Shown here piece by piece: positions 1-64,000 of a stretch of DNA of 64,000 nucleotides. Numbering within the stretch: position 1 is the first letter of the stretch; each line of letters opens with the position of its first letter. The notes below the pieces were generated by a model. That model was not told the DNA's origin. It was given only the letters and a program-made list of their open reading frames with translations, and did not search any database. Made by a program: the position numbers and the translations under genes. The stretch spans positions 32,001 through 96,000 of the forward strand of contig CAVXEP010000025.1 in the NCBI GenBank assembly GCA_963760795.1, in the 5' to 3' direction. The stretch comes from an uncultured delta proteobacterium (GTDB taxonomy: Bacteria; Desulfobacterota; Binatia; UBA9968).

Positions 1-1523
1 GTCCAGAGACTCTTTATCCGAAATGCGGGAAGACGTTCCTCAAACTTGGCGTCGACAGTAACTGGTTCCGCTTCACGAATAATTCGCCAGACGCGCTCAT
101 AGAGCTCTGGACTGATCAAGACTGCTCCGGCCTTAGCTCCCGCACAGAACCTTGCCGCACGAATCACCGCGTCTCCAACAACTGTGAATCCCATAAAGTC
201 CGAGACTCCGAGAAATCCGTTAACAACCTCCCCACAGTGAACGCCGATACCAAAACTGCAGCCACTTCTGCCGCTGTTGGTACGCGCCACGCTCAATTCA
301 TCGATCCTCTTTTGCATATCCAAGGCCGCGAAAACGGCCTTTTCATAATGCATCGGATCGGGCTCCGGGCTGCCGAATACAGCCAATACAGTATCTCCAA
401 CATACTGAATAACTGTACCGTCATGGGAAAATACCACCTGCGTTAAAGCGGCGAAATAGGAGTTGAGCAGCTCGACGACATCTTCGGGCTCCATAGATTT
501 GCTCAGCTTGCTGAAACCGCGAATATCCGCGAAAAGGATCGTTACGTCCCCTCGTTCACCACCGGATGGAAACTGACCCCGATTCTTTAGCAATCTTTCC
601 GCGATTTTCGGGGGGAATTGACGAAGTAGATTTGCTTTAGCCGTAGACTCCCGGCGCAATTCCTCTTGCAGCGTGTGATTCGCGACAGCCAACGCGGCAT
701 GCTGAGCGATGGCCACGACTAATTTCAGATCGTCCTTGCCGAAAACATTCCCGCTCAGGTAATTGTCTACGCATATCACCCCAAGCGCGTGCCCTCGCCA
801 CAAGAGTGGCGCATAGATAGCACAATCTACCGACACCAACGCCTGAGTCGAGTTCGGATCGCTATGACTGGGCTGCCAGAGGAAGGCAACTTGATCTGTC
901 AACGCACGTTGCGCCAAGGTCATACTGACGGCCGGTTTGCCTGGAGGCACATGAGCCTTCAGCCGTAATGAGTCTGACAGCGGATCCTTTAGAACGATCG
1001 CGGCACGGGAACCTCCATGAATGGCTTCCACGAGCCTCCGAACGACCATTGTCAAAAGTGCATCAACGTGAACTTCGCTACCAAAGCTGAGAGGCAAATC
1101 ATATAAGATGGCTAGGTGGTGCTCGTGACTAAGCCGGCTGTTTTCCCCAAACGCGTATACAGGGCGTGTCGCGTTGAGGGTCAAGGTAATATTGGAGCTA
1201 TCATTCTCTGTCGACAATTCGGACTCTGCCGACAGTTGTATAATGGTGTCACCGATCGTGATCCGGTCAGCGGCTTCCACGACTTTCTGTGAGCCTGGCG
1301 CGAGCGCGACGCCATTTAGTAATGTCCCATTTCTACTGCCAAGATCTTCGATCCAACAACGCCCGTCATTTCTCCAAATCCGTGCGTGACGGTGCGATAC
1401 CAATCGGTCAAATCGCAAATCGAGATCGACGTCAACGCCTCCCTCGTGGCGTCCGACAATGATGTCGTCACCAACGTCCATCTCTTCACTCAATATGCCT
1501 TTGTATGAAAATCCGACGCGCAT
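1..1523 (-). CDS. FHA-GAF-class III nucleotidyl cyclase (3' end runs off the window)
   Basis: Hand translation from the ATG at 1523 gives FHA motifs (VGRH...VSHRHARI...DLGSRNGTLLNG), a GAF-like middle and cyclase motifs (VTILFADIRGFS, QYVGDTVLAVFG, FGIGVHCGEVV, FTVVGDAVIRAAR). Absent from the ORF track because there is no stop inside the window. Confidence 0.9.
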   Translation of the reverse strand, partial: MRVGFSYKGILSEEMDVGDDIIVGRHEGGVDVDLDLRFDRLVSHRHARIWRNDGRCWIEDLGSRNGTLLNGVALAPGSQKVVEAADRITIGDTIIQLSAESELSTENDSSNITLTLNATRPVYAFGENSRLSHEHHLAILYDLPLSFGSEVHVDALLTMVVRRLVEAIHGGSRAAIVLKDPLSDSLRLKAHVPPGKPAVSMTLAQRALTDQVAFLWQPSHSDPNSTQALVSVDCAIYAPLLWRGHALGVICVDNYLSGNVFGKDDLKLVVAIAQHAALAVANHTLQEELRRESTAKANLLRQFPPKIAERLLKNRGQFPSGGERGDVTILFADIRGFSKLSKSMEPEDVVELLNSYFAALTQVVFSHDGTVIQYVGDTVLAVFGSPEPDPMHYEKAVFAALDMQKRIDELSVARTNSGRSGCSFGIGVHCGEVVNGFLGVSDFMGFTVVGDAVIRAARFCAGAKAGAVLISPELYERVWRIIREAEPVTVDAKFEERLPAFRIKSLW

Positions 1524-1861
1524 GGCAGAATCTTAGGACACCACGAAAACCCCTCGAACGCTAATATCGATCCACGTTTCCCTTGCAGAGCATTGCCGAG
1601 ATCAATGAAAACGTGATTCCAATTAGCCTAAGACGAAAGAATTGTCTATCGCAGCCATAGCTATCCCAAGGACCGTTGGAGACCTAGTTCCAATATGGTT
1701 TGTATACAACGGTCTAGTAGCGATACCCTCCGTTCCAAAGCGGCGGGAGGGGCAAGTCTTCTTCCGGCAACGTCCCCCGCCATCCATGGCAATTTTACTC
1801 TCAGTTATCCTGTGGTCCGAATTACTGGGAAGCGAGGCTCACTCTTACCTCCTTAGAATCT

Positions 1862-1906
1862 CTCACTTTCTATTCCGTTTTGTCTCATAAGTAAAAACAC
1901 TGGTCA
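1862..1906 (-). mobile_element. Orphan IS3-family left end
   Basis: Reverse complement TGACCAGTGTTTTTACTTATGAGACAAAACGGAATAGAAAGTGAG matches the IS end at 11161-11205 at 38/45 positions. No transposase follows it. Confidence 0.7.
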
Positions 1907-2235
1907 AAAGCTCTCGCATGGCCTTGGTCGTAGATTGACTGCCATCGACTGGAGAGAAAAATGAAGAAAGCGAGGGGGGATGTGATCAGCTCACCCCTCA
2001 GGTAGGGTGGTGTGGCACAAAGAAGTCAATCGGAGGGAAAGCAACCACACAGGTTTGAAACCGGTATCAAGCAGCAAATCATTCAGAAAGTGGCATTCGA
2101 CCCGTTATCGGTCTGCATCGCCAGTCGCAACACCCTGATCTCGGACCGCTTGTTGATTGTTGGTGTATCCCGTTCCAAGAGCTTCGGGCGTACTTTTCCT
2201 TGCCCATAAGTCAGAGCTTGTGGCCTATAGACGGT

Positions 2236-2868
2236 CTACGGTGGAGCTGACAATCGCTTATCGTTGTCGACACAGTCCTTTATATGAGCTGCCCACCTCT
2301 TCTGCTGATCGGCATTACGACCGTGATTCGTTTCGTCATCATATTTTTTCGTTAGCTCACTGGCCAGCTGCTGATAGCGCTCGGTAATTCTCGTGACCGC
2401 ACGTTGCAATTCATCGGTCGTTGGCGCTCGCAGAGCTAACATTTCCCGTACCATATCCCGTCCGGACAGACCCGTAATATCAAAATGGACCTGTTCATGG
2501 GCCAGTAAAGCATCACTTTTTGTCCCCGTCACCACCCAAGTATCGTCAGGGACGACGTCAAGCTTAGCCGGATAATTGGGTAACCTGAATTGACCGTTCT
2601 CCCTGGTTACACTCAGTCTGCTGGGCGACGAAACCTCAGAATGAATTTGGGCATCTTCTAAAACACCATCAGGCCGTTTCGAGATTTCGCGAAATTCACT
2701 CCACGCGATTGCCCGCGGCCATCCGGAAATGACACCGCCCCCCGGAGCGCTCTGGCTCGTATTGGTGCCGGTTGGACGCGGCGGCGCTGATCCGCCGCGA
2801 GTCTGGTTACCCCCGCGAGCCTCCACAGCATCGCTACATGTCGGTCCTGGAACTCTACAGCCGCCCAT
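2236..2868 (-). CDS. DUF922-like putative Zn metallopeptidase
   Basis: HExxH motif LLAHEQVHFDIT and C-terminal YDDETNHG...QQKRW, typical of DUF922. Low-complexity Gly/Pro N-terminus; start uncertain. Confidence 0.7.
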   Translation of the reverse strand: MGGCRVPGPTCSDAVEARGGNQTRGGSAPPRPTGTNTSQSAPGGGVISGWPRAIAWSEFREISKRPDGVLEDAQIHSEVSSPSRLSVTRENGQFRLPNYPAKLDVVPDDTWVVTGTKSDALLAHEQVHFDITGLSGRDMVREMLALRAPTTDELQRAVTRITERYQQLASELTKKYDDETNHGRNADQQKRWAAHIKDCVDNDKRLSAPP

Positions 2869-3073
2869 AATAACTAATCGTTTTCAGCGTTCGTTGGCCG
2901 GTATGAATTCGCCGTAAAAGCGCGTGACGTGGTCGGTACAGAATACTCTTTAATTCACATAAACGAGATCGTTGGAAGGAAGCGGTCAATACCCTGATCC
3001 CTGTTCTTGTACGCTGGCTTTGAAGCGATCATCACAGATGTCTCGCCGGGATCGCACCCGATTAAGAATAAAT

Positions 3074-3847
3074 CTATTCGCGGAGTTTTTCCTCGATCTG
3101 CAATTTGAGGCGATCTTCCATTTTTGCGACCTCGTCAAAATCAATAAGTTCGACAAACGCCGGGACTCCCGACAACCGAGTCGCCCCCAGAAGAATTTCA
3201 TCCCGGGGCCGAAAAGACGGTAAAACTGAAGTGATCGTGACCAGGGGAAGGTCGCCTAATCCTGCACATGTATCTATCTTAATGTCGTAACGCAGATCGT
3301 TTAGTAACCGGGTGATCCCGGGAAATTTCGCGATGACATACTGCATGACCAGCGCATTGACCAAGAATTGCCGCACCTCCTCTGGCCGGCGCTCAACCTT
3401 TCCCGCTATCGCTTGTCGGAGTTGGGAAAGCGTATACCCCGAAGTGTAGCTGAGAGCCCAGCGCAAGGGTGACGTCATTGTCATCGTCTTGGATTCTTTT
3501 TCATTTTTCGCTTCGTGAGTATATTCCCAGGGGTAAAGCTCAAAGCGGCTTTCCATCATCGCCACTACCGCTTCATCCAGCTCTGGAACCAGCGCAAACG
3601 GCTTACCGCAAATCTCTTTGTACTTATCTCGTACCCGTCTAAAAGCAGCGTCCGCACCGATTACGTCTTCCTTCACTGAGGAACGGACATAGTCACCTAG
3701 CAGCCGGCGTGGTGCCAATAGCGGTCGGAGCGTTTCTAGATGGCCCCGCAGCTGGCTTAGCAATAGGCCAGAAACCGTCTCGGTTTTTGCCCGTAGCTCT
3801 GCTAACTGTTCAATTCTTAACGTATCTCGAAAATTGCCATCCGCCAT
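3074..3847 (-). CDS. Hypothetical protein (257 aa), divergent from the sheath-fusion gene
   Basis: Long ORF with natural globular composition; no recognisable motif. Confidence 0.75.
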   Translation of the reverse strand: MADGNFRDTLRIEQLAELRAKTETVSGLLLSQLRGHLETLRPLLAPRRLLGDYVRSSVKEDVIGADAAFRRVRDKYKEICGKPFALVPELDEAVVAMMESRFELYPWEYTHEAKNEKESKTMTMTSPLRWALSYTSGYTLSQLRQAIAGKVERRPEEVRQFLVNALVMQYVIAKFPGITRLLNDLRYDIKIDTCAGLGDLPLVTITSVLPSFRPRDEILLGATRLSGVPAFVELIDFDEVAKMEDRLKLQIEEKLRE

Positions 3848-4207
3848 AGCAGGTTGGCTTCTACCACAATTGCTAGTCCAAGGGAAGCGCTACCAGAGGG
3901 GCACCAGCCGCGAAAGATTGACCCCCAAAAAGCCCCAGTGAGGGAATCACTACGGTGCGTGACCAGGACAACCGGGTCATATGGAGACCCTACACACAGT
4001 CCAGTTGACATTAAAGATTCTGATCGGATACGCTCCCAGCAATCGGCCCCCCCAAAAGGTCTAGATTAATCTTTTGGCCAGTATCTGTTGTGAATCGCGC
4101 AATGGTTGGCTCCGCATCAAACAAGAAGGTGAGCGAGAAATGCATCTAACTTCGCAGACCCCAAGAGTCTAGCACGTTACTCGTTCCGGCCCATAGGAAG
4201 TCTCACG

Positions 4208-5738
4208 ATGGCCACACGATCTTTTGCTGGCAACGTCAAGGTCAATTTAGTTTCTGAGTCCGAAGACGATCGTCCCTTGGCGGACCCGGAAGCTCCATTC
4301 CACGTCGCGTTATTGGGCGATTTCAGTGGTCGGGGCAATCGTGGCATTGTTGAAACAAGCAGCGCCCTGACCAGCAGGCACGTTTATCCGATAGACCGGG
4401 ATAATATTTTAGAGGTTATTAGCGCAGCTCAAAGTTGAGGTACGTATACCCATCCTAGGAAAAAATTCGCCGCCGATCAGTTGCCGCATTTCGGACGTAG
4501 ATGATTTTCACCCCGACCGTCTCTTCGAAAATCTCGATGTCTTTCAAGCCTTGAAAGAAACGCGCGAAAGCTTCAATGATCCTGCGACATTCGCGACGAT
4601 CGCAAAACAAACGGTCGCATCCACCAGTACCCCGAGACCCGCCGAGCCCGCTAAGGAGACCAAGACCACCAGCAATCTTCTCGACCAGATTCTCGACGCA
4701 ACAGCAAATCAGTCGCCGACAGCGAAAACCCGGCCACCGTCCGATTTAGACGACTTCGTCAAAGAAATCGTCACTCCCCACCTGGTCGCGAAACCTGATC
4801 CCATGCAGACCGACTTCGTCGCCAAAGTGGATACCGCCATCGGTGAAATCATGCGCCGGATCTTGCATCATCCTGATTTTCAAGCCATTGAGGCTGCTTG
4901 GCGCGGAGTATATTTCCTCGTATCGCAACTGGAGACCAACGAAAATCTCAAATTATTCTTGATCGACATATCCAAAGCGGAGTTGGCAGCCGACCTGCTC
5001 ACGGCGGATGAAATTACCTCCACTGGAGCCTACAAGCTACTGGTAAAACAACCGGCGGAGACGAGCGGTGGTGAGATTTGGGCGGTTTTGGCTGGAAACT
5101 TTATTTTTGACCAGACCCGTGTCGATACAGCACTGCTCAACCGTTTGGCCAAGCTGGCGCGCGCAGCGGGCGCACCATTCATCGCGGCGGCACATTCGCA
5201 CATACTCGGCTGCGATTCTTTAGCTGAGACGCCCGACCCAGACGACTGGAGACTGACAACGGATAACGAGACCCAAGAGGCGTGGGCCGCTCTTAGAAAA
5301 CTTCCTGAAGCCTCATCTCTCGGTCTCGCCCTGCCCAGATTTCTGCTCCGTCTGCCTTACGGTGAACAAACCGATCCGGTCGAGCGGTTCGATTTCGAGG
5401 AAATGGAAGCCACGCCAAGGCACGAAGAATACCTATGGGGCAACCCCTCGTTCGCATGTGTTTACTTGCTCGCCCAGACCTTCAGTCAATATGGTTGGGA
5501 TTTTCACTCCGGCATTGTCCACGAGATTAGCGGCTTGCCGCTCCACGTCTACAAAGTGCAGGGCGAATCACGGATCAAGCCTTGCGCGGAAGTAGTCCTA
5601 ACCCAGCGTGCCGCCGAAGCGATACTGGATCAGGCCGTTATGCCGTTCCTGTCGTTTATTCACCAGGACCTTTTGCGATTGGCGCGCTTTCAATCATTTG
5701 CCGATCCTCCGACGACTCTAAGTGGACGATGGAGATAG
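4208..5738 (+). CDS. TssB-like/TssC-like fused sheath paralogue, interrupted by frameshift(s) at ~4420-4500
   Basis: N-terminal part PFHVALLGDFSGR...IDRDN is TssB-like. Downstream ILHHPDFQAIEAAWRGV, APFIAAA, PRFLLRLPYG and YLWGNP are TssC-like. It ends at LSGRWR without the TssC C-terminal domain. Confidence 0.8.
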
Positions 5739-5904
5739 AATCAGAAGAAACGGCTTTGTTTATTAGAAAATGATAATCAAAACGAAACCGAACAACAGGC
5801 ATTGGTCAATTGGGGTTTGAGACGTGAAAAAAATCATTGAGAACTATTCTGTCAGCCTGACACGATTCGGCCGCAATGGTTTTCTTTTCCGATCAATCTA
5901 TGGG

Positions 5905-6663
5905 ATGCAGTGGGATTTTGTTAAAATCGTATCCGTTGTGGCTCTATGCGGTTCGTTTGCATTTGCTCAGGATCGGCCGGCGCTAACTCTCAATCAGATC
6001 AGCGAATTACTGAAAAACGGTGTCAGTTCGACCCGTATCGCTCGGTTGGTTGAACAATATGGAGTTGGTTTTGGATTAGACGAGGCTGCATTAAGGCGAC
6101 TTAGGGCGGATGGGGCAGATGAAGTTCTTTTGTCCACGGTGAAAAGAATGGCTGTTCGATATACTGAGGAACAGCAGCGCAGAAAGCGATTGGACTCGGA
6201 AAGGAAAAAGCAAGAAGAGGCAAGACAAGCTGTAGAAGTTAAGAAAAGGGCACAGGAACAGACGCAGCTGGGAGAAGTAACAAAGCAAAGACCGCAGAAA
6301 GGCACCGCCGCGACTTTGATGACCCAGGAAGATGTCGGTCGAGTCGCGAGCCTGCGCAACGTGATGAGTACGGAAGGGGGCGAAGTATCCGGAGACGTGG
6401 TTAACAATTCGAAACAGACGCTGCGCGACGTTCAACTGCAAATCCTTTATTCCTGGCGCTGGAACAATGAGTATCAGCCGGGCAAGGACGACCCGGGAAG
6501 GGCCTCTTATTATGTCCTTGACAGGGAAATTCTGCCTGGCCAGACTGTCCGTTTCAACTATAAACCGTCCCCGCCTTTTGCTCCTCGCGCAGATGGTCAA
6601 TTCGATATCAGCGTAAAGGTTGTAGGGTTTGCACAGGTATTTCAGCCAGGCGCTCAAAGATAG
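5905..6663 (+). CDS. Exported protein: shared ~55-aa helical domain, coiled coil and FxLYD-like Ig-fold C-terminus
   Basis: Signal peptide ending AFA-QD; LTLNQISELLKNGVSSTRIARLV...LRADGADE domain; VSGDVVNNSKQTLRDVQL...ILPGQTVRF. Start set at the ATG at 5905 (ORF track starts at 5824). Confidence 0.75.
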   Translation: MQWDFVKIVSVVALCGSFAFAQDRPALTLNQISELLKNGVSSTRIARLVEQYGVGFGLDEAALRRLRADGADEVLLSTVKRMAVRYTEEQQRRKRLDSERKKQEEARQAVEVKKRAQEQTQLGEVTKQRPQKGTAATLMTQEDVGRVASLRNVMSTEGGEVSGDVVNNSKQTLRDVQLQILYSWRWNNEYQPGKDDPGRASYYVLDREILPGQTVRFNYKPSPPFAPRADGQFDISVKVVGFAQVFQPGAQR

Positions 6664-7217
6664 CGTCTCGACGCACCTTTATCGATTCAGGTGACATTAG
6701 TTGATCCGGGCAGATAGTCCCCTCCCAGCTCTCTCGGATTGCCTGCATCGTTGGTTTGATCGTTGTTCTTATTTGGTTGTGATCTATCGCGGCTTTTTGA
6801 AGGTCTTCATGTACGCGCCTTTCAAATAGCGCAATGTTCGGTTAAGTGCCCCCTCTGGGAGTTTTCATCAAACGATGATTGTGATAGCCCACCAAGACGT
6901 AGCTGTGAACGCGAAGAAGAAACACGTCCAAAGCCCGCCCGAGCAACACCAAAACCTACTCCCGGTCCGGATCGTCTTTAAAGATCGCATTCCGCCCGAC
7001 GCGCGTTGCCGCGTGAAGTAACGCGAAATCGCGCTCCGGGCACTCGATTCGTAAGGGAGGTGCCATAAAGCGTGGTATGTGGGAAAAGATAAAAGAGGAA
7101 TTAATAAACCCTTTTGTTTAGGCTCTAATCTTGTGCGCAGAAAACAATGCTTTAGTTGGGGGCGGATTTCGTCGATATTATCTCACCCAGGCGGAGCCGA
7201 ACCTGCTGTCGAACCTC

Positions 7218-7952
7218 TTATCGAGCCAGTTGCGTAGCTATCGAGAAATTGTCGCTTCTCCCTGCCAACCAACTCACACGGCAAGCTAGCGGCAAGTTCC
7301 GCGTATTTCTTTTGGTCAAAATCAAGACTCCCATTGTGCAGCGAGTGTTTGCTCTCGCAGTATCCGTATCCTTCGCTTTGTTATCCACTTGCGCAGAAGC
7401 GGCAACGACGCGACGAGCAAGGATGGCTACCAGGGGTTGCCACATCCAGAAGATCACGGCAGTTATGAGTGAACCGGTGGCTAAGGCGAATCCGGTCGCC
7501 TTCAGCGCCATGGCATCGGATTGACAGGCGTGCATCGTTGTCGTCTAGGCGGCGGTCGCCTCTCGTGTGCTGGAGGAAATCCGTTGCTCGGCCGCGAGAT
7601 CACCCGCTGATGGAAGAGTCGCAAGCATGCTCTGTATAGTGTTCTTTGGCAGCGTCGGGATCGCGCTGACAGCGTCACAGAAACCCCGGAACTCGATGTC
7701 GTTCTTTACCCACGCATCAAGGAGTTGAGATCGCCAATCGTTCAGAAGCTTGGCGTCAAGAAAAAAGAAGCGCCCACACAGCGGAAGAAGCAGTAGCAGG
7801 CCAGACAATGGCAAGAATGTCCAAGTGACTGCCGCCCAGCCAAGCGAACCGAGAGTGAGCACCACAACCGCAACGACGAGGTTTCGAAAATACCGGGCGC
7901 GGTTATCGATCATCTTTGTTGTCTGATCGATCGCAATCCTATAAGCAGACAC
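7218..7952 (-). pseudogene. Membrane protein with in-frame TAG at 7545-7547
   Basis: ORFs 7545-7952 and 7218-7535 are in the same frame (GCC TAG ACG ACA ACG ATG); both carry hydrophobic segments. Confidence 0.6.
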
Positions 7953-8008
7953 AATTCACCTTTATCTAATCAACGAATTTGATCCATGAATTTGATTCAT
8001 ACTGAAAA

Positions 8009-9172
8009 TTAGGCCACGATGCTTTTGGATCGCCGAAGCTTGTGCACGGAAGCGATTACCTTATTAATTGTGTAGTCGATTTCCTCCTCCGTGGTAAAGC
8101 GGCCCAAGCTAAAACGAACGCACGAGTAAGCTTCATCGTCGGTGAGCCCCATCGCCTTGAGCACATGGCTCGGGCCAGAATCGCCACTCGAACACGCCGA
8201 ACGCGTAGACACGGCGATGTCGTGCATATCACGGATCAGCGTTCTGGCCTCGATATCTCTGAAACCTAAATTGGCAGTATTTGGAATTCGATTTTCCCGA
8301 TCGCCGTTGATCCAGATATCGGGCAGGTCCCGCAGAAGCCCCTGTTCGAGCCGATCACGCAAGCGGCCAACCTTCTCGGCCTCCTCTCTCAATTCCTGTT
8401 CGGCGATTCTACCGGCCTCACCAAATCCGACAATACCTGGCACATTGAGGGTGCCGCCTCGCAAGCCGCGCTCTTGCCCACCGCCGACAATCAGCGGCTC
8501 CAGATCGATGCGGGGTTCGCCACCACGAACAAACAAGGCGCCAACGCCTTTGGGTCCGTAGATCTTATGGGCTGAAAATGCCGCGAGGTCGATGCCGTCA
8601 GCGCGTACATCGATTGGCATTTTGCCGACGGCTTGAGTGAGGTCGCACAGCAACAACGCCCCGGCAGCGTGGACGATGTTGCTGATTTCTCGAATTGGGT
8701 AGATCGTGCCGATCTCAGTATTCGCGGCTGTTAGAGCTACCAAGAGAGTCTTCTTGGAAGACACTGCGGTTTTTAGCCGGTCCAAGTCAATGCGTCCCAC
8801 GCGATCAACACGCAGAACCTCAACTTCGATTTCGGCGAGTTGCTGGAGCTGCCTACAAGGAGCGAGCACGGCCTCATGCTCACTCGCGCAAGTTACAATT
8901 TTCTTTCGCTGCCAATTATGCAGGCCGACGAAACCTTTAATGGCAGCATTCAAACTTTCTGTGGCACTACCGGTAAATGTAATCTCGATGGGACTGGCGT
9001 TGATAACTTCAGCGATGAGTTGGCGCGCGTCTTCCACTGCTTCCGACGCATCCCAGCCCCATCGATGATCTCGGCTGGAAGCATTGCCAAATTTATCGGT
9101 TTGCCAGACATTGGCAACCTGCAAGACGCGCGAATCAACCGGGGTAGTCGCGTTATAGTCGAGATAGACCAT
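8009..9172 (-). CDS. Cysteine desulfurase, IscS/NifS family (group I)
   Basis: YLDYNATTP, PLP lysine motif SAHKIYGPKG, GGGQE, catalytic Cys in SACSS, VRFSLGRFTT. Confidence 0.95.
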   Translation of the reverse strand: MVYLDYNATTPVDSRVLQVANVWQTDKFGNASSRDHRWGWDASEAVEDARQLIAEVINASPIEITFTGSATESLNAAIKGFVGLHNWQRKKIVTCASEHEAVLAPCRQLQQLAEIEVEVLRVDRVGRIDLDRLKTAVSSKKTLLVALTAANTEIGTIYPIREISNIVHAAGALLLCDLTQAVGKMPIDVRADGIDLAAFSAHKIYGPKGVGALFVRGGEPRIDLEPLIVGGGQERGLRGGTLNVPGIVGFGEAGRIAEQELREEAEKVGRLRDRLEQGLLRDLPDIWINGDRENRIPNTANLGFRDIEARTLIRDMHDIAVSTRSACSSGDSGPSHVLKAMGLTDDEAYSCVRFSLGRFTTEEEIDYTINKVIASVHKLRRSKSIVA

Positions 9173-9514
9173 CGCAGCTATCAAAGCCTACCCGATCAAA
9201 AGAAATTAGAGTTAAATCTTCACTCACGGAGCAGTAATCCTCTATTTCCAAAAAAGCCTTATAGCGCCTTCTCCCGCAACTGCTTTCACTTCAGGCTCGC
9301 CGTTGAGTAATCTAGTCCTCCCCAGGCTTTGCCGATTTGACTCTATATTTCGATGCTTTCGTTCTCCCTTTTAATGCCGAGTGCAATCCCGTTGCTGCCA
9401 CCCGCCACGGGAACAACATAGGTTTCGATGCCTAAAGACGAAACTGAAGATATTTTCGGATTTTCGGCTAACCATCGCTTTGCGAGGAATGTCCTTTGAC
9501 AGGAGGATCTCACT

Positions 9515-9868
9515 TTAGCAACGATAGTGAACTGGGTTTTTTGCCGCTTCATGGCGAGCAGCGGCTAATAATTCAAGAGCCTCACGTTTAGAGATCAGTG
9601 GAAATTGTTTCTTTGTGGCGAGAAGCGCTTGTCTAAACTCATTCTCGCTAAGCCGCCCTGACTGGCTAAATAATTTTCGCTTTATGTGGTCTTCCAGGTA
9701 CCGGCATGTGAAAAGTCCCCACACCGCGCCGCCTGCTGCACCGAGTAACGTCTGGCCCCCAGCTATGCTGCCGATAGTAGCTCCAATCGCCACTTGCCCA
9801 AACACGCACGCACCGTAAGCTATCGACCGCTTATCCTCCTCAGTAAAAAGCTCGAAGTCCTCTGCCAT
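9515..9868 (-). CDS. Small protein with glycine-zipper-like hydrophobic hairpin
   Basis: AAGGAG RBS; GATIGSIAGGQTLLGAAGGAVWG flanked by two Cys. Confidence 0.65.
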   Translation of the reverse strand: MAEDFELFTEEDKRSIAYGACVFGQVAIGATIGSIAGGQTLLGAAGGAVWGLFTCRYLEDHIKRKLFSQSGRLSENEFRQALLATKKQFPLISKREALELLAAARHEAAKNPVHYRC

Positions 9869-10167
9869 GCTCTACTCCTTTTTGCAGTGAACAATAGCCA
9901 TGTTGAACACACGCCCTCCCCCGTCTTTATAATACTATTTTAAGGTCTGACTGCGTCTTAGCATACCTGCGATATATCCTGTCAACTTTCGGCTCTGGCA
10001 GCACCCCCCGGCACACCTCAGTAAGGTAATCTGAAATCCGCCGTGTGCTATTTTCCGTACCTCCATGTATTCGGCACGAATTGAAGAACGGCTTTGACCG
10101 AAGGAGCATAGAATCAGTAAATCAGAGCAGAAATCAGGGTGGCCCTTCTCTGCCGGTCGTCACGCCT

Positions 10168-10614
10168 TCACCCAGCTCGGTAGATGACCATCACTTTGCT
10201 CAATTTAGTGGGGTCACCTCGGATGTAGTTGGGGAAGCCGACCATCGGCTCCATGGCTCGCAACTCGCCTTGCTCGGTCACATCGAATGCCAATCGGGAA
10301 TGACTGAGAGTGGCGCCTACTCGCTGCACGAACATGAAGTACCCCCAGCGTTCGAGATAGCGAGTGGCGTTCGCAGGCGTGAGTGTGCCAGCCTCATAGA
10401 TATCGAAGTCTAGGCTATAGTCTCTGAGGTACTTGCCAAAGAGGTCCCAGTCGGAAGTGTTCAGCGCTCCGTTGTGGTCGCCGTACTTCTCTGCAAATGT
10501 TTCCTGGTTCGTGTTGTCCCAGTACCAGGAAATGTATGACCACGATTCCATGCAAGCTGCCCAGCAACGCCAGCTTTGGCCCTGCTTAGCAGGTGGAGGT
10601 GTAATACTAGCCAT
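10168..10614 (-). CDS. Papain-like cysteine peptidase (AvrRpt2/C39-like)
   Basis: GAGGAG RBS; Q-x5-CWAA nucleophile motif, downstream His (SHSRL) and MEP strand. Confidence 0.7.
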   Translation of the reverse strand: MASITPPPAKQGQSWRCWAACMESWSYISWYWDNTNQETFAEKYGDHNGALNTSDWDLFGKYLRDYSLDFDIYEAGTLTPANATRYLERWGYFMFVQRVGATLSHSRLAFDVTEQGELRAMEPMVGFPNYIRGDPTKLSKVMVIYRAG

Positions 10615-10959
10615 AGAAAATTCTCCTCAAAATAAGTCGATTCCGAGCGTAGTTGACTCCGCCTCCGCTTCTATATTTCCAAGGCAGTATCGGCCCAGAT
10701 GTTACAGGGGCCTCAAATATGGAAATTGCGTAGCCAATCCAGCAATAGGTATTTAACTAAGGATAGGAAATTTAACCGCCCCTTTTTCGTTGATGGGAGC
10801 TATATCGCCGAACCGGCGAGCCGTCAAGCGCACGAGTGTTTGGTGAAAACTGCGGTTTTGTTTCGGCCGGTTCGGGCGATGCAGCGGTCGGAAGCGCGTG
10901 ACTTATTCCTCGTCGGGTGCTCGCTCAAACTCAAACTATACATCATACATGCCTGACCC

Positions 10960-11160
10960 GAATGCTTCCAATTCTCTATATTTCTCGATCTGCCGGCTCT
11001 TGTTTCCAGTAAAATATTCCAGAACCGTCTCCGCCCTCAATCCTGCGATCCCCTTCCCCCTCACATAAGAACGGTAACTGCTCCATCGGCAGTCTTGCGG
11101 ACGCTCGGCTCATTTCGCTTCTACCGGGTTGAGGTGGATATAGCGGCTGACCGGTAGCAA
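10960..11160 (-). pseudogene. RAYT (Y1 HUH) transposase, C-terminal fragment
   Basis: Hand translation LLPVSRYIHLNPVEAK*AERPQDCRWSSYRSYV, with an internal stop; ends exactly at the IS3 end at 11161. Confidence 0.8.
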
Positions 11161-11985
11161 TGACCTATTTTTTTATTAATGAGACAGAACGGAGTAGAAA
11201 GTGAGTCGTTCGAAGGAGAGGAACGACATGGAAGCGAAACAGGATGGAGTCAAAAAGGAGCGGCGGATATTCACAGCGGAGCAAAAGTTCGAGATTTTAA
11301 AAGACATCGAGCGATGCCCGACGATCAAGGAAGGATTAACGAAGCACCAGTTGGCCGAGTCGGTGTATTACAAGTGGAAGGGGCAGTTGGAGGTGGGGGT
11401 GCGAGCTTCGTTGCGCAACAGCCGGCCGTTAAAGTCTGCGGATTTGAAACGATTGGAAGAGGAGAATCGTAAGCTCAAGAAGCGTTACTTCGTTACTGAA
11501 GCAGGCGCTTTTGATCAGCGAGTTAAAAAAAGAGATGAGCTTGGATTGATGGGGAGGGGGCGGCATATGGAGAGTCAGAAACAATTAACGCTTGAACTGG
11601 TAGCGACGTATCACAACCAAGGGCGCACCGTGGGTGAAGTGCTGAGCAGCCTGGGAGTGGCGCGATCGAATTACTACCGGTGGAAGAAAGGCCGAACGGA
11701 ACAATCGGCGTCTGTGATCTATGGGCATTTAAAAGCACAGGGGCGGGTCGAGCCGTATCAACGGCGTAGCGCGCCGGTGGCAAGAGCCTCGATACGAGGT
11801 GTGGCAGAGAAATCTTTTGTGAGGCAGCGACTGGACCAAACTCAGTGTCGGTGGAGCAAGGTGGTATTTGCTAACGGTGATCGATTTCTTTTCGCGATGG
11901 ATCATCGCCTGGGAAGTGATGTCCATGCTGAAAATGTCAAAGCGATTTATCAGGCGGGGCTTAGAAGCCAAAAGATAAGTTTTCT
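11161..11985 (+). mobile_element. IS3-family element remnant (left end, OrfA, degraded OrfB)
   Basis: TG-starting end; HTH OrfA (RRIFTAEQKFEIL...YYKWK...LKRLEEENRKLK); A-run slippage tract near 11525; OrfB start LGVARSNYYRW; right end missing. Confidence 0.8.
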
Positions 11986-12192
11986 CTCGGGCGTCTCAAA
12001 CACTACGTGCATGTGGTTGGACATCAGACAATAGGCCAATAGATCGACTTTCTTTTCCTGACAGTACACGGATAGCTTTTCGCGATATCTCTTTCGGTCT
12101 TGATCATCACGGAAGATCGCTTGGCGGTTATTCCCTCCGCAAATAACGTGGTAGACCGCCGCAGGATATTCTATGCGTAGGGCTCGCGGCAT
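11985..12192 (-). pseudogene. RAYT (Y1 HUH) transposase, N-terminal fragment
   Basis: MPRALRIEYPAAVYHVI...AYCLMSNHMHVVFETP (HUH motif). Confidence 0.85.
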
Positions 12193-12358
12193 AAACATTT
12201 TCTACAAGAAGCAGTCCGGAATGCCATAGATTAATATATTATATTCAAGCCTGACATTGACGGTCCCCCTAAATCTGAATGAGGCTTGTGGAGCTTCTAG
12301 CGGCTACTTTCGGGGTCGTTGCAATAAACGAACTGCTCAAGTAAGTTGGTCGCTCTCA

Positions 12359-12592
12359 ATGTCCATCAAACAAATAATCCTTACTTGGTGGGCTGAACAA
12401 TGCGGCATGCGGTATCGAAAAATACGCTGGCTGGACGTTTGGCATTTCGATAAAAAATGTCTCGATTTTCCAAAGAGAGACTTTGACGAAATTCTTCACA
12501 CGCCAGAGCATGGTCGCATTTGCCAAGCGTGTGGTCATGATTGGACGTCAAAGAAGGAACGGGACACACATAAATTTGAAGCCGTTGGCTGA
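12359..12592 (+). CDS. Small hypothetical protein with CxxC motif
   Basis: 77-aa ORF MSIKQIILTWW...ICQACGHDW. Confidence 0.4.
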   Translation: MSIKQIILTWWAEQCGMRYRKIRWLDVWHFDKKCLDFPKRDFDEILHTPEHGRICQACGHDWTSKKERDTHKFEAVG

Positions 12593-12974
12593 TAAAGCCG
12601 CTGCTCGCCGGGCTCGCGAGGGTCCGGCGCCTTAACCCAACATCATGTAGGCCACCCAGGAGAGGAATAGAGTCGGGCACCAAAATGCCGATTATCATGC
12701 AGACTATTTCGACAGGGTCCATGCCCCAAGCGTAGCGCAAATATTTCGTTGTTTAAGGGGCTATTTCCTGTCGCCGGGCATGCGCTCCCACTTGCCCTTA
12801 TTCCCGCCTTGTAGTTTATCAAAGACAAACGTCCAAGCTGAGGTGGTCGCGACTACCGTGCCTGGGGCAATCTTAGGGCACCACGCTTCGCCAATGTGCT
12901 GAAGCCCACGATACCCAAGAGGTCAACGACCTCCCACGAGCAGAACCCGTTGCAAGTGGTCTCTTGGCAGCGGA

Positions 12975-13303
12975 TTTCGTCATGGGTGCTGTTCAAGCTC
13001 AAGGGCGGAGAGCCGTTCGTGTTCGCTGGATTATGGGACGCATGGAAAAAACCAGACGGCCAAACACTACGCACCTATACGATTATCACGACCGAACCCA
13101 ACGAGATGCTCGCGCCGGTTCATAACCGCATGCCTGTTATGCTTTGCGACAGCAATGCGCTTGACTGGCTTAAAGGTGGCGAGATCGAGCACGCTCTTGC
13201 CTTGCTTAAACCGTTGCCCGCTGACTTGATGGATGGCTACGAAGTTTCCAAGTTGGTGAACATTCCTTTGAACGACGCGCCCGACTGCATCACGCCAGTT
13301 TGA
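12975..13303 (+). pseudogene. SOS response-associated peptidase (SRAP), C-terminal fragment
   Basis: PFVFAGLWDAW...TIITTEPNE...VHNRMPV...YEVSKLVN; the catalytic N-terminal Cys region is missing. Confidence 0.85.
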
Positions 13304-13393
13304 TACCTACCCACACCTCGAATAGTCCAAGGATAAGTCGCGGCGAGTTGAATCCCTCACTTCATTGCCGTTAAATGGGGATTGAGGAAGTGC

Positions 13394-13747
13394 TTATGGG
13401 TTCTTGCCGTCTTTCTCGAATAACCAAAAGTTGATGACCTGGGTGGCGGTAGGCTGCATCGTGCTCAGGAGCTTGCCTGTGCCCTCGTAGCCCGGTGAGA
13501 AGTCGTACATCGGGATGAACGATGCCAACATGAGAATGCTATTTTTCGAATTGTCTTGATAGTATGAGTCCTGTGGGGATTTGCCAATGGCGTGCCCGAC
13601 CACCCATTTCCCTCCGCTGGCAAAAGTCGACTGGTTGAAGCTCCGCCAATTGCCCATGCCGCCATGCCTCGACGCGTTAATGACGAGGTAACCCACGTCC
13701 GTCTGGTTGTCATCATCGAGCGTGATTTTTACGCTGTATTCAGGCAC
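13394..13747 (-). CDS. Hypothetical cytoplasmic protein
   Basis: GAGGAG RBS before a GTG at 13747; 117 aa; no recognisable motif. Confidence 0.6.
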   Translation of the reverse strand: MPEYSVKITLDDDNQTDVGYLVINASRHGGMGNWRSFNQSTFASGGKWVVGHAIGKSPQDSYYQDNSKNSILMLASFIPMYDFSPGYEGTGKLLSTMQPTATQVINFWLFEKDGKNP

Positions 13748-14149
13748 GTTGGGTCTCCTCAAAATGGTCGTTGTTGAAGAGCGCTGTTCTCTAGCCTTTT
13801 TCTATGACTGGAGCCATATCGCAAGACCGGGAGAGATGTCAATTCCTTTTTCTGCAACCCACTGTTGTGCCGGTCGGCTCGGCCGGAGAGCAGTCGGGAG
13901 GTGCGCAAGAGGTGCCTTATGGCGTCGTTCGCTCGAACTCAGAGCGAGCGGCTCCGTCGGCTTGCGTTGGTACCTGTGGTCGCGTCGGGACAATGCTCTC
14001 ACTCTCCATAACCCCCATATTCGATCTTCATTGGCCGTATCGCACGATTCCATTTTAACGTGCGAACGTGCGCTGTCTAGTATTAGACAGTCGGGACTTG
14101 CTTTATCTCGATAATGAGCGGTAGAAGAACGCTCCGATGGAGGCTCGAC

Positions 14150-14797
14150 ATGAAGCAAGCAATCAAGATACCGTTCGGGTTTATCATAGTATTGTTGCTA
14201 TCCAATTTGGCCGCCGCAACCTCCCACGAGAACGCTTCATCCGCAGTAGCGCCGCCATGCACAGTAGGATTGCAACATACGTTTGAGTACAAGAGTAACC
14301 GTAAGTTCACCAGAACTGTATCAAAGCAGGTCGGGGAGTTGTGTGTTGTCGGCAACTCCTCTTTCGATAAGCAGTGGGTGCTAGTTAAGCTGATCGCAGC
14401 TGACGGTCGTGAGATAACTTCGCCGGACATCCAATTTCCCCGTATCGGTAAAGAGTGGCTTTCATTTCCTTTAGTCGTAGGTAAAGAGTGGCAATACGCA
14501 ATGCGCACACGTCCACAAATATCAGCTAATGTAAAGTCGTATATCGATTGGTACAAGGTGGTCTCCACAGATCGAATAACAGTTCGGGCAGGTACATTTG
14601 ACACTTACAAAATTAAATGGGAGCAACGGCAAGGGTCGGGCCTCGGGGTGAGATACTTCTGGTATTCGCCTGATGCTGAATACTACGTCAAGCATCAATA
14701 TGCCCGAGACGAAAGCACCCCGTCTGACTTCTGGGTGGATATTGAAGACTACGAGCTAGTCTCGATTCGCCGTCCAGGGATCAAAGCCAAACAATAA
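14150..14797 (+). CDS. Exported beta-rich hypothetical protein
   Basis: GGAGG RBS, signal peptide, ITVRAGTFDTYKI...YFWYSP motif. Confidence 0.7.
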   Translation: MKQAIKIPFGFIIVLLLSNLAAATSHENASSAVAPPCTVGLQHTFEYKSNRKFTRTVSKQVGELCVVGNSSFDKQWVLVKLIAADGREITSPDIQFPRIGKEWLSFPLVVGKEWQYAMRTRPQISANVKSYIDWYKVVSTDRITVRAGTFDTYKIKWEQRQGSGLGVRYFWYSPDAEYYVKHQYARDESTPSDFWVDIEDYELVSIRRPGIKAKQ

Positions 14798-14831
14798 TAA
14801 ATACGGTCAGGCATTCACCCAGCAGAAATCC

Positions 14832-15515
14832 TGAGTTAGCCCCAGTTTGACGGACACCTTAGAAAGGGGGCAGAAAGCCCCTGGGAGGTGTTCGATGAAC
14901 AAGCGTAAGACCTACACATCACAGTTCAAGCGTGAAGCGGTCCGGCTGATGGAGAGCTCGGACAAGGCCGCATCCGATGTCGCCCGCCAGCTGGGCGTCA
15001 GACGCAATCAGCTCTACAAATGGAAAGAGCAGTTAAGCAAACGTGGCGCGAAGGCTTTTTCCGGTGCCGGTCGGCAGAGAAGACAAATCGATGAACTGAG
15101 TCAGCTGCGCCAGGAGTTGGCCACGGTCAAAGAAGAGCGTGACATTTTAAAAAAGGCGGCAGCGTACTTTGCCAAGGAGCTCGGGTGAAGTACGGTTTCA
15201 TCCGAGCCCATCAAGGTCAGTTCAGCGTGTCGCGCATGTGTGAGGTGCTCCAAGTCAGTCGCAATGGGTATTACGACTGGCGAGACCGACCGGAATCCAA
15301 ACGGTCCAAGGAGAACCGTATCGCGTTGAGCCAAATCCGTGAAGTCCATGCCCGTAGCCGAGAGGCCTATGGGGCACTCAAGACTTGGCGGGAACTTATG
15401 GCAAGGGGCTTTGAGTGGGGACGACACCGAATCGCAAAGCTACGACGAGCAGCCGGCATCGAGGCCAAGCGCAAACGGCGGTTCCGCATCACGACGCAAT
15501 CGCGTGCAGGCGTGG
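14832..15515 (+). mobile_element. IS3-family element, truncated (OrfA intact, OrfB N-terminus only)
   Basis: Left end TGAGTTAGCCCCAGTTTGACGGACACC; OrfA RKTYTSQFKREAV...ERDILKKAAAYF; A6G slippage site; OrfB KYGFI...VSRNGYYDW...YGALK; DDE domain missing. Confidence 0.9.
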
Positions 15516-15700
15516 TAGCCGTTTGGAATTGAGCAACTCGCCGCGCGGGGGTAGCGAGGCGGGGTGCGGCTGGGTATGCTCAGATGACTAACGCCCCCTG
15601 ACAATCACCGGCGGACCCTCGATGGCGGCGATCATCTTCAAGCTACCGTCACAGTTCGGGCAGTGGTCGATGTCAATATCGAAGACCCGTTTGAGTTGGC
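15516..15700 (-). pseudogene. IS91/ISCR-family transposase, C-terminal remnant
   Basis: Hand translation LKRVFDIDIDHCPNCDGSLKMIAAIEGPPVIV, the characteristic IS91-type C-terminal zinc-finger segment. Confidence 0.8.
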
Positions 15701-15807
15701 TAGCCCGACTCTTGCACAGGCACACCGCGGTCCGGCATCATCCGACGAGTTTGCCCGGCAGCGCTGCGACAGATAATGCAGTAACTCAGCTGCTCGACGC
15801 GCGCGAC

Positions 15808-16823
15808 GGGTCAAATCTTCTGTTGGCAGATCCCGTAAACAATGTTCTCGATTTGATCCCTAAATCTTCTCTCCTTTTCCATCTTTGACTTGACCCAGTG
15901 ACAGCCCCAACCCACCGCTCCATAGCTTCCTAAGCCAAACAAGCTCGCCGTCTCTTGCAACGTCCTATCACAACATCGCGCCACCAGGTACATCGCCACC
16001 TTACGAGCTTGATTCTCCCTTCCCCTCGTTCCCCGTAAAATCTCCTCTTTTGCGATTCTGTACGTCTGGCTACCTGATCCCGATTACCTGCTCCGCTTCA
16101 GGCTGTAACCCTCGTCGTTCATACCGCGGATGCTCTCGCGCTAGCTTCGCTGTCGGCCCTCTTATTCGCTCGACAAACTGTTCTCCTCCCAACACCGGAC
16201 TCTGACGGCCGGACTCGTAGAACCCCTCCAGGGCTTCCTCATTTCCGGCTAGCACGAACTCGTGAAAGGCTTTCCTTCCTCCCACCTGCTCCAATACTTC
16301 CCTTACGTTGAGCCAGTTCGGCGCTCCTTTGGTTTGCAGATAATACTTATGACTACTCCAACGATAGTCCTCCGGCATTTTCACAATACCTGCGTCCACC
16401 GGATTGAGATGAATGTAGCGAACTACGGCGCTTAAGTGTTCGTCAGCGTCGATTAAAATCGCCTTGTAGCGACCTCGAAACAGGGAGCCGTCGCGCTGAT
16501 GGCTGCGGTTAAAACGTTGGGTGTACAGCCCATCGACATGGCGCATGACGCGGCTCAGATTTCCCTTCGGCGTTCTTAGACATACATGGTAGTGGTTTGT
16601 CATCAGACTATAGGCAAAAACCTCTATGCCCCACTGCTTGTTAGCTTCAGCTACGGTGTTAAGAAACGTCTGGTAGTCGTCGTCTCTTAAAAAAGTTGCC
16701 TGCCTCGCTGTTCCACGGTTCATCACATGGTAAACGGCTCCGGCAAACTGTATCCGTAATGGTCGTGACACGGCGAATACACGTATCAAAACCAAGTGTA
16801 ACTGTCAACAAAAGATTTGACCC
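15808..16823 (-). mobile_element. RAYT-like Y1 transposase with C-terminal DnaA-like HTH (frameshift near 16075), bounded by 22-bp terminal inverted repeats
   Basis: YHVMNRG, NHYH, YIHLNP, WSS motifs; C-terminal ARKVAMYL...SLFGLGSY; GGGTCAAATCTTCTGTTGGCAG (15808-15829) vs reverse complement of 16802-16823, GGGTCAAATCTTTTGTTGACAG. Confidence 0.85.
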
Positions 16824-16902
16824 CTTTGTGTTTCCTTTTGTGTTTCTTCTCTGAATGCATATATTATAGGTAAACTTGACCTTATGATGATTGGTCACAA
16901 CA

Positions 16903-17559
16903 TCAAGCCTGAGACTTGAACCAGTTGGCTAAGGGTTCTACGATCATGGCCAGGGATTCGGCTGCGCCTTTGAAGTCATAGAAGCCCTGGGCGGTTGAGG
17001 CCACCTTGATGATTTCATCCAAACGATCGGTCCGTCCGGCTAAATGCATCAGGATCACGCAAGTGGTGAACGGATTGCGAACCACGCCCGGACCGCGGCT
17101 CAGGACGTAGTCCAAGGCGCGATTCGGAACGGAGTCGAATCCTTCGATGATCGGAAACGCTTGCTCGCGGACGTCCTTACAGATTGCAGCGGCAATTGCA
17201 TGAAAATCGATGCTTGGCGAAACCTCGAAATGGGAAGCGCTCCGAAGATTGTGCGAGGTACATGAAAAAATGAGTGGAGTCGTAAACGTGGGGTGCGCAC
17301 TCAGGCCGCACGCCTCCATGGTGTCATAGATGATACCGCCGCTGAGCGCGAATAACCAGTAAAGTCCGTAAGTCCCTGGAGGGCGGCTGCCCTTGACCTC
17401 GGCGCAGGCGATGGCGAGGTCGGCACCAGACGTCAATTTGGCCTCCAGCCGCATCTTTGTGCTAACTTTCTTCGACAACTCGCCGGGCACCTCAAGTTCG
17501 GAGAATTGGTTCTTAAGGGCTTGGCCCATCTGCTTTTTTGTATTAGCAAGATCGGACAT
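16903..17559 (-). CDS. Putative immunity protein for the Rhs nuclease toxin
   Basis: Directly downstream of and co-oriented with Rhs; cytoplasmic, no signal peptide. Function inferred from position. Confidence 0.7.
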   Translation of the reverse strand: MSDLANTKKQMGQALKNQFSELEVPGELSKKVSTKMRLEAKLTSGADLAIACAEVKGSRPPGTYGLYWLFALSGGIIYDTMEACGLSAHPTFTTPLIFSCTSHNLRSASHFEVSPSIDFHAIAAAICKDVREQAFPIIEGFDSVPNRALDYVLSRGPGVVRNPFTTCVILMHLAGRTDRLDEIIKVASTAQGFYDFKGAAESLAMIVEPLANWFKSQA

Positions 17560-17610
17560 TTTTTACCTTTTTGCTATATTCCACCTGGCACGTGTTTGCA
17601 AACTCGCTCG

Positions 17611-20600
17611 CTAAACATCGTATTTTAACACCGAAAACGTGGCCGGTTGCGTTCCGCCTTTGGCAGGTAATCCGGCATTGGTGGTTTTGTCTGGGTTGCC
17701 AGTTGCGACTGTCAAACTTCCTGTTGTTCCCGTGGACGTATCGATCGTCCCACCCGAACTGGTTGACGCGTTGGCTGGTTTGCTCATATCGAAGACCCCC
17801 GAGGCCGCCTGATTGTCCGTGAGCCGCCCAGTACCGTTTTTGACTTCGAACACATGGATAGTGACACCGTCGGGTCCGGTTGTCACGAAGTCGGCCCGAA
17901 CGCGCTGGCCGTTGACCACCATCGTCACCTCTTCGGCCATGATGGTGTGATTGTTAGCAATCAAGTCGGCTTCCGCAGCATCACGCCCGCGTTGACCGCT
18001 GTCATGCGATGCACACAATCCCAACGGATCCAACCAGTTGATCGGATTGGTGCCGTATGCGTAGAAATTGCCGCCCCCCAGCAAACCGCGTGGATCCTGT
18101 GAGATGTAGCGCCCGCTGTCGGGCGAATAATACCTGAACTTGTTGTAGTGCAGGCCGGATTCTTCATCGCGCCATTGGCCTTGAAATCCAATTGGGCACT
18201 CCACTTGGCTTCCGGGCGCTACAAACTCAGCGTCGACTTTCCCCCAGGCCGTGTACGAACGGCTTAGTGCCACGCGGCCATAGTCATTGATCAACTCTCG
18301 CGGCGTGCCCAATTGGTCATGAACGACGCTGAAGCTTCTGCCGTACTGCACTGTCAGCAGCGGTGCGAAGCTCGCGTCGCCGTAGACCCACGCCGAACGC
18401 GACTTGCCCGTCGCATCGGCCTCGTGAATTAGGCGCTCCTTATCCCACAGATAGATGCGCTTCTGCTTTACTAGGCCATTGACCAGCTCCTTGGCGACCC
18501 GGCGTGCCAGGGCATCGTAGCGATAGTGCCAGGTGCGGTCATCTGGATCGGTCACCCACTTCAGGCGATCCAGAGCATTCCACCCAAAGGTCCAGACCCG
18601 CGGGTGTTCTGAGCGTGACCGCTCGATCTTCCTAACCAGCCGTCCTTCAGCATCATATTCGAACCGGGTATCGCCCTGTTCGACCAATCGGTCGCCGTAC
18701 TCATGAAACCTAGCTTCGTCTAGAAAGTGTTGTCCTTCCGAGCGCGAGCGGGTGATGTTGCCAGTGCTGTCGTACTCGAAGCTTTCACTGCTTCCGCGAG
18801 ATTTCATGGTCTGGATCAAGCGTTCAGCAGGGTCGTAGATATAGTCCACCCTACCCCAACGTGCATCATCCAGGCTGCTCAGATTTCCGGCAGCATCGTA
18901 GTCGTAGCGTCGATGGAGCAGTTCGTTACCGCGCGATCCGAGTCGGCTCAGTTGCTGGTCAATCAGTCTGCCTACGCTGTCATAGCGCTGTTCAAGTCGC
19001 ACCCCACCAGGCAAAAGCCTGGCGATTTCTGCCCCATGAGCGTTGCGTTCGATGTGGTGGGATTGGCCACCAGTGGATATGCCAATGACAGCGCCGTTTG
19101 CATCGTTGGTGTAGTCAGTCAGCAACCCGAGGCTGGTGACGGTTTGCACTAGGTGACCTACGGCGTCGTAGCGGCTTTGGACCCAATGGTCTCCCTGCAT
19201 GTCGCGTAGGATACGACCCGATGCATCGCGCTCGAACCGAACTGCGATGTCAGCAGTTGTGGCTTGTTCCAGCTGGCCAAGTGCGTTGAACTGGAAGCGC
19301 ACGAATTCCCCGTCAGGCAGAATTTGGGCCACAATACGCTGTAGCGGGTCGCGCTCTAGCGCCACGGTTTCTCCGTTCGCATTCAAGAACCTGGTAACAC
19401 GATCTTCACCGTTGTATTGAAACTGGCGTTCAGCGCCATCGAAGGCCAGCTCGCGGACGACCTGCCCGCCATCGTTGTAGAAGAACCGGTACCGCTCGCC
19501 TTTGTGATTGATCACTTCATCGAGGCGCCCCGATTCACTACCCCAGACATAGCGCACGCTGTGGCTAGCAGGGTCCATGCGCTCCAACAAGCGGCTGCAA
19601 GGACCGTAGCGCCAACGGATGGCGTGGCCGCTCGGATCAACATATTGAGTTAGGTTGCCGGCGTGGTCATAAGCTGCGCTAATCACCGAACCATCGGGAT
19701 GCGTAATCTGGATCGGCCGCCCGAGCGGGTCGTAGCGGATCCGCGTGACGTCGGCCATAGCACCACGGCGCTCCACCACGCGGCCGAAAGCGTCGAACAC
19801 GAAGTCTCGACGGTGTCCGTTCCAATCGGTGATGGAACGCAAGATGCCGCGGTCAAATATCTGAGTCTTGCGAGCACCCAATGGGTTGGTGAGTTCGCGC
19901 ACATTGCCTTCGTCGTCATAGGCAAAATGCCAACGATTGCCTATCGGATCTACTGAAGCGATCAGCCGATTTGCGGCGTCATAGTGACGCTGCCAAAGCT
20001 GATCTGCGGCATCGGTGAGGGTGTGCGGCAGATGCTGCGAAGTAAAGGTCTGACGCGTAGCCTGTCCCAACGCGTTGACGACAAGCGCGCGGTTGCCCTG
20101 ATCGTCATACTGGTATCGGGTCGTTGCACCAGTGCTGTCGATCTTGGCGCTGATCCGCCCAAAAGCGTCGTACTCAGTACTGTGTAGCGCACCCAAGGCG
20201 CTCCACTCATTGACGACCTGTCCACTAGATAAGTACTGGAAACGCGACGTTGCCCCATAGCTGTTGGTGACTTCCGTGATACGCGCGGCGTCCAGATATT
20301 TCAGTCGCTTTTTGTCGTAGTTGTCTAGTCCTGTGCGCTGAACGCAACGGCCCTTGTGGTCGTAGCGGTAGAGAAACACGGCTCCGTCCTTGAAGACCTC
20401 GCGCGCCAACCGGTGCTTGTCGTCGTACTCGTAGCGATCGGCGAATCCGGCAGCGTCACGGCTCGCGGCAAGCCGGCCAACGCCGTCGTATTCGTAGGAT
20501 GCCACGTCATAGCGCTCGCCGCCGGCTGCCAATAGGGTCAAGCCGTCGATCAGGCCAACTCGGTTGTAACTGAGATCCAGTTGGCGTCCCTCCAGTCGCT

Positions 20601-21069
20601 GACGCACGCTTTCCAGCCGTCCAGCTTCGTCCCAGACTAGATCAAGCCCCTGGCCGCTCACGTTCTCCAGGCTGACGAGGCGCAGCGGAACGCCTTGCTG
20701 ACCAGGCACGAAGATGTAACGCCACACCTCGCCGCTCTCAACATTCCATGTTTGGACGACATAGCGCCCTTCGTACATGAAGATTTCGAAGAAGGCACTC
20801 AGATGCCTGATAAGGCCGCCTCCTTCCACGCTCGCGGTGGGATCGGCCACCAACTCCATGGCGCCAGTAGGAGTGACGAACTGAAACCCTTCGGGAAAGC
20901 GTGTCAGCGTAGTCGCGTAGCGATGCGTCCATCCTCTTCCCAGAGCCTCCGGCGGGTTCTGGATAGCTATTCCACTGTAGCGACGACTCCAGACCAGCGG
21001 CACCTTGCCTGGAATGGCCAAATCCTCGAACTCGGCAAAGACATTGCCGGAAGCAATATCAATGGGCAT
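17611..21069 (-). CDS. rhs: Rhs protein: DUF6531, YD repeats, Rhs core and PD-(D/E)XK nuclease C-terminal toxin
   Basis: MPIDIASGN...WSRRYS...LGRGW (DUF6531); YD repeats; FQGQWRDEESGLHYNKFRYY...NPINWLDPLGL; toxin domain with RADFV...FEVKNG. Confidence 0.95.
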   Translation of the reverse strand: MPIDIASGNVFAEFEDLAIPGKVPLVWSRRYSGIAIQNPPEALGRGWTHRYATTLTRFPEGFQFVTPTGAMELVADPTASVEGGGLIRHLSAFFEIFMYEGRYVVQTWNVESGEVWRYIFVPGQQGVPLRLVSLENVSGQGLDLVWDEAGRLESVRQRLEGRQLDLSYNRVGLIDGLTLLAAGGERYDVASYEYDGVGRLAASRDAAGFADRYEYDDKHRLAREVFKDGAVFLYRYDHKGRCVQRTGLDNYDKKRLKYLDAARITEVTNSYGATSRFQYLSSGQVVNEWSALGALHSTEYDAFGRISAKIDSTGATTRYQYDDQGNRALVVNALGQATRQTFTSQHLPHTLTDAADQLWQRHYDAANRLIASVDPIGNRWHFAYDDEGNVRELTNPLGARKTQIFDRGILRSITDWNGHRRDFVFDAFGRVVERRGAMADVTRIRYDPLGRPIQITHPDGSVISAAYDHAGNLTQYVDPSGHAIRWRYGPCSRLLERMDPASHSVRYVWGSESGRLDEVINHKGERYRFFYNDGGQVVRELAFDGAERQFQYNGEDRVTRFLNANGETVALERDPLQRIVAQILPDGEFVRFQFNALGQLEQATTADIAVRFERDASGRILRDMQGDHWVQSRYDAVGHLVQTVTSLGLLTDYTNDANGAVIGISTGGQSHHIERNAHGAEIARLLPGGVRLEQRYDSVGRLIDQQLSRLGSRGNELLHRRYDYDAAGNLSSLDDARWGRVDYIYDPAERLIQTMKSRGSSESFEYDSTGNITRSRSEGQHFLDEARFHEYGDRLVEQGDTRFEYDAEGRLVRKIERSRSEHPRVWTFGWNALDRLKWVTDPDDRTWHYRYDALARRVAKELVNGLVKQKRIYLWDKERLIHEADATGKSRSAWVYGDASFAPLLTVQYGRSFSVVHDQLGTPRELINDYGRVALSRSYTAWGKVDAEFVAPGSQVECPIGFQGQWRDEESGLHYNKFRYYSPDSGRYISQDPRGLLGGGNFYAYGTNPINWLDPLGLCASHDSGQRGRDAAEADLIANNHTIMAEEVTMVVNGQRVRADFVTTGPDGVTIHVFEVKNGTGRLTDNQAASGVFDMSKPANASTSSGGTIDTSTGTTGSLTVATGNPDKTTNAGLPAKGGTQPATFSVLKYDV

Positions 21070-21076
21070 GGGTCAA

Positions 21077-21880
21077 TTACTTTGGTTCGCAACCGCAACT
21101 TTCCTCGCCTTGGCGACTCCCGCGCTGTCCCAGCCGGTCCACGCCCGCGGACACCCCCGCGCTCACCGCCCCCTGCGCTGCATTCACCGCAAGCGCCCGC
21201 ACCATGTCCGCGATACTCACACCCACCATCACGTTGCTGAAACCAATCGTCGCCGCATTGGGCACAATGATAAGGTCGGTGCAGGATGTCGCCATCAGAG
21301 GCGCAACAAACGCAAGCGGGCCACCATTAACGGTCACGTTGGGACTGCCGATCGCGGCGGAACCTTGACTGCCCGGATACGGTATCGGAGGCATGAGTAA
21401 TTTAATCCATGTCGACCATTGTGTGTACGCGCCGAAGCTACTCTTCACCGTGTCCCATACGCCACTCCAACTTGACGTATCCACCCCCGTCACGTCCTTA
21501 ACAAATTTTCCAGCTGCAGAGTCTGGTTTCACAAATATCGCCGAGATTCGGGAGATCGCCAGATTTGCCAATAGCGTCAGAGCAACTAGCATGAGCTGTT
21601 TCGGTATGTTCAGCAAATAGCGCCGCCAGTACATCATATTGAGCATCGACGGAGGTGCGGGCGCTCCCTGTGGAATATGGACGGAGTAACCCATGCAACC
21701 TGCCGCGCCTGCCGGCATGCCGTTTATGAGCGTATCGATCTTGGCGAACGCAGGCGTCATCCATAAAAAGATGCAGCCAAAGTACGGATGGGGCAGCATC
21801 GGCACGGGCACCACTATAATCACCATGTGAAAATCGATGCCGATCACCATATCCGTCATTTTCACAGCGGGCCAAAGCAT
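21077..21880 (-). CDS. PAAR-like protein with inserted hydrophobic helices
   Basis: GIDFH...PHP, LINGMPA, GSPNVTVNGGPLA, SCTD, GFSNVMVG; hydrophobic LMLVALTLLANLAI segment. Confidence 0.8.
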   Translation of the reverse strand: MLWPAVKMTDMVIGIDFHMVIIVVPVPMLPHPYFGCIFLWMTPAFAKIDTLINGMPAGAAGCMGYSVHIPQGAPAPPSMLNMMYWRRYLLNIPKQLMLVALTLLANLAISRISAIFVKPDSAAGKFVKDVTGVDTSSWSGVWDTVKSSFGAYTQWSTWIKLLMPPIPYPGSQGSAAIGSPNVTVNGGPLAFVAPLMATSCTDLIIVPNAATIGFSNVMVGVSIADMVRALAVNAAQGAVSAGVSAGVDRLGQRGSRQGEESCGCEPK

Positions 21881-21893
21881 ATTATTCCTCTTC

Positions 21894-22271
21894 CTATTTC
21901 GCGATCTCTACTACTTCGAGTCTTCCCGTAATTCTGGTGCGGCGAATCTTTACTTGCACGGTGTCGTTAGCCGATAGTGATTCGAATTGTTGCTTCGATA
22001 CCAGCGCCGCCGTGGGTTCACCAACGACGGTGAGCATAACCACATAGGTTTCGGGCCTCTCTTGCGATTGAACCCAGCTTCTACCGCCGGCTATTGTCGT
22101 GTGATAACTTGTTCCGCTCTCGTTAAATTGCTTTCCCGTCACCCTTCCAACCGCGCTCCGCACCTCAAGTCCTGTTCGGTCTATGGCGCCATAGATGAAA
22201 TATAAGAGCACAGCGCCGATGGCGACCAAGGAGAATAAATAGATAAATGGGTTTGCACTGAACGGTGTCAT
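21894..22271 (-). CDS. Small membrane-anchored beta-rich (OB-fold/DUF2500-like) protein
   Basis: N-terminal TM helix; GRVTGK...VSKQQFESL...DTVQV pattern. Confidence 0.7.
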   Translation of the reverse strand: MTPFSANPFIYLFSLVAIGAVLLYFIYGAIDRTGLEVRSAVGRVTGKQFNESGTSYHTTIAGGRSWVQSQERPETYVVMLTVVGEPTAALVSKQQFESLSANDTVQVKIRRTRITGRLEVVEIAK

Positions 22272-22290
22272 CGCCGACTTAAGCTTTTCC

Positions 22291-23415
22291 TCAAGTCACA
22301 GAAACTTCCATCTTGCGCATCTGAGGCAGCCAATCTGGTCCGGGATAAGGGATCGCACCGCGCCAGACGAGATCGATCTGACGGTCTTCCATCCGTATCA
22401 TTACCGTGTGCATCACCACTTCCGGTTCTTGTGCTCCGGAGCCGATGTCTAACCCTACGCGGGGCATGTCGTAAGGTAATCTAAACGACAAGGCTCCTTC
22501 TGGACTTAGATTTTCCGTGGCAACCTGTTCTCCCCCCTTGAGATATGGGAAAATAAGCCCAGCTGAGGCGCCGTTGAAGAAGCGAAAGTCCATATCCGGA
22601 AGACCATGCTTCAGGTAGGCCTCGCGCTGGCCGGCTGGGACCAGCTTTGCGTACGCCTGCCGCAGTTCTTGTTCTGTCGCGCGATCCGCGGGCAAGATTC
22701 CCGCGAGTTGCGCGCGCGGCAGCCAGGTCTTTGGGAACCAGCCGAGCCCCGCGGGAAAAGGCTGCTGTTCCCATCTTTTGTAGTCTCCAAGGCAAAGTTG
22801 CTCAGGGGTAAGCCGTGCGGTTGGGTTCTCCAAATTTGGCAGGGCAAGATTATTCAGACACCTTTCGGAGTTAGTCATAACAAAGCCGCGTCCCATTGGG
22901 TTCCGGGGATACGGATAGGACGCCACTTTGTCCGAGTAGACATCGATGCCGCCATAGGCAAGTTCGTAGCGTAGCTCCATGCTCAGGAAAGGCGAGGGCT
23001 CGGTAAATCTAGGCGGGCCGTTTTTGACAAAGCGTGCGACCCGGTCACCGATCACCAACACCTGCTTGCGCCGATTCTCCACTTGCAATGCGACCATGCA
23101 CAAATTCGTCGGTGTGCCTCGCGGCGCATACGCCTTGCCATTCAACACCACGTCCGTCGCAAGTTTAAACGGGATAAAGTCGCTCTCGTATCGAACTGAG
23201 GAATTCATTGGATCGTCCCACGGCACGTCCCCAGGGTTTAACGCTTTGTCCGCTGCGGTGCGGCTGCACACTCCGTTGGGCACGATGTCGTAAGTGCGCT
23301 TGAGCAGAACGCTCAGAACATATTTTCCTTCCGGCGTTTGGCCCGGCAGTACAACCGTGACACCACGCGCTTCGGTCGCATCGGTCACGGTCTCAGCGGC
23401 AGCGGACATACTCAT
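22291..23415 (-). CDS. DUF2169 T6SS accessory/adaptor protein
   Basis: VLLKRTY, ESDFIPFKLATDVVLNGKAYAP, YELAYGG, NPMGRG, LPNLE, WLPRAQLAG, FFNGA, LVWR. Confidence 0.9.
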   Translation of the reverse strand: MSMSAAAETVTDATEARGVTVVLPGQTPEGKYVLSVLLKRTYDIVPNGVCSRTAADKALNPGDVPWDDPMNSSVRYESDFIPFKLATDVVLNGKAYAPRGTPTNLCMVALQVENRRKQVLVIGDRVARFVKNGPPRFTEPSPFLSMELRYELAYGGIDVYSDKVASYPYPRNPMGRGFVMTNSERCLNNLALPNLENPTARLTPEQLCLGDYKRWEQQPFPAGLGWFPKTWLPRAQLAGILPADRATEQELRQAYAKLVPAGQREAYLKHGLPDMDFRFFNGASAGLIFPYLKGGEQVATENLSPEGALSFRLPYDMPRVGLDIGSGAQEPEVVMHTVMIRMEDRQIDLVWRGAIPYPGPDWLPQMRKMEVSVT

Positions 23416-23417
23416 CT

Positions 23418-24513
23418 TCAGCTTATTTCAGCGTTTAGCCTTTTCATTTGCGGCAACCATGAGTAGCCTTCATAGACGCAACCGCCGCGCCAGATCATGT
23501 CCATTTCTAAGTCGTCCGGCCGTATACTGATAGTGTCCAGCTTGGCTGAGAGCTGCTGGACACCCAAGCCAATGTCCAGCGTAATGTTCGGAGTCTCGCC
23601 GGGCAGAAGAAAATCCAAAAGTACTTCGGGCGATAATCCGCGAAGAGTCACCTTCTCATCGCCCTTGATGTCACCAAACAACATCCCGTACGACGCGCCA
23701 TTATTTAGGAGCGGATGATAGCTCGGCAACTTGAACTGTTTCGCAAGCGCAATATGGTTCTTGGGCACCAAGCCCAAGCGCTCTTCTGTAGTTACCGTAT
23801 CCACATCGACAAACGCTGGATAAGAGCCTGCATACGCAGCAACGCGGATACCAGGTGCGCTGGAACCAGCCAAATCCTTGCGGCAAAGGCTGCTCTGGCC
23901 ACCTTGCAGGTTCGCCAAGGACGATCCGTTCCGGGGTCAAGAGATCATTGGGATCTTCAAGGTTTGGTAACGCCAGACCTTGGACCGTCTCTTTGACATT
24001 GCGCAACGCGACACCTTTTCCCATGTAGTTGCGTGGATAGAAGAACGGAATGTTCGGATCACTCGTCTCATCGCGGCCGCCGTAAGCGCGATCGTAGCGA
24101 ATCTCCATTTCGGTGAACGGCTTCGGTTCGGAAAATTTGGGTGCTATGTTCGCTCGATATTGGCAGTCGCGGTCGCCGAACACGGTGATTGATTTTTCGC
24201 GCTCCGCAACACGGACAGTGACAGTCATTTTAGTTGTCGGTACACCACCTGGTGCATACGCCTTCCCGATGATGACGATATCCACCAGAGGTTTGAAAGG
24301 GGCCAGCTCATATTCGTACTGGACTGTGGACCACTCAGGATCACCATCGTCGTAGTAAGCATCAGTTTTTCGCAGCTCGTGATCATTCGCACATCGTTCT
24401 ACAACGCTTCCAGGCTTGATCGTATAAGTACGCTTTACGATCACTGAGAATATGTGCTCCCCTCGATCATTCTTGCCCGGCACAATCTCAAAAGCCCCGT
24501 TTGCACTAGCCAT
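23418..24513 (-). CDS. Second DUF2169 protein (frameshift near 23840)
   Basis: Same motifs (VKRTY, PFKPLVD, YDRAYGG, LPNLED, WYPR | AGSY...NNGA...MIWR) split over two frames. Confidence 0.85.
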
Positions 24514-24539
24514 AAACTTTGCTCGTCGCGCTGCTTCTC

Positions 24540-26562
24540 TCAGGGATTAAGCATGACCATGCCACCTTTGACCGTGTTCGTTGCAGAGCCCTCAGATATT
24601 ACGATCGCGCCTTTTGTCTGGTGCTCCGCGGTGGCCTCCGAGTGAACAATTTGGCCCTTGATCGTAACGGTATTGGATGCACGGAGGGTGATATTCACGC
24701 CCTCAATCGAGATATCCCCATTGCTTTCCATGCGTAATTTGCTGGCGCCCACCCACAGTTCGATGTGGGTCGCCGCCCAGGAATGAATATGCGCGGTTTG
24801 AGACGTAATATCGATCTCCTTTTTAACCGTATTCGTCTCTTTCCCTTCGGTAACAAGGATCGTCGTATCTTTTTTGATCGTCTCGTGATGAGTCCCATCG
24901 ACCATGATGGTCCGGTTGTTATGAATCGTTTGCGAGTCATCATGCTCAATAGTTGTAGCCATGTCGTACTGACCGTGAATCGTGATCTTTTCCTTGCCGA
25001 CCGTATCGTCCATCGACATCTCGTTGTAGCCCTTGCCCTTGTGGGTGTTGGTCTTTCGCCCGCTGACGACCTTTGCCGCCGGAAGGGCACTCGCCGGCAT
25101 TTGTTCTGCGTTGTAGACACTGCCGATAACAATCGGTTGGTCGGGATCGCCCTCGAGAAAATCGACGATGACTTCCTGGTCGATCCGGGGAATGTTGATC
25201 ATGCCCCATTGCTTCCCCGCGGAAAGAGTCGAAACACGAATCCAACAGGAACTGTTTTCATCTTTCTTGCCTTCGCGGTCCCAGTGGAACTGCACTTTTA
25301 TCCGGCTGTATTTGTCGGTGAAAATCTCTTCTCCGGCAGGACCGACCACAACGGCAGTCTGGGTGCCCTGGACAAAGGGTTTGGGAGTTAGCCGTTCGGG
25401 CCGGTAGGGCACGGCAAAGGGGATGCAGGTAAAACGATTGTCATAGCTGAAATTCGTCGATTCGGTGTCGATAGCCACTCCCCTGCGTCGCCGTGTGGGT
25501 CACGCTGGTGAGCAGATACTGGCCGTCGGCGTTGAAGTGTCGTTCCAGCGAAAATTTGTGACCGGTCACGAAGCTGGCGACAATTGCTCATGCCCTGAAT
25601 AACGATGCCCGGGACGGTTTCCTGCTGCATGCGAATGTCTGTGGTGCGCCGGTTGTCCTCGAAAATCTTTTGTAAGTCGGCGGCGCGATCGCCTCCACCC
25701 CGGTCGACACCATCAAACCGCTGGGCGTATTCTCCGGGAAAGTCATAGATTTCGAGCTTGTCGTTGCCATTGACTTTGAGCTTGTGGTTCACCTGGCCGA
25801 CTTGTACGCTATCGACAATCTGCGCTTCTGCCTCGAGATGCTTGTGCGGCAACTCAAAACAATGATCCCAAAGCGTATATTTTCCCGAGCGCCACTCTTG
25901 GGTCTTTTCCCACTCGTAAATGCGGTCTTCATCCCGTAGCCCACCACCCACTTCTTCATAGATAATTTTATTGCTGTGCGGCATATCGGAGTGGCTCATG
26001 GTCGTGTTGGCAACCACCATCTTGTGACCGTCGCGCCGTGTGCTTGAAGAAATAGTAGATGCCCTCTTCCTCCATCAATCGACTGGCAAAGTTGAAGTCG
26101 GTTTCGCGGTATTGCACGCAGAAATCCCGCGGATGGAAAGTTCCGTGGATCTCGATACGTGACGTCGAGGCCTTCAAGCACCTTTTTTAGAATATCGGGC
26201 ACCGACTTCTGTTGAAAAATCCGGCTCTGGGCCTTCTTCGTCAGCTTCCAAAGTTCGGGCACGATTTCGAGCCGGTAGTGGATAAAGACGTCGTCCCGTC
26301 CGCCTTGACTGAAACGGTTACAGATACCGCTGAAGAAACGCTGCTGTTGTCCCAGGTAAGTCCAGCCGGATGCCGAATCTTTTGGCCGAGCAGCTTATCG
26401 AACGCGACGTCCCGTTCTTTGTCTTTCTCAGCGACAAGATCGAGTTCGAAACTGTACAAACGGCGAAACCGCCTCGTGGCCGGTGAATCCCACCAACAAG
26501 AGAACGTCTTTCCCCAAAGGTGTGGTCACCCCCATGAGTCGGTTATCTTGGGTATAGGTCAT
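24540..26562 (-). CDS. vgrG: VgrG (TssI) spike protein with multiple frameshifts between 25.5 and 26.5 kb
   Basis: Start MTYTQDNRLMGVTTPLGKD; RIFQQKSVPDI; CVQYRETDFNFASRLMEEEGIYYFF; GTQTAVVVGPAGEEIFTDKYSRIKVQFHWDR; PRIDQEVIVDFLEGDPDQP; ends GGMVMLNP. Confidence 0.95.
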
Positions 26563-26593
26563 TAGCTCAACTCCCTACTCGTAACCAACGTTC

Positions 26594-29264
26594 CTATGAG
26601 ATCTCGTAGCGGAACGCGCCGTTATCCCCGACGCTGACCTGAACCCTCGCGAAATTCCCTCGCCACGCGCCATCCGGCTCAAGAACTCGCGCGAAATCTC
26701 CGGTAACAGCGTACGCGTGAGAATATGGTCGACGTTGCGCGCTCCGCTTTCGACCTCGGTGCAGCGGTGCGCGACTTCTTCCACCAATGCCGGCGTCGAA
26801 GGAAAACAGCGCCCGATGATTTTCCATCAGCCGGGCCGCGAATGCGTCCGAGCTGCAGCTCGATGATCTTGCGCATGATATCGTCGGCGATCGGATAGTA
26901 GGGCACGATGATCGCGCGCCCGAGAAACGCCGGCTTAAAGACTTTCAGTAAATCGGGACGCAAAGCTTCCGCCATCGCGTCTGGCTCCGGCCGCGTATCA
27001 GGGTCGGCGGAGAGTTTCATGACCGTATCCGTGCCGACATTGGAGGTCATGATGATGAGCGTATTCTTGAAGTCGATTTCACGACCCTCAGCGTCCTCGA
27101 GCATGCCCTTGTCAAAGACCTGGTAGAAAAGCTCCATGACATCGGTATGCGCTTTCTCGATCTCATCGAGAAGCACGACGGAGTAGGGCTTGCGCCGTAC
27201 CGCCTCGGTGAGCACACCCCCCTCGCCATAGCCGACGTACCCTGGCGGCGAGCCTTTGAGCCCTGAGACTGTGTGGCCTTCTTGATATTCGGACATGTTG
27301 ATAACGACCAAATTTCGTTCGCCGCCGAAGAGCGTATCCGCGAGAGCTAGCGCAGTTTCGGTCTTGCCAACGCCGCTCGGGCCGACGAGCATGAAGACAC
27401 CGATGGGACGCCGGGGATCTTCCAACTTCGCCCGCGAGGTACGGATCCGTTGACTGATCGCTTCGAGGGCATGGGCTTGGCCGATGACCCGTTCTTCTAG
27501 CCGGTCTCTGAGCGCCAACACGGTCTGGATTTCATTTTTAACAACTTTCCCGACTGGGATCCCGGTCCAACCAGAAACCACTTCGGCCACAGTCTGGGCA
27601 TCCACACATACCTGCATGAGCGGAGTATCGCCCTGAATTTTGCTCAGCTCGTCGTTGAGGCGAGCAATTTCACCCTGCAGGCGCTTTACTTCGTCAGACG
27701 AAAGCCGACCTTCGGCTTTGGCGTCACCTGATTTAACCGTGGCCGCGTGGGCTTCAAGCTTCTCACGAATGACGCGTAACTGGGCGACGCGTTTCTTCTC
27801 TTCCTCCCAACGCTCCTCTAACGTGGCGAGCCGCGATTGCGCCTCACTTTTCGTTTTCGCTAGCCCTTCTAAACGCTCGGTAAAGATAGCCCCTATCAGA
27901 CTCTCGCGCTCCAGAATGGCGGATTCCGTTTCGATCCGTCTAATTTGCCGCTGGCAGTCCTCGATAGCCGGTGGGGTGGTCATCTGGCCCAATGCTACTC
28001 TCGCGCAGGCGGTATCGAGGACACTCACGGCTTTGTCCGGAAGTTGTCTGCCAGTGATGTACCGATGAGAAAAACGGACGGCAGCGTCCATAGCTTCATC
28101 CAAGACGCGCACGTTATGATGCGCTTCTAAAGTGCTTACTAAACCGCGCAACATTGCCACCGCCTGCTCTTCCGAGGGTTCGTCGACTTTCACAACCTGG
28201 AAGCGCCGAGTCAAAGCGGCGTCCTTTTCGAAATATTTTTTATACTCCGACCAGGTCGTGGCGGCGATAGTGCGCAGTTCACCACGCGCCAACGCTGGCT
28301 TCAAAATATTTGCCGCATCCCCTTGCCCCGCCTGGCCACCGGCGCCGATCATAGTGTGAGCCTCGTCAATAAAGAGAATAATCGGTTGCGGCGAAGCTTT
28401 GACTTCCTCGATAACCGATTTGAGGCGATTTTCGAATTCTCCTTTTACTCCGGCGCCCGCTTGCAGCAAAGTCAGGTCCAGGGTTTTCAGCGCGACGTTT
28501 ATTAACGTCTGCGGGACGTCTTTCTCCGCAATCCGTAAGGCCAGGCCTTCGACGACGGCTGTTTTACCAACGCCGGCCTCACCCGTAAGGATCGGATTAT
28601 TTTGACGGCGGCGGGTTAAGATATCGACCATTTGGCGGATTTCAAAATCCCGTCCTAGAACGGGATCGATCTGACCTTTGCGTGCTCGGTCCGTCAGGTC
28701 GATGGTAAATTGATCCAGGCCAGGGGTCTTTGTCGGCCCTCGGACACCAGCTTCTTTCGATTCAGCCGCCAGCGGGGATTCGTATTTATCTTCCACTGTT
28801 CCCGCGACCAAATCAGGCAAATTCTTGTGCAACTCCTCCACGGAGATCTTCTGGAACTCAGCCGACGCTTCCCGGGCAAGGCGGCTTAAGCTTTCCTCCG
28901 AGAGTAACGCCAATAAAAGATGCCCGGATCGAACCTTATTGGCGCCGTAATCAACCGAGGCCAAATTCCAAGCTTCCGTAATGATGCGCGGGATGTGCGG
29001 CGATAGCGCCGGGGTGCGCGCGTTACCAGTTTTCAAGCGATCTAAAGCCCGAGTCAAATCACGCGTAAGCCTCGTTTGGTCAACTCCGTATTGGTGCAGG
29101 ATACGCTGGATGTCCGTATCCTGCGATTCGGCAAGTTTCAGAAGAAAATGCTCGATATCGACGTCGTAATGGGTGCGCGCAAGGCAGAGACCAGCCGCCG
29201 CCTCCAATGCATTACGACCCGTGTCGTTGAGTTTGCCGATCAGGGATTTCAGGTTGAGGTTCAT
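26594..29264 (-). CDS. tssH: ClpV (TssH) AAA+ ATPase (frameshifts near the 3' end)
   Basis: Walker A motifs GEAGVGKT and GPSGVGKT; RRRQNNPIL; ESGARNVDHIL. Confidence 0.95.
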
Positions 29265-30366
29265 AGCCGATGCCCCCTTGCATCCTTGCTTGACTGTCCT
29301 TGTAGTGCGCGGCCTGTATCCTTGTCAAATGGCTTCCAAGAATCGCCTGGTCGGCGTCACGAGAAAAATCGCGCGTCTTGAGCCAACTGGACCAGCCCAA
29401 TCTAAATGCGTTTGCACCAGGCTTGCGAAGTTCGCACTTAGGAACCTCTGATGCTTTGAGGATAAGCTGGCAACTAAAGTCGTGAACCGCTCCTGACATG
29501 AGTCGGGTGAGCTGGACCACGGACTTGAACGCCCATCCTGAGGGAAGAAAATCGCAAAATCTCTCGAATTTGAGTGGTCCGATTTTGATTCTAAACCCCG
29601 CCTGCTGATCCCAAGACCTCGAACCTAGAAAAGCACCCATGCCGATTTGATTGTTGCCATCGTCCCCACCAAGACGCGTCCGGTATTCGTCGCTAACACG
29701 CAACCACGCGCCAACGAATTGTTCGATCTTAACCGGGACGTCAAAATAGTCCCGCAGGACTGCTTCCAACGCGGATGCTGAGCACGGCTGCTGTACCAGT
29801 AGTCCGCCATAATGTAACAAAACCTCATCGCCGGTCGCCATTCTGCCTTGAAGCCCTCGCGTCCCCATGCCGACGAAATGGAAAAGGCAATCGGAAAACG
29901 CATCGTAACCGCTTCCGGAAGTTCTCGATCTCTCGTACGCAATGGGAAACCGGTACTTTTCCCACGCCCGATAAAAGAGAGAAATCATGCGATGATTGAA
30001 GATATCGAGGAAGTCGAGCAGCGTTGTGTCTTTGTAACGCACCCGTTCGAGAAGTAGCTCGGTGTAATGTCTGGGCAAGACTCCCGTGAGCCCTGTCAGG
30101 CCCATAAAAGCTACGGTCATCTGCGCCGGAGAGTTTTCATCGGCCGGCCGCGCGACATCCTGCACAGCGCTGGGTGGAAAAGTTAAAGATAGGAGTGAAC
30201 GAAAGCGAACTGCTTCATTGGATGGTGAAGTCTCACCGCCGACCGCACGCCGATTCGGGAAAAGGCGTTCGATCACACGAACCGCTTGAAAGAAATCAAA
30301 TCGAAAACCCTCTTCGTAAAGAATGTGGTCTAGAGGAGGATCTGTTCTCCGGCTCTCGGTGGCCAT
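29212..30366 (-). CDS. tssG: T6SS baseplate TssG
   Basis: FDFFQAVR, FMGLTG...LPRHYTE, FLDIFNHR...FYRAWEKY, LGWSSWL. Confidence 0.95.
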   Translation of the reverse strand: MATESRRTDPPLDHILYEEGFRFDFFQAVRVIERLFPNRRAVGGETSPSNEAVRFRSLLSLTFPPSAVQDVARPADENSPAQMTVAFMGLTGLTGVLPRHYTELLLERVRYKDTTLLDFLDIFNHRMISLFYRAWEKYRFPIAYERSRTSGSGYDAFSDCLFHFVGMGTRGLQGRMATGDEVLLHYGGLLVQQPCSASALEAVLRDYFDVPVKIEQFVGAWLRVSDEYRTRLGGDDGNNQIGMGAFLGSRSWDQQAGFRIKIGPLKFERFCDFLPSGWAFKSVVQLTRLMSGAVHDFSCQLILKASEVPKCELRKPGANAFRLGWSSWLKTRDFSRDADQAILGSHLTRIQAAHYKDSQARMQGGIGYEPQPEIPDRQTQRHGS

Positions 30367-32153
30367 CGCTTGAGTGTCTCCTCACGTTGTTGAGTTTTGG
30401 CGATCAGTTGGGTAAAGGAATTCAGTGACGTATAAAGACCCAAAAAACGTTCCAGCACGGCGGCGAAAAGAAAAACGCCACTCCCGACGTATTTCTCTTC
30501 ATCGAACTCTATCGTGACTTCCAACCCTCGGCAGAAGCCGTTCCAGGACATAGAACGCGGACGCCCGACGACCTGCCTCCCGGTCACCGCGGTGATGCCG
30601 GCGATCTGTTGTCGTACCACCGCCGAGTCGGCAACATCATAGAGTCTTAGTATCTCCTGGAGCGCGTCTCGCCCCCCGTCGAATAAAGATAAGTAATTCA
30701 GAGTCAGGTGAGAAATCAGTCGCCACTGAACGCCGCGCCGCGACGGCGCCCGCATGGTTTCAGTTGGCTTCTTTAAGCAGCGAATCCGCGACAACGGTGC
30801 CGCGCCTTCCAACTCGAACTCGCTGCGGTCACCGCCAAAGGGGAGCTTACCAGGGAGATCCCGGTTGCTGCAGGTTGCATGTATAATAACGGTATCGACT
30901 GCCGGTAGGGTCGGGCGAAACTCCAGATCGACCAAGGAAAGATAGACTTCGGTACCGGTATCGCCTTTTTTGGGAGATGGTCTTCGTGCCGCATACCAGA
31001 AGGCCTGCTGGCGTTCCCGTTCCGCCGCATGTTTGAAGGAATAAAAAGGCTGGTATTCGACGGTTTCATCGGTTCCTGGCGTGACGCTGATGACCGAGTC
31101 AACGGCGTAGACCTCCGTAGCGTTCTGACGGCGTACGTCGGGTATCACCTGGTATTCGGTCTGCGCGTGACTTAAACGGATGGGCTCGGCAATCTGGTTG
31201 AACAGGTTCACGATCGGCGCACAGCCCAAACGAAAGGTTTCTTTCGTCACAGGCTGTTCCAGTCGAGGCATTCGATTCAGCAAAATCTGGATCTCGAAGC
31301 CGTCAGCCGATTCATTCTTGATGGCCTTGCTTAGACCCGTCAGATCAAAAAAAAGAAATTTTTCCGGAAAACTAAAATATTCCTGCAACAGACGGTAACC
31401 GAGAAACGAACGTGAGCCGTAAGGTAACAGTCCTTCATCGGCGGCGAAGCCCACGGGGAGAATCGTCGTCGCTGGCAGCCGTACCGCCGTCCTGCTCTGC
31501 GTAGCAGATCGCGGCCGAATGCGGATTTCAATAACGTTGTTGAAAAGCAGCTCATAAAGAGTGTAAGTCAGCCGTGCTTCGCCGTGAATAAAAAATCGTA
31601 GCCGGTCAAGTTCAAGTTCAGCCAGGGACATGCCTGCTAGGCAACGAAGTTCAAGCCTGATCAATCCCAAAGCGGACCGGGGGAGTATTCCCTGACGCGA
31701 CGAGTCCACCGTTTCCAACCCGGCCGCTTCCACTTCGAGTGGCCAGAGAGTGGTTGGATAACAAGTGCGGAATCTGCACGGCGACCCCGCCACAGGCTGC
31801 GAATAGAGCGTAGCCCCTTTTTTAATGGCGTAACCACTGCCGATTTTTCCCTGGTCCGCATCGAGGACAAACTGGACGATGGACATGGAAGGAATCGGCG
31901 CCAGATAGTGGGGGTAGAGGACGTTGAGGAGCGATTCGGTGATTTCCGGGTATTCGTCCTCAATCTTGTGATGCACCCGCGCGGCGAGAAAAGCAAAGGC
32001 TTGAATCAGGCGCTCGACGTGCGGATCTTCGGAAGTATCTGCCTCCAGCACTAGGCGAGAGGCAATTTTGGGGTATTTTGCGGCGAACTCCGCCCCCATT
32101 TGTCTCAAAAAATTAAGCTCGCGCTCGTAATAGGTGAGTAAATCGTCGGCCAT
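30330..32153 (-). CDS. tssF: T6SS baseplate TssF
   Basis: YYERELNFLR...DPHVERLIQAFAFLAAR; GYRLLQEYF; WRLISHLTLNYLSL; WPPRAG. Confidence 0.97.
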   Translation of the reverse strand: MADDLLTYYERELNFLRQMGAEFAAKYPKIASRLVLEADTSEDPHVERLIQAFAFLAARVHHKIEDEYPEITESLLNVLYPHYLAPIPSMSIVQFVLDADQGKIGSGYAIKKGATLYSQPVAGSPCRFRTCYPTTLWPLEVEAAGLETVDSSRQGILPRSALGLIRLELRCLAGMSLAELELDRLRFFIHGEARLTYTLYELLFNNVIEIRIRPRSATQSRTAVRLPATTILPVGFAADEGLLPYGSRSFLGYRLLQEYFSFPEKFLFFDLTGLSKAIKNESADGFEIQILLNRMPRLEQPVTKETFRLGCAPIVNLFNQIAEPIRLSHAQTEYQVIPDVRRQNATEVYAVDSVISVTPGTDETVEYQPFYSFKHAAERERQQAFWYAARRPSPKKGDTGTEVYLSLVDLEFRPTLPAVDTVIIHATCSNRDLPGKLPFGGDRSEFELEGAAPLSRIRCLKKPTETMRAPSRRGVQWRLISHLTLNYLSLFDGGRDALQEILRLYDVADSAVVRQQIAGITAVTGRQVVGRPRSMSWNGFCRGLEVTIEFDEEKYVGSGVFLFAAVLERFLGLYTSLNSFTQLIAKTQQREETLKRWPPRAGEQILL

Positions 32154-32641
32154 TACGTTTGCCCTTTAACTACATACTGCTGCGTGTTGAGCTGCAACAC
32201 GGCATCAAATGTCACAGGCTCCGGTGCCGGGTCCACCCTCAAGAGAGCATCGATGCGAAAACGTAAGCCACGCTCGCTCTCCCGCGCCGTTTCCATCGTC
32301 ACTTTCACGCGTTGAAGCCGCGGCTCAAAGATGGCAACGGCCCGTTCAACCGCACGACGGATAAGATCGCGATGGTCAGCGTTGAGAAGGCTCATGGAAG
32401 TAAAATCAGGGAGACCATAAAGCATCAATGATCGGCTGACTTCGGTAAATTCAGAGGGCAGATCTTGCAGGGCCTCCTGTTTTGTATTCAAAAGCGCTTC
32501 GAGATCCCGTGCCACCGAGTTTTCCAAAGCCCGCAAATTTTGCGACCGACTCGCTACCGGCTCTCGAGAATTGCCGGGATCGTCATCAAGAAGGCGGTCA
32601 AGTAATGATGGAACTATGGTTATTTCGTTGCTGGCCGCCAT
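32153..32641 (-). CDS. tssE: T6SS baseplate TssE (gp25-like)
   Basis: PSLLDRL, RDLEALLNT, YGLPD, FEPRL. Confidence 0.95.
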   Translation of the reverse strand: MAASNEITIVPSLLDRLLDDDPGNSREPVASRSQNLRALENSVARDLEALLNTKQEALQDLPSEFTEVSRSLMLYGLPDFTSMSLLNADHRDLIRRAVERAVAIFEPRLQRVKVTMETARESERGLRFRIDALLRVDPAPEPVTFDAVLQLNTQQYVVKGQT

Positions 32642-32746
32642 AGATAGATAGTCAAAGCTCCTGCGGCAAAACGGTTGCCGAGTTTTATGGAGTGTAATAC
32701 GCGTATATTTTCAAAAGCAAGGGGAGAATATTCATGACGACAGCTC

Positions 32747-34258
32747 TCATTGAGGCGAAACAGTCAGGAATCCATATTGTAAAAACTTTCGCACTGAACT
32801 CGTCAGGCTCAGGGTGACTTCTTGCAGATCTAAACCTAACTTCTCCGCCACCTCCGATGCCAATTCGCGTAACGAACGCCGGCCATCGCAGCCGGCCAAA
32901 ATCGAACTTAAAAGCCAATCAATCTCACAGGTATAGACAAGCCCCTGGCCCAGCTTCAGGCGGATCGAGCGTACCGACCAACTACCGTGATCGGCTTGGA
33001 GTCCTTGTTCAAGCTGCAGATCCGGAGAAAGAATAAATCTTCCATCGAGAATCTTGGCATCATCGCCGGATTCTTCGACAAAGTCTTGATTGGCGAAAAT
33101 CCGCGCGATCTGCTCACCGCAAGCACCATTTCTTTCACCATGAGCGAGATTGTCCGCTCGGACCCAGTTCCGGCGATCAGATTGCCGTCGGAGAATCGCC
33201 GCACCGGCGCTGATCAAGCGAATTCCCATTTGATCGTAGTATGCGATCCATTCGTCCAAGAGCTGTCCGTAATGGTCTAGGTCGTGGCTTTCCGTGGAGC
33301 GCAACCAAGTGGATGCATAAGTAAGCGGGTCACCCGTCTCAAAGCGAAGTAGCCAGCTATCGCAACCATTTCCCGAAATCCATTGCTGCGGTCGGTCTGT
33401 CCAATTTTCCATATTTTCATGGTGCCAATTGAAGAGAATAATCGCATAGCCGTTTTCCCTAAGATGGACCGAAGTTTGTTGAATCACCTGCTCCGAAAGT
33501 GCATCGCCAGGTAGGCCACTGTCTCGGTAGTTGTAATGATATCCCGGCGAGATCACAAAAGGTGGGTTAGCGACGACGAGATCGAACTGCTCCTCTTTGA
33601 CCGGCTCGTAGAAATTGCCTTGCCGTAACGCAATGTTTGTAACGCCATTCACGCGCGCATTAAACGCGGCAAAATTTAGTGCCCGTGGATTGGAGTCAAC
33701 GCCAATTACTTGATCCGCATGTCTTGAGGCCAACAGCGCTTGAATTCCACACCCGGTGCCGAGATCTAGCACCGATTCGACTCGATGGCGCAGCGTCAGG
33801 TTGGCGAGAGTCATTGAAGCGGCTCCCACACCGAGAACATGATCCGGCGCCACGGGTTGCCCAGTTGTCTCGTCGCTAAAGTCGTGCGCAATAACAAGAT
33901 CTTCAAAACTGACCAGTCGGGCCACGGACCGGATCATTTGATCGAAACGATTGAGAAGGCCAATACCCAAGACCAGTTCGGTCACGAAAGGAGTTAACGC
34001 CGCTTGAACCTCCTCCATTCGCACTGCTTTTTCGAGAAGAAAAAGCCGAACAAGTGAATGATATGGCGAAGGAGAAGCCGTGCGCCGCAACACCACCTGC
34101 AGGTCCAGGTTGCCACCAGAATCCTTGGCATTCAATGTGCCGGCCAAGGATGACTGGGTGTAACCAGCAGCCGCCAAAGCTTCTCGGAAAGGCTTTAGAT
34201 CATTACAGCGTTCGAGCTGAAAGGGGGATCTTTGCCAATCCATAAGATCAAATCTCAC
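32747..34258 (-). CDS. Class I SAM-dependent N-methyltransferase with PqqD/winged-helix-like C-terminus
   Basis: LDLGTGCGIQAL, NPPF motif, C-terminal CDGRRSLRELA...VRKFLQYGFL. Confidence 0.85.
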   Translation of the reverse strand: MRFDLMDWQRSPFQLERCNDLKPFREALAAAGYTQSSLAGTLNAKDSGGNLDLQVVLRRTASPSPYHSLVRLFLLEKAVRMEEVQAALTPFVTELVLGIGLLNRFDQMIRSVARLVSFEDLVIAHDFSDETTGQPVAPDHVLGVGAASMTLANLTLRHRVESVLDLGTGCGIQALLASRHADQVIGVDSNPRALNFAAFNARVNGVTNIALRQGNFYEPVKEEQFDLVVANPPFVISPGYHYNYRDSGLPGDALSEQVIQQTSVHLRENGYAIILFNWHHENMENWTDRPQQWISGNGCDSWLLRFETGDPLTYASTWLRSTESHDLDHYGQLLDEWIAYYDQMGIRLISAGAAILRRQSDRRNWVRADNLAHGERNGACGEQIARIFANQDFVEESGDDAKILDGRFILSPDLQLEQGLQADHGSWSVRSIRLKLGQGLVYTCEIDWLLSSILAGCDGRRSLRELASEVAEKLGLDLQEVTLSLTSSVRKFLQYGFLTVSPQ

Positions 34259-34999
34259 CCCGCGGGCCTACTGAACGGAGGGCGGGAGGCACGAAACAAA
34301 AAAGGGGCGGGTTTGGGAATCCTACCAACGGAAGATAACGATGATGAAATGGACAAAAAATCTGAGCTTTCTGGATCAGCCTCAATTCTATTTGGTAGAA
34401 ATATTTAGGCTGCGACGTTCTCCTAGCATTCGCAATCTATCAACCTCGTCACAATACAAACCGCGTTAGAAGGAGGTCCTCCCACAATACACATTGGAAG
34501 AATCAGCCTAAATAAACCCCGCCTGAAAATGACCCACTGAACACAACCGCTACGCTGCCAACACAAGCAACAATATAATACTCCGCAGAGAGCACTTGAA
34601 AACAATAAGTCCACACGAGGCGCCCAGATACACCAACCACGCCTACACCTATTTAGCCGCTTCACCAGAACTCGTCCCGACCATCTAGCAGCGGTCACGT
34701 CAATACCGTAGGCCTGTCGAGCTTACATCGCACAGTTGTCGGTATTACAGCTTTTATTGCTCGAAAAAAGTTGAGGGAAGCAAAACCCTTATACTCTTCC
34801 TTAGAATAGGTTTGCCTCTTAGTCGGTGCCGTGAGCTCAGATCAAGAAAGCTGGGCTCACGGGTCTCCCAATCTCAGCTCAAACAGTGTATGGCCGCTCC
34901 CAGAATCCTAACGTTGACCACTAGCCGTTGTGGTCCCATGAAGCGCAACGAATCAATCATTGATACTTTTAGCGCAAATCCTGGGGTTATACTGCTAAC

Positions 35000-35482
35000 T
35001 TACTCACTGGGTTTCGCCAAATTAAACGAAGTCGAAACATTACCTTGCGGATTGCTTTTTTCATCAAGTGGCGTGTATACGCTTTCGAACTTGGTATAGG
35101 CAAAGGAAACCTCTTCTAAGGGCACATCGTCACTACCGTGCGCACTTCCACCGGGACGGACCGAGGAAATCATCGCGTTTTCAAATGTATACTTCAAATA
35201 GATTTGCGGTTTTCCGACTGACTTCTGACACGTAAACTCAACTTTTGCGATTGGGTCGCCTTTACAACAGGCGACAAAGAGCTTGGGACTTGCTTTGTCA
35301 ATCTTCTTAACAAAAGAAAATTCCGAAAGATTCACCCCCCCGCCGGTAAGCGCGCTCACGCCAGCTTTCATGTTCACTGGTTGAGTAGCACCCCAATGAA
35401 AGGATTCGACCTGGATCCAGTCTTTAGGTTCCGTGCTCTCCCCAGGAATGTCACCGATTTTTATGAATGAATCAAAAGCCAT
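35000..35482 (-). CDS. hcp: Hcp (TssD) tube protein
   Basis: GGAGGT RBS; IPGES...WIQVESFHWG, KKIDKASPKL, PLEEVSFAY. Confidence 0.95.
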   Translation of the reverse strand: MAFDSFIKIGDIPGESTEPKDWIQVESFHWGATQPVNMKAGVSALTGGGVNLSEFSFVKKIDKASPKLFVACCKGDPIAKVEFTCQKSVGKPQIYLKYTFENAMISSVRPGGSAHGSDDVPLEEVSFAYTKFESVYTPLDEKSNPQGNVSTSFNLAKPSE

Positions 35483-35550
35483 AACTACCTCCCACTTGTA
35501 AATTTTAGCCTAGCGATCTATTGCCCCAATACATCAATAACAATTACTCA

Positions 35551-37047
35551 CTATCTCTTCGCTGGCGCTGGCAATTCCGCTACTAAGCGGAGCGAAACCG
35601 TGAGTTCTTCCAGCTGAAAGTGCGGCCTGAGAAACGCAACGGCCTTATATACACCGGGCTTCCCACCGACTTCCTGTACTTCAACGCGAGCTTCTCGGAG
35701 AGGAAATTTTGCCTTCATTTCCTGGCTCGCCTTATCATCCAACAGCACATAATTAGAGATCCACCGGTTCAAATAATCTTCGCAGTTTCCCCGGGTCATA
35801 AAGCTGCCGATTTTGTCCCGCATAATCGCCTTGAGATAGTGGGCGAAACGCGAGGTGGCCATAATATATTGGAGCTGGGTGGAAAGCCTCGCGTTGGCGT
35901 TCGCGGCATCGGTATCATACTTCTTCGCTTTTTGCGTAGACTGCGCACCGAAAAATGCTGCGTAATCGGTTCCTTTACAGTGTAGGAGCGGTATGAACCC
36001 AAGGTCGGACAACTCCTTCTCACGTCGATCGGTGATCGCGATCTCGGTCGGGCACTTCAAAGCTATATCCCCCTCATCGGTGGCGAAAGTATGGGTTGGC
36101 AACCCCTCCACCAGTCCACCCCCTTCAACTCCCCGGATCGCGGCACACCAACCATGTTTCGCGAAAGCGTCCGTGATGCGAGTCCCCATGGCGTATGCCG
36201 CGTTTCCCCACAAGTACTTGGCGTGATCTTTCCCGTCCACATCCTCCTTGAAGTTAAAGGCCTCAACCGGGACCGTCGCCGGTCCGTAGGGCAGCCGCAT
36301 CAGGATGTGAGGCATCGTGAGTCCTACGTAACGGGAGTCCTCCGAGTCCCGGAACGATTTCCATTTTGCATATTCTACCGTATCAAAAATTTTAGCCAGA
36401 TCCCGCGGCGCCGACAGATCAGTGAAGCTTTCCAGACCAAAAAGTTCCGGGTTTGCCGCGGATATGAAGGGCGCGTGCGCTGCCGCTGCAACGTGGGATA
36501 ACTGGTCCAAGAGCGACATGTCTTGAGGATGCCGACCGAACTCATAGTCGCCGATCATGCATCCATAAGAGGCGCCGCCGAACATGCCATACTCATCTTC
36601 ATACACTTTCTTAAAAAGTGCACTTTGATCGAATTCAGCTGCCCGCTCCAAATCTTTGCGGAGATCGTCCTTGGAAACGTTGAGCACGCGAATCTTGAGT
36701 TGGGTGCTAGTTTCGGTTTGGTGCACCAGGTAGTGTAGCCCTCGCCAGGAACCTTCAAGCTTCTGGAATTCCGGGGCGTGCATAACCTCGTTTAGCTGCC
36801 GGGAAATGGCATCGTCCAGAGCGGCAATTCGAGCCGAAATTGCACTTTCCAGGTCCTTGGAGACGACCACTGATCCTTGAAGCACCTGTTGGACAAACTC
36901 ACCGATTAAATCCTTAGCCCGGGTTCGCTCCGTATCGTTCCGCGCGATGCGGCTATCTTTAATAATTTGATCGAGAATGCCCGCTTCGTTCTCGACCTCC
37001 TGCGCCTCAGCCGCTTTGCTTTGACCTTCTCTACTCTCTTCAGCCAT
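35551..37047 (-). CDS. tssC: T6SS sheath large subunit TssC
   Basis: FQKLEGSWRGL, FDQSALFKKVYE, YLWGNAAY, LRPHFQLEELTVSLRLV. Confidence 0.98.
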   Translation of the reverse strand: MAEESREGQSKAAEAQEVENEAGILDQIIKDSRIARNDTERTRAKDLIGEFVQQVLQGSVVVSKDLESAISARIAALDDAISRQLNEVMHAPEFQKLEGSWRGLHYLVHQTETSTQLKIRVLNVSKDDLRKDLERAAEFDQSALFKKVYEDEYGMFGGASYGCMIGDYEFGRHPQDMSLLDQLSHVAAAAHAPFISAANPELFGLESFTDLSAPRDLAKIFDTVEYAKWKSFRDSEDSRYVGLTMPHILMRLPYGPATVPVEAFNFKEDVDGKDHAKYLWGNAAYAMGTRITDAFAKHGWCAAIRGVEGGGLVEGLPTHTFATDEGDIALKCPTEIAITDRREKELSDLGFIPLLHCKGTDYAAFFGAQSTQKAKKYDTDAANANARLSTQLQYIMATSRFAHYLKAIMRDKIGSFMTRGNCEDYLNRWISNYVLLDDKASQEMKAKFPLREARVEVQEVGGKPGVYKAVAFLRPHFQLEELTVSLRLVAELPAPAKR

Positions 37048-37061
37048 TTTGCTTTTCCTTT

Positions 37062-37586
37062 TTACTTTTCCTTGTCCCCCTCACCACCACCGCCTGCTTC
37101 TTGGCTTATCTTTTGAAGTGAATCTGTGTTCTTGATCACGTTATCCAGAACTTCCACGAGCTTATCGTTGCCATCCATTTTACTGAGCAGATCCGAGAGC
37201 TTGCTGCGTGCTTCGAGTAATTTTCTCAGCGGTTCCACTTGATTGACAACTCTTTCGGGCTCGAAGTCCTCCAAGCTATCGAATCGCAACTCGACTCCCA
37301 ACTTACTGTCGTCGTCAGCTAATTTATTGTTGACGCGGTAAGCGAGATGGGGTTTCTGCGCTTTTAAAACCGAATCAAAATTATCGCGGTCGATCTCAAC
37401 AAACTTTCGATCCTTAACCCTGGGTAACGGTTCCTCAGGCTTCCCTGACAGGTCGGCGAGCACACCCATGACAAAGGGAATTTCTTTCATCTCGATCGCG
37501 TCACCGATTTCTACATCGTAAGTGATGTGCACTCGTGGAGGGCGTACTCTGCTAAGTTTTTTCTGTGTGCTTTCCCTAGTGGCCAT
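37062..37586 (-). CDS. tssB: T6SS sheath small subunit TssB
   Basis: RPPRVHITYDVE, PFVMGVLADLSG, EIDRDNF. Confidence 0.98.
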   Translation of the reverse strand: MATRESTQKKLSRVRPPRVHITYDVEIGDAIEMKEIPFVMGVLADLSGKPEEPLPRVKDRKFVEIDRDNFDSVLKAQKPHLAYRVNNKLADDDSKLGVELRFDSLEDFEPERVVNQVEPLRKLLEARSKLSDLLSKMDGNDKLVEVLDNVIKNTDSLQKISQEAGGGGEGDKEK

Positions 37587-37700
37587 TATCTCCTCCGTGT
37601 AAAGAAACTTTCTTTCGAGATCCGATCACTGCCCAGATCTAATCTTGGGATCGGGTAGCAGAACCATACTCTGGGTGCGCAAATTCTGTCAAGAGCCAAT

Positions 37701-38804
37701 TCAGCGCTTAATACCGAGTGTATCCCAGAGGCGATTAAGCACATCCTCGTTCTGGACGACCTCCCCCAGCCAGGTCTCGAGCGGCATTTTCGTCCAGTTA
37801 ACCGCACGTTCGAGCAAATAGGAAACTGGATGTTGCGGCTCGGCTCTTTTCAAATAAGACGCAATCACGGCTAAACGCTGAAAGGCTTCTTCACGGCTCG
37901 TGGGTTCGGCTGACCATGCAAAATCTTGTGTCGTTGCCATGGCTCGACTCTCCGTAGGGGTAATGACTTGTGACGCCTTGCGAGCAAGCTCTCCGTCAGA
38001 CTGGATAGATGCTTCTGGTTTGTAGCTGGGATCTCGTTCCCTTTTCTTCTTAACAAAGCTGTCTATGAGCGTGAAACATTCATCAATACTATTCCTCATA
38101 CCAATAAGACTCAGAGCGTTCTGGCCGAAATGGGCATCGATAACCCCTTCCAGTTTTGCTAACTCCTCTTTGGACCGTCTTACGTCGTCGAAGAGATCTT
38201 CATAAAACGCGCGAGGCGTTGCCTCAATCGCCGCCTCAAATTTTTCTCGATCGATCTTACCTTCGGAAATCGCTTTTTGCTTCGCGCTCGGGTCTTGACG
38301 TGCCAAATTGTCGAGGCGAAGCGCCTCCTGCCACGTCACGAAAGAGAATGGAGGATCGTCCGCTGTTAACGCTAATTGCTGAATGCACAGTGGCAGCTTC
38401 AGATTCATCCACTCAAGCGGTCCCGCTCGAAACTCTAGATCGCCATCTTCGGCTTCTGGATAAAGTCGATCCCAATAAATCGTCAACAATTCGCGTAACT
38501 GGCACATTCCATCCCTAAGACCGGCAAAGCCCTGGCGCTTAACCAAGGCCTCAAGCAACCATACCGCGACTTGAATGTCCTTACTTTTCCCTGTCAATGT
38601 TTCTGTGCACAATCGGATCACGGCGGGCCAATCCGCCTTCTTGGCTTCACGCTGCCATTCTCCCATGGGCAGATCATCATCGGAACGGCGTGCTTCCTGA
38701 ATCGCATCATATGCGCCTGTGTAGCGAACTGATTCACCCGCTGGGTTTTCACCCGGAATCGGTCTCAACAATGCTTCAATATCGATTGTGGTTGGTGATG
38801 GCAT
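37701..38804 (-). CDS. tssA: TssA (short form)
   Basis: LLRPIPGENPAG, KSKDIQVAVWL, C-terminal EPQHPVSYLLERAVNW. Confidence 0.93.
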   Translation of the reverse strand: MPSPTTIDIEALLRPIPGENPAGESVRYTGAYDAIQEARRSDDDLPMGEWQREAKKADWPAVIRLCTETLTGKSKDIQVAVWLLEALVKRQGFAGLRDGMCQLRELLTIYWDRLYPEAEDGDLEFRAGPLEWMNLKLPLCIQQLALTADDPPFSFVTWQEALRLDNLARQDPSAKQKAISEGKIDREKFEAAIEATPRAFYEDLFDDVRRSKEELAKLEGVIDAHFGQNALSLIGMRNSIDECFTLIDSFVKKKRERDPSYKPEASIQSDGELARKASQVITPTESRAMATTQDFAWSAEPTSREEAFQRLAVIASYLKRAEPQHPVSYLLERAVNWTKMPLETWLGEVVQNEDVLNRLWDTLGIKR

Positions 38805-38905
38805 GGAATTCCCTGTTCTCGGCCGGCAGTTCTTAAAACCCTTGAGATCGAAAATGATCGCGAGTCACAGCAAGTTCTAGGTCTTAGAATCGAAATTCTA
38901 ATCGA

Positions 38906-40249
38906 TCAATCTTTGATGGCCACCAGTTCTGCCTTAAAGTCAGGGAACTCATCGGGCAGATACAAGGCCAGGCTCCGCGACTTACAAATCACTTCCCACC
39001 ATCTTCCCTGTGTATTCAGATGGTAATATTTATACCCGGGTTTAACCGGAATCGAGCTCGGAGGAATAGGTTCATGGGTAACCTGAATGCCGGGCATTGC
39101 TCGACCGATCAACGCAGTGATTTCATCAGGCGAACTGATTTTGGCCTTAACCGGCACATCCTCTATCAAACGACTCGCAGCTACCTGGGCATTAGCTGCC
39201 AAATAGAATTGCGAGTGTTGAAGAAGACGATCGTCGGTAATATGCCCTACATACCATTGGTGCGGCGTTTTCTCCAACGGGATGATCACATACTTCGCCG
39301 GTATGATTGTGTCCAGGAGAAACCGGATCTTCTTTTCCAACTCGTCAAAAGTCTTGAACAAATCTTCGTGATCGTAACGGGGGACATCGCGCGGGTCGGA
39401 TTGCAGGGAAAAAGTGCTGAGTTCCCCAACGAGCTGAGACAATATTAAGTATAACTGTTCCGGATGGCGATTCGGAACGTAATAATAATGTGACAGAATC
39501 GGGACAAATGAGTTCACTGTATGTAACAACCAAAAGTTAGCGATATCCGAAGCGCCAAATTCAGTGATGTGGCGCCGCTGTTGAGAAAGCGCAGAACTTT
39601 TGGCCGCAAGAATCTCCAAAATCCGATGCAGAATCATGACTAGCGTATTGCACGCAGAAATGGCGATCGACGGCGGGATAAAGGCAAGCTCGTTTAGAAT
39701 GACGGTTCCGGTTGTCGTTCGTCCTAACTCGGCGATCTTAATCCAAACTTTTCCTTCGAGGGATTCACCAGAGAAAAGAATTTGACAATTCTTTCTGGCT
39801 AGCGGTATCTCGCATTCATTGCCCTCCGTGGTTTCATCGGCGACGCGCACTAAATCCATGTGGAACCTTGTGGAAGAATCAGCACCCCCGTTGGAGGTGA
39901 GATAATTGACATTACCGGTCGATGTCGAGGGTACCGCCAGGTATACATCCAACGTCTGAGAGGATGGCGAGAAAAGGTCTTTAAATGACCGAACCTCTGG
40001 AGCCTGATCTTCATCGGGCGACTGTATCGCCAGACCATCCGGCATGATGCCAGCACAGCGAAATAAGGTGAAAAACCCGTTGGTTAAACCGTCACGATCG
40101 AACTCAAGCTCGGATACACCCCAAAAAAACGGCGACAAAGACTTCAGCTTAAAATTGAGAAGATCTTCCTTGTAGCGGTCGGCCTGTTGAAAAACATGGG
40201 GCGTAAGGAAGAGTCCTTCGGTCCAGACAACGTTTCGTGCTCGACTCAT
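38906..40249 (-). CDS. tssK: T6SS baseplate TssK
   Basis: AAGGAG RBS then MSRARNVVWTEGLFLTPHVFQQ; ATG at 40249. Confidence 0.95.
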   Translation of the reverse strand: MSRARNVVWTEGLFLTPHVFQQADRYKEDLLNFKLKSLSPFFWGVSELEFDRDGLTNGFFTLFRCAGIMPDGLAIQSPDEDQAPEVRSFKDLFSPSSQTLDVYLAVPSTSTGNVNYLTSNGGADSSTRFHMDLVRVADETTEGNECEIPLARKNCQILFSGESLEGKVWIKIAELGRTTTGTVILNELAFIPPSIAISACNTLVMILHRILEILAAKSSALSQQRRHITEFGASDIANFWLLHTVNSFVPILSHYYYVPNRHPEQLYLILSQLVGELSTFSLQSDPRDVPRYDHEDLFKTFDELEKKIRFLLDTIIPAKYVIIPLEKTPHQWYVGHITDDRLLQHSQFYLAANAQVAASRLIEDVPVKAKISSPDEITALIGRAMPGIQVTHEPIPPSSIPVKPGYKYYHLNTQGRWWEVICKSRSLALYLPDEFPDFKAELVAIKD

Positions 40250-40262
40250 CCAATCTCCTTGA

Positions 40263-43200
40263 TTACGAATTCCGCACAATAAAAGATGGCGGCTGCGGTC
40301 CGGTGCCGGTTGGCGTCGAAAAAATCGGTGGCGCGGACGCACTCGGTTGTCGAGCGTCAGCACTAAGACGGTTCAAATATTGGACAAACGCATCGGTAAA
40401 AGGAACACTTTGATTGAGCACCCGTTTGGGAGCCCATGCGCCACCCGATCGCGACAAGAAAGTCGTAGCCGAGCCATTGACGAAGGAAATGATTTTGCCG
40501 CCTTTAGGTCCTGCGTCCAAATCCTTAACTTCCAACAAAAGTCCTTCCCACTGCTGCTGCAAATATTTGCCCGACTCTTCGAGAATCGCCTTCCAGCCAA
40601 CGGAAATTGGACTGCTGAGCACTGATCCACACCAACCGATCCTCTTGCTGAGGCGACCCGATGGTCGACCGCAGCATGTTCAGCGACAACGCGGCCTTGA
40701 GTATCGCTTGCGTTGGGTTAGCTGCTGCCATCCCCCTCCTCGAATGCCTTCTTCGCCGATGCAAAACTCTTTTCCGGAGTACTCAAGTCTGCTTTGATCT
40801 GATCTAACGCGCTCAAGTATGAACTCAGGAACTTCACCGCTTCGGCTTCCTTTCCCTGAGCGCTGTCTTGGGCATGCCGGCTTGGCGTTTTTTTGCGCTT
40901 CGACAATTTTCGTCTTTCAGCGCCATGAGCTTCTTGAGCGTCGCCGCCCATGGTTGCAATTCACCGCTCTGCCATGCGTGCCGAGAATGACACTTAGATT
41001 ATCGTGGCGGATTGAAGGATCAGAATAGCTGGCGATTTGTCACCATCGAGCGCTAAAGCAATGTCTTTGGTTGCCCGCTTTTGGCTGGCCGAGCCGCTCC
41101 ATCTGCGGATACGAGTTCAAGAACTCGTCCCACTGTCGCAAGGCTTGTGTCCGGTAATTGGTTTCGAAACTCTTCAGAGATTCGCCCACGCCGGACGTCT
41201 TGCTCGTCATACTTTGAAGGCCAGAGATTAGCGGTGCAATCCCTTCGCGCCAAGCCTTAGCCGTATAAGCCGGGTCTACCTGAACCGGCCCATTGGAATC
41301 CCAGAAATCCGCGGCGCGCACAGCGGGAAAAGCAGCCGAAGCCGAGTCCAAAATTCTATCCTCACGAAGCCCCCCGCCATCCAACCACCGCCGTATTCGG
41401 TCCGTATCTTTCGACTGCATGTCACGCAGCGCGGTATCACTTTGCCAAGTCAAGTAAGCGTGATGCGTCCGACGCAGGCGCTCAGCAGTCATGGCGACAG
41501 AGTCCTGCGAGCCCTGTCCCGAAGTTAGTAGAACGCGGTAGTCTAAATTATGTTCGGGTTGAAGCGCGGCGCAATGGCCTTCGTCTAGACAGCGACCTAC
41601 GATCTGGATGCGCTGCATCACGGTTCCCACAACCATCGGGTTTGCCGATGTAGTGCTAAGATTTTGGTCAATACGGGTATCAATCGTAGCAAGCACTTGG
41701 GAACGGAAGGCATCGATAAATCGCGTCTGCAATGCACTCGCGACTTGCTTTGACTTATTTAGGCCGAAATCCATGGCCAGCCTTTTCCAAAACGATTTCG
41801 GTAGTAGATTTTCGATATTATGCCGGCATTCGTCGAGGGGGCCCAAGACAGCCGGCAACTCGTTGCTGCCGCCCCGGGTAACGCATGGCAGGACATCGAC
41901 CGATTTCAACGCAAACAAGTTATTGGTGAAGGCAAGCGTGAAGACTCCACAAACAAGCAGCGACACGGTCACGGCAACCACCACCCCCGCCGCGCGCGCC
42001 AGCCCAAAGCGCTCACGACCCGTCGCAGTCTGACCAACAAGGGTGCGATCAGATGGCAAGACGATGGCGCCAAAATCTCGCAAGAACACTTCCCGGCTCG
42101 CCGTCGTCGGTGTCGCGTGAGAATAATTTTGTCCGAGCAAATGCGACAGACGAGATAGAGGCGTAGAGCCTTGACGCGCGCTGGTTAAGAATAAACCGCG
42201 AAAAAACGGCGCATCGTGATACGGGCTTGAGCGAAAAACTACTTCGATCAATGCCTTCAAGCGGGACCTGCAAGCTTTTCAGTTCTCCAGGAAACAAAAA
42301 CATACCCCGCGTTAAGTTTTCGTTTTCGCACTCGTTAAATACAGCTATTCTCAACTCGCTCTAGTCGTTCGTAGACCATACGAAAGCCGCGATCGAACAA
42401 ACGGGGCGCCTCGGCGGCACTGGTCATTTCCTGATTGGCAAAGCCGAGGGCTTGGCCTTTTACTGTGTCGGGTAAGAGCTGAAAGAATTCACTAAAGCCG
42501 ACAATCCGGTCGCTTTTGGTGACCGCTATGTAAACTGGAAATTTGACCCCAAGTTGCTGCACCAAGTCATCGAGACGCTCGCGCAGCTGCGCCCCTTGCT
42601 CTTTCAACTTTTCGATCGGTTTAGAGATTAAGGAGTCCGCAGGGACGGCAATAACAACACCATTAATCGGCTCTCGGCCACGGTTAGTTTTTAGTAAAGT
42701 AAGTAGAGTCTGCCACTCGGCCGCGACTTCACCTTCTTTCTCCTGAAAGACATAACCGCCCGCAGTGTCGAGAAACACTGCTTTTTCGAAGAACCACCAA
42801 TCGACGTTGCGCGTCCCGCCCTCCGCACTCGATGGGCCGATTGAAGATAGCGGTGCTGACGCTTTCAAAAAAGCCGACTTTCCGCCTCCAGGTTCGCCGA
42901 TTACCAAATACCAAGGAAACGCGTAGATCGGATCGTCACCCGCCCCTTTCAATTTTGACTGTCGCAACGATGCTAGAGCTTCGAGCCATTTCTTCTTGAT
43001 GTCGAGGATCCCGCCACGATCTCCCTTACCAATGCTGATCTCACGTTCTTGTTTGGCCGACTCGCCTTCCGTCGCTACCGCCTTGCGCCGCCGCCACCAG
43101 CGCCAAGTCAAATACCCGCCGCCTGCTGCAAGCACCACAACCGCCAAACCGACGAGCAACTTCCACCAGGGTAGCTGCCAATAGACTTGGCCCGCCGCTA

Positions 43201-43690
43201 GCAATAGAAGTAGTATTGCCACCCCAGCCGCGACAGGAACGTAAGGACGCACGCTCTCCCAAGCACCAACCCCCACCCTCGCCTTGGGCTCGGCCTGCTC
43301 TTTTCGCTCCATAGTAAAAATCTCGGTTGGAGCGCTCTCCGGCGATTGGGCTTCACTTACTTCGGCGACCGCCGATGGATCTTTTGTGGAAAACGAGAGC
43401 TTCGGTCCGCGGGCGGAGAGTTGAATGACATCCCCGTCTTTCAGTTGGACTGGTTTATCGATCTTGCGCGAGTTAACCAGAGTGCCATTACGACTCTGCA
43501 AGTCCTTTAGGAAATATCGCTCACCGTCGCGATATATTTCCGCGTGATAGCCAGACACGGAGATGTCTATTTTGGGATCGAAACTGAGGTCGTTATCGCG
43601 TTGTCGCCCGATGCGGATCGTCTGGTCATTATCAAAACTCTCTAGTTGGCCAGCTTTGCTGCCTTCGATATGGGCTAAAAAAATCGGCAT
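40263..43690 (-). CDS. tssM: FHA-TssM (IcmF) fusion; several frameshifts; apparently lacks the C-terminal beta domain
   Basis: FHA (IGRQ...VSGYHAEI...SRNGTLVN), two TM helices, PWYLVIGEPGGGKS, DWWF...DTAG, PINGV, FPVY...TKSD...GFSEFF, FFRGLFLTS, third TM, helical periplasmic region spread over ORFs 41040-42260, 40718-40951, 40525-40764 and 40263-40622. Confidence 0.88.
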
Positions 43691-44188
43691 AGATGAAATT
43701 GCGGAGACGAGGGCCCGGTTACACGATACCGCGAATACTAATCGATAATTCGACTGACAGTCAAGTTGTTCTATAATTTCAAAGAATTACGTACTTTTGT
43801 TGTGCTACCGTTGCCGACAAAGATCTCCCAGCTTGCGTCGTCGAAATGACGCTCGACGCCATGGCACGACGGTGCTGGGCGTCTCTGATACGAAGGATTC
43901 ACTCGCGGAGCACGCATAGTTAGGCATACACTATCGTGACGCAAAGTCGGGATTAGCGCGATCGAGGAATAACGTCGTGGGGATCCTGCCGGGGGAACAG
44001 AGGCTAAACCGAGTCGGTGGAGTGGGGAGAGCGCTACCTTTGACGGTGTTCCGAGGGCCGCGGCTCGGATCGTATGCCAACGCATGCTGGAGCAGCATGC
44101 ATCTGGCCGACGTCTAACGTCGGAATGAACGAATAGGCTTTCAAGCACGGCGAGCAGATGAGGGTACGACGTAGATCTGAGGCGAAGT

Positions 44189-44220
44189 AAAAAGACCAGC
44201 TTTAGGACTCGGTCTTTTTT
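44189..44220. terminator. Possible bidirectional intrinsic terminator
   Basis: AAAAAGACC-13 nt-GGTCTTTTTT just downstream of the barrel gene; weak stem. Confidence 0.35.
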
Positions 44221-44261
44221 GACACGCGGAGAATATCCTCGGCAACTATCCGAAAAATTAC

Positions 44262-45172
44262 TCAGAAAACAAAGGTGATACCGATTACCCCACCCTTCGT
44301 TATGTCGTTCTCATTGGTCAGGAACGACCAATCCTACGGCTCGGATCCAGCTTGTAAACGACTTATCAATGACTTGGTACCTATATCCTGCAGTCAAAGC
44401 GATCGGTAAGCGTCGGCAGTTTATAAGCTATGCCACTTTCAAAATTGGAATACCATGCGTGGTTGTAATTGCGAAGTTCCCCGTTCAGCGCCAGGCCGGA
44501 CCGGTTAACAATCTTCCCTGCACATCTAAATACCCACCAACGAGCGTTGCCATAAACGCTAAACCCCGCAGGAAACTCATTCCACTGCGGTATGGGTACG
44601 TTTAACGATAGACCAACGGTCGGGCCTTGCAAGGCATATTCAGTCTTAAATTACAGCAAAGGCGGCTGACAGCAGTCAGAAAGTTTGAAACACTCCTTTA
44701 TAACCAGCTGATACCGCAAGCCATGGTAAGACATAGTAGCCCAGGTTAACGTCCACTTCTTTGCGCTTCATACGCATGGTCTGTTAACTCACCGACAATT
44801 GGGGAAATGGGGCGGATCTTGGTATATCTGGCGCGCTGGTAACTTGTTCCAAACATACCACTCGCGGAAATAAAAAAATCTTTATATCGTAAACCAAACG
44901 TCGGTATTAAGTTCATTCCGAACGTTTCCAATTTTATTGGGCCGCTCCCACTGAATACTTCTCCCGGGCGCATCCAGTCGTTAAACCAAGTTTTGAAACC
45001 GACTGAGATGTTTAGACCGTCGGGCAGATCGATCGGGCAACTTAAACATTGTGTCAGTCGGCGCCGGCGCTGAAGCGGGCTCCGTTGGTTGCGCGTAGGA
45101 AGGGTTGAATTCCCCCTCCCAAGCGATTGCAACAATCGCAGTAATGACGAAAATCCTGAACATTTTCTGCAT
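44262..45172 (-). CDS. Outer-membrane beta-barrel protein (frameshifted)
   Basis: Signal peptide; alternating strands (LNISVGFKTW, IPTFGLRYKDFFIS, GPTVGLSLN, NFESGIAY, GYRYQ); ends GWVIGITFVF* (terminal Phe beta-signal). Confidence 0.7.
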
Positions 45173-45474
45173 CGCAACTCCTCAGCCGACGATTTTCACG
45201 ACAGCAACAACCTGAATTCCGCCTCGCAAATCAGCCCATAGATTCAAAACTTTCGCCAAACTGTCATAACCTGTAACTCGATGTCAAGGTCTATTTGGTG
45301 GCTTTGTCGTAGCAAAGTGATTCGGACAGGGATGGGCGGTGAATACTCCGGTTAAAAAGATCGACAAATCATGGTATTCTCAGGGCAGGAAGAATCAGAG
45401 GAATCATTGATTGGGCTCATACTGCCGCGACACGCGGTCCTTCCACAGTGAACATAGATCGCCGTTTTACCATT

Positions 45475-46089
45475 TTACATATTGGGAGGTAAAAAATACC
45501 ATCTCGAAAGGGTCTCTTTTTTCACTGTCGTCCGAATCGGCTGATCGCGCTGTTGTGCTTCAACCAATTGCCCCCGTTGAGGTATCTCCGGACCCTTAAC
45601 TGGACAGCTCACCTTATCCAGTTCAAGCTTACGCCCACCTGTGGTCATCGCGTTGACTTCCTCTTGGATCTCGTTCCACGGGGTTTGCTTCAAATCGTTG
45701 ATCTCACGATCGACCAAGATTCGGACTGGGGCCTGATTGTAGTCTTTCGTGAGACCTGCCAGCCGATCCAAGCGGGACTGATATATTCTTCCTGGGATCT
45801 CGGAGAAGGATATAAGCTGCGACCGGAACGAAACCATTGGGTCCGGCCGGCCGGAGTTCGCGTTTACGTTACTTAGGCATTGATAGAATTCATAAACTCG
45901 ACGGCGCGCTTGAGCCCGCACTTTTGAATCATCATTGGCGATGTTTAAGAAATCCCAGTCGGACGAATAAGGCGACGGAAAAACGCCAACCGCAGAGTAG
46001 CTTGCGGCCCAAGGCGACGGCACATCGACCAGGGCGCAGCCCGAAGTCACAACCACCAGGAACAATAGTCGTGGCAAGATTTTATTCAT
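45475..46089 (-). CDS. Putative lipoprotein
   Basis: MNKILPRLLFLVVVTSGC lipobox after a GAGGGG RBS; not TssJ-like by eye. Confidence 0.7.
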   Translation of the reverse strand: MNKILPRLLFLVVVTSGCALVDVPSPWAASYSAVGVFPSPYSSDWDFLNIANDDSKVRAQARRRVYEFYQCLSNVNANSGRPDPMVSFRSQLISFSEIPGRIYQSRLDRLAGLTKDYNQAPVRILVDREINDLKQTPWNEIQEEVNAMTTGGRKLELDKVSCPVKGPEIPQRGQLVEAQQRDQPIRTTVKKETLSRWYFLPPNM

Positions 46090-46241
46090 GGAACCCCTCC
46101 CCATCGCTAAACGGATTTCACATAGTCTGAACGTGACTAAAACAGATTCTATGCCCGTTGCGCTACAAATTTGCCGTCTTTTTTCCCACACAATCTACTC
46201 TTGATTTTGCCCATCGTCAAAACCGCAAACGAGGCCGCCAG

Positions 46242-47750
46242 CTAAAAACTCGGCGGTATGAACGGCTGTTTAGTTTTTTGCGGTGGCCGTTCCTTGAGCT
46301 CGCGCTCTAGCTGATCCAAGCGCTGTCGTTCCTCTTCTAGCCGTTGCCGCTCGCGAAGTTCTTCCCGCGATTTCTCCTCGGTCCGTTTGCGCTCCGCTTC
46401 GGCCTTTTGCCGTTTCTCTTCCTCTCTTCGCCGCTCCTCTTCCTGAGCACGCCGCTTCGCATCTTCGGCGGCTTTTTGCTTTTGGGCTTCCGCCTTCGAG
46501 CGGATTTCTTCCTCTCGGCGGCGTTCTTCCTCTTGGGCTTTTCGCTTTGTTTCTTCTTCGGCTTTCTTTCTCTCCGCTTCGGCCTTTTGCCGTTTCTCTT
46601 CCTCTCTTCGCCGCTCCTCTTCCTGAGCACGGCGCTTCGCATCTTCGGCGGCTTTTTGCTTTTGGGCTTCCGCCTTCGACCGGATCTCTTCCTCTCGGCG
46701 TCGTTCTTGCTCTTGGGCCTTTCGCTTTGTTTCTTCTTCGGCTTTCTTTCTCTCCGCTTCGGCCTTTTGCCGAATCGACTCTTCAAGCTTTCTTTTCTCG
46801 TCAATGAGCCGCTGGCTTTCTTCCTTGAGCTTACGATCTGCTTCCGCTTTCCGACGTCTTGCGTCCTCCGCGCGCTTTTGTTCATCCTCTGACTTTTGCT
46901 TTAGCTCGGACTCACGTTTTTTAACCTCTTCTTTTATGCGCTGCTGTTCAGCCTTTTGCCGCGCTGCCTCGTCCGATCTTCTTTTGTCCTCATCCTTGCG
47001 TCTCTGGGCCTCCTCGGCCTGTCTCTTGCGTTCCGCCTCACGCGTTTTCGCGTCTTGTAGCCGTTGCTGCTCGAGTTCCGCTTTTTGCCGTTTCTGTTCG
47101 TCGAGCTTTCGGCTAGTCTCTTCTTTCCGTCGAGCTTCTTCCTGGGCTTTGCGCTCAGCTTTTTCTTTTTCTTCTCTGGCTCGCCGTTCACGCTCCGCCG
47201 TTTCTTTCGCTTCGCGTTCCTGACGCTCTTGTGCCTCTTTGGCTTTCTGTTCACGCGCAGCTTTTTCTTTCGCCTCTCGGTCAAGCCGCTCGCGCTCAGC
47301 ACGCTCCTTAGCTTCTTTCTCCTGACGCTCTTTGACGGCCTGCTCCCGAGCTGCCCGCTCCTCGCGCTCGCGGTCCGCCTTTTCTTTTTCTTGGCGCGCC
47401 CGCTCAGCCCTCAGTTTTTGCTGGGCTTCGGTGTACCGCGCCGCGGCTTGTCTGATCGCGGAAAGCGCATTGTCGTCCGCCCCGCTTGACCGCAATTGCT
47501 GTTCTGCCGCGTTCGTATAGTCAAAATTCACTCCATGCTCGTTGACGACTTGGGCAACCCGCGCCGGGCTGACTTTATCCTTCAAGAGATCGGTGATCTC
47601 CTTTAAACTGAACGGGCCTCGCCCTTGAGCGAGGGCGCAAACCACCGCCGCTAGCGCCAACACATTCCCAAGCAAAGAGAGCGCTGATTTCGCCGGCACG
47701 AGCGAAATTGCCCAGGGTTGCTTCACCTCGACCTTTGTCTCTGGTTTCAT
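46242..47750 (-). CDS. Exported protein with shared ~55-aa domain and a very long E/K/R-rich helix (TolA-like composition)
   Basis: Signal peptide ending ALA-QG; FSLKEITDLLKDKVSPARV...LRSSGADD; about 380 aa of charged helix; tail PFIPPSF. Confidence 0.8.
   Translation of the reverse strand: MKPETKVEVKQPWAISLVPAKSALSLLGNVLALAAVVCALAQGRGPFSLKEITDLLKDKVSPARVAQVVNEHGVNFDYTNAAEQQLRSSGADDNALSAIRQAAARYTEAQQKLRAERARQEKEKADREREERAAREQAVKERQEKEAKERAERERLDREAKEKAAREQKAKEAQERQEREAKETAERERRAREEKEKAERKAQEEARRKEETSRKLDEQKRQKAELEQQRLQDAKTREAERKRQAEEAQRRKDEDKRRSDEAARQKAEQQRIKEEVKKRESELKQKSEDEQKRAEDARRRKAEADRKLKEESQRLIDEKRKLEESIRQKAEAERKKAEEETKRKAQEQERRREEEIRSKAEAQKQKAAEDAKRRAQEEERRREEEKRQKAEAERKKAEEETKRKAQEEERRREEEIRSKAEAQKQKAAEDAKRRAQEEERRREEEKRQKAEAERKRTEEKSREELRERQRLEEERQRLDQLERELKERPPQKTKQPFIPPSF
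46391..46772 (-). repeat. 180-bp (60-aa) intragenic tandem repeat, about 2.1 copies
   Basis: CTCCGCTTCGGCCTTTTGCCG recurs at 46392, 46572 and 46752. Confidence 0.9.
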
Positions 47751-47844
47751 CAAGATGTTCAACTCAGCAAGACAATGCAACCAGGCTAAGGTTTTTCTAA
47801 TGACCGCCTCGTCCGTTGGATGATTTGCGCTAAAGGGAGAGGCT

Positions 47845-49443
47845 TCAAGAGTCGCACCGCGAGTTCGTCAGCCCGCTACGCCGTTCGGCCTGGCAGGCAC
47901 TCTTGGTTTGTTGATATTCGGATTGGACGAGCTTGTTTCTAGGATCGATTGCTTTAGCTTGGCGGAGCGAATCGAACGCAACATCGTAGTTCCCCTTATC
48001 CCGCGAGGACCGGGCGATCTTGATGATCTCATCCACCGTCGGCCCAGGCGGCGGCGCTTTGGCCTTGACGGTCACATTGAAAGCCGCGCTCTCTGCGCCC
48101 TGGTGCTTCACGGAAATCTGCGCTATTCCTTCATTGCGCGCCACCACTTCGCCCTGCCCATTAACGGTAGCTACCGAAGGATTGCTGCTTTGCCACTCTA
48201 AATTCTCAGTAATCGCTGTCTGGGTTCCGTCGCTAAAGTTGCCACTAACCGTTAGCGGACCTTTCTCGCCGACTGCGAGTTCTCGCTGTCCGGTCAATGC
48301 CAGTGCGACAACCTTTCTTGGCGCAGGGTCGTGACTTCCAAATCCACCCATGAACCACAACAAGGCAATAACTAACACAACAGCACCCGCTACTGCCGCG
48401 CCCATAATCGGAAGGCTATATCGCGATGTCTTCGGCAAGTCCTCCCGGTTAAGAATCATGGTCTGTGAAACGGTATGATTCACCGGTACCTCGTCTATCG
48501 CGATGCCGTTCGCCTTCTGTAATCCCTCCACGACCGCGTGCATATCCTTGAGCCGCTTCTGGGGCTTTTTTTCCAGGGCTTGCATGACCAATCGTTCGAT
48601 TACAGCTGGCACCTCGCGGCGTATTTTCCGCAGCGGTGCCGGCTGTTCCTGGAGATGCTTGATCAAAACCGCGCTTGGCGTAGAGGCTTTGAACGGAACC
48701 GAGCCGCTAAGCATTTCATAGAGAACGACTCCCAAGGCGTAGATGTCGGTCTTCTCGCTGATATCCGTGCCTTCCGCTTGCTCTGGAGCCATATAGGCAG
48801 GGGTTCCCATGATCACCCCAGTGCGGGTCAGGTTGGCGGCATTACCAGAATCCATCATGCGCGCGATGCCAAAGTCCATCAGCTTGATTTCTTCAGCGCC
48901 ACGGTGGCCCAAGACCATGATATTGTCCGGCTTGATGTCACGATGAATGACTCCGGCCAAATGCGCTGCTTCGAGCCCTTCCGCGATCTGGAGGCCCAGT
49001 CGGACCGCCCGCCGAATTTCCAGTGGGCCGTCGTGCCGGACTACATCGCTCAGCTTTGCACCCTGCAAAAACTCCATGGCAATGAACAAGCTGCCATCAT
49101 TACCCTGGTCGAAATCGTATATGGTGACGATATTTCGGTGGTTGAGCGAGGCGGCCAATCGAGCCTCCCGGCGAAATCGGCCGATAAATTCATCGTCGTT
49201 GGCATAGTTTCCCTGCAAGACTTTTAGCGCAACTTTGCGGCCTACGCTGATCTGCTCGGCAAGATAGACCGAACCCATGCCCCCCTCGCCGATCTTGCTA
49301 ATTACACTGTAGCGGCCCTTAACAAGTTTGCCTAAATAAGGATCCTCTTTCACCCCGACAATTCGCAGAGTCGCGCCATCGGCCTCACAATGCTCGACGG
49401 CATGTTCGTAGTTTCGTTCGCAAAGTGGACAGTACTTCATCAC
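47845..49443 (-). CDS. Membrane Ser/Thr kinase 1 (PpkA-like): Zn ribbon, kinase, TM, Big_2, TPR-like tail
   Basis: GEGGMG, VALK, HRDIKPDN, DFG, YMAPE; WQSSNPSVATVN (Big_2). Confidence 0.93.
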   Translation of the reverse strand: MMKYCPLCERNYEHAVEHCEADGATLRIVGVKEDPYLGKLVKGRYSVISKIGEGGMGSVYLAEQISVGRKVALKVLQGNYANDDEFIGRFRREARLAASLNHRNIVTIYDFDQGNDGSLFIAMEFLQGAKLSDVVRHDGPLEIRRAVRLGLQIAEGLEAAHLAGVIHRDIKPDNIMVLGHRGAEEIKLMDFGIARMMDSGNAANLTRTGVIMGTPAYMAPEQAEGTDISEKTDIYALGVVLYEMLSGSVPFKASTPSAVLIKHLQEQPAPLRKIRREVPAVIERLVMQALEKKPQKRLKDMHAVVEGLQKANGIAIDEVPVNHTVSQTMILNREDLPKTSRYSLPIMGAAVAGAVVLVIALLWFMGGFGSHDPAPRKVVALALTGQRELAVGEKGPLTVSGNFSDGTQTAITENLEWQSSNPSVATVNGQGEVVARNEGIAQISVKHQGAESAAFNVTVKAKAPPPGPTVDEIIKIARSSRDKGNYDVAFDSLRQAKAIDPRNKLVQSEYQQTKSACQAERRSGLTNSRCDS

Positions 49444-49956
49444 TAAAACCCAGTTAAATCCCAGCCGCTACTTACCAAGTTCCTTGGTTTTTAGCAAAGT
49501 AGCGACAAATAGAAAACCGTCAGCCAATTTGCGACTTAGGCTTCGGCTGACACAAAAACGTCATAGCCCATGGCTGGGAATTGTCAGTAAGTTATCAAAG
49601 ATCATCAAGGCGCTACGGTTTCTGAGACTGCTTCGACTTTCCAAGATTAACTCACGATGTCGCGTTGTCATAAACATCGCCTGTCCTCGAAACAATAACC
49701 GGCTCAGGACAACAAACATCTCCCTTTTGCGCCGATTTGTCGTATAATTACAAACGTTTTGAGTGTATCAGCCCGACATTTGAACGTCGGTTTCGATGGA
49801 TTTTCAATAGACTGTTTTAAAGCTATACTTTGCGGAAGAGGAAGCGATTACTAGGCAAAAAAGAGTTCAGCGCGCTTCGTTGCGTCATGGACAAGTCAAA
49901 CTTTGAGAATAGTTTACGCGCCCCGCGGGCCATCACAGTCTGAATTAGGCAATCCA

Positions 49957-52143
49957 ATGAAAAACTGCCCTAATTGTCATCGACAGTTTAGCGATGACGC
50001 AACCACCTGTGAATTTGACGGCACCCCCCTCGTCGGATCGGCTTCAACGCAAGATCCACTCATCGGCACAATTCTTAACCGCCGGTACAAAATCCTCGAT
50101 CAGATTGGCCGCGGCAGCATGTCGAACGTTTACCTCGCCGAACAACTCCGCGTCGCAAGAAAAGTCGCGGTGAAGCTACTGGCCGAAGAATTTTGCCGTG
50201 ATGAAGCCTGCATCAAGCGCTTCCAGCAGGAGGCGAAAATTGTTTCAAGCCTAGACCATCCGAATCTGATACGGATCTTCGATTTCGACCATACGGACGG
50301 CGGCGGCTTGTATATCGTGACGGAATATTTGCGCGGGCAAACCCTTAAAGCGATCATCGATCGCGGTGCGATCGAAATCCCCAAAGCCGTGCGCTTCGCA
50401 GCACAAATTGCCGATGGCCTTGGTGCCGTCCATCGAGCTGGGATCGTTCATCGCGATCTTAACGCCAAAAACGTGATGGTGATCGATAACGAAACTAAGA
50501 TCACCATCACGGATTTCGGCTTTGCCAGACTGCGCGAAGCGGAGTCCGTCGCAAGACTCACCCAAGTCGGCACCGCTTTGGGCGGTCCTGAATATATGGC
50601 CCCGGAACAGATTGAAGGCCGCGAGACCGACGAACGAACCGATATCTACTCTCTAGGAATCCTGCTTTACCAAATGCTTTGCCATACCCTGCCGTTCACC
50701 GCGCCGACACCGGCCGCCGTGTGGATGCAACACCTAAAGGCCGCCCCCATGCCGCCGACTCAACTACGCCCGGAAATCTCGGCAGAATTAGAACAAGTTA
50801 TTTTACGTGCTTTACAGAAAAATCCTGAACTCCGTTGGCAGGGAATGACGGAATTTGCCGAAGCGATCCGGCACACCGAAAGAGTCGTTGGCCAGAAATT
50901 GTCACCCTCGTCTGAGCATCCGACCTCAGCGCTAGATACGCGGCCAAGGCTAACAGAAATCAGCGACTCACCGGTAACACACCCAGCGGAGGCGTTGAAT
51001 CGCCGCACAGTTCACACCGACGCGAATTTCCGCACTGCCGATGCCGCTCCCCAAACCGTCATCATGGAATCCTTCGATACATCAACCGTCAACTCTGAAA
51101 GCGACAAATCTCGGTACGAATCGGTAAACAGCAACAACCAAACAATGGTACTGACGAAGGCTCTCGAGATCGGCCCACGTCCCGGACGAAATTGGCAGGT
51201 GTGGAGTTTGGGCGCCGCCGCGCTATTCGCCTGTGCTGCGATCGTATGGTTGGGCGTGTTCTCTAAGCCCGTCCCGGAGAACCGACCGTCATCCCCTGCT
51301 GAGGATCCCAGCCGCACGACAGTCAAAGAGTTACCACCAAGTCAGATGGTATCGATTTCTATCGATGCGGAAAAAGCAGTATTGAACCTCGGCGAGGGCA
51401 CGACCCTGCGCTTAAGCGTCCAATACAGCGACGGCTCACGCAAGGCCATCAGCGGCACCGAGCCGATCAGTTGGACCAGCACAGATCCGACAATCGCAGC
51501 AGTGGATTCAAGCGGTGCGGTCAACGCGAAAAAAGTCGGCAAAGCTGAGCTGAAAGCCCGCTATTTAGGCTTGGAGACACAGCTTTTGCCCGTGCAGGTT
51601 AAAGCACCATCGCCATCCCCGGCCGCGCAACCAAAGCTCATTGCCGTGACCGTGAAAGCGGCTAAACGGGATCTGACCGTCAACGATGAAGTTAATTTGC
51701 AGGCAACCGGCATATATTCGGACAAACGACAGTTGGCAATCAAAGCCGGCGTTCGCTGGGACAGTAGTGACCCGAATATCGCGGCTGTAACTGAATCGGG
51801 AACTGTACTCGCCAAAAAAGCAGGACGCGTGGAATTGATCGCGCGCTACGATGGGATCGCTAGCGAACCACTGACCTTGCTCGTCAAACCAGCATCAATG
51901 AAAAACCCAGCCACTATTCAACAGACAAGGAAGCCATTGGCGACAAAAGTGGCCAATACCTCGGAACAAATTAGAAACGCTCGATCTCGACTGGACCGCG
52001 GTGAATACACCGAGGCGCTGGGCGAACTGGAGAAAGCCAGCAAAGTCGATCCCGGCAACAAAGAAGTGCAAGCCGCAATCCTTGACGCCAAACGCGCCTG
52101 CAATGCCGAGCGGGCATTTGGCCGCACCGATCTGAAATGTTAA
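49957..52143 (+). CDS. Membrane Ser/Thr kinase 2 with atypical catalytic loop: Zn ribbon, kinase, TM, two Big_2, TPR-like tail
   Basis: GRGSMS, VAVK, HRDLNAKN, DFG, YMAPE; WTSTDPTIAAVD and WDSSDPNIAAVT. Start set at the ATG at 49957. Confidence 0.9.
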   Translation: MKNCPNCHRQFSDDATTCEFDGTPLVGSASTQDPLIGTILNRRYKILDQIGRGSMSNVYLAEQLRVARKVAVKLLAEEFCRDEACIKRFQQEAKIVSSLDHPNLIRIFDFDHTDGGGLYIVTEYLRGQTLKAIIDRGAIEIPKAVRFAAQIADGLGAVHRAGIVHRDLNAKNVMVIDNETKITITDFGFARLREAESVARLTQVGTALGGPEYMAPEQIEGRETDERTDIYSLGILLYQMLCHTLPFTAPTPAAVWMQHLKAAPMPPTQLRPEISAELEQVILRALQKNPELRWQGMTEFAEAIRHTERVVGQKLSPSSEHPTSALDTRPRLTEISDSPVTHPAEALNRRTVHTDANFRTADAAPQTVIMESFDTSTVNSESDKSRYESVNSNNQTMVLTKALEIGPRPGRNWQVWSLGAAALFACAAIVWLGVFSKPVPENRPSSPAEDPSRTTVKELPPSQMVSISIDAEKAVLNLGEGTTLRLSVQYSDGSRKAISGTEPISWTSTDPTIAAVDSSGAVNAKKVGKAELKARYLGLETQLLPVQVKAPSPSPAAQPKLIAVTVKAAKRDLTVNDEVNLQATGIYSDKRQLAIKAGVRWDSSDPNIAAVTESGTVLAKKAGRVELIARYDGIASEPLTLLVKPASMKNPATIQQTRKPLATKVANTSEQIRNARSRLDRGEYTEALGELEKASKVDPGNKEVQAAILDAKRACNAERAFGRTDLKC

Positions 52144-52168
52144 GGGGGTTAGACCTACCACGGTTAAG

Positions 52169-52981
52169 CTATTTTTTTTGAAGCAGATCGACCTCTTCCT
52201 CAATCGTCCGGCCGACCGATTCTAAGCCAACGATGAATTCTGGACGATCCGTCCTTTTGTTGACAATCATGACGAGGCTCGCGTCCACCCGCGCGCTGAT
52301 CAGTTTGCGGCCATCCCAGCCGCGATTTGACTCGGTTTTTCTCACCGCTGTGTGCCAGCTCTGTATCTCTTTCAGCGCACGCTCAATATCTCTCACCGCT
52401 TGTTGACCAGGGCTGCTTAACGCGACGTTCAATCGCGCTCGTCCGCTCGCGCGAATTTGCGCGATTAACTCGTCGTCCGCGCCGGCGCGGCGTAACTCCT
52501 TCTCGCCATCGGCGTTCAAGTCAAAACTTGCCCCTCGCTCTTTCACGAGAGTCGCAACCCGCTTCGGAGAAACTCTTTCTTTTAGAATAAACAGAACATC
52601 ATTCAGCGCAAACGAGTTATCGGACTTCGACGCCGGCGCAGGCCCGGCTTCGCGAAAGGCAATAATGCCAAGGTAGAGCCGGGCCATGAAGTCGCCACCA
52701 TCGCGCTTTAATCCCTGAGCGAGCGCATTTCGAGCATCGGCAATTCTACCGGCATCATAGTAAGCTCGTCCCAGATAGGTCCAAATGCTTTGCCGGAGCG
52801 GCGGAGTATCAACAACATAGTCGGGCTGGGCCACCGCAATGCGCTCGAAGTGGGAGATCGCGACATCCGCCTTGCCGGATAATAACGCAGTGCGGCCCGA
52901 CTGGGACTCCTTCGCTACTTGAATGCCACAGCCGCTGAAAAATGAAATTACAAAGATCGAGTAAAGTAGTCGTTTTAACAT
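52169..52981 (-). CDS. TPR lipoprotein carrying the shared ~55-aa domain
   Basis: MLKRLLYSIFVISFFSGC lipobox; TPR WTYLGRAYYDAG; FALNDVLFILKERVSPKRV...LRRAGADDEL. Confidence 0.8.
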   Translation of the reverse strand: MLKRLLYSIFVISFFSGCGIQVAKESQSGRTALLSGKADVAISHFERIAVAQPDYVVDTPPLRQSIWTYLGRAYYDAGRIADARNALAQGLKRDGGDFMARLYLGIIAFREAGPAPASKSDNSFALNDVLFILKERVSPKRVATLVKERGASFDLNADGEKELRRAGADDELIAQIRASGRARLNVALSSPGQQAVRDIERALKEIQSWHTAVRKTESNRGWDGRKLISARVDASLVMIVNKRTDRPEFIVGLESVGRTIEEEVDLLQKK

Positions 52982-53424
52982 CTTCAACCTCTCAACAGAG
53001 TGTAAGATATTTAACAACATGGAGGCAAACAATTGGCGAGAGCTGCTGAGCCAGCGATTAATTTGCTATGAACCGGTAACAATGAAAAAACCCATCGCGG
53101 CCACAACTTGCGACGCCATAAAGAATACTAAGAATTTGCATCACTATATAGTGAAGCCAATAAATATGTTGACATAAATCACCCACTCCTTAATCCCCTC
53201 CAGTCGGAGAGTGTGTCGTAACTGTCATTCTGAAGCGAAGCCGAAGAATCTCGTCTTCGTAAGTGACAGGAATGGGATATCTTCGCGCTACCACACAGTC
53301 TCTTTCAGGAGGGGTAAGCAAACTTATTTTATAACCGTCACTATTGCCCAGGATTTCAATGTTTTTTTCGAAAACGAGCCTGACGGCCAAATAGACGAGG
53401 CACGACTGAGCCGCGGATTTAACA

Positions 53425-55236
<1,812 letters not shown>

Positions 55237-55674
55237 CTTACAGAGTCATCCCGATTGGCTAATGGCAAATAACTACTCCCTTTTCACTGCAAGCATCAAG
55301 CGCTGGCACGCCCGGCCGCCGCTTTGAGCTCAAGGGCTTACTCACCGCGGCCGGACAACCGTCTATTCGACTGGTTTAATCGTCCCAGCCAAGGGGGCGC
55401 CTGGAGTATTCTATAGCTGTAGCGACGCCGTCGTAAAGCCGCCGCACTTAAGCCTGACAATACTACTGGGAATAACGGAAGCGATGTTGTTGTTGCGATT
55501 CGACCTCGGGCCACGCCCGCTTGCCCAAGGGGGGCGCGGCGGAACGCCTGGCACAAATTTTCGATGATGACGATGTGCGGCGACAGGTTGTTGTAACTTT
55601 TCTTTAAAACCCGCCCCGCCTATCAGACAAACGGCGATCGAGTATTTGAAAATCTCATCGACGAGCGTCTTGGC

Positions 55675-56017
55675 CTATTTTTGAATCGAGAATTGCAGCC
55701 GAAAGGTTGGCCAGTTGACCGGCACCACAATGATACCGCCGAGAGGAAGATGCATCAATTTTTCCAAACTCTGCGGCATCTGCGATGGGTCGGCGCTAAA
55801 AGCGACCAGGATCCGATCGTCGATGGCGTTGGCGACGAAACCCTCGCGTCCCGAGGCCAAACTAACGGTGCGCTGGCTGTGCAAATTGACCGGGTCGTAA
55901 AGTGGAAAGCCATTGAGCGCCGTCACCGTGCGCACGCGGCGCCCTTTGAGCGCGAGCGCAGCCTGAGTGCCGCCGAAGAAGATCGCCGCCGCCGATGTTC
56001 CAAGCTGTGAGTTGCAT
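55675..56017 (-). CDS. Hypothetical protein (~113 aa, probable frameshift just after the start)
   Basis: Open frame runs upstream of 55935 (LGTSAAAIFFGG...) almost to an ATG at 56017, which is one base out of frame. Confidence 0.5.
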
Positions 56018-56197
56018 GCTTCCCGCCGTCCTTTCGATAAATCCGGCGACCATCATTACAATTTTCACCTAGGAATTGTCAAAGTTCTTGTAGGTCCGTG
56101 CCGGACCGTTGACAATGAGCGTTAAGCTTTTCGCGACAGCGTTGCCGAATCTGACTAGTTAAAGTATACAGGTAAAAATCCTTGGCATGGGGGAATC

Positions 56198-57001
56198 ATG
56201 AGCGCTAAAGAGCTATTCGACGCCGGCAACCTCAGCGGCGCCATCGAACAGGTGACTCAAGATGTGAAGTCCAACCCGCGCGACCTCAAAAGCCGGATCT
56301 TCCTGTTTGAGTTGCTCTGCTTCGCTGGCGAGTTTCAGCGGGCGCAGCGCCAGCTTGACGCCGCCGCCCAGACCAGCGGCGATGTTAAAATCGAAATGGG
56401 CGCTCAAGCCTATCGGAACCTGCTTGAGGCCGAAAAACTGCGCCGGGAGTTTTTCACCGGGGCGCACAAGACGCCGAAGTTTTTTTCCGAACCGCCGGCC
56501 TACACCGCGCTGCATATCGACGCGGTCGGGAAATTGCACGGCCAGGAGTGGGACGCCTTGGAACAATTGATGGAACAAAGCGCCAGTGTTCGCCAGCCGC
56601 TCTCGGGACAATGCAACGGCAAAGCATTCAGTGATTTTCATGATGGTGACGATCTGCTCAGTCCGTTTTTAGAAGTGCTTTTCCAGAGCGATTATTATTG
56701 GCTGCCGCTGGAACAGATCGAGCGCGTTGAAATCCCCGCGCCAACCACGCTGCGAGATCTCCTCTGGACGCCGGCCAATGTCCAACTAAGTGACGGCCCC
56801 CTCGGCGATCTGCTGATACCGGCGCAATATTATGGCTCCCACGAGAATCCCGACGATCTGGTCAAACTCGGCCGAATGACCAATTGGAATTCTGTGGGCA
56901 ACGATCATCTCTCGGGGCTGGGACAACGGACGTTTTTTGCCGACGACACCGAATATCCGCTGCTCGAAATCAGAACTCTCGAATTCACCGCCAAATCTTA
57001 A
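56198..57001 (+). CDS. tagJ: TagJ/ImpE (SciE) T6SS accessory protein
   Basis: VKSNPRD...RIFLFELLCFAGEFQRAQRQL; DGDD...FLE...YYWLP; PTTLRDLLW; LGRMT.W; GLGQR. Confidence 0.92.
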   Translation: MSAKELFDAGNLSGAIEQVTQDVKSNPRDLKSRIFLFELLCFAGEFQRAQRQLDAAAQTSGDVKIEMGAQAYRNLLEAEKLRREFFTGAHKTPKFFSEPPAYTALHIDAVGKLHGQEWDALEQLMEQSASVRQPLSGQCNGKAFSDFHDGDDLLSPFLEVLFQSDYYWLPLEQIERVEIPAPTTLRDLLWTPANVQLSDGPLGDLLIPAQYYGSHENPDDLVKLGRMTNWNSVGNDHLSGLGQRTFFADDTEYPLLEIRTLEFTAKS

Positions 57002-57077
57002 CTTGCCTCGTCGCCTTTCGACCGTCTGATTGTTGGATGCAAGACAACCCCGAATACTGCGAGGAGAGCCCGACTGG

Positions 57078-58301
57078 ATGAGTAAATCGCCACCCAACTT
57101 CAGCGCCGACAAGTCTTCCACCTGGTTGAAAAAGGGTATGGAGACTTTGACGCGAATGAATCGGGTCATGGTTCCGTCATCAAAAGTTGGCGGGAGCGCT
57201 AATCCGTTACGCGAGATATTTTCGGACCTGATGGCATTTATCATCTTTTTCGAAAGCTACTGTGAACAAAAGCCGCCTGAGTTGCAGGAATTCAAAGAGC
57301 GCGTGATTTCGTTGATCGCTGCCCAGGAAGAGCGGGCAAAAAGCGCGGGCGTAGCGATAGAAGCATTTCGCGAAGCGCGTTTCGCCGTGCTCTCATGGGT
57401 GGATGAGATCGTTCTCAATTCGAAGTGGCTGCACCGCAGCCAATGGCAGCACCTCATGCTCGCCTATTACGGGACGGTCAACGCCGGGGAGCAGTTTTTC
57501 CGCCATCTGGATGCCTTACCGGCCCAGGCAAACGACATCCGAGAGATATATTTTCTTTGCATTTGTCTCGGCTTTCAGGGCGAGCTGGCTTTCGGCGACG
57601 GTCTTCGCGAACTACAGTCACTGAAACAACGCATCTACAAACAGCTAACCGCCAATGGTCAAGACATTCGACAAAACTATCCGCGGCTATTTCCCGAAGC
57701 TTATCAAAAAGCCAACGCCGCGCCCCAGGCGGCAGCCAAATCTAATCGGCTATGGTACATCACGGCAGGCGCCGTTCCGCTTCTACTTTTCGCGATCTTT
57801 TGGTTCTTGTTGCATCGCGAGGCCAATCGCCATCTGGCGATGCTTGATCGCCCCCAACCCCTCGTAACCAAATGCGATCAAACAAACTGGGCCGCGTCAC
57901 TGGTTGCCGACCTCCGCGGCAGGAGGCTGCGCGCCGTCGATGAACCCGATGGGGTTCGTATCATTCTGGAAAGTTTGGTATTCGCCGTCAGTAGCGCAGA
58001 GTTGAATCCGCAGGCAGAGGCTAGGATCGCCGATATTGTCAGCACTGTGAGGTGCTATGCACCGGACAGAGCCATCACCGTAGAAGGCCACGCGAGCAAA
58101 GAACGCGATGGGGACGAGGCGCGTAATCGGAAACTGTCCGAAGATCGCGCCCGAACGGTTGCTGACGCATTTGTCCGAATCGGCTTCAGCCGAGAGAAAA
58201 CCTCCGCGCACGGGTTAGGCAGCTCCAAACCGGTCGCGTTGAACGATACCGAAGATGGTCGCAGTCAAAATCGTCGCGTCGAGATCATCGTCAAAAAATG
58301 A
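57078..58301 (+). CDS. tssL: TssL (DotU) with C-terminal OmpA peptidoglycan-binding domain
   Basis: ARFAVLSWVDE, NAGEQFF, LCICLGFQG, TM helix, VEGH...NRKLSEDRA...NRRVEI. Start uncertain (57030-57168). Confidence 0.93.
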   Translation: MSKSPPNFSADKSSTWLKKGMETLTRMNRVMVPSSKVGGSANPLREIFSDLMAFIIFFESYCEQKPPELQEFKERVISLIAAQEERAKSAGVAIEAFREARFAVLSWVDEIVLNSKWLHRSQWQHLMLAYYGTVNAGEQFFRHLDALPAQANDIREIYFLCICLGFQGELAFGDGLRELQSLKQRIYKQLTANGQDIRQNYPRLFPEAYQKANAAPQAAAKSNRLWYITAGAVPLLLFAIFWFLLHREANRHLAMLDRPQPLVTKCDQTNWAASLVADLRGRRLRAVDEPDGVRIILESLVFAVSSAELNPQAEARIADIVSTVRCYAPDRAITVEGHASKERDGDEARNRKLSEDRARTVADAFVRIGFSREKTSAHGLGSSKPVALNDTEDGRSQNRRVEIIVKK

Positions 58302-59197
58302 GCCTAACGACTTCACAGCTTAAAGTCGCTGCATTCGGCATGTCCGACGTCGGTCGCGTGCGCACCAACAATGAGGACAACTACCTTTTTACCCAACTTG
58401 GTAGCGGCTTGTTCAATGCGGTGTCACCGGACTGCACCAAGGGTGATAATCAGTGGATTTTTATCGTCGCTGACGGCATGGGCGGCGGCCAAGCCGGTGA
58501 AGTAGCCAGTCAGTTGGCAGTAGCAGGCGTAGCGCAACGTTTTGCCGAACAACTGACGGGGGAGAAACAGTTGACTCAACAGGTATTCGCCAAGGCCTTA
58601 ACCCATGCAGTCGAAGAAACGAATCGATCGATCTTCCAGGAAAGCCAGGAAAACCAAGAACTAACTGGAATGGGAACGACTCTAACCGCAGCTGCCGTGT
58701 CCGGCACGATCCTGACAGTCGCCCAACTCGGAGACAGCCGAGCCTATCTGCTACGGGATGGGAGCATTACGCAATTGACCAAGGATCAGAGTCTCGTCGC
58801 TCAAATGGTCGAGGCAGGCAAAATCACCCCCCAAGAAGCCAAGACTCATCCACGCCGCAACGTCGTCCTGCAGGCGATGGGCGTGCTACCGCGTGTAGAT
58901 GTCGCCATCGCTACCGCGAACTTAAAACGGAACGACCGCATGGTGCTTTGTAGTGACGGTCTTTGGGGCAAAGTCGAACCCGAGGAGATCGTCGAATTTG
59001 TCCATCGCTTTGAACCTCAAGCGGCGTGCGAGAGCTTAGTCCGGCTGGCCAACGAACGTGGCGGCGAGGACAATGTCACAGTCATCGTCGCCAATTTCAC
59101 CGGTGATGGGATATCGGAAACCGATGAGACTAAGGTTCCCACCCTCGAAATCGTCAAGCAGAAGCGCTCTTGGTGGGGTTTTTGGAAACGACGTTAA
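58298..59197 (+). CDS. PP2C-family Ser/Thr phosphatase (PppA/Stp1-like)
   Basis: SDVGRVRTNNED, VADGMGG, MGTT, GDSRAY, LCSDGL, GGEDNVT; ATG overlaps the tssL stop. Confidence 0.95.
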   Translation: MSLTTSQLKVAAFGMSDVGRVRTNNEDNYLFTQLGSGLFNAVSPDCTKGDNQWIFIVADGMGGGQAGEVASQLAVAGVAQRFAEQLTGEKQLTQQVFAKALTHAVEETNRSIFQESQENQELTGMGTTLTAAAVSGTILTVAQLGDSRAYLLRDGSITQLTKDQSLVAQMVEAGKITPQEAKTHPRRNVVLQAMGVLPRVDVAIATANLKRNDRMVLCSDGLWGKVEPEEIVEFVHRFEPQAACESLVRLANERGGEDNVTVIVANFTGDGISETDETKVPTLEIVKQKRSWWGFWKRR

Positions 59198-59399
59198 TTG
59201 TGCCAGATATTCCGACGACCAACAGCATTCAAATTTCCTGAGCTTCAAGAAATGCGATCCAAACTATCGAATTATGGATAGGACTATTTTTCATAGGTCG
59301 GGTCGGACCTTGGAAAACCCCCTGCAAAGTATTTAATTCGGTAGAGGGAGCTTATTAATTTGCGAGACGTGTTTTCAATTCCTTCAAAACAGCGCCGGT

Positions 59400-59640
59400 T
59401 GTTTGCGCCGCATTTCAATGTTCTTTTCGCCGATGGTTTTTGTAGTACCGCTCTCACATAGACTGTTTTATCGTCTCGGGAAGTATCATAAAAGACGCGG
59501 AACCCACCGACTCGACTGGTCCGCCGTTGTCGCGTGATAGTTCCTTCAGAAGGGAGAGAGCAATCGCAGATCGCTGCGATGAGTAGAGCCCGAACCTGGG
59601 CTTTCGCTGCTCCGCGTTCAGCAGAAAAACCCATTGGCCA
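59400..59640 (-). pseudogene. RelE/ParE-like toxin remnant
   Basis: RVGGFRVFYD...TVYVRAVLQK motif; upstream part frameshifted. Confidence 0.5.
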
Positions 59641-60051
59641 ATTCCGGGCGCCTCCCTCTTTTTATGAACAGAAGGCTCACGCAATTCAAGTCGTTGATAC
59701 CCTAAGGTTAGATTGCATGAGAAAGCAGTTGAAGAGGGCCGTTGGGCGTGTACCCTCCGACTTCCAGCTTGTCAGTATTTCTCGTCATGACATGCTGCAC
59801 CGCTTACGCGATTGGAAAAATTAGTTGATTGTCGTGCTCACACTAAACTCGCCTCAAAGAGTCAAACAATATCAACAACGTCAATTATCTCAGTCACCGA
59901 CACAACTAATGCTCAACAGCGTGAAGCTAATCTTAAATTAGGTTGCAAAATTTGCGACCAAATTTTGCGATGGGAACGTTTTGGGAACTTTTCGCTTTTC
60001 GGACAAGAATCTTCACGTCATCGCACTCTAAGTATTTGATTTTGAAAAGTT

Positions 60052-60126
<75 letters not shown>

Positions 60127-60254
60127 CCACATAAGGGTAGTGAGGCTGTCAAACTGTAGGTAATCGCTACCGAGTTGTCAACGCGTAGAGAGTTAAATCA
60201 TCTCCGCTGTCCAGCATGGAATGATTTGACCGTCACGGAATCGACGATCGAATA

Positions 60255-61065
60255 TTAGGCATGGGCGGACTTACCGCGCAGCAGTGCGAGGATGTCGGCG
60301 GGCGACATTTTTGAAACCAAAATGCAGATGATATCGCCTTCGCTGTGCAGCACGGCGTTGATGCCGTCCTGTGAAAACAAATAGACATTGAGCTTCATGG
60401 CGGCTATCGTAGAAGTGCTGGGCGCGCTCGGGTGCGTCCGACTTGGAGCCCAGTAAAGTCAAGCAAGTGATTGCCGGCCCGGCGCCCTGGTAGACGGTGA
60501 CGAGCACTTCACGACCGCCAATCTTTTGCACGAAGCCCGAGACCGGATAGAGTCTCATCATCGACAAATCCAAAGCGATGGGCGCGAAGCGATCGCGCAC
60601 CGCCCGTGATAGCTCCTGGCGCAGCCGACTGGCGTCGTCGTAACGCACCAGTGCGGTCTTGCCGCTGAGCAGGTCGCGATGGGTCTCGATGGCGATCATG
60701 CCAACATCCTGTTGCGGCGATTTGGCGTAGAAAATTGCCGCGATTGCAATAAATAGAGTTACCAAAGCAAATGCTGGCCGCCAACTGCGAAGACTAAACC
60801 ACGAGGCGAAACCGCCTTCGGTTTTCACGGCTAAGACTGGCCGCTGCGAAGCGATTTCGCTTTCAATCTCGTGGCGCAACGCCGCGGGCGCGATCACTTC
60901 CTGGCGCGCCAGCTTGAGCTGTTGTTTGAGCCGGCTTTCCGCAGTCAGCGCCCGTTGGCAGCGCTCGCAAGTATGCAGATGCGCCTCGATGGCGCTGTGC
61001 TCATCGGCGCTGAGTTCATTATCTAGGCGAGCCGTGATCAGCTCTTGTGCCTGGTCGCAACGCAT
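60255..61065 (-). CDS. Zinc-finger (zf-HC2) anti-sigma factor (frameshift near 60405)
   Basis: MRCDQ...HLHTCERC, TM helix; alternative frame continues MKLNVYLFSQ...GKSAHA* to 60255. Confidence 0.88.
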
Positions 61066-61072
61066 GGTCTAT

Positions 61073-61690
61073 CTATCGTTCCGGTCTCGCCGTCCCGGTC
61101 TTGCCCAAATAACCGCTCAACTGTTTTTGCAAAAGTCTGCGCCCGCGCGACAACCGCGAGCGCACCGTACCGATCGGACAGGATAAAACCTCGGCCGCTT
61201 CGGCGTAAGTAAAATCGCCCATGTCGACGAGCAGGATCGGCGCGCGAAACTCCTCAGGGATTTGCTTCAGTGCGGCGCCGATCTTGGTACCGAGCTCGCG
61301 ATCCAATACTTGAGTCTCGGGACCGGGGCCATCGCCGGCGTGGGCCTGCCAAAAGTCCGCCGCGTCCGTGCCGTCGAGAAGATCTTCCGCAGCGACGGTG
61401 CGCTTGTTGCGGGCGTAAGAGTCATAGAAAAAATTATAGAGGATTCGCGTCAGCCAGGCCTTCATATTGCTGCCGGGCAAGAACTGTCCCTGCGCACTCA
61501 ACGCCCGCGTGCAGGTCTCTTGGACGCAATCCTTGGCCTCGTCGGCGTTGCGCACCAGATGGAACGCGACGCGGTAGAGATGATCCAGATAGGTCATGAT
61601 CTCCGTAGCGAAACTATCGCGTGCAGGATTACGGCTGTGGGTGGCGCTCACGGCCCAGCCAGTGTAACCAAGAGTGCAGGTGGTGTCCAA
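61073..61690 (-). CDS. ECF RNA polymerase sigma factor
   Basis: LYRVAFHLVRNADEAKDCVQET, KAWLTRIL, YAEAAEVLSCPIGTVRSRLSRGR; start uncertain. Confidence 0.93.
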   Translation of the reverse strand: MDTTCTLGYTGWAVSATHSRNPARDSFATEIMTYLDHLYRVAFHLVRNADEAKDCVQETCTRALSAQGQFLPGSNMKAWLTRILYNFFYDSYARNKRTVAAEDLLDGTDAADFWQAHAGDGPGPETQVLDRELGTKIGAALKQIPEEFRAPILLVDMGDFTYAEAAEVLSCPIGTVRSRLSRGRRLLQKQLSGYLGKTGTARPER

Positions 61691-61793
61691 TCGCTCGCCT
61701 CCATTGAGTCAACGAACCAACCAAAACAAAAGTTCCCTTAAGACCGGGCGAAGCGCTTGCGGTCCCCGCCGTAGCTGTCCTATGTTGACGGCC

Positions 61794-62738
61794 ATGAAAT
61801 ACCGCACTCTCGGCAAAACTGGCCTGCGTGTCAGCGCCATCGGCCTTGGCACCATGGTCCACGCCGGCCATTTCGGTCCCATGAAAGACTCTGAATCGTT
61901 GAGCGCCATCGAAGCTGCTCTCGACCTCGGCGTCAACTTCATCGATACTTCTGACGCCTACGGCGCCGGCTATTCGGAAACGTTGTTGGGCAACGCACTC
62001 AAAGGCAAACGCGATCAGGTCGTCATCGCCACCAAGGGCGGCAATGTCATGGTCGGCCCCAACCGCGGTAAACGAAACTTCGATCCCGACTACATCAGCC
62101 AGGTGATGGAGGAAAGCTTACAACGGTTACAAATCGACACCATCGATCTTTACCAACTGCACAATCCGACGGTGGAAGTCATCGAGCGCGGTGCGGTTTG
62201 GCAAGTTTTGGAACGGGCGAAGCAAGCCGGCAAAATCCGCCACTACGGCGTGTCGATCAACTCCATGGAAGAAGGCATTGCCGCGGTCAATGACGGCCGG
62301 GCCGAAACCATTCAAGTCGAATACAACCTGCTGGCCCAGGAGCCGGGGGAGAAACTTCTGCCGCTGGCTTACCAGGCAAATATCGGCATCATCGCTCGCG
62401 TGCCGCTGCGCCGCGGCATTCTGACCGGCAAGATGAGCGTCGCCGACGAACAAAGATTTCAAGGCGAGGATTTGCGCGCGCGTAGTTTCAAAGGCGAGGC
62501 GTTCGCCAAAGAGCTGGCGAAGGCCGATGAACTGCGCTTCCTCGTCCATGACACGGCAAAAACCTTAGGACAGGCGGCGATCGCTTTTTGCATCGCCCAT
62601 CCCGCCGTCAGCGTAGTCATTGCCGGCGCGCGCAATGCCGAGCAAATGCGCGAAAACGGCGCCGCCGCCAACATTGAAATCTCCGCCGCCGACCTGGCGC
62701 GCATCGCCGATCTCTGGCGCCGCAACCGCACGGTTTAG
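61794..62738 (+). CDS. Aldo/keto reductase
   Basis: MKYRTLGKTGLRVSAIGLG, DTSDAYG, ATKGG, IDLYQLHNP. Confidence 0.95.
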   Translation: MKYRTLGKTGLRVSAIGLGTMVHAGHFGPMKDSESLSAIEAALDLGVNFIDTSDAYGAGYSETLLGNALKGKRDQVVIATKGGNVMVGPNRGKRNFDPDYISQVMEESLQRLQIDTIDLYQLHNPTVEVIERGAVWQVLERAKQAGKIRHYGVSINSMEEGIAAVNDGRAETIQVEYNLLAQEPGEKLLPLAYQANIGIIARVPLRRGILTGKMSVADEQRFQGEDLRARSFKGEAFAKELAKADELRFLVHDTAKTLGQAAIAFCIAHPAVSVVIAGARNAEQMRENGAAANIEISAADLARIADLWRRNRTV

Positions 62739-62799
62739 GTTTTTGCCTTTGGCCATTCTGGCGATTGTGTGGACCATTTGTGTCGCTCAGATTGGTTGG

Positions 62800-63035
62800 T
62801 TCACCACGAAGATCACAACGCGGCACAGCCGCAACCAAAAAGAAGAATGGCCGCAAAGAACGCAAAGGGCGCGAAAAATATCGGGAGTCGTAGGGCGGGT
62901 TTGAAACCCGCCCTCTTGGCTTTGGCGCGTCGAGAAATTTGCGCAAGCCACGCAAATTATCACTAATACGAAGGACACGAAGGTTCCGACGATCAAGACT
63001 CCGAAATTCGTGCTCTTCGTGTCCCTCGTGGTGCA
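62800..63035. repeat. Intergenic mosaic of palindromic repeats, including a GTAG-type REP
   Basis: GTAGGGCGGGTTTGAAACCCGCCCT at 62890-62914; inverted pair ACGAAGGACACGAAG (~62968) and CTTCGTGTCCCTCGT (~63016). Confidence 0.7.
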
Positions 63036-63089
63036 GACTTTTGTCACAGTAAAACTGAGAAGAACCGCTTTTTTAACGGGAGCAAATCC

Positions 63090-63905
63090 ATGGAACGGAC
63101 CCTCGCCACTTGGCCCAACAACAAAAAACTCGTAGTCATGGTGACCATCATGTTCGAGGTCTGGTCCGACGGCAAAGCACCGCCTTACTCGCCGATGACC
63201 ACGTCGCTCAAACCAGGCACGCCGGATTTGCTGGGGATATCCTGGTCGCAGTATGGCGGCAAGACCGGCATCTGGCGTTTTCTGCGCATCTTGGACGACA
63301 AGGAGATCAAATCGACGGTCTGCTTGAATGCCAAAGGCGCCGAACTGTTTCCCGACGCGGTCAATGCAGCGCACCGCCGCGGCCATGAAATCGCCGGCCA
63401 TTCTTACACGCAGGATACTGTCCTGCCCTATCTGTCACCGGCGGAAGAGCGCGAAGTGATTGCGCGCTGCAAGCGCATCATCACCGACGCGGTCGGCGTC
63501 GCTCCGGTCGGCTGGTTTAGCCCGGTAGCCGCGCCGACGGTGAACACGGCGCAGTTTCTCGCCGAAGCAGGCTTCATTTGGCATGGCGATTATAACGACA
63601 GCGACCTGCCCTATGCGCTGGAAACCGGCAATGGGCGGCTCGTCGCCTTCGCACACAGCGACTTCACCGATAACCGCACCCTGCGCTCCAGCCCGCGCGA
63701 CTTTTTCAACGTCTACAAAGACACCTTCGACTATCTCTACCAACATGAAGCGCCGTCGCTGCTCAATCTAACGATGCACTGCCACTTCGGCGGCCGGCCG
63801 CTGATGGCGGCGATGCTCTATGAACTGCTGCATTATATGAAAGGGTTTCCCGATGTCTGGTTCGCGCGCCACGATGAAGTGGCGCGCTGGTTACTCAGTC
63901 AATAA
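63090..63905 (+). CDS. Polysaccharide deacetylase family protein (PuuE-like)
   Basis: YGGKTGIWR, GHEIAGHSYTQD, PVGWFSP, DSDLPY, HCHFGGRP. Confidence 0.9.
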   Translation: MERTLATWPNNKKLVVMVTIMFEVWSDGKAPPYSPMTTSLKPGTPDLLGISWSQYGGKTGIWRFLRILDDKEIKSTVCLNAKGAELFPDAVNAAHRRGHEIAGHSYTQDTVLPYLSPAEEREVIARCKRIITDAVGVAPVGWFSPVAAPTVNTAQFLAEAGFIWHGDYNDSDLPYALETGNGRLVAFAHSDFTDNRTLRSSPRDFFNVYKDTFDYLYQHEAPSLLNLTMHCHFGGRPLMAAMLYELLHYMKGFPDVWFARHDEVARWLLSQ

Positions 63906-63913
63906 CGTTAAAT

Positions 63914-64000
63914 TCAGAACTCAATGCCGATTCCCTGAGTCCGCGCCAAGGCAAATACTTTGCTGGCAATGGCAACATCGGCGATGCCCTGACCTGCGTT
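63914..64000 (-). CDS. Ornithine cyclodeaminase/mu-crystallin family, C-terminal end (partial)
   Basis: NAGQGIADVAIASKVFALARTQGIGIEF*. Confidence 0.65.
   Translation of the reverse strand, partial: NAGQGIADVAIASKVFALARTQGIGIEF

Follow-up and report, generated by a model that had tools for sequence, protein, structure and literature searches.

The 64,000-nucleotide stretch of Binatia DNA analyzed here (the window) carries a T6SS that lacks TssJ and in which an FHA domain is fused to TssM. Which genes and domains it contains, how far it is conserved, that TssJ and the part of TssM that docks it have been lost together, and where the system falls in the phylogeny are established. The best explanation as a whole, which we consider probable, is that the locus is a horizontally acquired island in a soil-bacterium host and belongs to an undescribed T6SS-i sub-lineage of uncultured soil and groundwater bacteria, marked by four joint changes and a phospho-threonine switch, with phospho-targets and function predicted from sequence. 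Published work already describes TssJ-less T6SS, TssL–OmpA, and control by kinase, phosphatase, and FHA proteins (PMC5813230, PMC13584744, and PMC3953482).

Searching the window with Pfam and NCBIfam identified 12 of the 13 core genes, with tssJ the missing one (Table 1). The inventory drawn up in a sequence-only reading of this DNA (12 of 13 core genes, FHA–TssM, TssL–OmpA, kinases, a PP2C, an FHA–cyclase, a fused sheath gene, and proteins sharing a domain) was recovered item by item in Pfam or NCBIfam.

Table 1. Features of the locus, in window coordinates
Feature	Position	Strand	Evidence and remarks
FHA–GAF–class III nucleotidyl cyclase, 509 aa	3..1523	-	Pfam FHA 22-91, GAF 154-282, Guanylate_cyc 325-477
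Conserved protein, divergent neighbor of fused sheath gene	3074..3847	-	no Pfam/NCBIfam family
Fused VipA-like + VipB N-domain sheath-like gene, no VipB_2 C-domain	4208..5738	+	Pfam VipB 89-375; one frame break near 4407-4423
Exported protein with shared unnamed domain (aa 37-131)	5824..6663	+	blastp; one TM or signal segment
Effector module (PAAR-like candidate, Rhs toxin, possible immunity gene)	16903..21880	-	
Possible immunity gene	16903-17559	-	putative role, from position only; no Pfam/NCBIfam family
Rhs toxin	17611-21069	-	Pfam DUF6531, RHS repeats, RHS core
Hydrophobic PAAR-like candidate	21077-21880	-	putative role, from position only; no Pfam/NCBIfam family
Two DUF2169 adaptor genes	22291..24513	-	Pfam DUF2169 in 22291-23415 and in 23701-24513 + 23418-23918
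VgrG (TssI)	24540..26562	-	Pfam Phage_GPD, Phage_base_V, Gp5_trimer_C; at least 4 frame breaks as assembled
ClpV (TssH)	26679..29264	-	Pfam Clp_N, AAA, AAA_lid_9, AAA_2
TssG, TssF, TssE block	29212..32641	-	
TssG	29212-30366	-	Pfam T6SS_TssG 356 bits
TssF	30330-32153	-	Pfam T6SS_TssF 784 bits
TssE	32153-32641	-	Pfam GPW_gp25 76 bits
Class I SAM methyltransferase (HemK/PrmC-like, DUF7059 + DUF7782)	32747..34258	-	Pfam, NCBIfam; within T6SS operon
Hcp, TssC, TssB block	35000..37586	-	
Hcp	35000-35482	-	Pfam T6SS_HCP
TssC	35551-37047	-	Pfam VipB + VipB_2
TssB	37062-37586	-	Pfam T6SS_VipA
TssA (short form)	37701-38804	-	ImpA_N; TIGR03363 328 bits vs cut-off 161
TssK	38906..40249	-	Pfam T6SS_VasE 428 bits; likely start
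FHA–TssM	40263..43690	-	Pfam on pieces; ~8 frame breaks as assembled
Frame-broken gene, exported beta-barrel-like protein	44150..45200 (approximate)	-	three-frame translation: signal peptide, beta-rich pieces in alternating frames
Lipoprotein of unnamed family, helical core, not TssJ-like	45475..46089	-	lipobox SGC
TM segment + shared domain + ~370 aa E/K/R/A-rich helix-like repeat, TolA-like in composition	46242..47780	-	sequence, TM scan
Receptor Ser/Thr kinase 1	47845..49443	-	kinase, TM, Big_2, C-terminal Cys-bearing TPR-like motif (Pfam, TM scan, paralogy)
Receptor Ser/Thr kinase 2	49903..52143	+	kinase, TM, 2 x Big_2, C-terminal motif (Pfam, TM scan, paralogy)
TPR lipoprotein with shared domain (aa 121-222 of listed ORF 52169-53032)	52169..52981	-	Pfam TPR, lipobox
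Receptor Ser/Thr kinase 3	53425..55236	-	kinase, TM, Pro/Ala-rich repeat, C-terminal motif (Pfam)
TagJ (ImpE)	56198..57001	+	Pfam ImpE 138 bits
TssL long form, DotU + TM + OmpA-like peptidoglycan-binding domain	57078..58301	+	Pfam DotU, OmpA; TIGR03349, TIGR03350
PP2C phosphatase (PppA/TagG-like)	58298..59197	+	Pfam PP2C, PP2C_2, SpoIIE

TssJ is a small, divergent protein, and the host genome (6.58 Mb in 35 contigs) is 88.9% complete. Within that genome the best scores were 13 bits for PF12790 (cut-off 27) and 11.7 bits for TIGR03352 (cut-off 31.6), and no tssJ was seen among 10 scanned ORFs of the 20 kb that flank the window on the left. The sequence-only reading had called the system TssJ-less, had asked for this genome-wide PF12790 search, and had named a tssJ just left of the window as a possible refutation; its claim holds. 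None of 11 genomes (the host and the 10 others with FHA–TssM) rose above the cut-off, whereas in the nearest non-FHA type, used as a control, TssJ was found in 5/5 genomes at 52–69 bits, its gene lying just upstream of tssK. Using tblastn, TssJ was found in 56 of 70 sister-type loci vs. 0 of 10 FHA-type loci. Conceivably, the system is a normal TssJLM one and its tssJ escaped notice, being too divergent for the HMMs or encoded in the 11% of the genome that the assembly lacks, as the short and variable nature of TssJ, the incomplete assembly, and the two unnamed lipoproteins in the locus (45475–46089 and 52169–52981) might suggest. We find this very improbable in view of the contrast between 0/11 genomes and the 5/5 sister-type genomes, where the gene always sits beside tssK, and of the missing TssM portion for TssJ docking. 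The model of the 45475 lipoprotein is helical (AF2 pLDDT 60, core 72–83), and comparison with the PDB, which includes structures of TssJ, gave nothing at E ≤ 0.001; its family comprises 13 clusters (48–100% identity), none with a Pfam hit. Moreover, the fetched DNA holds no further unnamed gene family common to at least four FHA–TssM genomes, the extra clusters being antisense shadows.

FHA–TssM consists, in order, of an FHA domain, a linker, a TM hairpin, an NTPase-like domain, TM3, and an all-helical periplasmic domain, and it lacks IcmF_C. The fusion noticed in the sequence-only reading is a conserved protein that is intact elsewhere: proteins with FHA and IcmF_N form 37 intact clusters of 1003–1183 aa, none with PF06744, and 10 FHA–TssM loci were found among 185,579 species genomes. 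Six FHA-type TssM ORFs stop 1–28 aa past the end of homology, whereas 12/12 Desulfobacterota TssM ORFs run on for 139–242 aa beyond it. Using hhalign, the FHA–TssM profile aligned to residues 1–1077 of a 1193-aa canonical TssM with PF06744, while the Desulfobacterota profile aligned to residues 1–1193 of the same protein. Judged in this way, FHA–TssM is without the C-terminal ~115 residues of its canonical counterpart, the part that carries the TssJ-docking domain. Since PF06744 also goes undetected in the TssJ-bearing sister TssMs, the truncation rests on length and profile alignment rather than on Pfam. An AF2 model of the intact protein P0001 (pLDDT 79.7) is all-helical over 597–1073 and ends at 1138. 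Its top structural match to EAEC TssM (6ixh_P, Z 14.5, rmsd 5.7, 320 aligned) extends over chain residues 575–1109, so that a small leftover of the C-terminal region is possible. The GR, SxxH, and NGT positions of the FHA domain, which we take to have a role in phospho-threonine binding, are invariant in 35 sequences, and its fold matches phospho-threonine-binding FHA domains with Z 17.

As assembled, the host tssM is split into ~9 frame pieces by ~8 breaks, which the sequence-only reading, treating the genes as whole, had overlooked together with those in vgrG (at least 4) and elsewhere. With VgrG of a related genome (G038) as a query, tblastn returned at least five vgrG pieces, in frames -2, -3, -1, -2, and -3. 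Such breaks would be expected of a decaying, non-functional T6SS, with TssM, VgrG, a DUF2169 gene, and neighbors as true pseudogenes amid IS invasion and TssJ lost through decay. The second DUF2169 gene, split in two by a frame break, the broken beta-barrel gene, the transposase and SRAP fragments at 11–17 kb, and the absence of the T6SS from 40 relatives all fit that picture. However, independent short-read contigs (94–99% identity) have one letter fewer at 42356, 42259, and 40624, i.e., at all three TssM breaks they cover, none of which is in a homopolymer. These contigs cover 3 of the ~8 TssM breaks and 0 of those in VgrG. Since the extra letter is missing at every covered site, the breaks are most likely assembly errors, as is presumably also the case at the five TssM sites outside contig coverage. 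The broken TssM pieces still encode well-conserved protein, with 66% identity to P0001 across the first 448 aa and no in-frame decay, while ClpV, TssF, TssC, TssK, Rhs, and the kinases are intact. Finally, TssJ and the TssM dock are also missing in 10 genomes with an intact FHA–TssM. We consider decay an unlikely explanation.

The TssC tree places the FHA–TssM clade within ordinary T6SS-i, in a 99/99 clade that also holds the Ralstonia 4B2-type and Desulfobacterota systems that have TssJ; Rhizobium group 5, which is likewise TssJ-less, falls elsewhere. The distinct architecture proposed in the sequence-only reading thus survives as a conserved, TssJ-less FHA–TssM lineage but not as a stand-alone T6SS type, as the clade is nested in T6SS-i. 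All carriers are MAGs, labeled by their submitters as Binatia, 'Deltaproteobacteria,' or Methylomirabilota/Rokubacteria. Three observations speak for acquisition of the island: VipB was found in 0/24 same-genus and 0/16 same-order genomes, the left flank is 85–91% identical to a same-genus genome (G011), and the GC content is 0.49–0.55 across much of the locus vs. 0.56–0.58 for the contigs.

Surveying the neighborhoods of FHA–TssM homologs, as had been suggested, confirmed kinase, PP2C, and TssL–OmpA as companions of FHA–TssM by synteny and added TagJ, but the cyclase, the FHA–transglycosylase, and the envelope genes show no such conservation. In the Methylomirabilota-labeled loci L017–L020, kinases are not adjacent within the fetched DNA. 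Full-length TssL–OmpA is present in 8/10 FHA–TssM genomes, while OmpA is on TssL in 0/70 sister-type loci. The three host kinases are paralogous, and each combines its kinase domain with a single TM helix and a periplasmic portion; the C-terminal motif is common to all and Big_2 to two, and kinases 3 and 1 are 65% identical over the kinase domain.

Compared with the tssJ-tssK-tssL-tssM order and the free Fha/TagH of the nearest, Desulfobacterota-type relatives, the FHA type would have undergone four changes: 1) TssJ was lost, 2) TssM came to stop right after its helical periplasmic domain, without the TssJ-docking domain, 3) TssL gained an OmpA-like peptidoglycan anchor, and 4) an FHA phospho-threonine reader was joined to the TssM N terminus, replacing free Fha/TagH. 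At least one receptor Ser/Thr kinase and a PP2C phosphatase adjoin and may complete the switch. A periplasmic cue would activate the kinase, which would phosphorylate a threonine either of TssL, in its conserved N-terminal extension, or of the kinase itself. The acceptor is a guess from conservation, a Thr-bearing motif in this extension being kept in most of 9 aligned sequences. Likewise, Agrobacterium PpkA phosphorylates TssL at Thr14, and PMC3953482 offers a precedent. Binding of the phospho-threonine by the TssM FHA domain within the same complex might then license membrane-complex/baseplate assembly and firing, PP2C would reset the switch, and peptidoglycan, not an outer-membrane lipoprotein, would anchor the complex.

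A wider version of the sequence-only reading takes the whole 60 kb as one integrated machine. Phospho-threonine signals from three sensor kinases would reach three FHA proteins, namely TssM, a cAMP/cGMP cyclase, and, just left of the window, a lytic transglycosylase; an envelope module of its own and another sheath-like protein would belong to the machine as well. The host does have three FHA proteins, three kinases, and one PP2C within 63 kb; the FHA–cyclase gene stops two codons left of the window, and an FHA–TM–SLT gene lies just beyond the window's left edge. The latter enzyme would be a plausible peptidoglycan opener for a TssJ-less complex, a task performed for T6SS elsewhere by MltE and TagX, according to PMC13584744. 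Nevertheless, we regard this wider reading as doubtful. The FHA–cyclase has a full-length ortholog in 1/10 FHA–TssM genomes, there on a separate contig, and the FHA–SLT fusion in 0/10, so wiring to a second-messenger enzyme is local to the host genome. Furthermore, the left module is set apart from the core by ~10 kb (7–17 kb) made up of IS remnants and unrelated genes.

The envelope module is local as well: the 45475 lipoprotein, the beta-barrel, and the E/K-rich protein (AT skew -0.44, no Pfam or NCBIfam family) have no match in the fetched related loci. L011 encodes a counterpart of the TPR lipoprotein with 53% identity; in L012 and L016 the matches are partial. A domain of ~60–90 aa, nameless in Pfam and NCBIfam, is shared by the 5824–6663, 46242–47780, and 52169–53032 products (blastp; 43% over 96 aa between the first two) and ties the left module to two core-locus proteins. 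The fused sheath gene spans 4208–5738 rather than 4551–5738, its N-terminal 71 aa being in another frame. Its intact orthologs (508–517 aa, VipA + VipB) occur in only 3/10 FHA–TssM genomes, although in G038 it is flanked by a kinase on one side and VgrG-ClpV on the other, a point in favor of one machine. In G032, the fused sheath gene has a neighbor whose product is 53% identical to the divergently encoded 3074–3847 protein. Within the core operon, the SAM methyltransferase gene has the same position in loci L011 and L016 (35% identity).

The T6SS-i island in the window is real and represents a previously undescribed sub-lineage. Its distinguishing mark is that TssJ and the TssM dock have been lost together, in combination with an FHA domain on TssM and an OmpA domain on TssL. 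When we scanned ~60 ORFs of the window against Pfam, all the genes itemized in an earlier sequence-only reading turned out to be real, including an unnamed domain of ~60-90 aa shared by three exported proteins (see table), which in the Atlas matched only unnamed clusters, with scores of 0.81-0.87. Pfam or NCBIfam matches place 12 T6SS core families (TssA-TssI, TssK, TssL, and TssM) in one locus, with TssM and VgrG frame-broken as assembled. Between the left module and the core are ~10 kb (7-17 kb) with an aminotransferase gene and fragments of transposases and SRAP. The distance from tssK to tssL is 14 kb. The source genome (G000), in which the window occupies C25:32001-96000, spans 6.58 Mb in 35 contigs and is 88.9% complete, with 6.15% contamination.

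Features of the T6SS island (window coordinates unless a locus or contig is named; L009 is the DNA that includes the left flank of the window)
Feature	Coordinates	Strand	Place or remark
FHA-TM-SLT lytic transglycosylase	L009:18210-19637 = G000:C25:30210-31637	minus	475 aa; 0.4-1.8 kb left of the window
Conserved unknown	3074-3847		left module; neighbor of the fused sheath-like gene
Fused sheath-like gene, VipA-VipB(N)	4208-5738		left module
DUF922, FHA-GAF-cyclase			left module
Exported protein	5824-6663		shared unnamed domain
Mobile-element debris: transposase HTH fragments, IS200-like Y1 transposase, C-terminal half of SRAP peptidase	11201-12034, 12896-13303, 14847-15532, 16070-16795		
Two DUF2169 genes, hydrophobic PAAR-like candidate, Rhs toxin, possible immunity gene		minus	operon end
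TssE, TssF, TssG, ClpV, VgrG		minus	rest of core operon
SAM methyltransferase	32747-34258	minus	between Hcp and TssE in T6SS operon
FHA-TssM	40263-43690	minus	T6SS operon with TssK, TssA, TssB, TssC, Hcp; Pfam
Beta-barrel-like gene			frame-broken; right of operon
Lipoprotein	45475-46089		right of operon
TM/E-K-rich protein	46242-47780		right of operon; shared unnamed domain
Three receptor Ser/Thr kinases, TPR lipoprotein among them	47845-55236 (kinases)		right part
The TPR lipoprotein among the kinases (exported)	52169-53032		shared unnamed domain
TagJ, TssL-OmpA, PP2C		plus	right side
ECF sigma factor and zf-HC2 anti-sigma pair	60271-61690		adjoining the PP2C end of the island

Several products have additional features. 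The methyltransferase is HemK/PrmC-like (DUF7059 and DUF7782) and occupies the same position in two related loci, L011 and L016 (35% identity). The TM/E-K-rich protein (512 aa) consists of one TM segment, the shared domain, and ~370 residues that are nearly all E, K, R, A, and Q repeats; its composition is TolA-like, and the local AT skew is -0.44. All three kinases have an N-terminal CxxC...C zinc-ribbon-like motif ahead of the kinase domain and, on the periplasmic side, a conserved ~55-aa TPR-like C-terminal motif with two cysteines.

As assembled, TssM is in ~9 frame pieces, VgrG in at least five, the second DUF2169 gene and the fused sheath gene in two each, and the beta-barrel gene in several. 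Frame breaks in this assembly mimic gene decay, which calls for caution. Logan contigs from four metagenome runs (soil or mine drainage) were aligned to 40200-43800. No run had the entire stretch: shares were small, up to 0.16 of words, and bins 40805-41167 were left uncovered. At 42356, 42259, and 40624, contigs of 94-99% identity are one letter shorter than the window, which restores the frame; three TssM breaks are covered in this way and the other five are not. None of the three verified extra letters is in a homopolymer. Moreover, the broken TssM pieces are well conserved as protein, with 66% identity to an intact homolog over 446 aligned residues. Since contigs restore the frame at three TssM sites and the pieces stay well conserved, TssM and the other broken genes are most likely intact in the organism and were treated as such. 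The breaks are concentrated in 24540-26562, 40263-43690, and 44150-45200, and neighbors of similar length (ClpV, TssF, Rhs, and the kinases) are clean.

The absence of TssJ, claimed from the sequence alone, was borne out at the level of the genome: across the whole of G000 (88.9% complete), the best matches to PF12790 (13 bits) and TIGR03352 (11.7 bits) were both below cut-off. The VipB family occurs twice in G000, both times inside the window, leaving no other T6SS locus from which a TssJ might be supplied. Similarly, no TssJ scored over cut-off in any of 10 genomes with an FHA-TssM fusion. As a control, we used the nearest TssM relatives, which are Desulfobacterota-type T6SS loci with a non-FHA TssM (hereafter sister type; n = 70). 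TssJ was detected in 5/5 tested sister-type genomes, with 52-69 bits, directly upstream of tssK-tssL-tssM. When these five TssJ proteins were used in tblastn, 56 of the 70 sister-type loci were positive, versus 0/10 FHA-type loci. Most of the 14 negative sister-type loci have little upstream DNA, L086 being negative despite a full flank.

One candidate for a hidden TssJ was considered and rejected. The lipoprotein right of the operon, which has 12 relatives in metagenomes (48-56% identity), has a helical core in a middling AF2 model (pLDDT 60) and no PDB match at E <= 0.001. A conserved exported beta-rich protein, encoded just upstream of FHA-TssM in two FHA-type loci, was not found in G000 or in the other loci. 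Its two members (L016:3204-4016 and L017:5702-6583) form a Gly-rich, beta-rich family of 270-293 aa with 51% mutual identity, for which tblastn was negative in G000. When all ORFs of the fetched related DNA were clustered, no additional unnamed family common to the loci emerged; the surplus clusters were antisense shadows.

The N-terminal TssM piece has 510 longer relatives among 7,997 candidate proteins. Among the 120 of these that were listed, at least 37 clusters combine FHA with IcmF-related_N in 1,003-1,183 aa and none has IcmF_C, which is present in canonical TssMs lower in the same list. We dropped the absence of the Pfam IcmF_C match as a marker and do not count it as evidence because TssJ-bearing sister TssMs score none either. 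Scanning one genome per species, we found 10 loci with the fusion (L011-L020, including L018, whose FHA part was established by separate comparison), labeled Candidatus Binatia, Deltaproteobacteria MAG, NC10/Rokubacteria/Methylomirabilota, and, in one case, Verrucomicrobia MAG. The neighborhood survey of FHA-TssM homologs proposed in the sequence-only reading gave a mixed answer. The core order recurs (FHA-TssM, TssK, TssA, TssB, TssC, Hcp, TssE-F-G, and ClpV), as do, on the opposite side where the fetched DNA reaches, the kinase(s), TPR lipoprotein, PP2C, TssL-OmpA, and TagJ, but the cyclase, FHA-SLT, and envelope genes are not conserved. Upon clustering of the window with the fetched DNA of the 10 genomes, the kinase family was found in the window and seven genomes, and PP2C in the window and six. 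TssL-OmpA is full-length in 8/10 FHA-TssM genomes, and an OmpA domain is found on TssL in none of the 70 sister-type loci, whose TssMs lack FHA and share 25-29% identity with FHA-TssM.

The C-terminal domain of TssM binds TssJ in the EAEC complex. Past the shared homology, the TssM ORF continues for only 1-28 residues in the six FHA-type loci examined versus 139-242 residues in 12/12 Desulfobacterota loci. Profile-profile comparisons agree: an alignment of 35 FHA-TssM sequences spans residues 1-1077 of a 1,193-residue canonical TssM with PF06744 and 1-1063 of a 1,180-residue Desulfobacterota TssM, and the Desulfobacterota TssM alignment spans 1-1193 of the same canonical protein. PF06744 has no match in G000. 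An AF2 model of P0001, an intact FHA-TssM homolog (pLDDT 79.7), opens with an FHA beta-sandwich (1-100) and a disordered linker, continues through a TM hairpin, an alpha/beta NTPase-like domain, and a third TM helix, and ends with an all-helical periplasmic domain (597-1073) and ~60 residues beyond it. A fold search with the whole 1,138-aa model was dominated by FHA matches, its FHA part matching phospho-threonine-binding FHA domains with a Z of 17, and returned one TssM row for the periplasmic domain, EAEC TssM 6ixh_P (Z 14.5, rmsd 5.7, 320 aligned residues). Since this match runs over chain residues 575-1109, FHA-TssM may keep a small remnant of the TssM C-terminal region. There was no sequence match between the FHA-TssM family and solved TssM chains.

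We then placed the system using a TssC tree of 30 rows (LG+G4). Its rows are the window, seven loci of the FHA type, 11 of the Desulfobacterota type, and 10 named plasmid records contributing 11 TssC copies. All FHA-type loci group together (91/93, present in 92% of bootstrap trees), nested in a 99/99 clade of 19 rows whose other members are seven TssJ-bearing Desulfobacterota rows and the systems of a Ralstonia megaplasmid, of Azospirillum p1, and of an E. coli plasmid. Outside the 99/99 clade is the group 5-type TssC of R. etli IE4771; that locus has the group 5 architecture (two tssC, tagJ, fha, a long tssL, a long tagF, and a kinase), and its annotation includes no tssJ. TssC identity is 70-74% to Geobacteraceae, Desulfospira, and Syntrophorhabdaceae, 68-70% to Ralstonia, 65% to Azospirillum, and 57% to group 5. 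The best PDB match of TssC is 9n4v (711 bits), with 557 bits to chain 5n8n_B, which we take to be P. aeruginosa TssC1. Because group 5 TssC falls outside the 99/99 clade while group 5 also has no tssJ, the loss of TssJ here is, as judged from TssC sequences, independent of group 5. The distinct architecture proposed from the sequence alone thus stands as an undescribed sub-lineage with a TssJ-less FHA-TssM, but it is not a new type, since its TssC nests in the 99/99 clade. In the accessible part of Bernal et al. (PMC5813230), Ralstonia is subgroup 4B2, and group 5 has no tssJ and a duplicated tssC. The label 4B2/i4b-like is approximate for a tree without Acinetobacter or SecReT6 references.

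The nearest systems by sequence are Desulfobacterota-type/Ralstonia 4B2 T6SS-i, with which the window shares the order tssA-B-C-hcp-E-F-G-clpV and a TssM homologous over its full length except at the ends. However, in these systems tssJ immediately precedes tssK-tssL-tssM, TssL is short and has no OmpA, and TssM has the ~115-240 C-terminal aa but no FHA, and the window is the opposite on each count; the Ralstonia locus, for example, has tssJ-tssK-DotU (263 aa), whereas tssJ and a short TssL are both absent from the window. As in group 5 (Rhizobiaceae/Agrobacterium), as far as the available text of PMC5813230 describes it, there is no tssJ, a long peptidoglycan-binding TssL, TagJ, a kinase, a PP2C-type phosphatase, an FHA reader, and an extra tssC-like gene. 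Unlike group 5, which has a free Fha and a phosphatase fused to TagF, the window has FHA fused to TssM and no TagF was found (PF09867 best 15.7 bits in G000). The second tssC of group 5 is a tandem full-size copy, whereas in the window the extra sheath gene lies at a distance of 30 kb and encodes a VipA-VipB(N) fusion.

Two further systems bear comparison. Acinetobacter is likewise TssJ-less and, according to the accessible part of a 2026 review (PMC13584744), compensates with accessory envelope proteins and a peptidoglycan hydrolase. It has TsmK, TagX, and TslA, whereas in our general Pfam scan of window ORFs no ketoacyl-synthase or TagX-like family was seen. Resemblances to P. aeruginosa H1, within the same part of that review, are a receptor kinase with a periplasmic sensor, PP2C, an FHA reader, TagJ with a short TssA, and lipoprotein/periplasmic co-sensors. 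H1-T6SS has TssJ, a free Fha1, TagF, and TagQRST, whereas in the window FHA is on TssM and neither TssJ nor TagF was found. The sensor domain of the H1 kinase is of the von Willebrand type, unlike the sensors of the window kinases, which are Big_2 or repeat regions with the Cys-bearing C-terminal motif.

Three Ser/Thr kinases, one PP2C, and the FHA domain on TssM are all encoded with the T6SS. The FHA positions GR, SxxH, and NGT, which we take to bind phospho-threonine, are invariant in 35/35 sequences. The N terminus of TssL displays the motif S-[ST]-W-x-x-K-G-x-x-T-[IL]-T-R, with minor substitutions, in 7/9 aligned sequences, the most divergent being those of L107 and L108. In Agrobacterium, as reported in the accessible part of PMC3953482, PpkA phosphorylates TssL on Thr14, and Fha binds that phospho-threonine, which activates secretion. 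By analogy, this PpkA/p-TssL/Fha pathway is the most suitable template for how the FHA-TssM system may work: a kinase would make the phospho-threonine, the FHA domain of TssM would read it in cis, and PP2C would reset the switch. The Agrobacterium chain, from kinase to phospho-TssL to Fha to TssM, would then become a single-complex switch, with the testable prediction that the FHA domain binds a phospho-peptide of TssL or of a kinase. A fuller reading, which we hold tentatively and put a little short of an even chance, is that the membrane complex has no outer membrane-anchored part: TssM would end at its helical periplasmic domain, TssL would pin the complex to peptidoglycan, and, with the complex itself carrying the phospho-threonine reader, assembly would be under direct kinase control, with neither a free Fha scaffold nor a TagF brake. 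The result would be a third route, taken independently, by which a T6SS does without TssJ.

In the prevailing view, the T6SS channel ends at the outer membrane in a part formed by TssJ and the TssM tip. Lineages that have lost both are natural experiments on how the tube exits and how the machine is anchored. The accessible part of the 2026 review (PMC13584744) covers TssJ-less Acinetobacter (TsmK, TagX, and TslA), TagL and long TssL, TagJ, and the kinase/phosphatase/Fha/TagF pathway, and makes no mention of an FHA-TssM fusion. A literature search, with most subscription journals outside its scope, found no published description of the fusion and no paper on T6SS in Binatia, Rokubacteria, or Methylomirabilota. 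The range of T6SS-i is extended here to soil bacteria labeled Binatia and Methylomirabilota and, if the third route is true, it lies in phyla for which we found no published T6SS study.

PF05943 was found in 0/24 same-genus and 0/16 same-order genomes, and an FHA-TssM probe gave only a weak FHA-only match in one of 30 relatives (all counts include the unpublished genome G004). The left flank shows 85-91% DNA identity to same-genus G011 and 82-86% to G004. Since this flank matches the same genus and VipB (PF05943) is in no relative, sequence comparison indicates that the contig belongs to the genus and that the T6SS is an insertion.

Other genes of the island are not conserved among FHA-type loci. 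The second-messenger wiring proposed in the earlier reading is local to this genome and unproven, since the FHA-GAF-cyclase is full-length in only 1/10 FHA-TssM genomes (G038, on another contig). The same reading's own envelope module fared no better: the lipoprotein, beta-barrel, and E/K-rich protein had no match in related loci. The fused VipA-VipB(N) gene is found in 3/10 FHA-TssM genomes. Its product, a VipA-like part with a VipB N-domain and without VipB_2 (~510 aa), is also encoded at L096:6461-7987 and L098:6098-7651, and in G038 the gene is flanked by those for a kinase and VgrG. The FHA-TM-SLT gene immediately follows the FHA-GAF-cyclase gene and encodes an N-terminal FHA, one TM helix, and a C-terminal SLT, making the product a candidate phospho-regulated peptidoglycan opener. 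An FHA-SLT fusion was found in 0/10 FHA-TssM genomes, with no place matching both halves; their SLT matches were rejected as orthologs, being other enzymes such as an SLT-LysM protein in G033. Beyond the FHA-TM-SLT gene, CO-dehydrogenase genes mark the left edge of the island. Among these genes is a ~120-bp intergenic repeat (L009 ~9687-9806 and ~12262-12386), REP or MITE-type in appearance, which has many copies in G000 (84-93% identity) and is also present in several same-genus genomes (e.g., G006 and G008).

What the first reader, a model, noticed from the sequence alone, without database searches (positions are those of the whole stretch)
5977..52613. One unnamed ~55-aa domain shared by three exported proteins across the island
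Seen: LTLNQISELLKNGVSSTRIARLVEQYGVGFGLDEAALRRLRADGADEVLLSTVK (~5983-6145); FSLKEITDLLKDKVSPARVAQVVNEHGVNFDYTNAAEQQLRSSGADDNALSAIR (~47452-47613); FALNDVLFILKERVSPKRVATLVKERGASFDLNADGEKELRRAGADDELIAQIR (~52452-52613). Consensus L..I..LLK..VS..R.A..V...G..F......LR..GAD. Hosts are a Sec protein with an Ig fold, a long-helix protein and a TPR lipoprotein. Inference: a periplasmic docking or oligomerisation module that assembles an accessory complex, or a ligand for the kinases.
Basis: seen in the sequence. Interest (0 to 1): 0.7.

Follow-up and report, generated by a model that had tools for sequence, protein, structure and literature searches.

The report
Unnamed periplasmic domain partnering receptor kinases
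Three exported proteins in this type VI secretion island share a real, so far unnamed 55-residue helical domain whose genes nearly always sit beside membrane receptors that end in a matching helical hairpin, which suggests a plug-and-socket pair that passes envelope signals to the kinases controlling the secretion system.

Summary
Three copies of a 54-residue domain lie at 5983-6144 (+), 47451-47612 (-) and 52451-52612 (-). They are 35-44% identical without gaps. A fourth copy lies elsewhere in the genome.

The domain folds as a confident four-helix unit (pLDDT 94). It has no Pfam, NCBIfam or PDB match. It is widespread: 1657 cluster representatives, often in tandem, fused to PEGA, TPR, TonB_C, SPOR, FGE-sulfatase, WD40 or kinase tails. 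It is not specific to T6SS: 17 of 21 domain-positive genomes of the family show no TssC.

The constant link is to another element. Single-pass receptors end in a TPR-like, two-cysteine hairpin, and the domain's genes sit beside them. All three island kinases carry this hairpin. The own genome has exactly 4 domain proteins and 4 hairpin proteins. In 17 of 17 family genomes with both, a pair lies within 0.7 kb. The receptors' cytoplasmic part is a kinase, a TIR domain or a CHAT/caspase domain. In some proteins hairpin and domain are fused end to end.

The domain is most likely the periplasmic partner of these receptors. In this island that would resemble TagQR-PpkA.

The parts
5983..6144 (+). 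Domain copy A (54 aa), residues 54-107 of host A
5824..6663 (+). Host A: N-terminal hydrophobic helix, domain, long charged helix, C-terminal beta-sandwich (SadB-like helix plus sandwich)
47451..47612 (-). Domain copy B (54 aa), residues 57-110 of host B
46242..47780 (-). Host B: hydrophobic N-terminus, domain, about 400 aa of E/K/R-rich helix with a 180-bp tandem duplication. It lies directly downstream of STK1 on the same strand.
52451..52612 (-). Domain copy C (54 aa), residues 141-194 of host C
52169..53032 (-). Host C: lipoprotein (lipobox FFSGC) with TPR, domain and a C-terminal helical part. It is a full-length paralogue (39% over 241 aa) of the family-wide lipoprotein and lies tail-to-tail with STK2.
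47845..49443 (-). STK1: zinc-ribbon-like N-terminus, Hanks kinase, TM, Big_2, C-terminal two-Cys hairpin (47848-48024)
49903..52143 (+). STK2: kinase, TM, two Big_2, C-terminal hairpin (51961-52140)
53425..55236 (-). STK3: kinase, TM, P/A-rich repeat linker (138 bp x 3), C-terminal hairpin (53428-53607) as the only folded ectodomain element
58298..59197 (+). PP2C phosphatase (PppA-like) of the phosphorylation pathway
42335..43690 (-). FHA domain fused to the N-terminal part of TssM, the likely phospho-threonine reader
24540..40363 (-). T6SS core genes (VgrG pieces, ClpV, TssG, TssF, TssE, methyltransferase, Hcp, TssC, TssB, TssA, TssK)

Best explanation
The 54-residue element is a member of a large, undescribed family of extracytoplasmic four-helix domains (two helix-turn-helix hairpins).

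In this lineage it marks periplasmic partner proteins of single-pass membrane receptors. The ectodomain of these receptors ends in a conserved TPR-like hairpin with two cysteines (consensus R..G.Y..A...L.KA..IDP.N......I...K.AC.AER......C). The receptors share this ectodomain, usually Big_2 plus hairpin, but carry different cytoplasmic outputs: a Hanks kinase, a TIR domain or a CHAT/caspase-like domain.

Inferred mechanism: the partner's domain docks on the receptor's C-terminal hairpin, in the same geometry that occurs covalently in proteins where hairpin and domain are fused end to end. This ties the receptor to one of two kinds of partner:
- an outer-membrane-type lipoprotein (host C, and the copy on contig C3);
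- a long charged helix that spans or measures the periplasm (hosts A and B).

In the island the three hairpin kinases, the PP2C phosphatase and the FHA-TssM protein would then form a threonine-phosphorylation switch for T6SS assembly. Its periplasmic input would come through hosts B and C. This is analogous to TagQ/TagR-PpkA of Pseudomonas and RtkS-PpkA of Serratia, built from unrelated parts.

Shown: homology, fold confidence, export signals read from the sequence, gene adjacency, co-occurrence, output swapping, fusions.

Inferred: physical contact, which surfaces touch, and the signal sensed.
For: 1. Real domain.
- Pairwise E values are 1e-10 to 2e-17.
- There are 4 hits in the genome and none between E 2.6e-15 and 0.39.
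- AF2 gives pLDDT 94.0 and pTM 0.74, with four helices.

2. Undescribed.
- No Pfam or NCBIfam hit in the hosts.
- No Pfam family over the domain in any of 148 scanned relatives.
- Best PDB sequence match has E 0.17.
- Foldseek finds 0 matches at E <= 1e-3.
- VIA finds 0 of 48,161 chains at Z >= 5.

3. Widespread and extracytoplasmic.
- 1657 representatives at E <= 1e-3 and 342 at E <= 1e-10.
- 258 instances aligned in 148 proteins.
- 105 of 148 proteins have an N-terminal hydrophobic stretch by a crude count.

4. Link to hairpin receptors.
- The own genome has exactly 4 hairpin proteins (3 island kinases plus 1 on C3) and 4 domain proteins. Three of the four pairs are 0.2-0.8 kb apart.
- In the genus, 18 of 18 genomes with a domain hit have a hairpin hit within about 0.7 kb on the same contig. 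One of these, G004, is unpublished.
- 17 of 17 lipoprotein loci carry the Big_2-hairpin gene by tblastn.
- In the family draw of 60 genomes, 17 have both, 4 have the domain only, 1 has the hairpin only (G384, unpublished, at a contig edge) and 38 have neither. All 17 'both' genomes have an adjacent pair.

5. Output swapping on one ectodomain. The lipoprotein's neighbour is one of three types:
- kinase plus Big_2 plus hairpin (4 loci);
- TIR_2 plus Big_2 plus hairpin (2 loci, plus 4 in the genus);
- CHAT plus Big_2 plus hairpin (1 locus).
Worldwide, 54 hairpin clusters split into 15 kinase, 17 TIR, 2 PF00656 and 20 without a recorded output.

6. Same-strand pairs in which a kinase-hairpin gene is followed by a gene for a signal peptide, the domain and a charged helix. 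These recur in the window (STK1 then B), G331, G389 and G359.

7. Minimal common elements.
- Host B has only the domain as a folded part.
- STK3 and the G331 and G389 kinases have only the hairpin outside the membrane.

8. Fusions.
- 5 of 148 relatives carry hairpin-like units.
- 7 of 253 domain instances have a hairpin-like hit within 45 aa upstream, and all 7 abut directly (gap -3 to +3). One of these proteins is a kinase, P0049.

9. T6SS context recurs.
- In G372 the T6SS cluster holds an orthologue of host C (52.7% over 283 aa) tail-to-tail with an STK2 orthologue.
- In G359 the cluster ends with a kinase-hairpin gene followed by a domain-hairpin-domain-TPR gene.

10. Precedent for periplasmic partners that activate T6SS kinases. 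TagQ/TagR-PpkA comes from PMC13713981 (abstract read). RtkS acting on the periplasmic domain of TagE/PpkA comes from PMC13584744 (passages read).
Against: - No physical evidence of binding.
- Host A has no hairpin gene nearby in the window; the nearest is about 42 kb away. Its orthologue in G020 has none either. Only the Binatia MAG locus L071 has a degenerate Big_2-hairpin fragment upstream.
- 4 of 21 domain-positive family genomes show no hairpin at E <= 1e-5.
- One G331 domain protein (L070) sits among histidine-biosynthesis genes.
- Most of the 148 relatives (143) have no hairpin-like unit and carry other partners such as PEGA, TonB_C and SPOR. The family as a whole may therefore have a more general role, with hairpin pairing as one specialisation.
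- The adjacency could reflect contacts made by other parts of the proteins: the TPR of the lipoprotein, or Big_2.
- The related genomes are kin, so the co-occurrence counts overstate independence.
- The fused hairpin-like units lack the two cysteines.
Confidence: 0.55

Rival explanations
1. The domain is a general envelope-anchoring or localisation module. It would bind peptidoglycan or another envelope polymer, in the manner of LysM, SPOR, AMIN or PG_binding_1. It would place many kinds of periplasmic proteins, and the neighbourhood with receptors would be due to other parts of the hosts.
For: - The architecture is promiscuous: tandem copies of 1, 2 or 3 in 63, 65 and 20 proteins.
- It is fused to TonB_C (9), SPOR (1) and PEGA-type sandwiches (about 38).
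- It occurs on the outer tails of kinases (2), by my hand count.
- It often sits directly after the signal peptide or at the C-terminus: 100 of 148 first copies start within 60 residues, and 48 last copies end within 15 residues of the C-terminus.
- This is the pattern of known wall-binding modules, recalled from general knowledge. The AMIN paper PMC2572700 was seen only in a search listing.
Against: - No sequence or fold similarity to any known wall-binding domain.
- The tight, orientation-conserved adjacency to hairpin receptors is not explained.
- The direct hairpin-domain fusions are not explained.
- The copies in the window are mildly acidic rather than basic, read.
Confidence: 0.2
2. The domain is an oligomerisation cap. 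It would nucleate dimers or trimers at the start of the long charged helices of hosts A and B and inside the lipoprotein, so that the hosts act as multimeric stalks.
For: - In hosts A and B, and in many relatives (P0013, P0047, P0126, P0130, L028, L030, L032), the domain is directly followed by a long E/R/K-rich helix.
- In the model of host A the fourth helix runs on into that helix, H100-149.
- The helix plus sandwich of host A matches the trimeric lipoprotein SadB (4c47, Foldseek E 3.6e-5).
- By my count, 16 of 148 relatives have a 40-residue window with at least 65% E/R/K/Q.
Against: - Most copies are not followed by a charged helix: 132 of 148 by the same crude count.
- Tandem copies joined by proline-rich linkers (P0012) do not fit a cap.
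- The hairpin adjacency is not explained.
- No homo-oligomer prediction could be run.
Confidence: 0.12
3. The domain is a T6SS structural accessory that docks the three hosts onto the membrane complex (TssM, TssL, TssJ).
For: - Three of the four copies in the genome lie in one 64-kb window with the T6SS.
- Related T6SS clusters in G359 and G372 also encode a domain protein.
- 4 of 5 other TssC-positive family genomes have the domain.
Against: - 17 of 21 domain-positive family genomes have no TssC hit.
- In the genus the domain is present in 18 of 24 genomes and TssC in 0 of 30.
- G331 has the kinase, domain-protein, PP2C and FHA cluster without any T6SS gene.
- In every T6SS cluster seen, the domain gene sits next to a kinase gene, not next to TssM, TssL or TssJ.
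Confidence: 0.05

Closest known systems
TagQ/TagR-PpkA-PppA-Fha1 threonine phosphorylation pathway of the Pseudomonas aeruginosa H1-T6SS
   Same: - A T6SS cluster with a Hanks kinase that has a periplasmic part, a PP2C phosphatase and an FHA protein.
- A lipoprotein (host C) and other periplasmic proteins are encoded beside the kinases.
- In Pseudomonas the lipoprotein TagQ and the periplasmic TagR form a complex that acts on PpkA (PMC13713981, abstract; PMC13584744, passages).
   Different: - No FGE-sulfatase (TagR-type) protein and no ABC-transporter pair were seen among the 48 scanned ORFs of the window.
- The kinase ectodomains are Big_2 plus a Cys hairpin. I recall PpkA's as a von Willebrand-type domain.
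- There are three kinases instead of one.
- FHA is fused to the N-terminal part of TssM.
- Sequence homology of host C to TagQ was not tested, because no TagQ sequence was on hand.
RtkS-PpkA of Serratia (a periplasmic regulator acting on the kinase's periplasmic domain)
   Same: A small exported accessory protein encoded in the T6SS cluster that acts through the periplasmic domain of the kinase (PMC13584744, Box 1 passage).
   Different: An unrelated protein as far as can be told: no family name is shared and no sequence was compared. RtkS is not known to me to occur with TIR or CHAT receptors.
TPR / HEAT / ARM-type alpha-alpha hairpin repeats
   Same: - The domain is two helix-turn-helix hairpins.
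- The best structural neighbours are pieces of alpha-solenoids: VIA Z 4.9 to 2.8, rmsd 2.5-3.9 A over 42-59 residues across the 50 listed rows.
- The receptor hairpin itself scores as TPR_11 or TPR_2.
   Different: - No TPR, HEAT or ARM Pfam model matches the domain.
- It has its own signature: G-[IV]-x-F and L-[RK]-x-A-G-A. The frequencies over 258 instances are G30 0.96, F33 0.97, L43 0.90, G47 0.98 and A48 0.87.
- It occurs as separate beads with linkers rather than as a continuous solenoid.
SadB, trimeric inner-membrane lipoprotein of Salmonella (PDB 4c47), for host A only
   Same: A long helix followed by a beta-sandwich. It is the top Foldseek match of the host A model (E 3.6e-5, prob 1.0).
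   Different: - TM-scores are low (0.23 / 0.31) and rmsd is high, because the helix orientation is free.
- Identity is 16%.
- As far as I recall, SadB has no N-terminal four-helix domain.
- Membership is inconclusive.
Periplasmic targeting modules such as AMIN, SPOR and LysM
   Same: Small, promiscuous, often repeated modules of exported proteins with many partner domains. The AMIN paper was seen in a search listing only (PMC2572700).
   Different: No sequence or fold relation. No ligand is known for the present domain.

Membership tests
Any Pfam-A / NCBIfam family (for the 54-aa domain) | Score at or above the family's curated cut-off over the domain | tested here: not met
   - No hit on the domain in hosts A, B, C or the isolated copy at E <= 1.
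- In 148 relatives the only overlaps are sub-threshold: KfrA_N, DUF2795, LTV and MobB, all below cut-off.
Solved structure families (PDB) | Significant sequence or fold match to a solved domain | tested here: inconclusive
   - Profile against PDB: best E 0.17.
- Foldseek: 0 matches at E <= 1e-3.
- VIA-align wide: best Z 4.9, 0 of 48,161 chains at Z >= 5, and the hits are generic alpha-alpha repeats.
- A missing match does not prove a new fold.
T6SS threonine phosphorylation pathway (TPP) | Hanks-type Ser/Thr kinase with a transmembrane segment and a periplasmic part, encoded in the T6SS cluster | tested here: met
   Three Pkinase proteins (E 1e-49 to 6e-54), each with a hydrophobic segment and an ectodomain, at 47845-49443, 49903-52143 and 53425-55236.
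T6SS threonine phosphorylation pathway (TPP) | PP2C phosphatase and FHA-domain protein in the cluster | tested here: met
   PP2C at 58298-59197. FHA fused to the IcmF-related N-terminus at 42335-43690.
TagQRST sensor module | TagR-type periplasmic protein (COG1262 / FGE-sulfatase domain) | tested here: not met
   No FGE-sulfatase hit among the 48 window ORFs scanned, or in hosts A, B and C. FGE-sulfatase does occur fused to the domain in 5 of 148 distant relatives.
TagQRST sensor module | TagQ-type outer-membrane lipoprotein | tested here: inconclusive
   Host C has a lipobox. Homology to TagQ and outer-membrane sorting could not be tested with the sequences on hand.
TagQRST sensor module | TagS/TagT ABC-transporter-like pair in the cluster | tested here: not met
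   No ABC-transporter family among the 48 scanned ORFs of the window. Short ORFs were not all scanned.
Hairpin-receptor / domain-partner pair (the grouping proposed here) | Domain gene within about 1 kb of a gene whose product ends in the two-Cys TPR-like hairpin | tested here: met
   - Copies B, C and the C3 copy meet it; copy A does not.
- Genus: 18 of 18 genomes.
- Family: 17 of 17 genomes that have both elements.
Hairpin-receptor / domain-partner pair (the grouping proposed here) | Physical contact between domain and hairpin | not testable with these tools
SadB-like lipoproteins (host A only) | Coiled-coil stalk plus C-terminal beta-sandwich, trimeric | tested here: inconclusive
   Foldseek top hit is 4c47 with E 3.6e-5 but TM 0.23 / 0.31. 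The oligomeric state was not tested.

The most novel reading that the evidence does not exclude
Hairpin and domain are the two halves of a split alpha-solenoid 'plug and socket'. This pair couples envelope-spanning partners to interchangeable cytoplasmic effectors across the inner membrane.

The partners are an outer-membrane lipoprotein or a length-variable charged helix acting as a ruler. The effectors are a kinase that triggers T6SS firing, a TIR domain, or a CHAT/caspase protease.

This would be a general sensor of envelope damage or attack. The TIR and caspase versions would be transmembrane suicide or defence switches triggered from the periplasm, a type of bacterial TIR signalling not described so far, to my knowledge.
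Probability: 0.3. Interest if true: 0.8.

Novelty: new variant of a known kind. Interest (0 to 1): 0.62.

Why it matters
- It defines a large protein domain family, with at least 1657 clusters at 50% identity, that the Pfam, NCBIfam and PDB copies searched here do not cover. It also gives the family a first functional handle: a conserved genomic partner.
- How T6SS kinases sense the envelope is understood only for a few proteobacterial systems. This is a different sensor module in an uncultured lineage; record titles of relatives name Candidatus Binatia.
- The same ectodomain-partner pair drives kinase, TIR and caspase-like outputs. One binding experiment would therefore inform three kinds of signalling at once, including membrane-bound TIR proteins with a periplasmic sensor.

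Tried and rejected
- The search for related loci with the domain alignment failed, because no stretch was conserved enough. With host A alone it gave 2 true relatives and 2 weak hits on the charged helix. Genome context outside the family therefore could not be surveyed.
- Fold searches of the domain gave no convincing neighbour.
- Profile against PDB sequences found nothing.
- ESM Atlas returned only 'hypothetical protein' clusters scoring below 0.9.
- PADLOC gave only generic TIR hits for the TIR receptor and nothing for the hosts.
- Earlier findings of this scan held nothing, by place or by sequence.
- A literature search for a description of the domain (terms PEGA domain, FGE-sulfatase, TonB, novel domain, Acidobacteria) returned 5 papers, none relevant. 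One search is not proof that the domain is unpublished.
- Internal duplication of the domain (half 1 against half 2, hhalign): local E 0.0043 over 13 columns, global E 0.17. This is suggestive only.
- A single-sequence word search with the STK1 hairpin found only 2 close relatives. The alignment search replaced it.
- The idea that contig C25 is mis-binned was rejected for the right flank. The aldo/keto reductase at 61674-62738 is 94, 90 and 89% identical in three genomes of the same genus, against 74 and 72% in other genera. The left part has no close orthologue: the aminotransferase at 8009-9184 is about 50% identical everywhere. That part is accessory or foreign.
- The match L025 in another family of the order was judged spurious, as an opposite-strand, high-GC frame.
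Full report
OBSERVATION

Copy A reads on the plus strand as given. Copies B and C are on the minus strand and one base away from the stated coordinates: as given they read out of frame on both strands. The host ORFs contain them, and a script places them at 47451-47612 and 52451-52612, with copy A at 5983-6144.

The copies align without gaps over 54 residues. A-B is 41% identical (E 1e-15), A-C 35% (E 1e-10) and B-C 44% (E 2e-17). There are 15 invariant columns in 61. A profile of the three finds four places in the whole 6.58-Mb assembly at E <= 2.6e-15, and the next match has E 0.39. The fourth copy is on another contig (G000:C3:119215-119385).

THE HOSTS

- Host A (5824-6663, +) has a hydrophobic N-terminal helix, the domain, a long charged helix and a C-terminal beta-sandwich. 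In the AF2 model the sandwich has block-mean pLDDT 71-89 and the whole protein has mean pLDDT 69.6. The best Foldseek match is the trimeric lipoprotein SadB (4c47, E 3.6e-5, low TM). The other matches are generic Ig-like sandwiches. 'Ig fold' is therefore a fair description.
- Host B (46242-47780, -) has a hydrophobic N-terminus, the domain five residues later, and about 400 residues of E/K/R-rich sequence. This stretch holds a 97%-identical 180-bp tandem duplication.
- Host C (52169-53032, -) has a lipobox (FFSGC), TPR (Pfam TPR_14 and TPR_16) and the domain at residues 141-194.

WHAT THE DOMAIN IS

No Pfam or NCBIfam model matches it in the hosts.

A 13-sequence profile (A2) run against 1.84 billion cluster representatives finds 1657 proteins at E <= 1e-3 and 342 at E <= 1e-10. 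I scanned 148 of the best 150 with Pfam, leaving out two proteins of 3347 and 5191 residues. No family covers the domain in any of them.

By my hand count of that output:
- 55 have no family at all;
- about 38 carry PEGA or CarboxypepD_reg sandwiches;
- about 29 carry TPR;
- 9 carry TonB_C;
- 5 carry FGE-sulfatase;
- 5 carry Glucodextran_B;
- 4 carry WD40;
- 2 carry a protein kinase, with the domain on the outer tail;
- 1 each carries SPOR, Lcl_C, DUF642 and Sel1.

Re-searching the 150 in a script recovers 148 proteins. A domain table gives 253 instances and an alignment of the same search gives 258. Proteins have 1, 2 or 3 copies in 63, 65 and 20 cases. By a crude count, 105 of 148 have an N-terminal hydrophobic stretch.

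The signature over 258 instances is G30 (0.96), F33 (0.97), L43 (0.90), R/K44 (0.90), G47 (0.98) and A48 (0.87), that is G-[IV]-x-F ... L-[RK]-x-A-G-A.

AF2 on a 21-row alignment gives pLDDT 94.0 and pTM 0.74, with four helices (6-14, 19-29, 37-45, 50-60) and a one-residue bridge. No solved structure is a convincing neighbour:
- PDB sequences: best E 0.17.
- Foldseek: no match at E <= 1e-3.
- VIA-align on 48,161 chains: best Z 4.9, and the hits are generic alpha-alpha repeats.

A test for internal duplication of the two hairpins is only suggestive. This is a real, widespread, extracytoplasmic domain that the libraries held here do not name.

WHERE IT OCCURS IN THE LINEAGE

In the genus, 18 of 24 genomes have it, nearly all as one copy. 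In two other families of the order the counts are 0 of 5 and 1 of 11; I judged that one match spurious. In a draw of 300 other genomes of the phylum, only one has it, and it belongs to the same family. In a draw of 60 genomes of the family it is in 21, covering 13 of 23 genera with the own genus included.

The common form is a lipoprotein of about 280 residues (TPR, domain, helical C-terminus). Host C is a full-length paralogue of it (39% over 241 residues). Host A has its own orthologues: 24 clusters, all 'hypothetical', one in G020, and MAG records titled Candidatus Binatia and Thermodesulfobacteriota.

THE CONSTANT NEIGHBOUR

All three kinases of the island end in one motif, a TPR-like hairpin with two cysteines (alignment A4, 18 invariant columns). 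So does the protein encoded tail-to-tail with the fourth domain copy on contig C3.

The own genome has exactly four hairpin proteins and four domain proteins. Three of the four domain copies lie 0.2-0.8 kb from a hairpin.

In the genus, the hairpin is found in 23 of 30 genomes. In all 18 genomes with a domain hit, a hairpin hit lies within about 0.7 kb on the same contig. G004, one of the 18, is an unpublished genome. By tblastn, 17 of 17 lipoprotein loci carry the Big_2-hairpin gene.

In the family draw the tally is 17 genomes with both, 4 with the domain only, 1 with the hairpin only and 38 with neither. The hairpin-only genome is G384, which is unpublished and has the match at a contig edge. 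All 17 'both' genomes have an adjacent pair. These genomes are kin, so the counts are not independent.

THE RECEPTORS ARE MODULAR

In the genus, the lipoprotein's partner is TIR_2, TM, two Big_2 and the hairpin (4 of 4 tested). The own genome's C3 copy lacks the TIR part: its open frame is 343 residues against 439-557 in relatives.

In other genera the partner is one of:
- kinase-Big_2-hairpin (4 loci);
- TIR_2-Big_2-hairpin (2 loci);
- CHAT-Big_2-hairpin (1 locus).

A search of the 5.8-billion-protein collection with the hairpin alignment gives 54 clusters at E <= 1e-5. Of these, 15 have kinase domains, 17 have TIR, 2 have PF00656 (which I recall as the caspase family) and 20 have no recorded output, many of them fragments. 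The list includes the window's own proteins.

A second recurrent arrangement has a kinase-hairpin gene followed, on the same strand, by a gene for a signal peptide, the domain, a charged helix and sometimes TPR. It occurs in:
- STK1 then host B in the window;
- G331, in a cluster with PP2C, four FHA proteins and an FHA-GAF-cyclase and no T6SS gene;
- G389 and G359.

In several of these the only folded ectodomain element of the kinase is the hairpin. The only folded element of host B is the domain.

FUSIONS

Five of the 148 relatives carry hairpin-like units. Seven of 253 domain instances have such a unit within 45 residues upstream, and in all seven it abuts directly (gap -3 to +3). One case is in the ectodomain of a kinase. 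The fused units lack the cysteine pair. A fixed head-to-tail fusion of two elements that elsewhere sit on neighbouring gene products is the classical sign of a physical pair.

RELATION TO THE T6SS

The window holds a T6SS cluster, with these parts:
- the core genes, with Rhs and DUF2169 genes beside them;
- three kinases;
- a PP2C phosphatase;
- FHA fused to the N-terminal part of TssM;
- TagJ;
- TssL-OmpA.

TssC is found in 0 of 30 other genomes of the genus and in 5 of 60 of the family. The right flank of the window is native to the genus. The left part has no close orthologue, and IS genes lie at 11.2-16.8 kb. The region therefore behaves as an island.

Two of the five T6SS-positive relatives have the pair inside a syntenic cluster. 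In G372 the order is PP2C, kinase, an orthologue of host C (52.7%) and an orthologue of STK2. In G359 the order is FHA-TssM, a kinase-hairpin gene and a domain-hairpin-domain-TPR gene.

Four of five T6SS-positive genomes have the domain, but 17 of 21 domain-positive genomes show no TssC. The T6SS link is therefore real but optional. The link to hairpin receptors is the rule.

MECHANISM

I read the domain as the partner-side half of a receptor-partner contact in the periplasm. In the island it would connect the kinases to a lipoprotein (host C) and to a long helix (host B). It would thereby gate the kinase-PP2C-FHA switch that licenses T6SS assembly.

This parallels TagQ/TagR-PpkA (PMC13713981, abstract read) and RtkS-PpkA (PMC13584744, passages read). 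Confidence is 0.55 for the partner role and lower, about 0.4, for direct domain-hairpin contact.

The main rivals are a general envelope-anchoring module (0.2) and an oligomerisation cap (0.12). Host A fits the model least: no hairpin gene is nearby here or in G020, and only a degenerate one is present in L071.

LIMITS

- No binding test could be run.
- Gene context outside this family could not be surveyed.
- Supplements of the cited papers were not looked at.
- One literature search for the domain found nothing relevant, which does not prove it is unpublished.

Noticed in passing
L027:10737-11756 (G000:C3), L038, L043, L047, L055, L076, L082, L083: These are single-pass membrane proteins with a cytoplasmic TIR_2 or CHAT domain and a periplasmic Big_2 plus Cys-hairpin ectodomain. 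Each is paired tail-to-tail with the TPR-domain lipoprotein. The copy in the own genome has lost the TIR part (343-aa frame against 439-557 in relatives). A TIR protein with a periplasmic sensor is unusual. PADLOC gives only generic TIR hits.
   Followed up: partly
window 41040-43690 (-): TssM is encoded as two ORFs in different frames with a gap of about 75 nt: FHA plus IcmF-N at 42335-43690, and the rest at 41040-42260. The same two-piece pattern, with a similar gap, appears in the syntenic clusters of G359 and G372. It is therefore probably not an assembly error. No IcmF C-terminal Pfam domain was reported.
   Followed up: partly
window 4551-5738 (+): This is a TssC-like paralogue with only the VipB N-terminal domain (E 7e-67; 31% identical to the island's TssC), just upstream of host A. 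Similar second VipB genes exist in G359, G360 and G372 on other contigs or far from the main TssC. Its function is unknown.
   Followed up: partly
window 46392-46772 and 53583-53993: There are near-perfect tandem duplications inside periplasmic spacers: 180 bp x 2.1 (97%) in the charged helix of host B, and 138 bp x 3.0 (84%) in the P/A-rich linker of STK3. Spacer length seems to change quickly.
   Followed up: no
window 3-1523 (-): An FHA-GAF-adenylate/guanylate cyclase protein. Its homologue (46% identical) sits beside the kinase, PP2C and FHA cluster of G331 (L068:15088-16902). This suggests a cyclic-nucleotide branch of the same phospho-threonine signalling.
   Followed up: no
window 24540-26020 (-): VgrG appears as two overlapping ORFs: Phage_GPD at 25388-26020, and Phage_base_V plus gp5_C at 24540-25478. 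It may be a frameshift or a sequencing error. It was not examined further.
   Followed up: no
window 32747-34258 (-): A 503-aa methyltransferase (MTS, DUF7782, DUF7059) sits between TssE and Hcp. A homologue (35% identical) lies in a similar position, between TssE and Hcp, in the G372 cluster.
   Followed up: no
window 11201-16795: A cluster of transposase and IS fragments (HTH_Tnp_1 twice, HTH_21, IS200-like Y1_Tnp) and a truncated SRAP gene lies between host A and the Rhs end of the T6SS. This fits an island border or a rearrangement.
   Followed up: no
L068:6671-14735 (G331:C194): A dense phospho-threonine signalling cluster without T6SS: FHA-OmpA, a second kinase-like protein, PP2C, the kinase-hairpin gene, the domain protein, VWA-FHA and FHA. 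The FHA of FHA-OmpA is 54% identical to the FHA of the window's FHA-TssM.
   Followed up: partly
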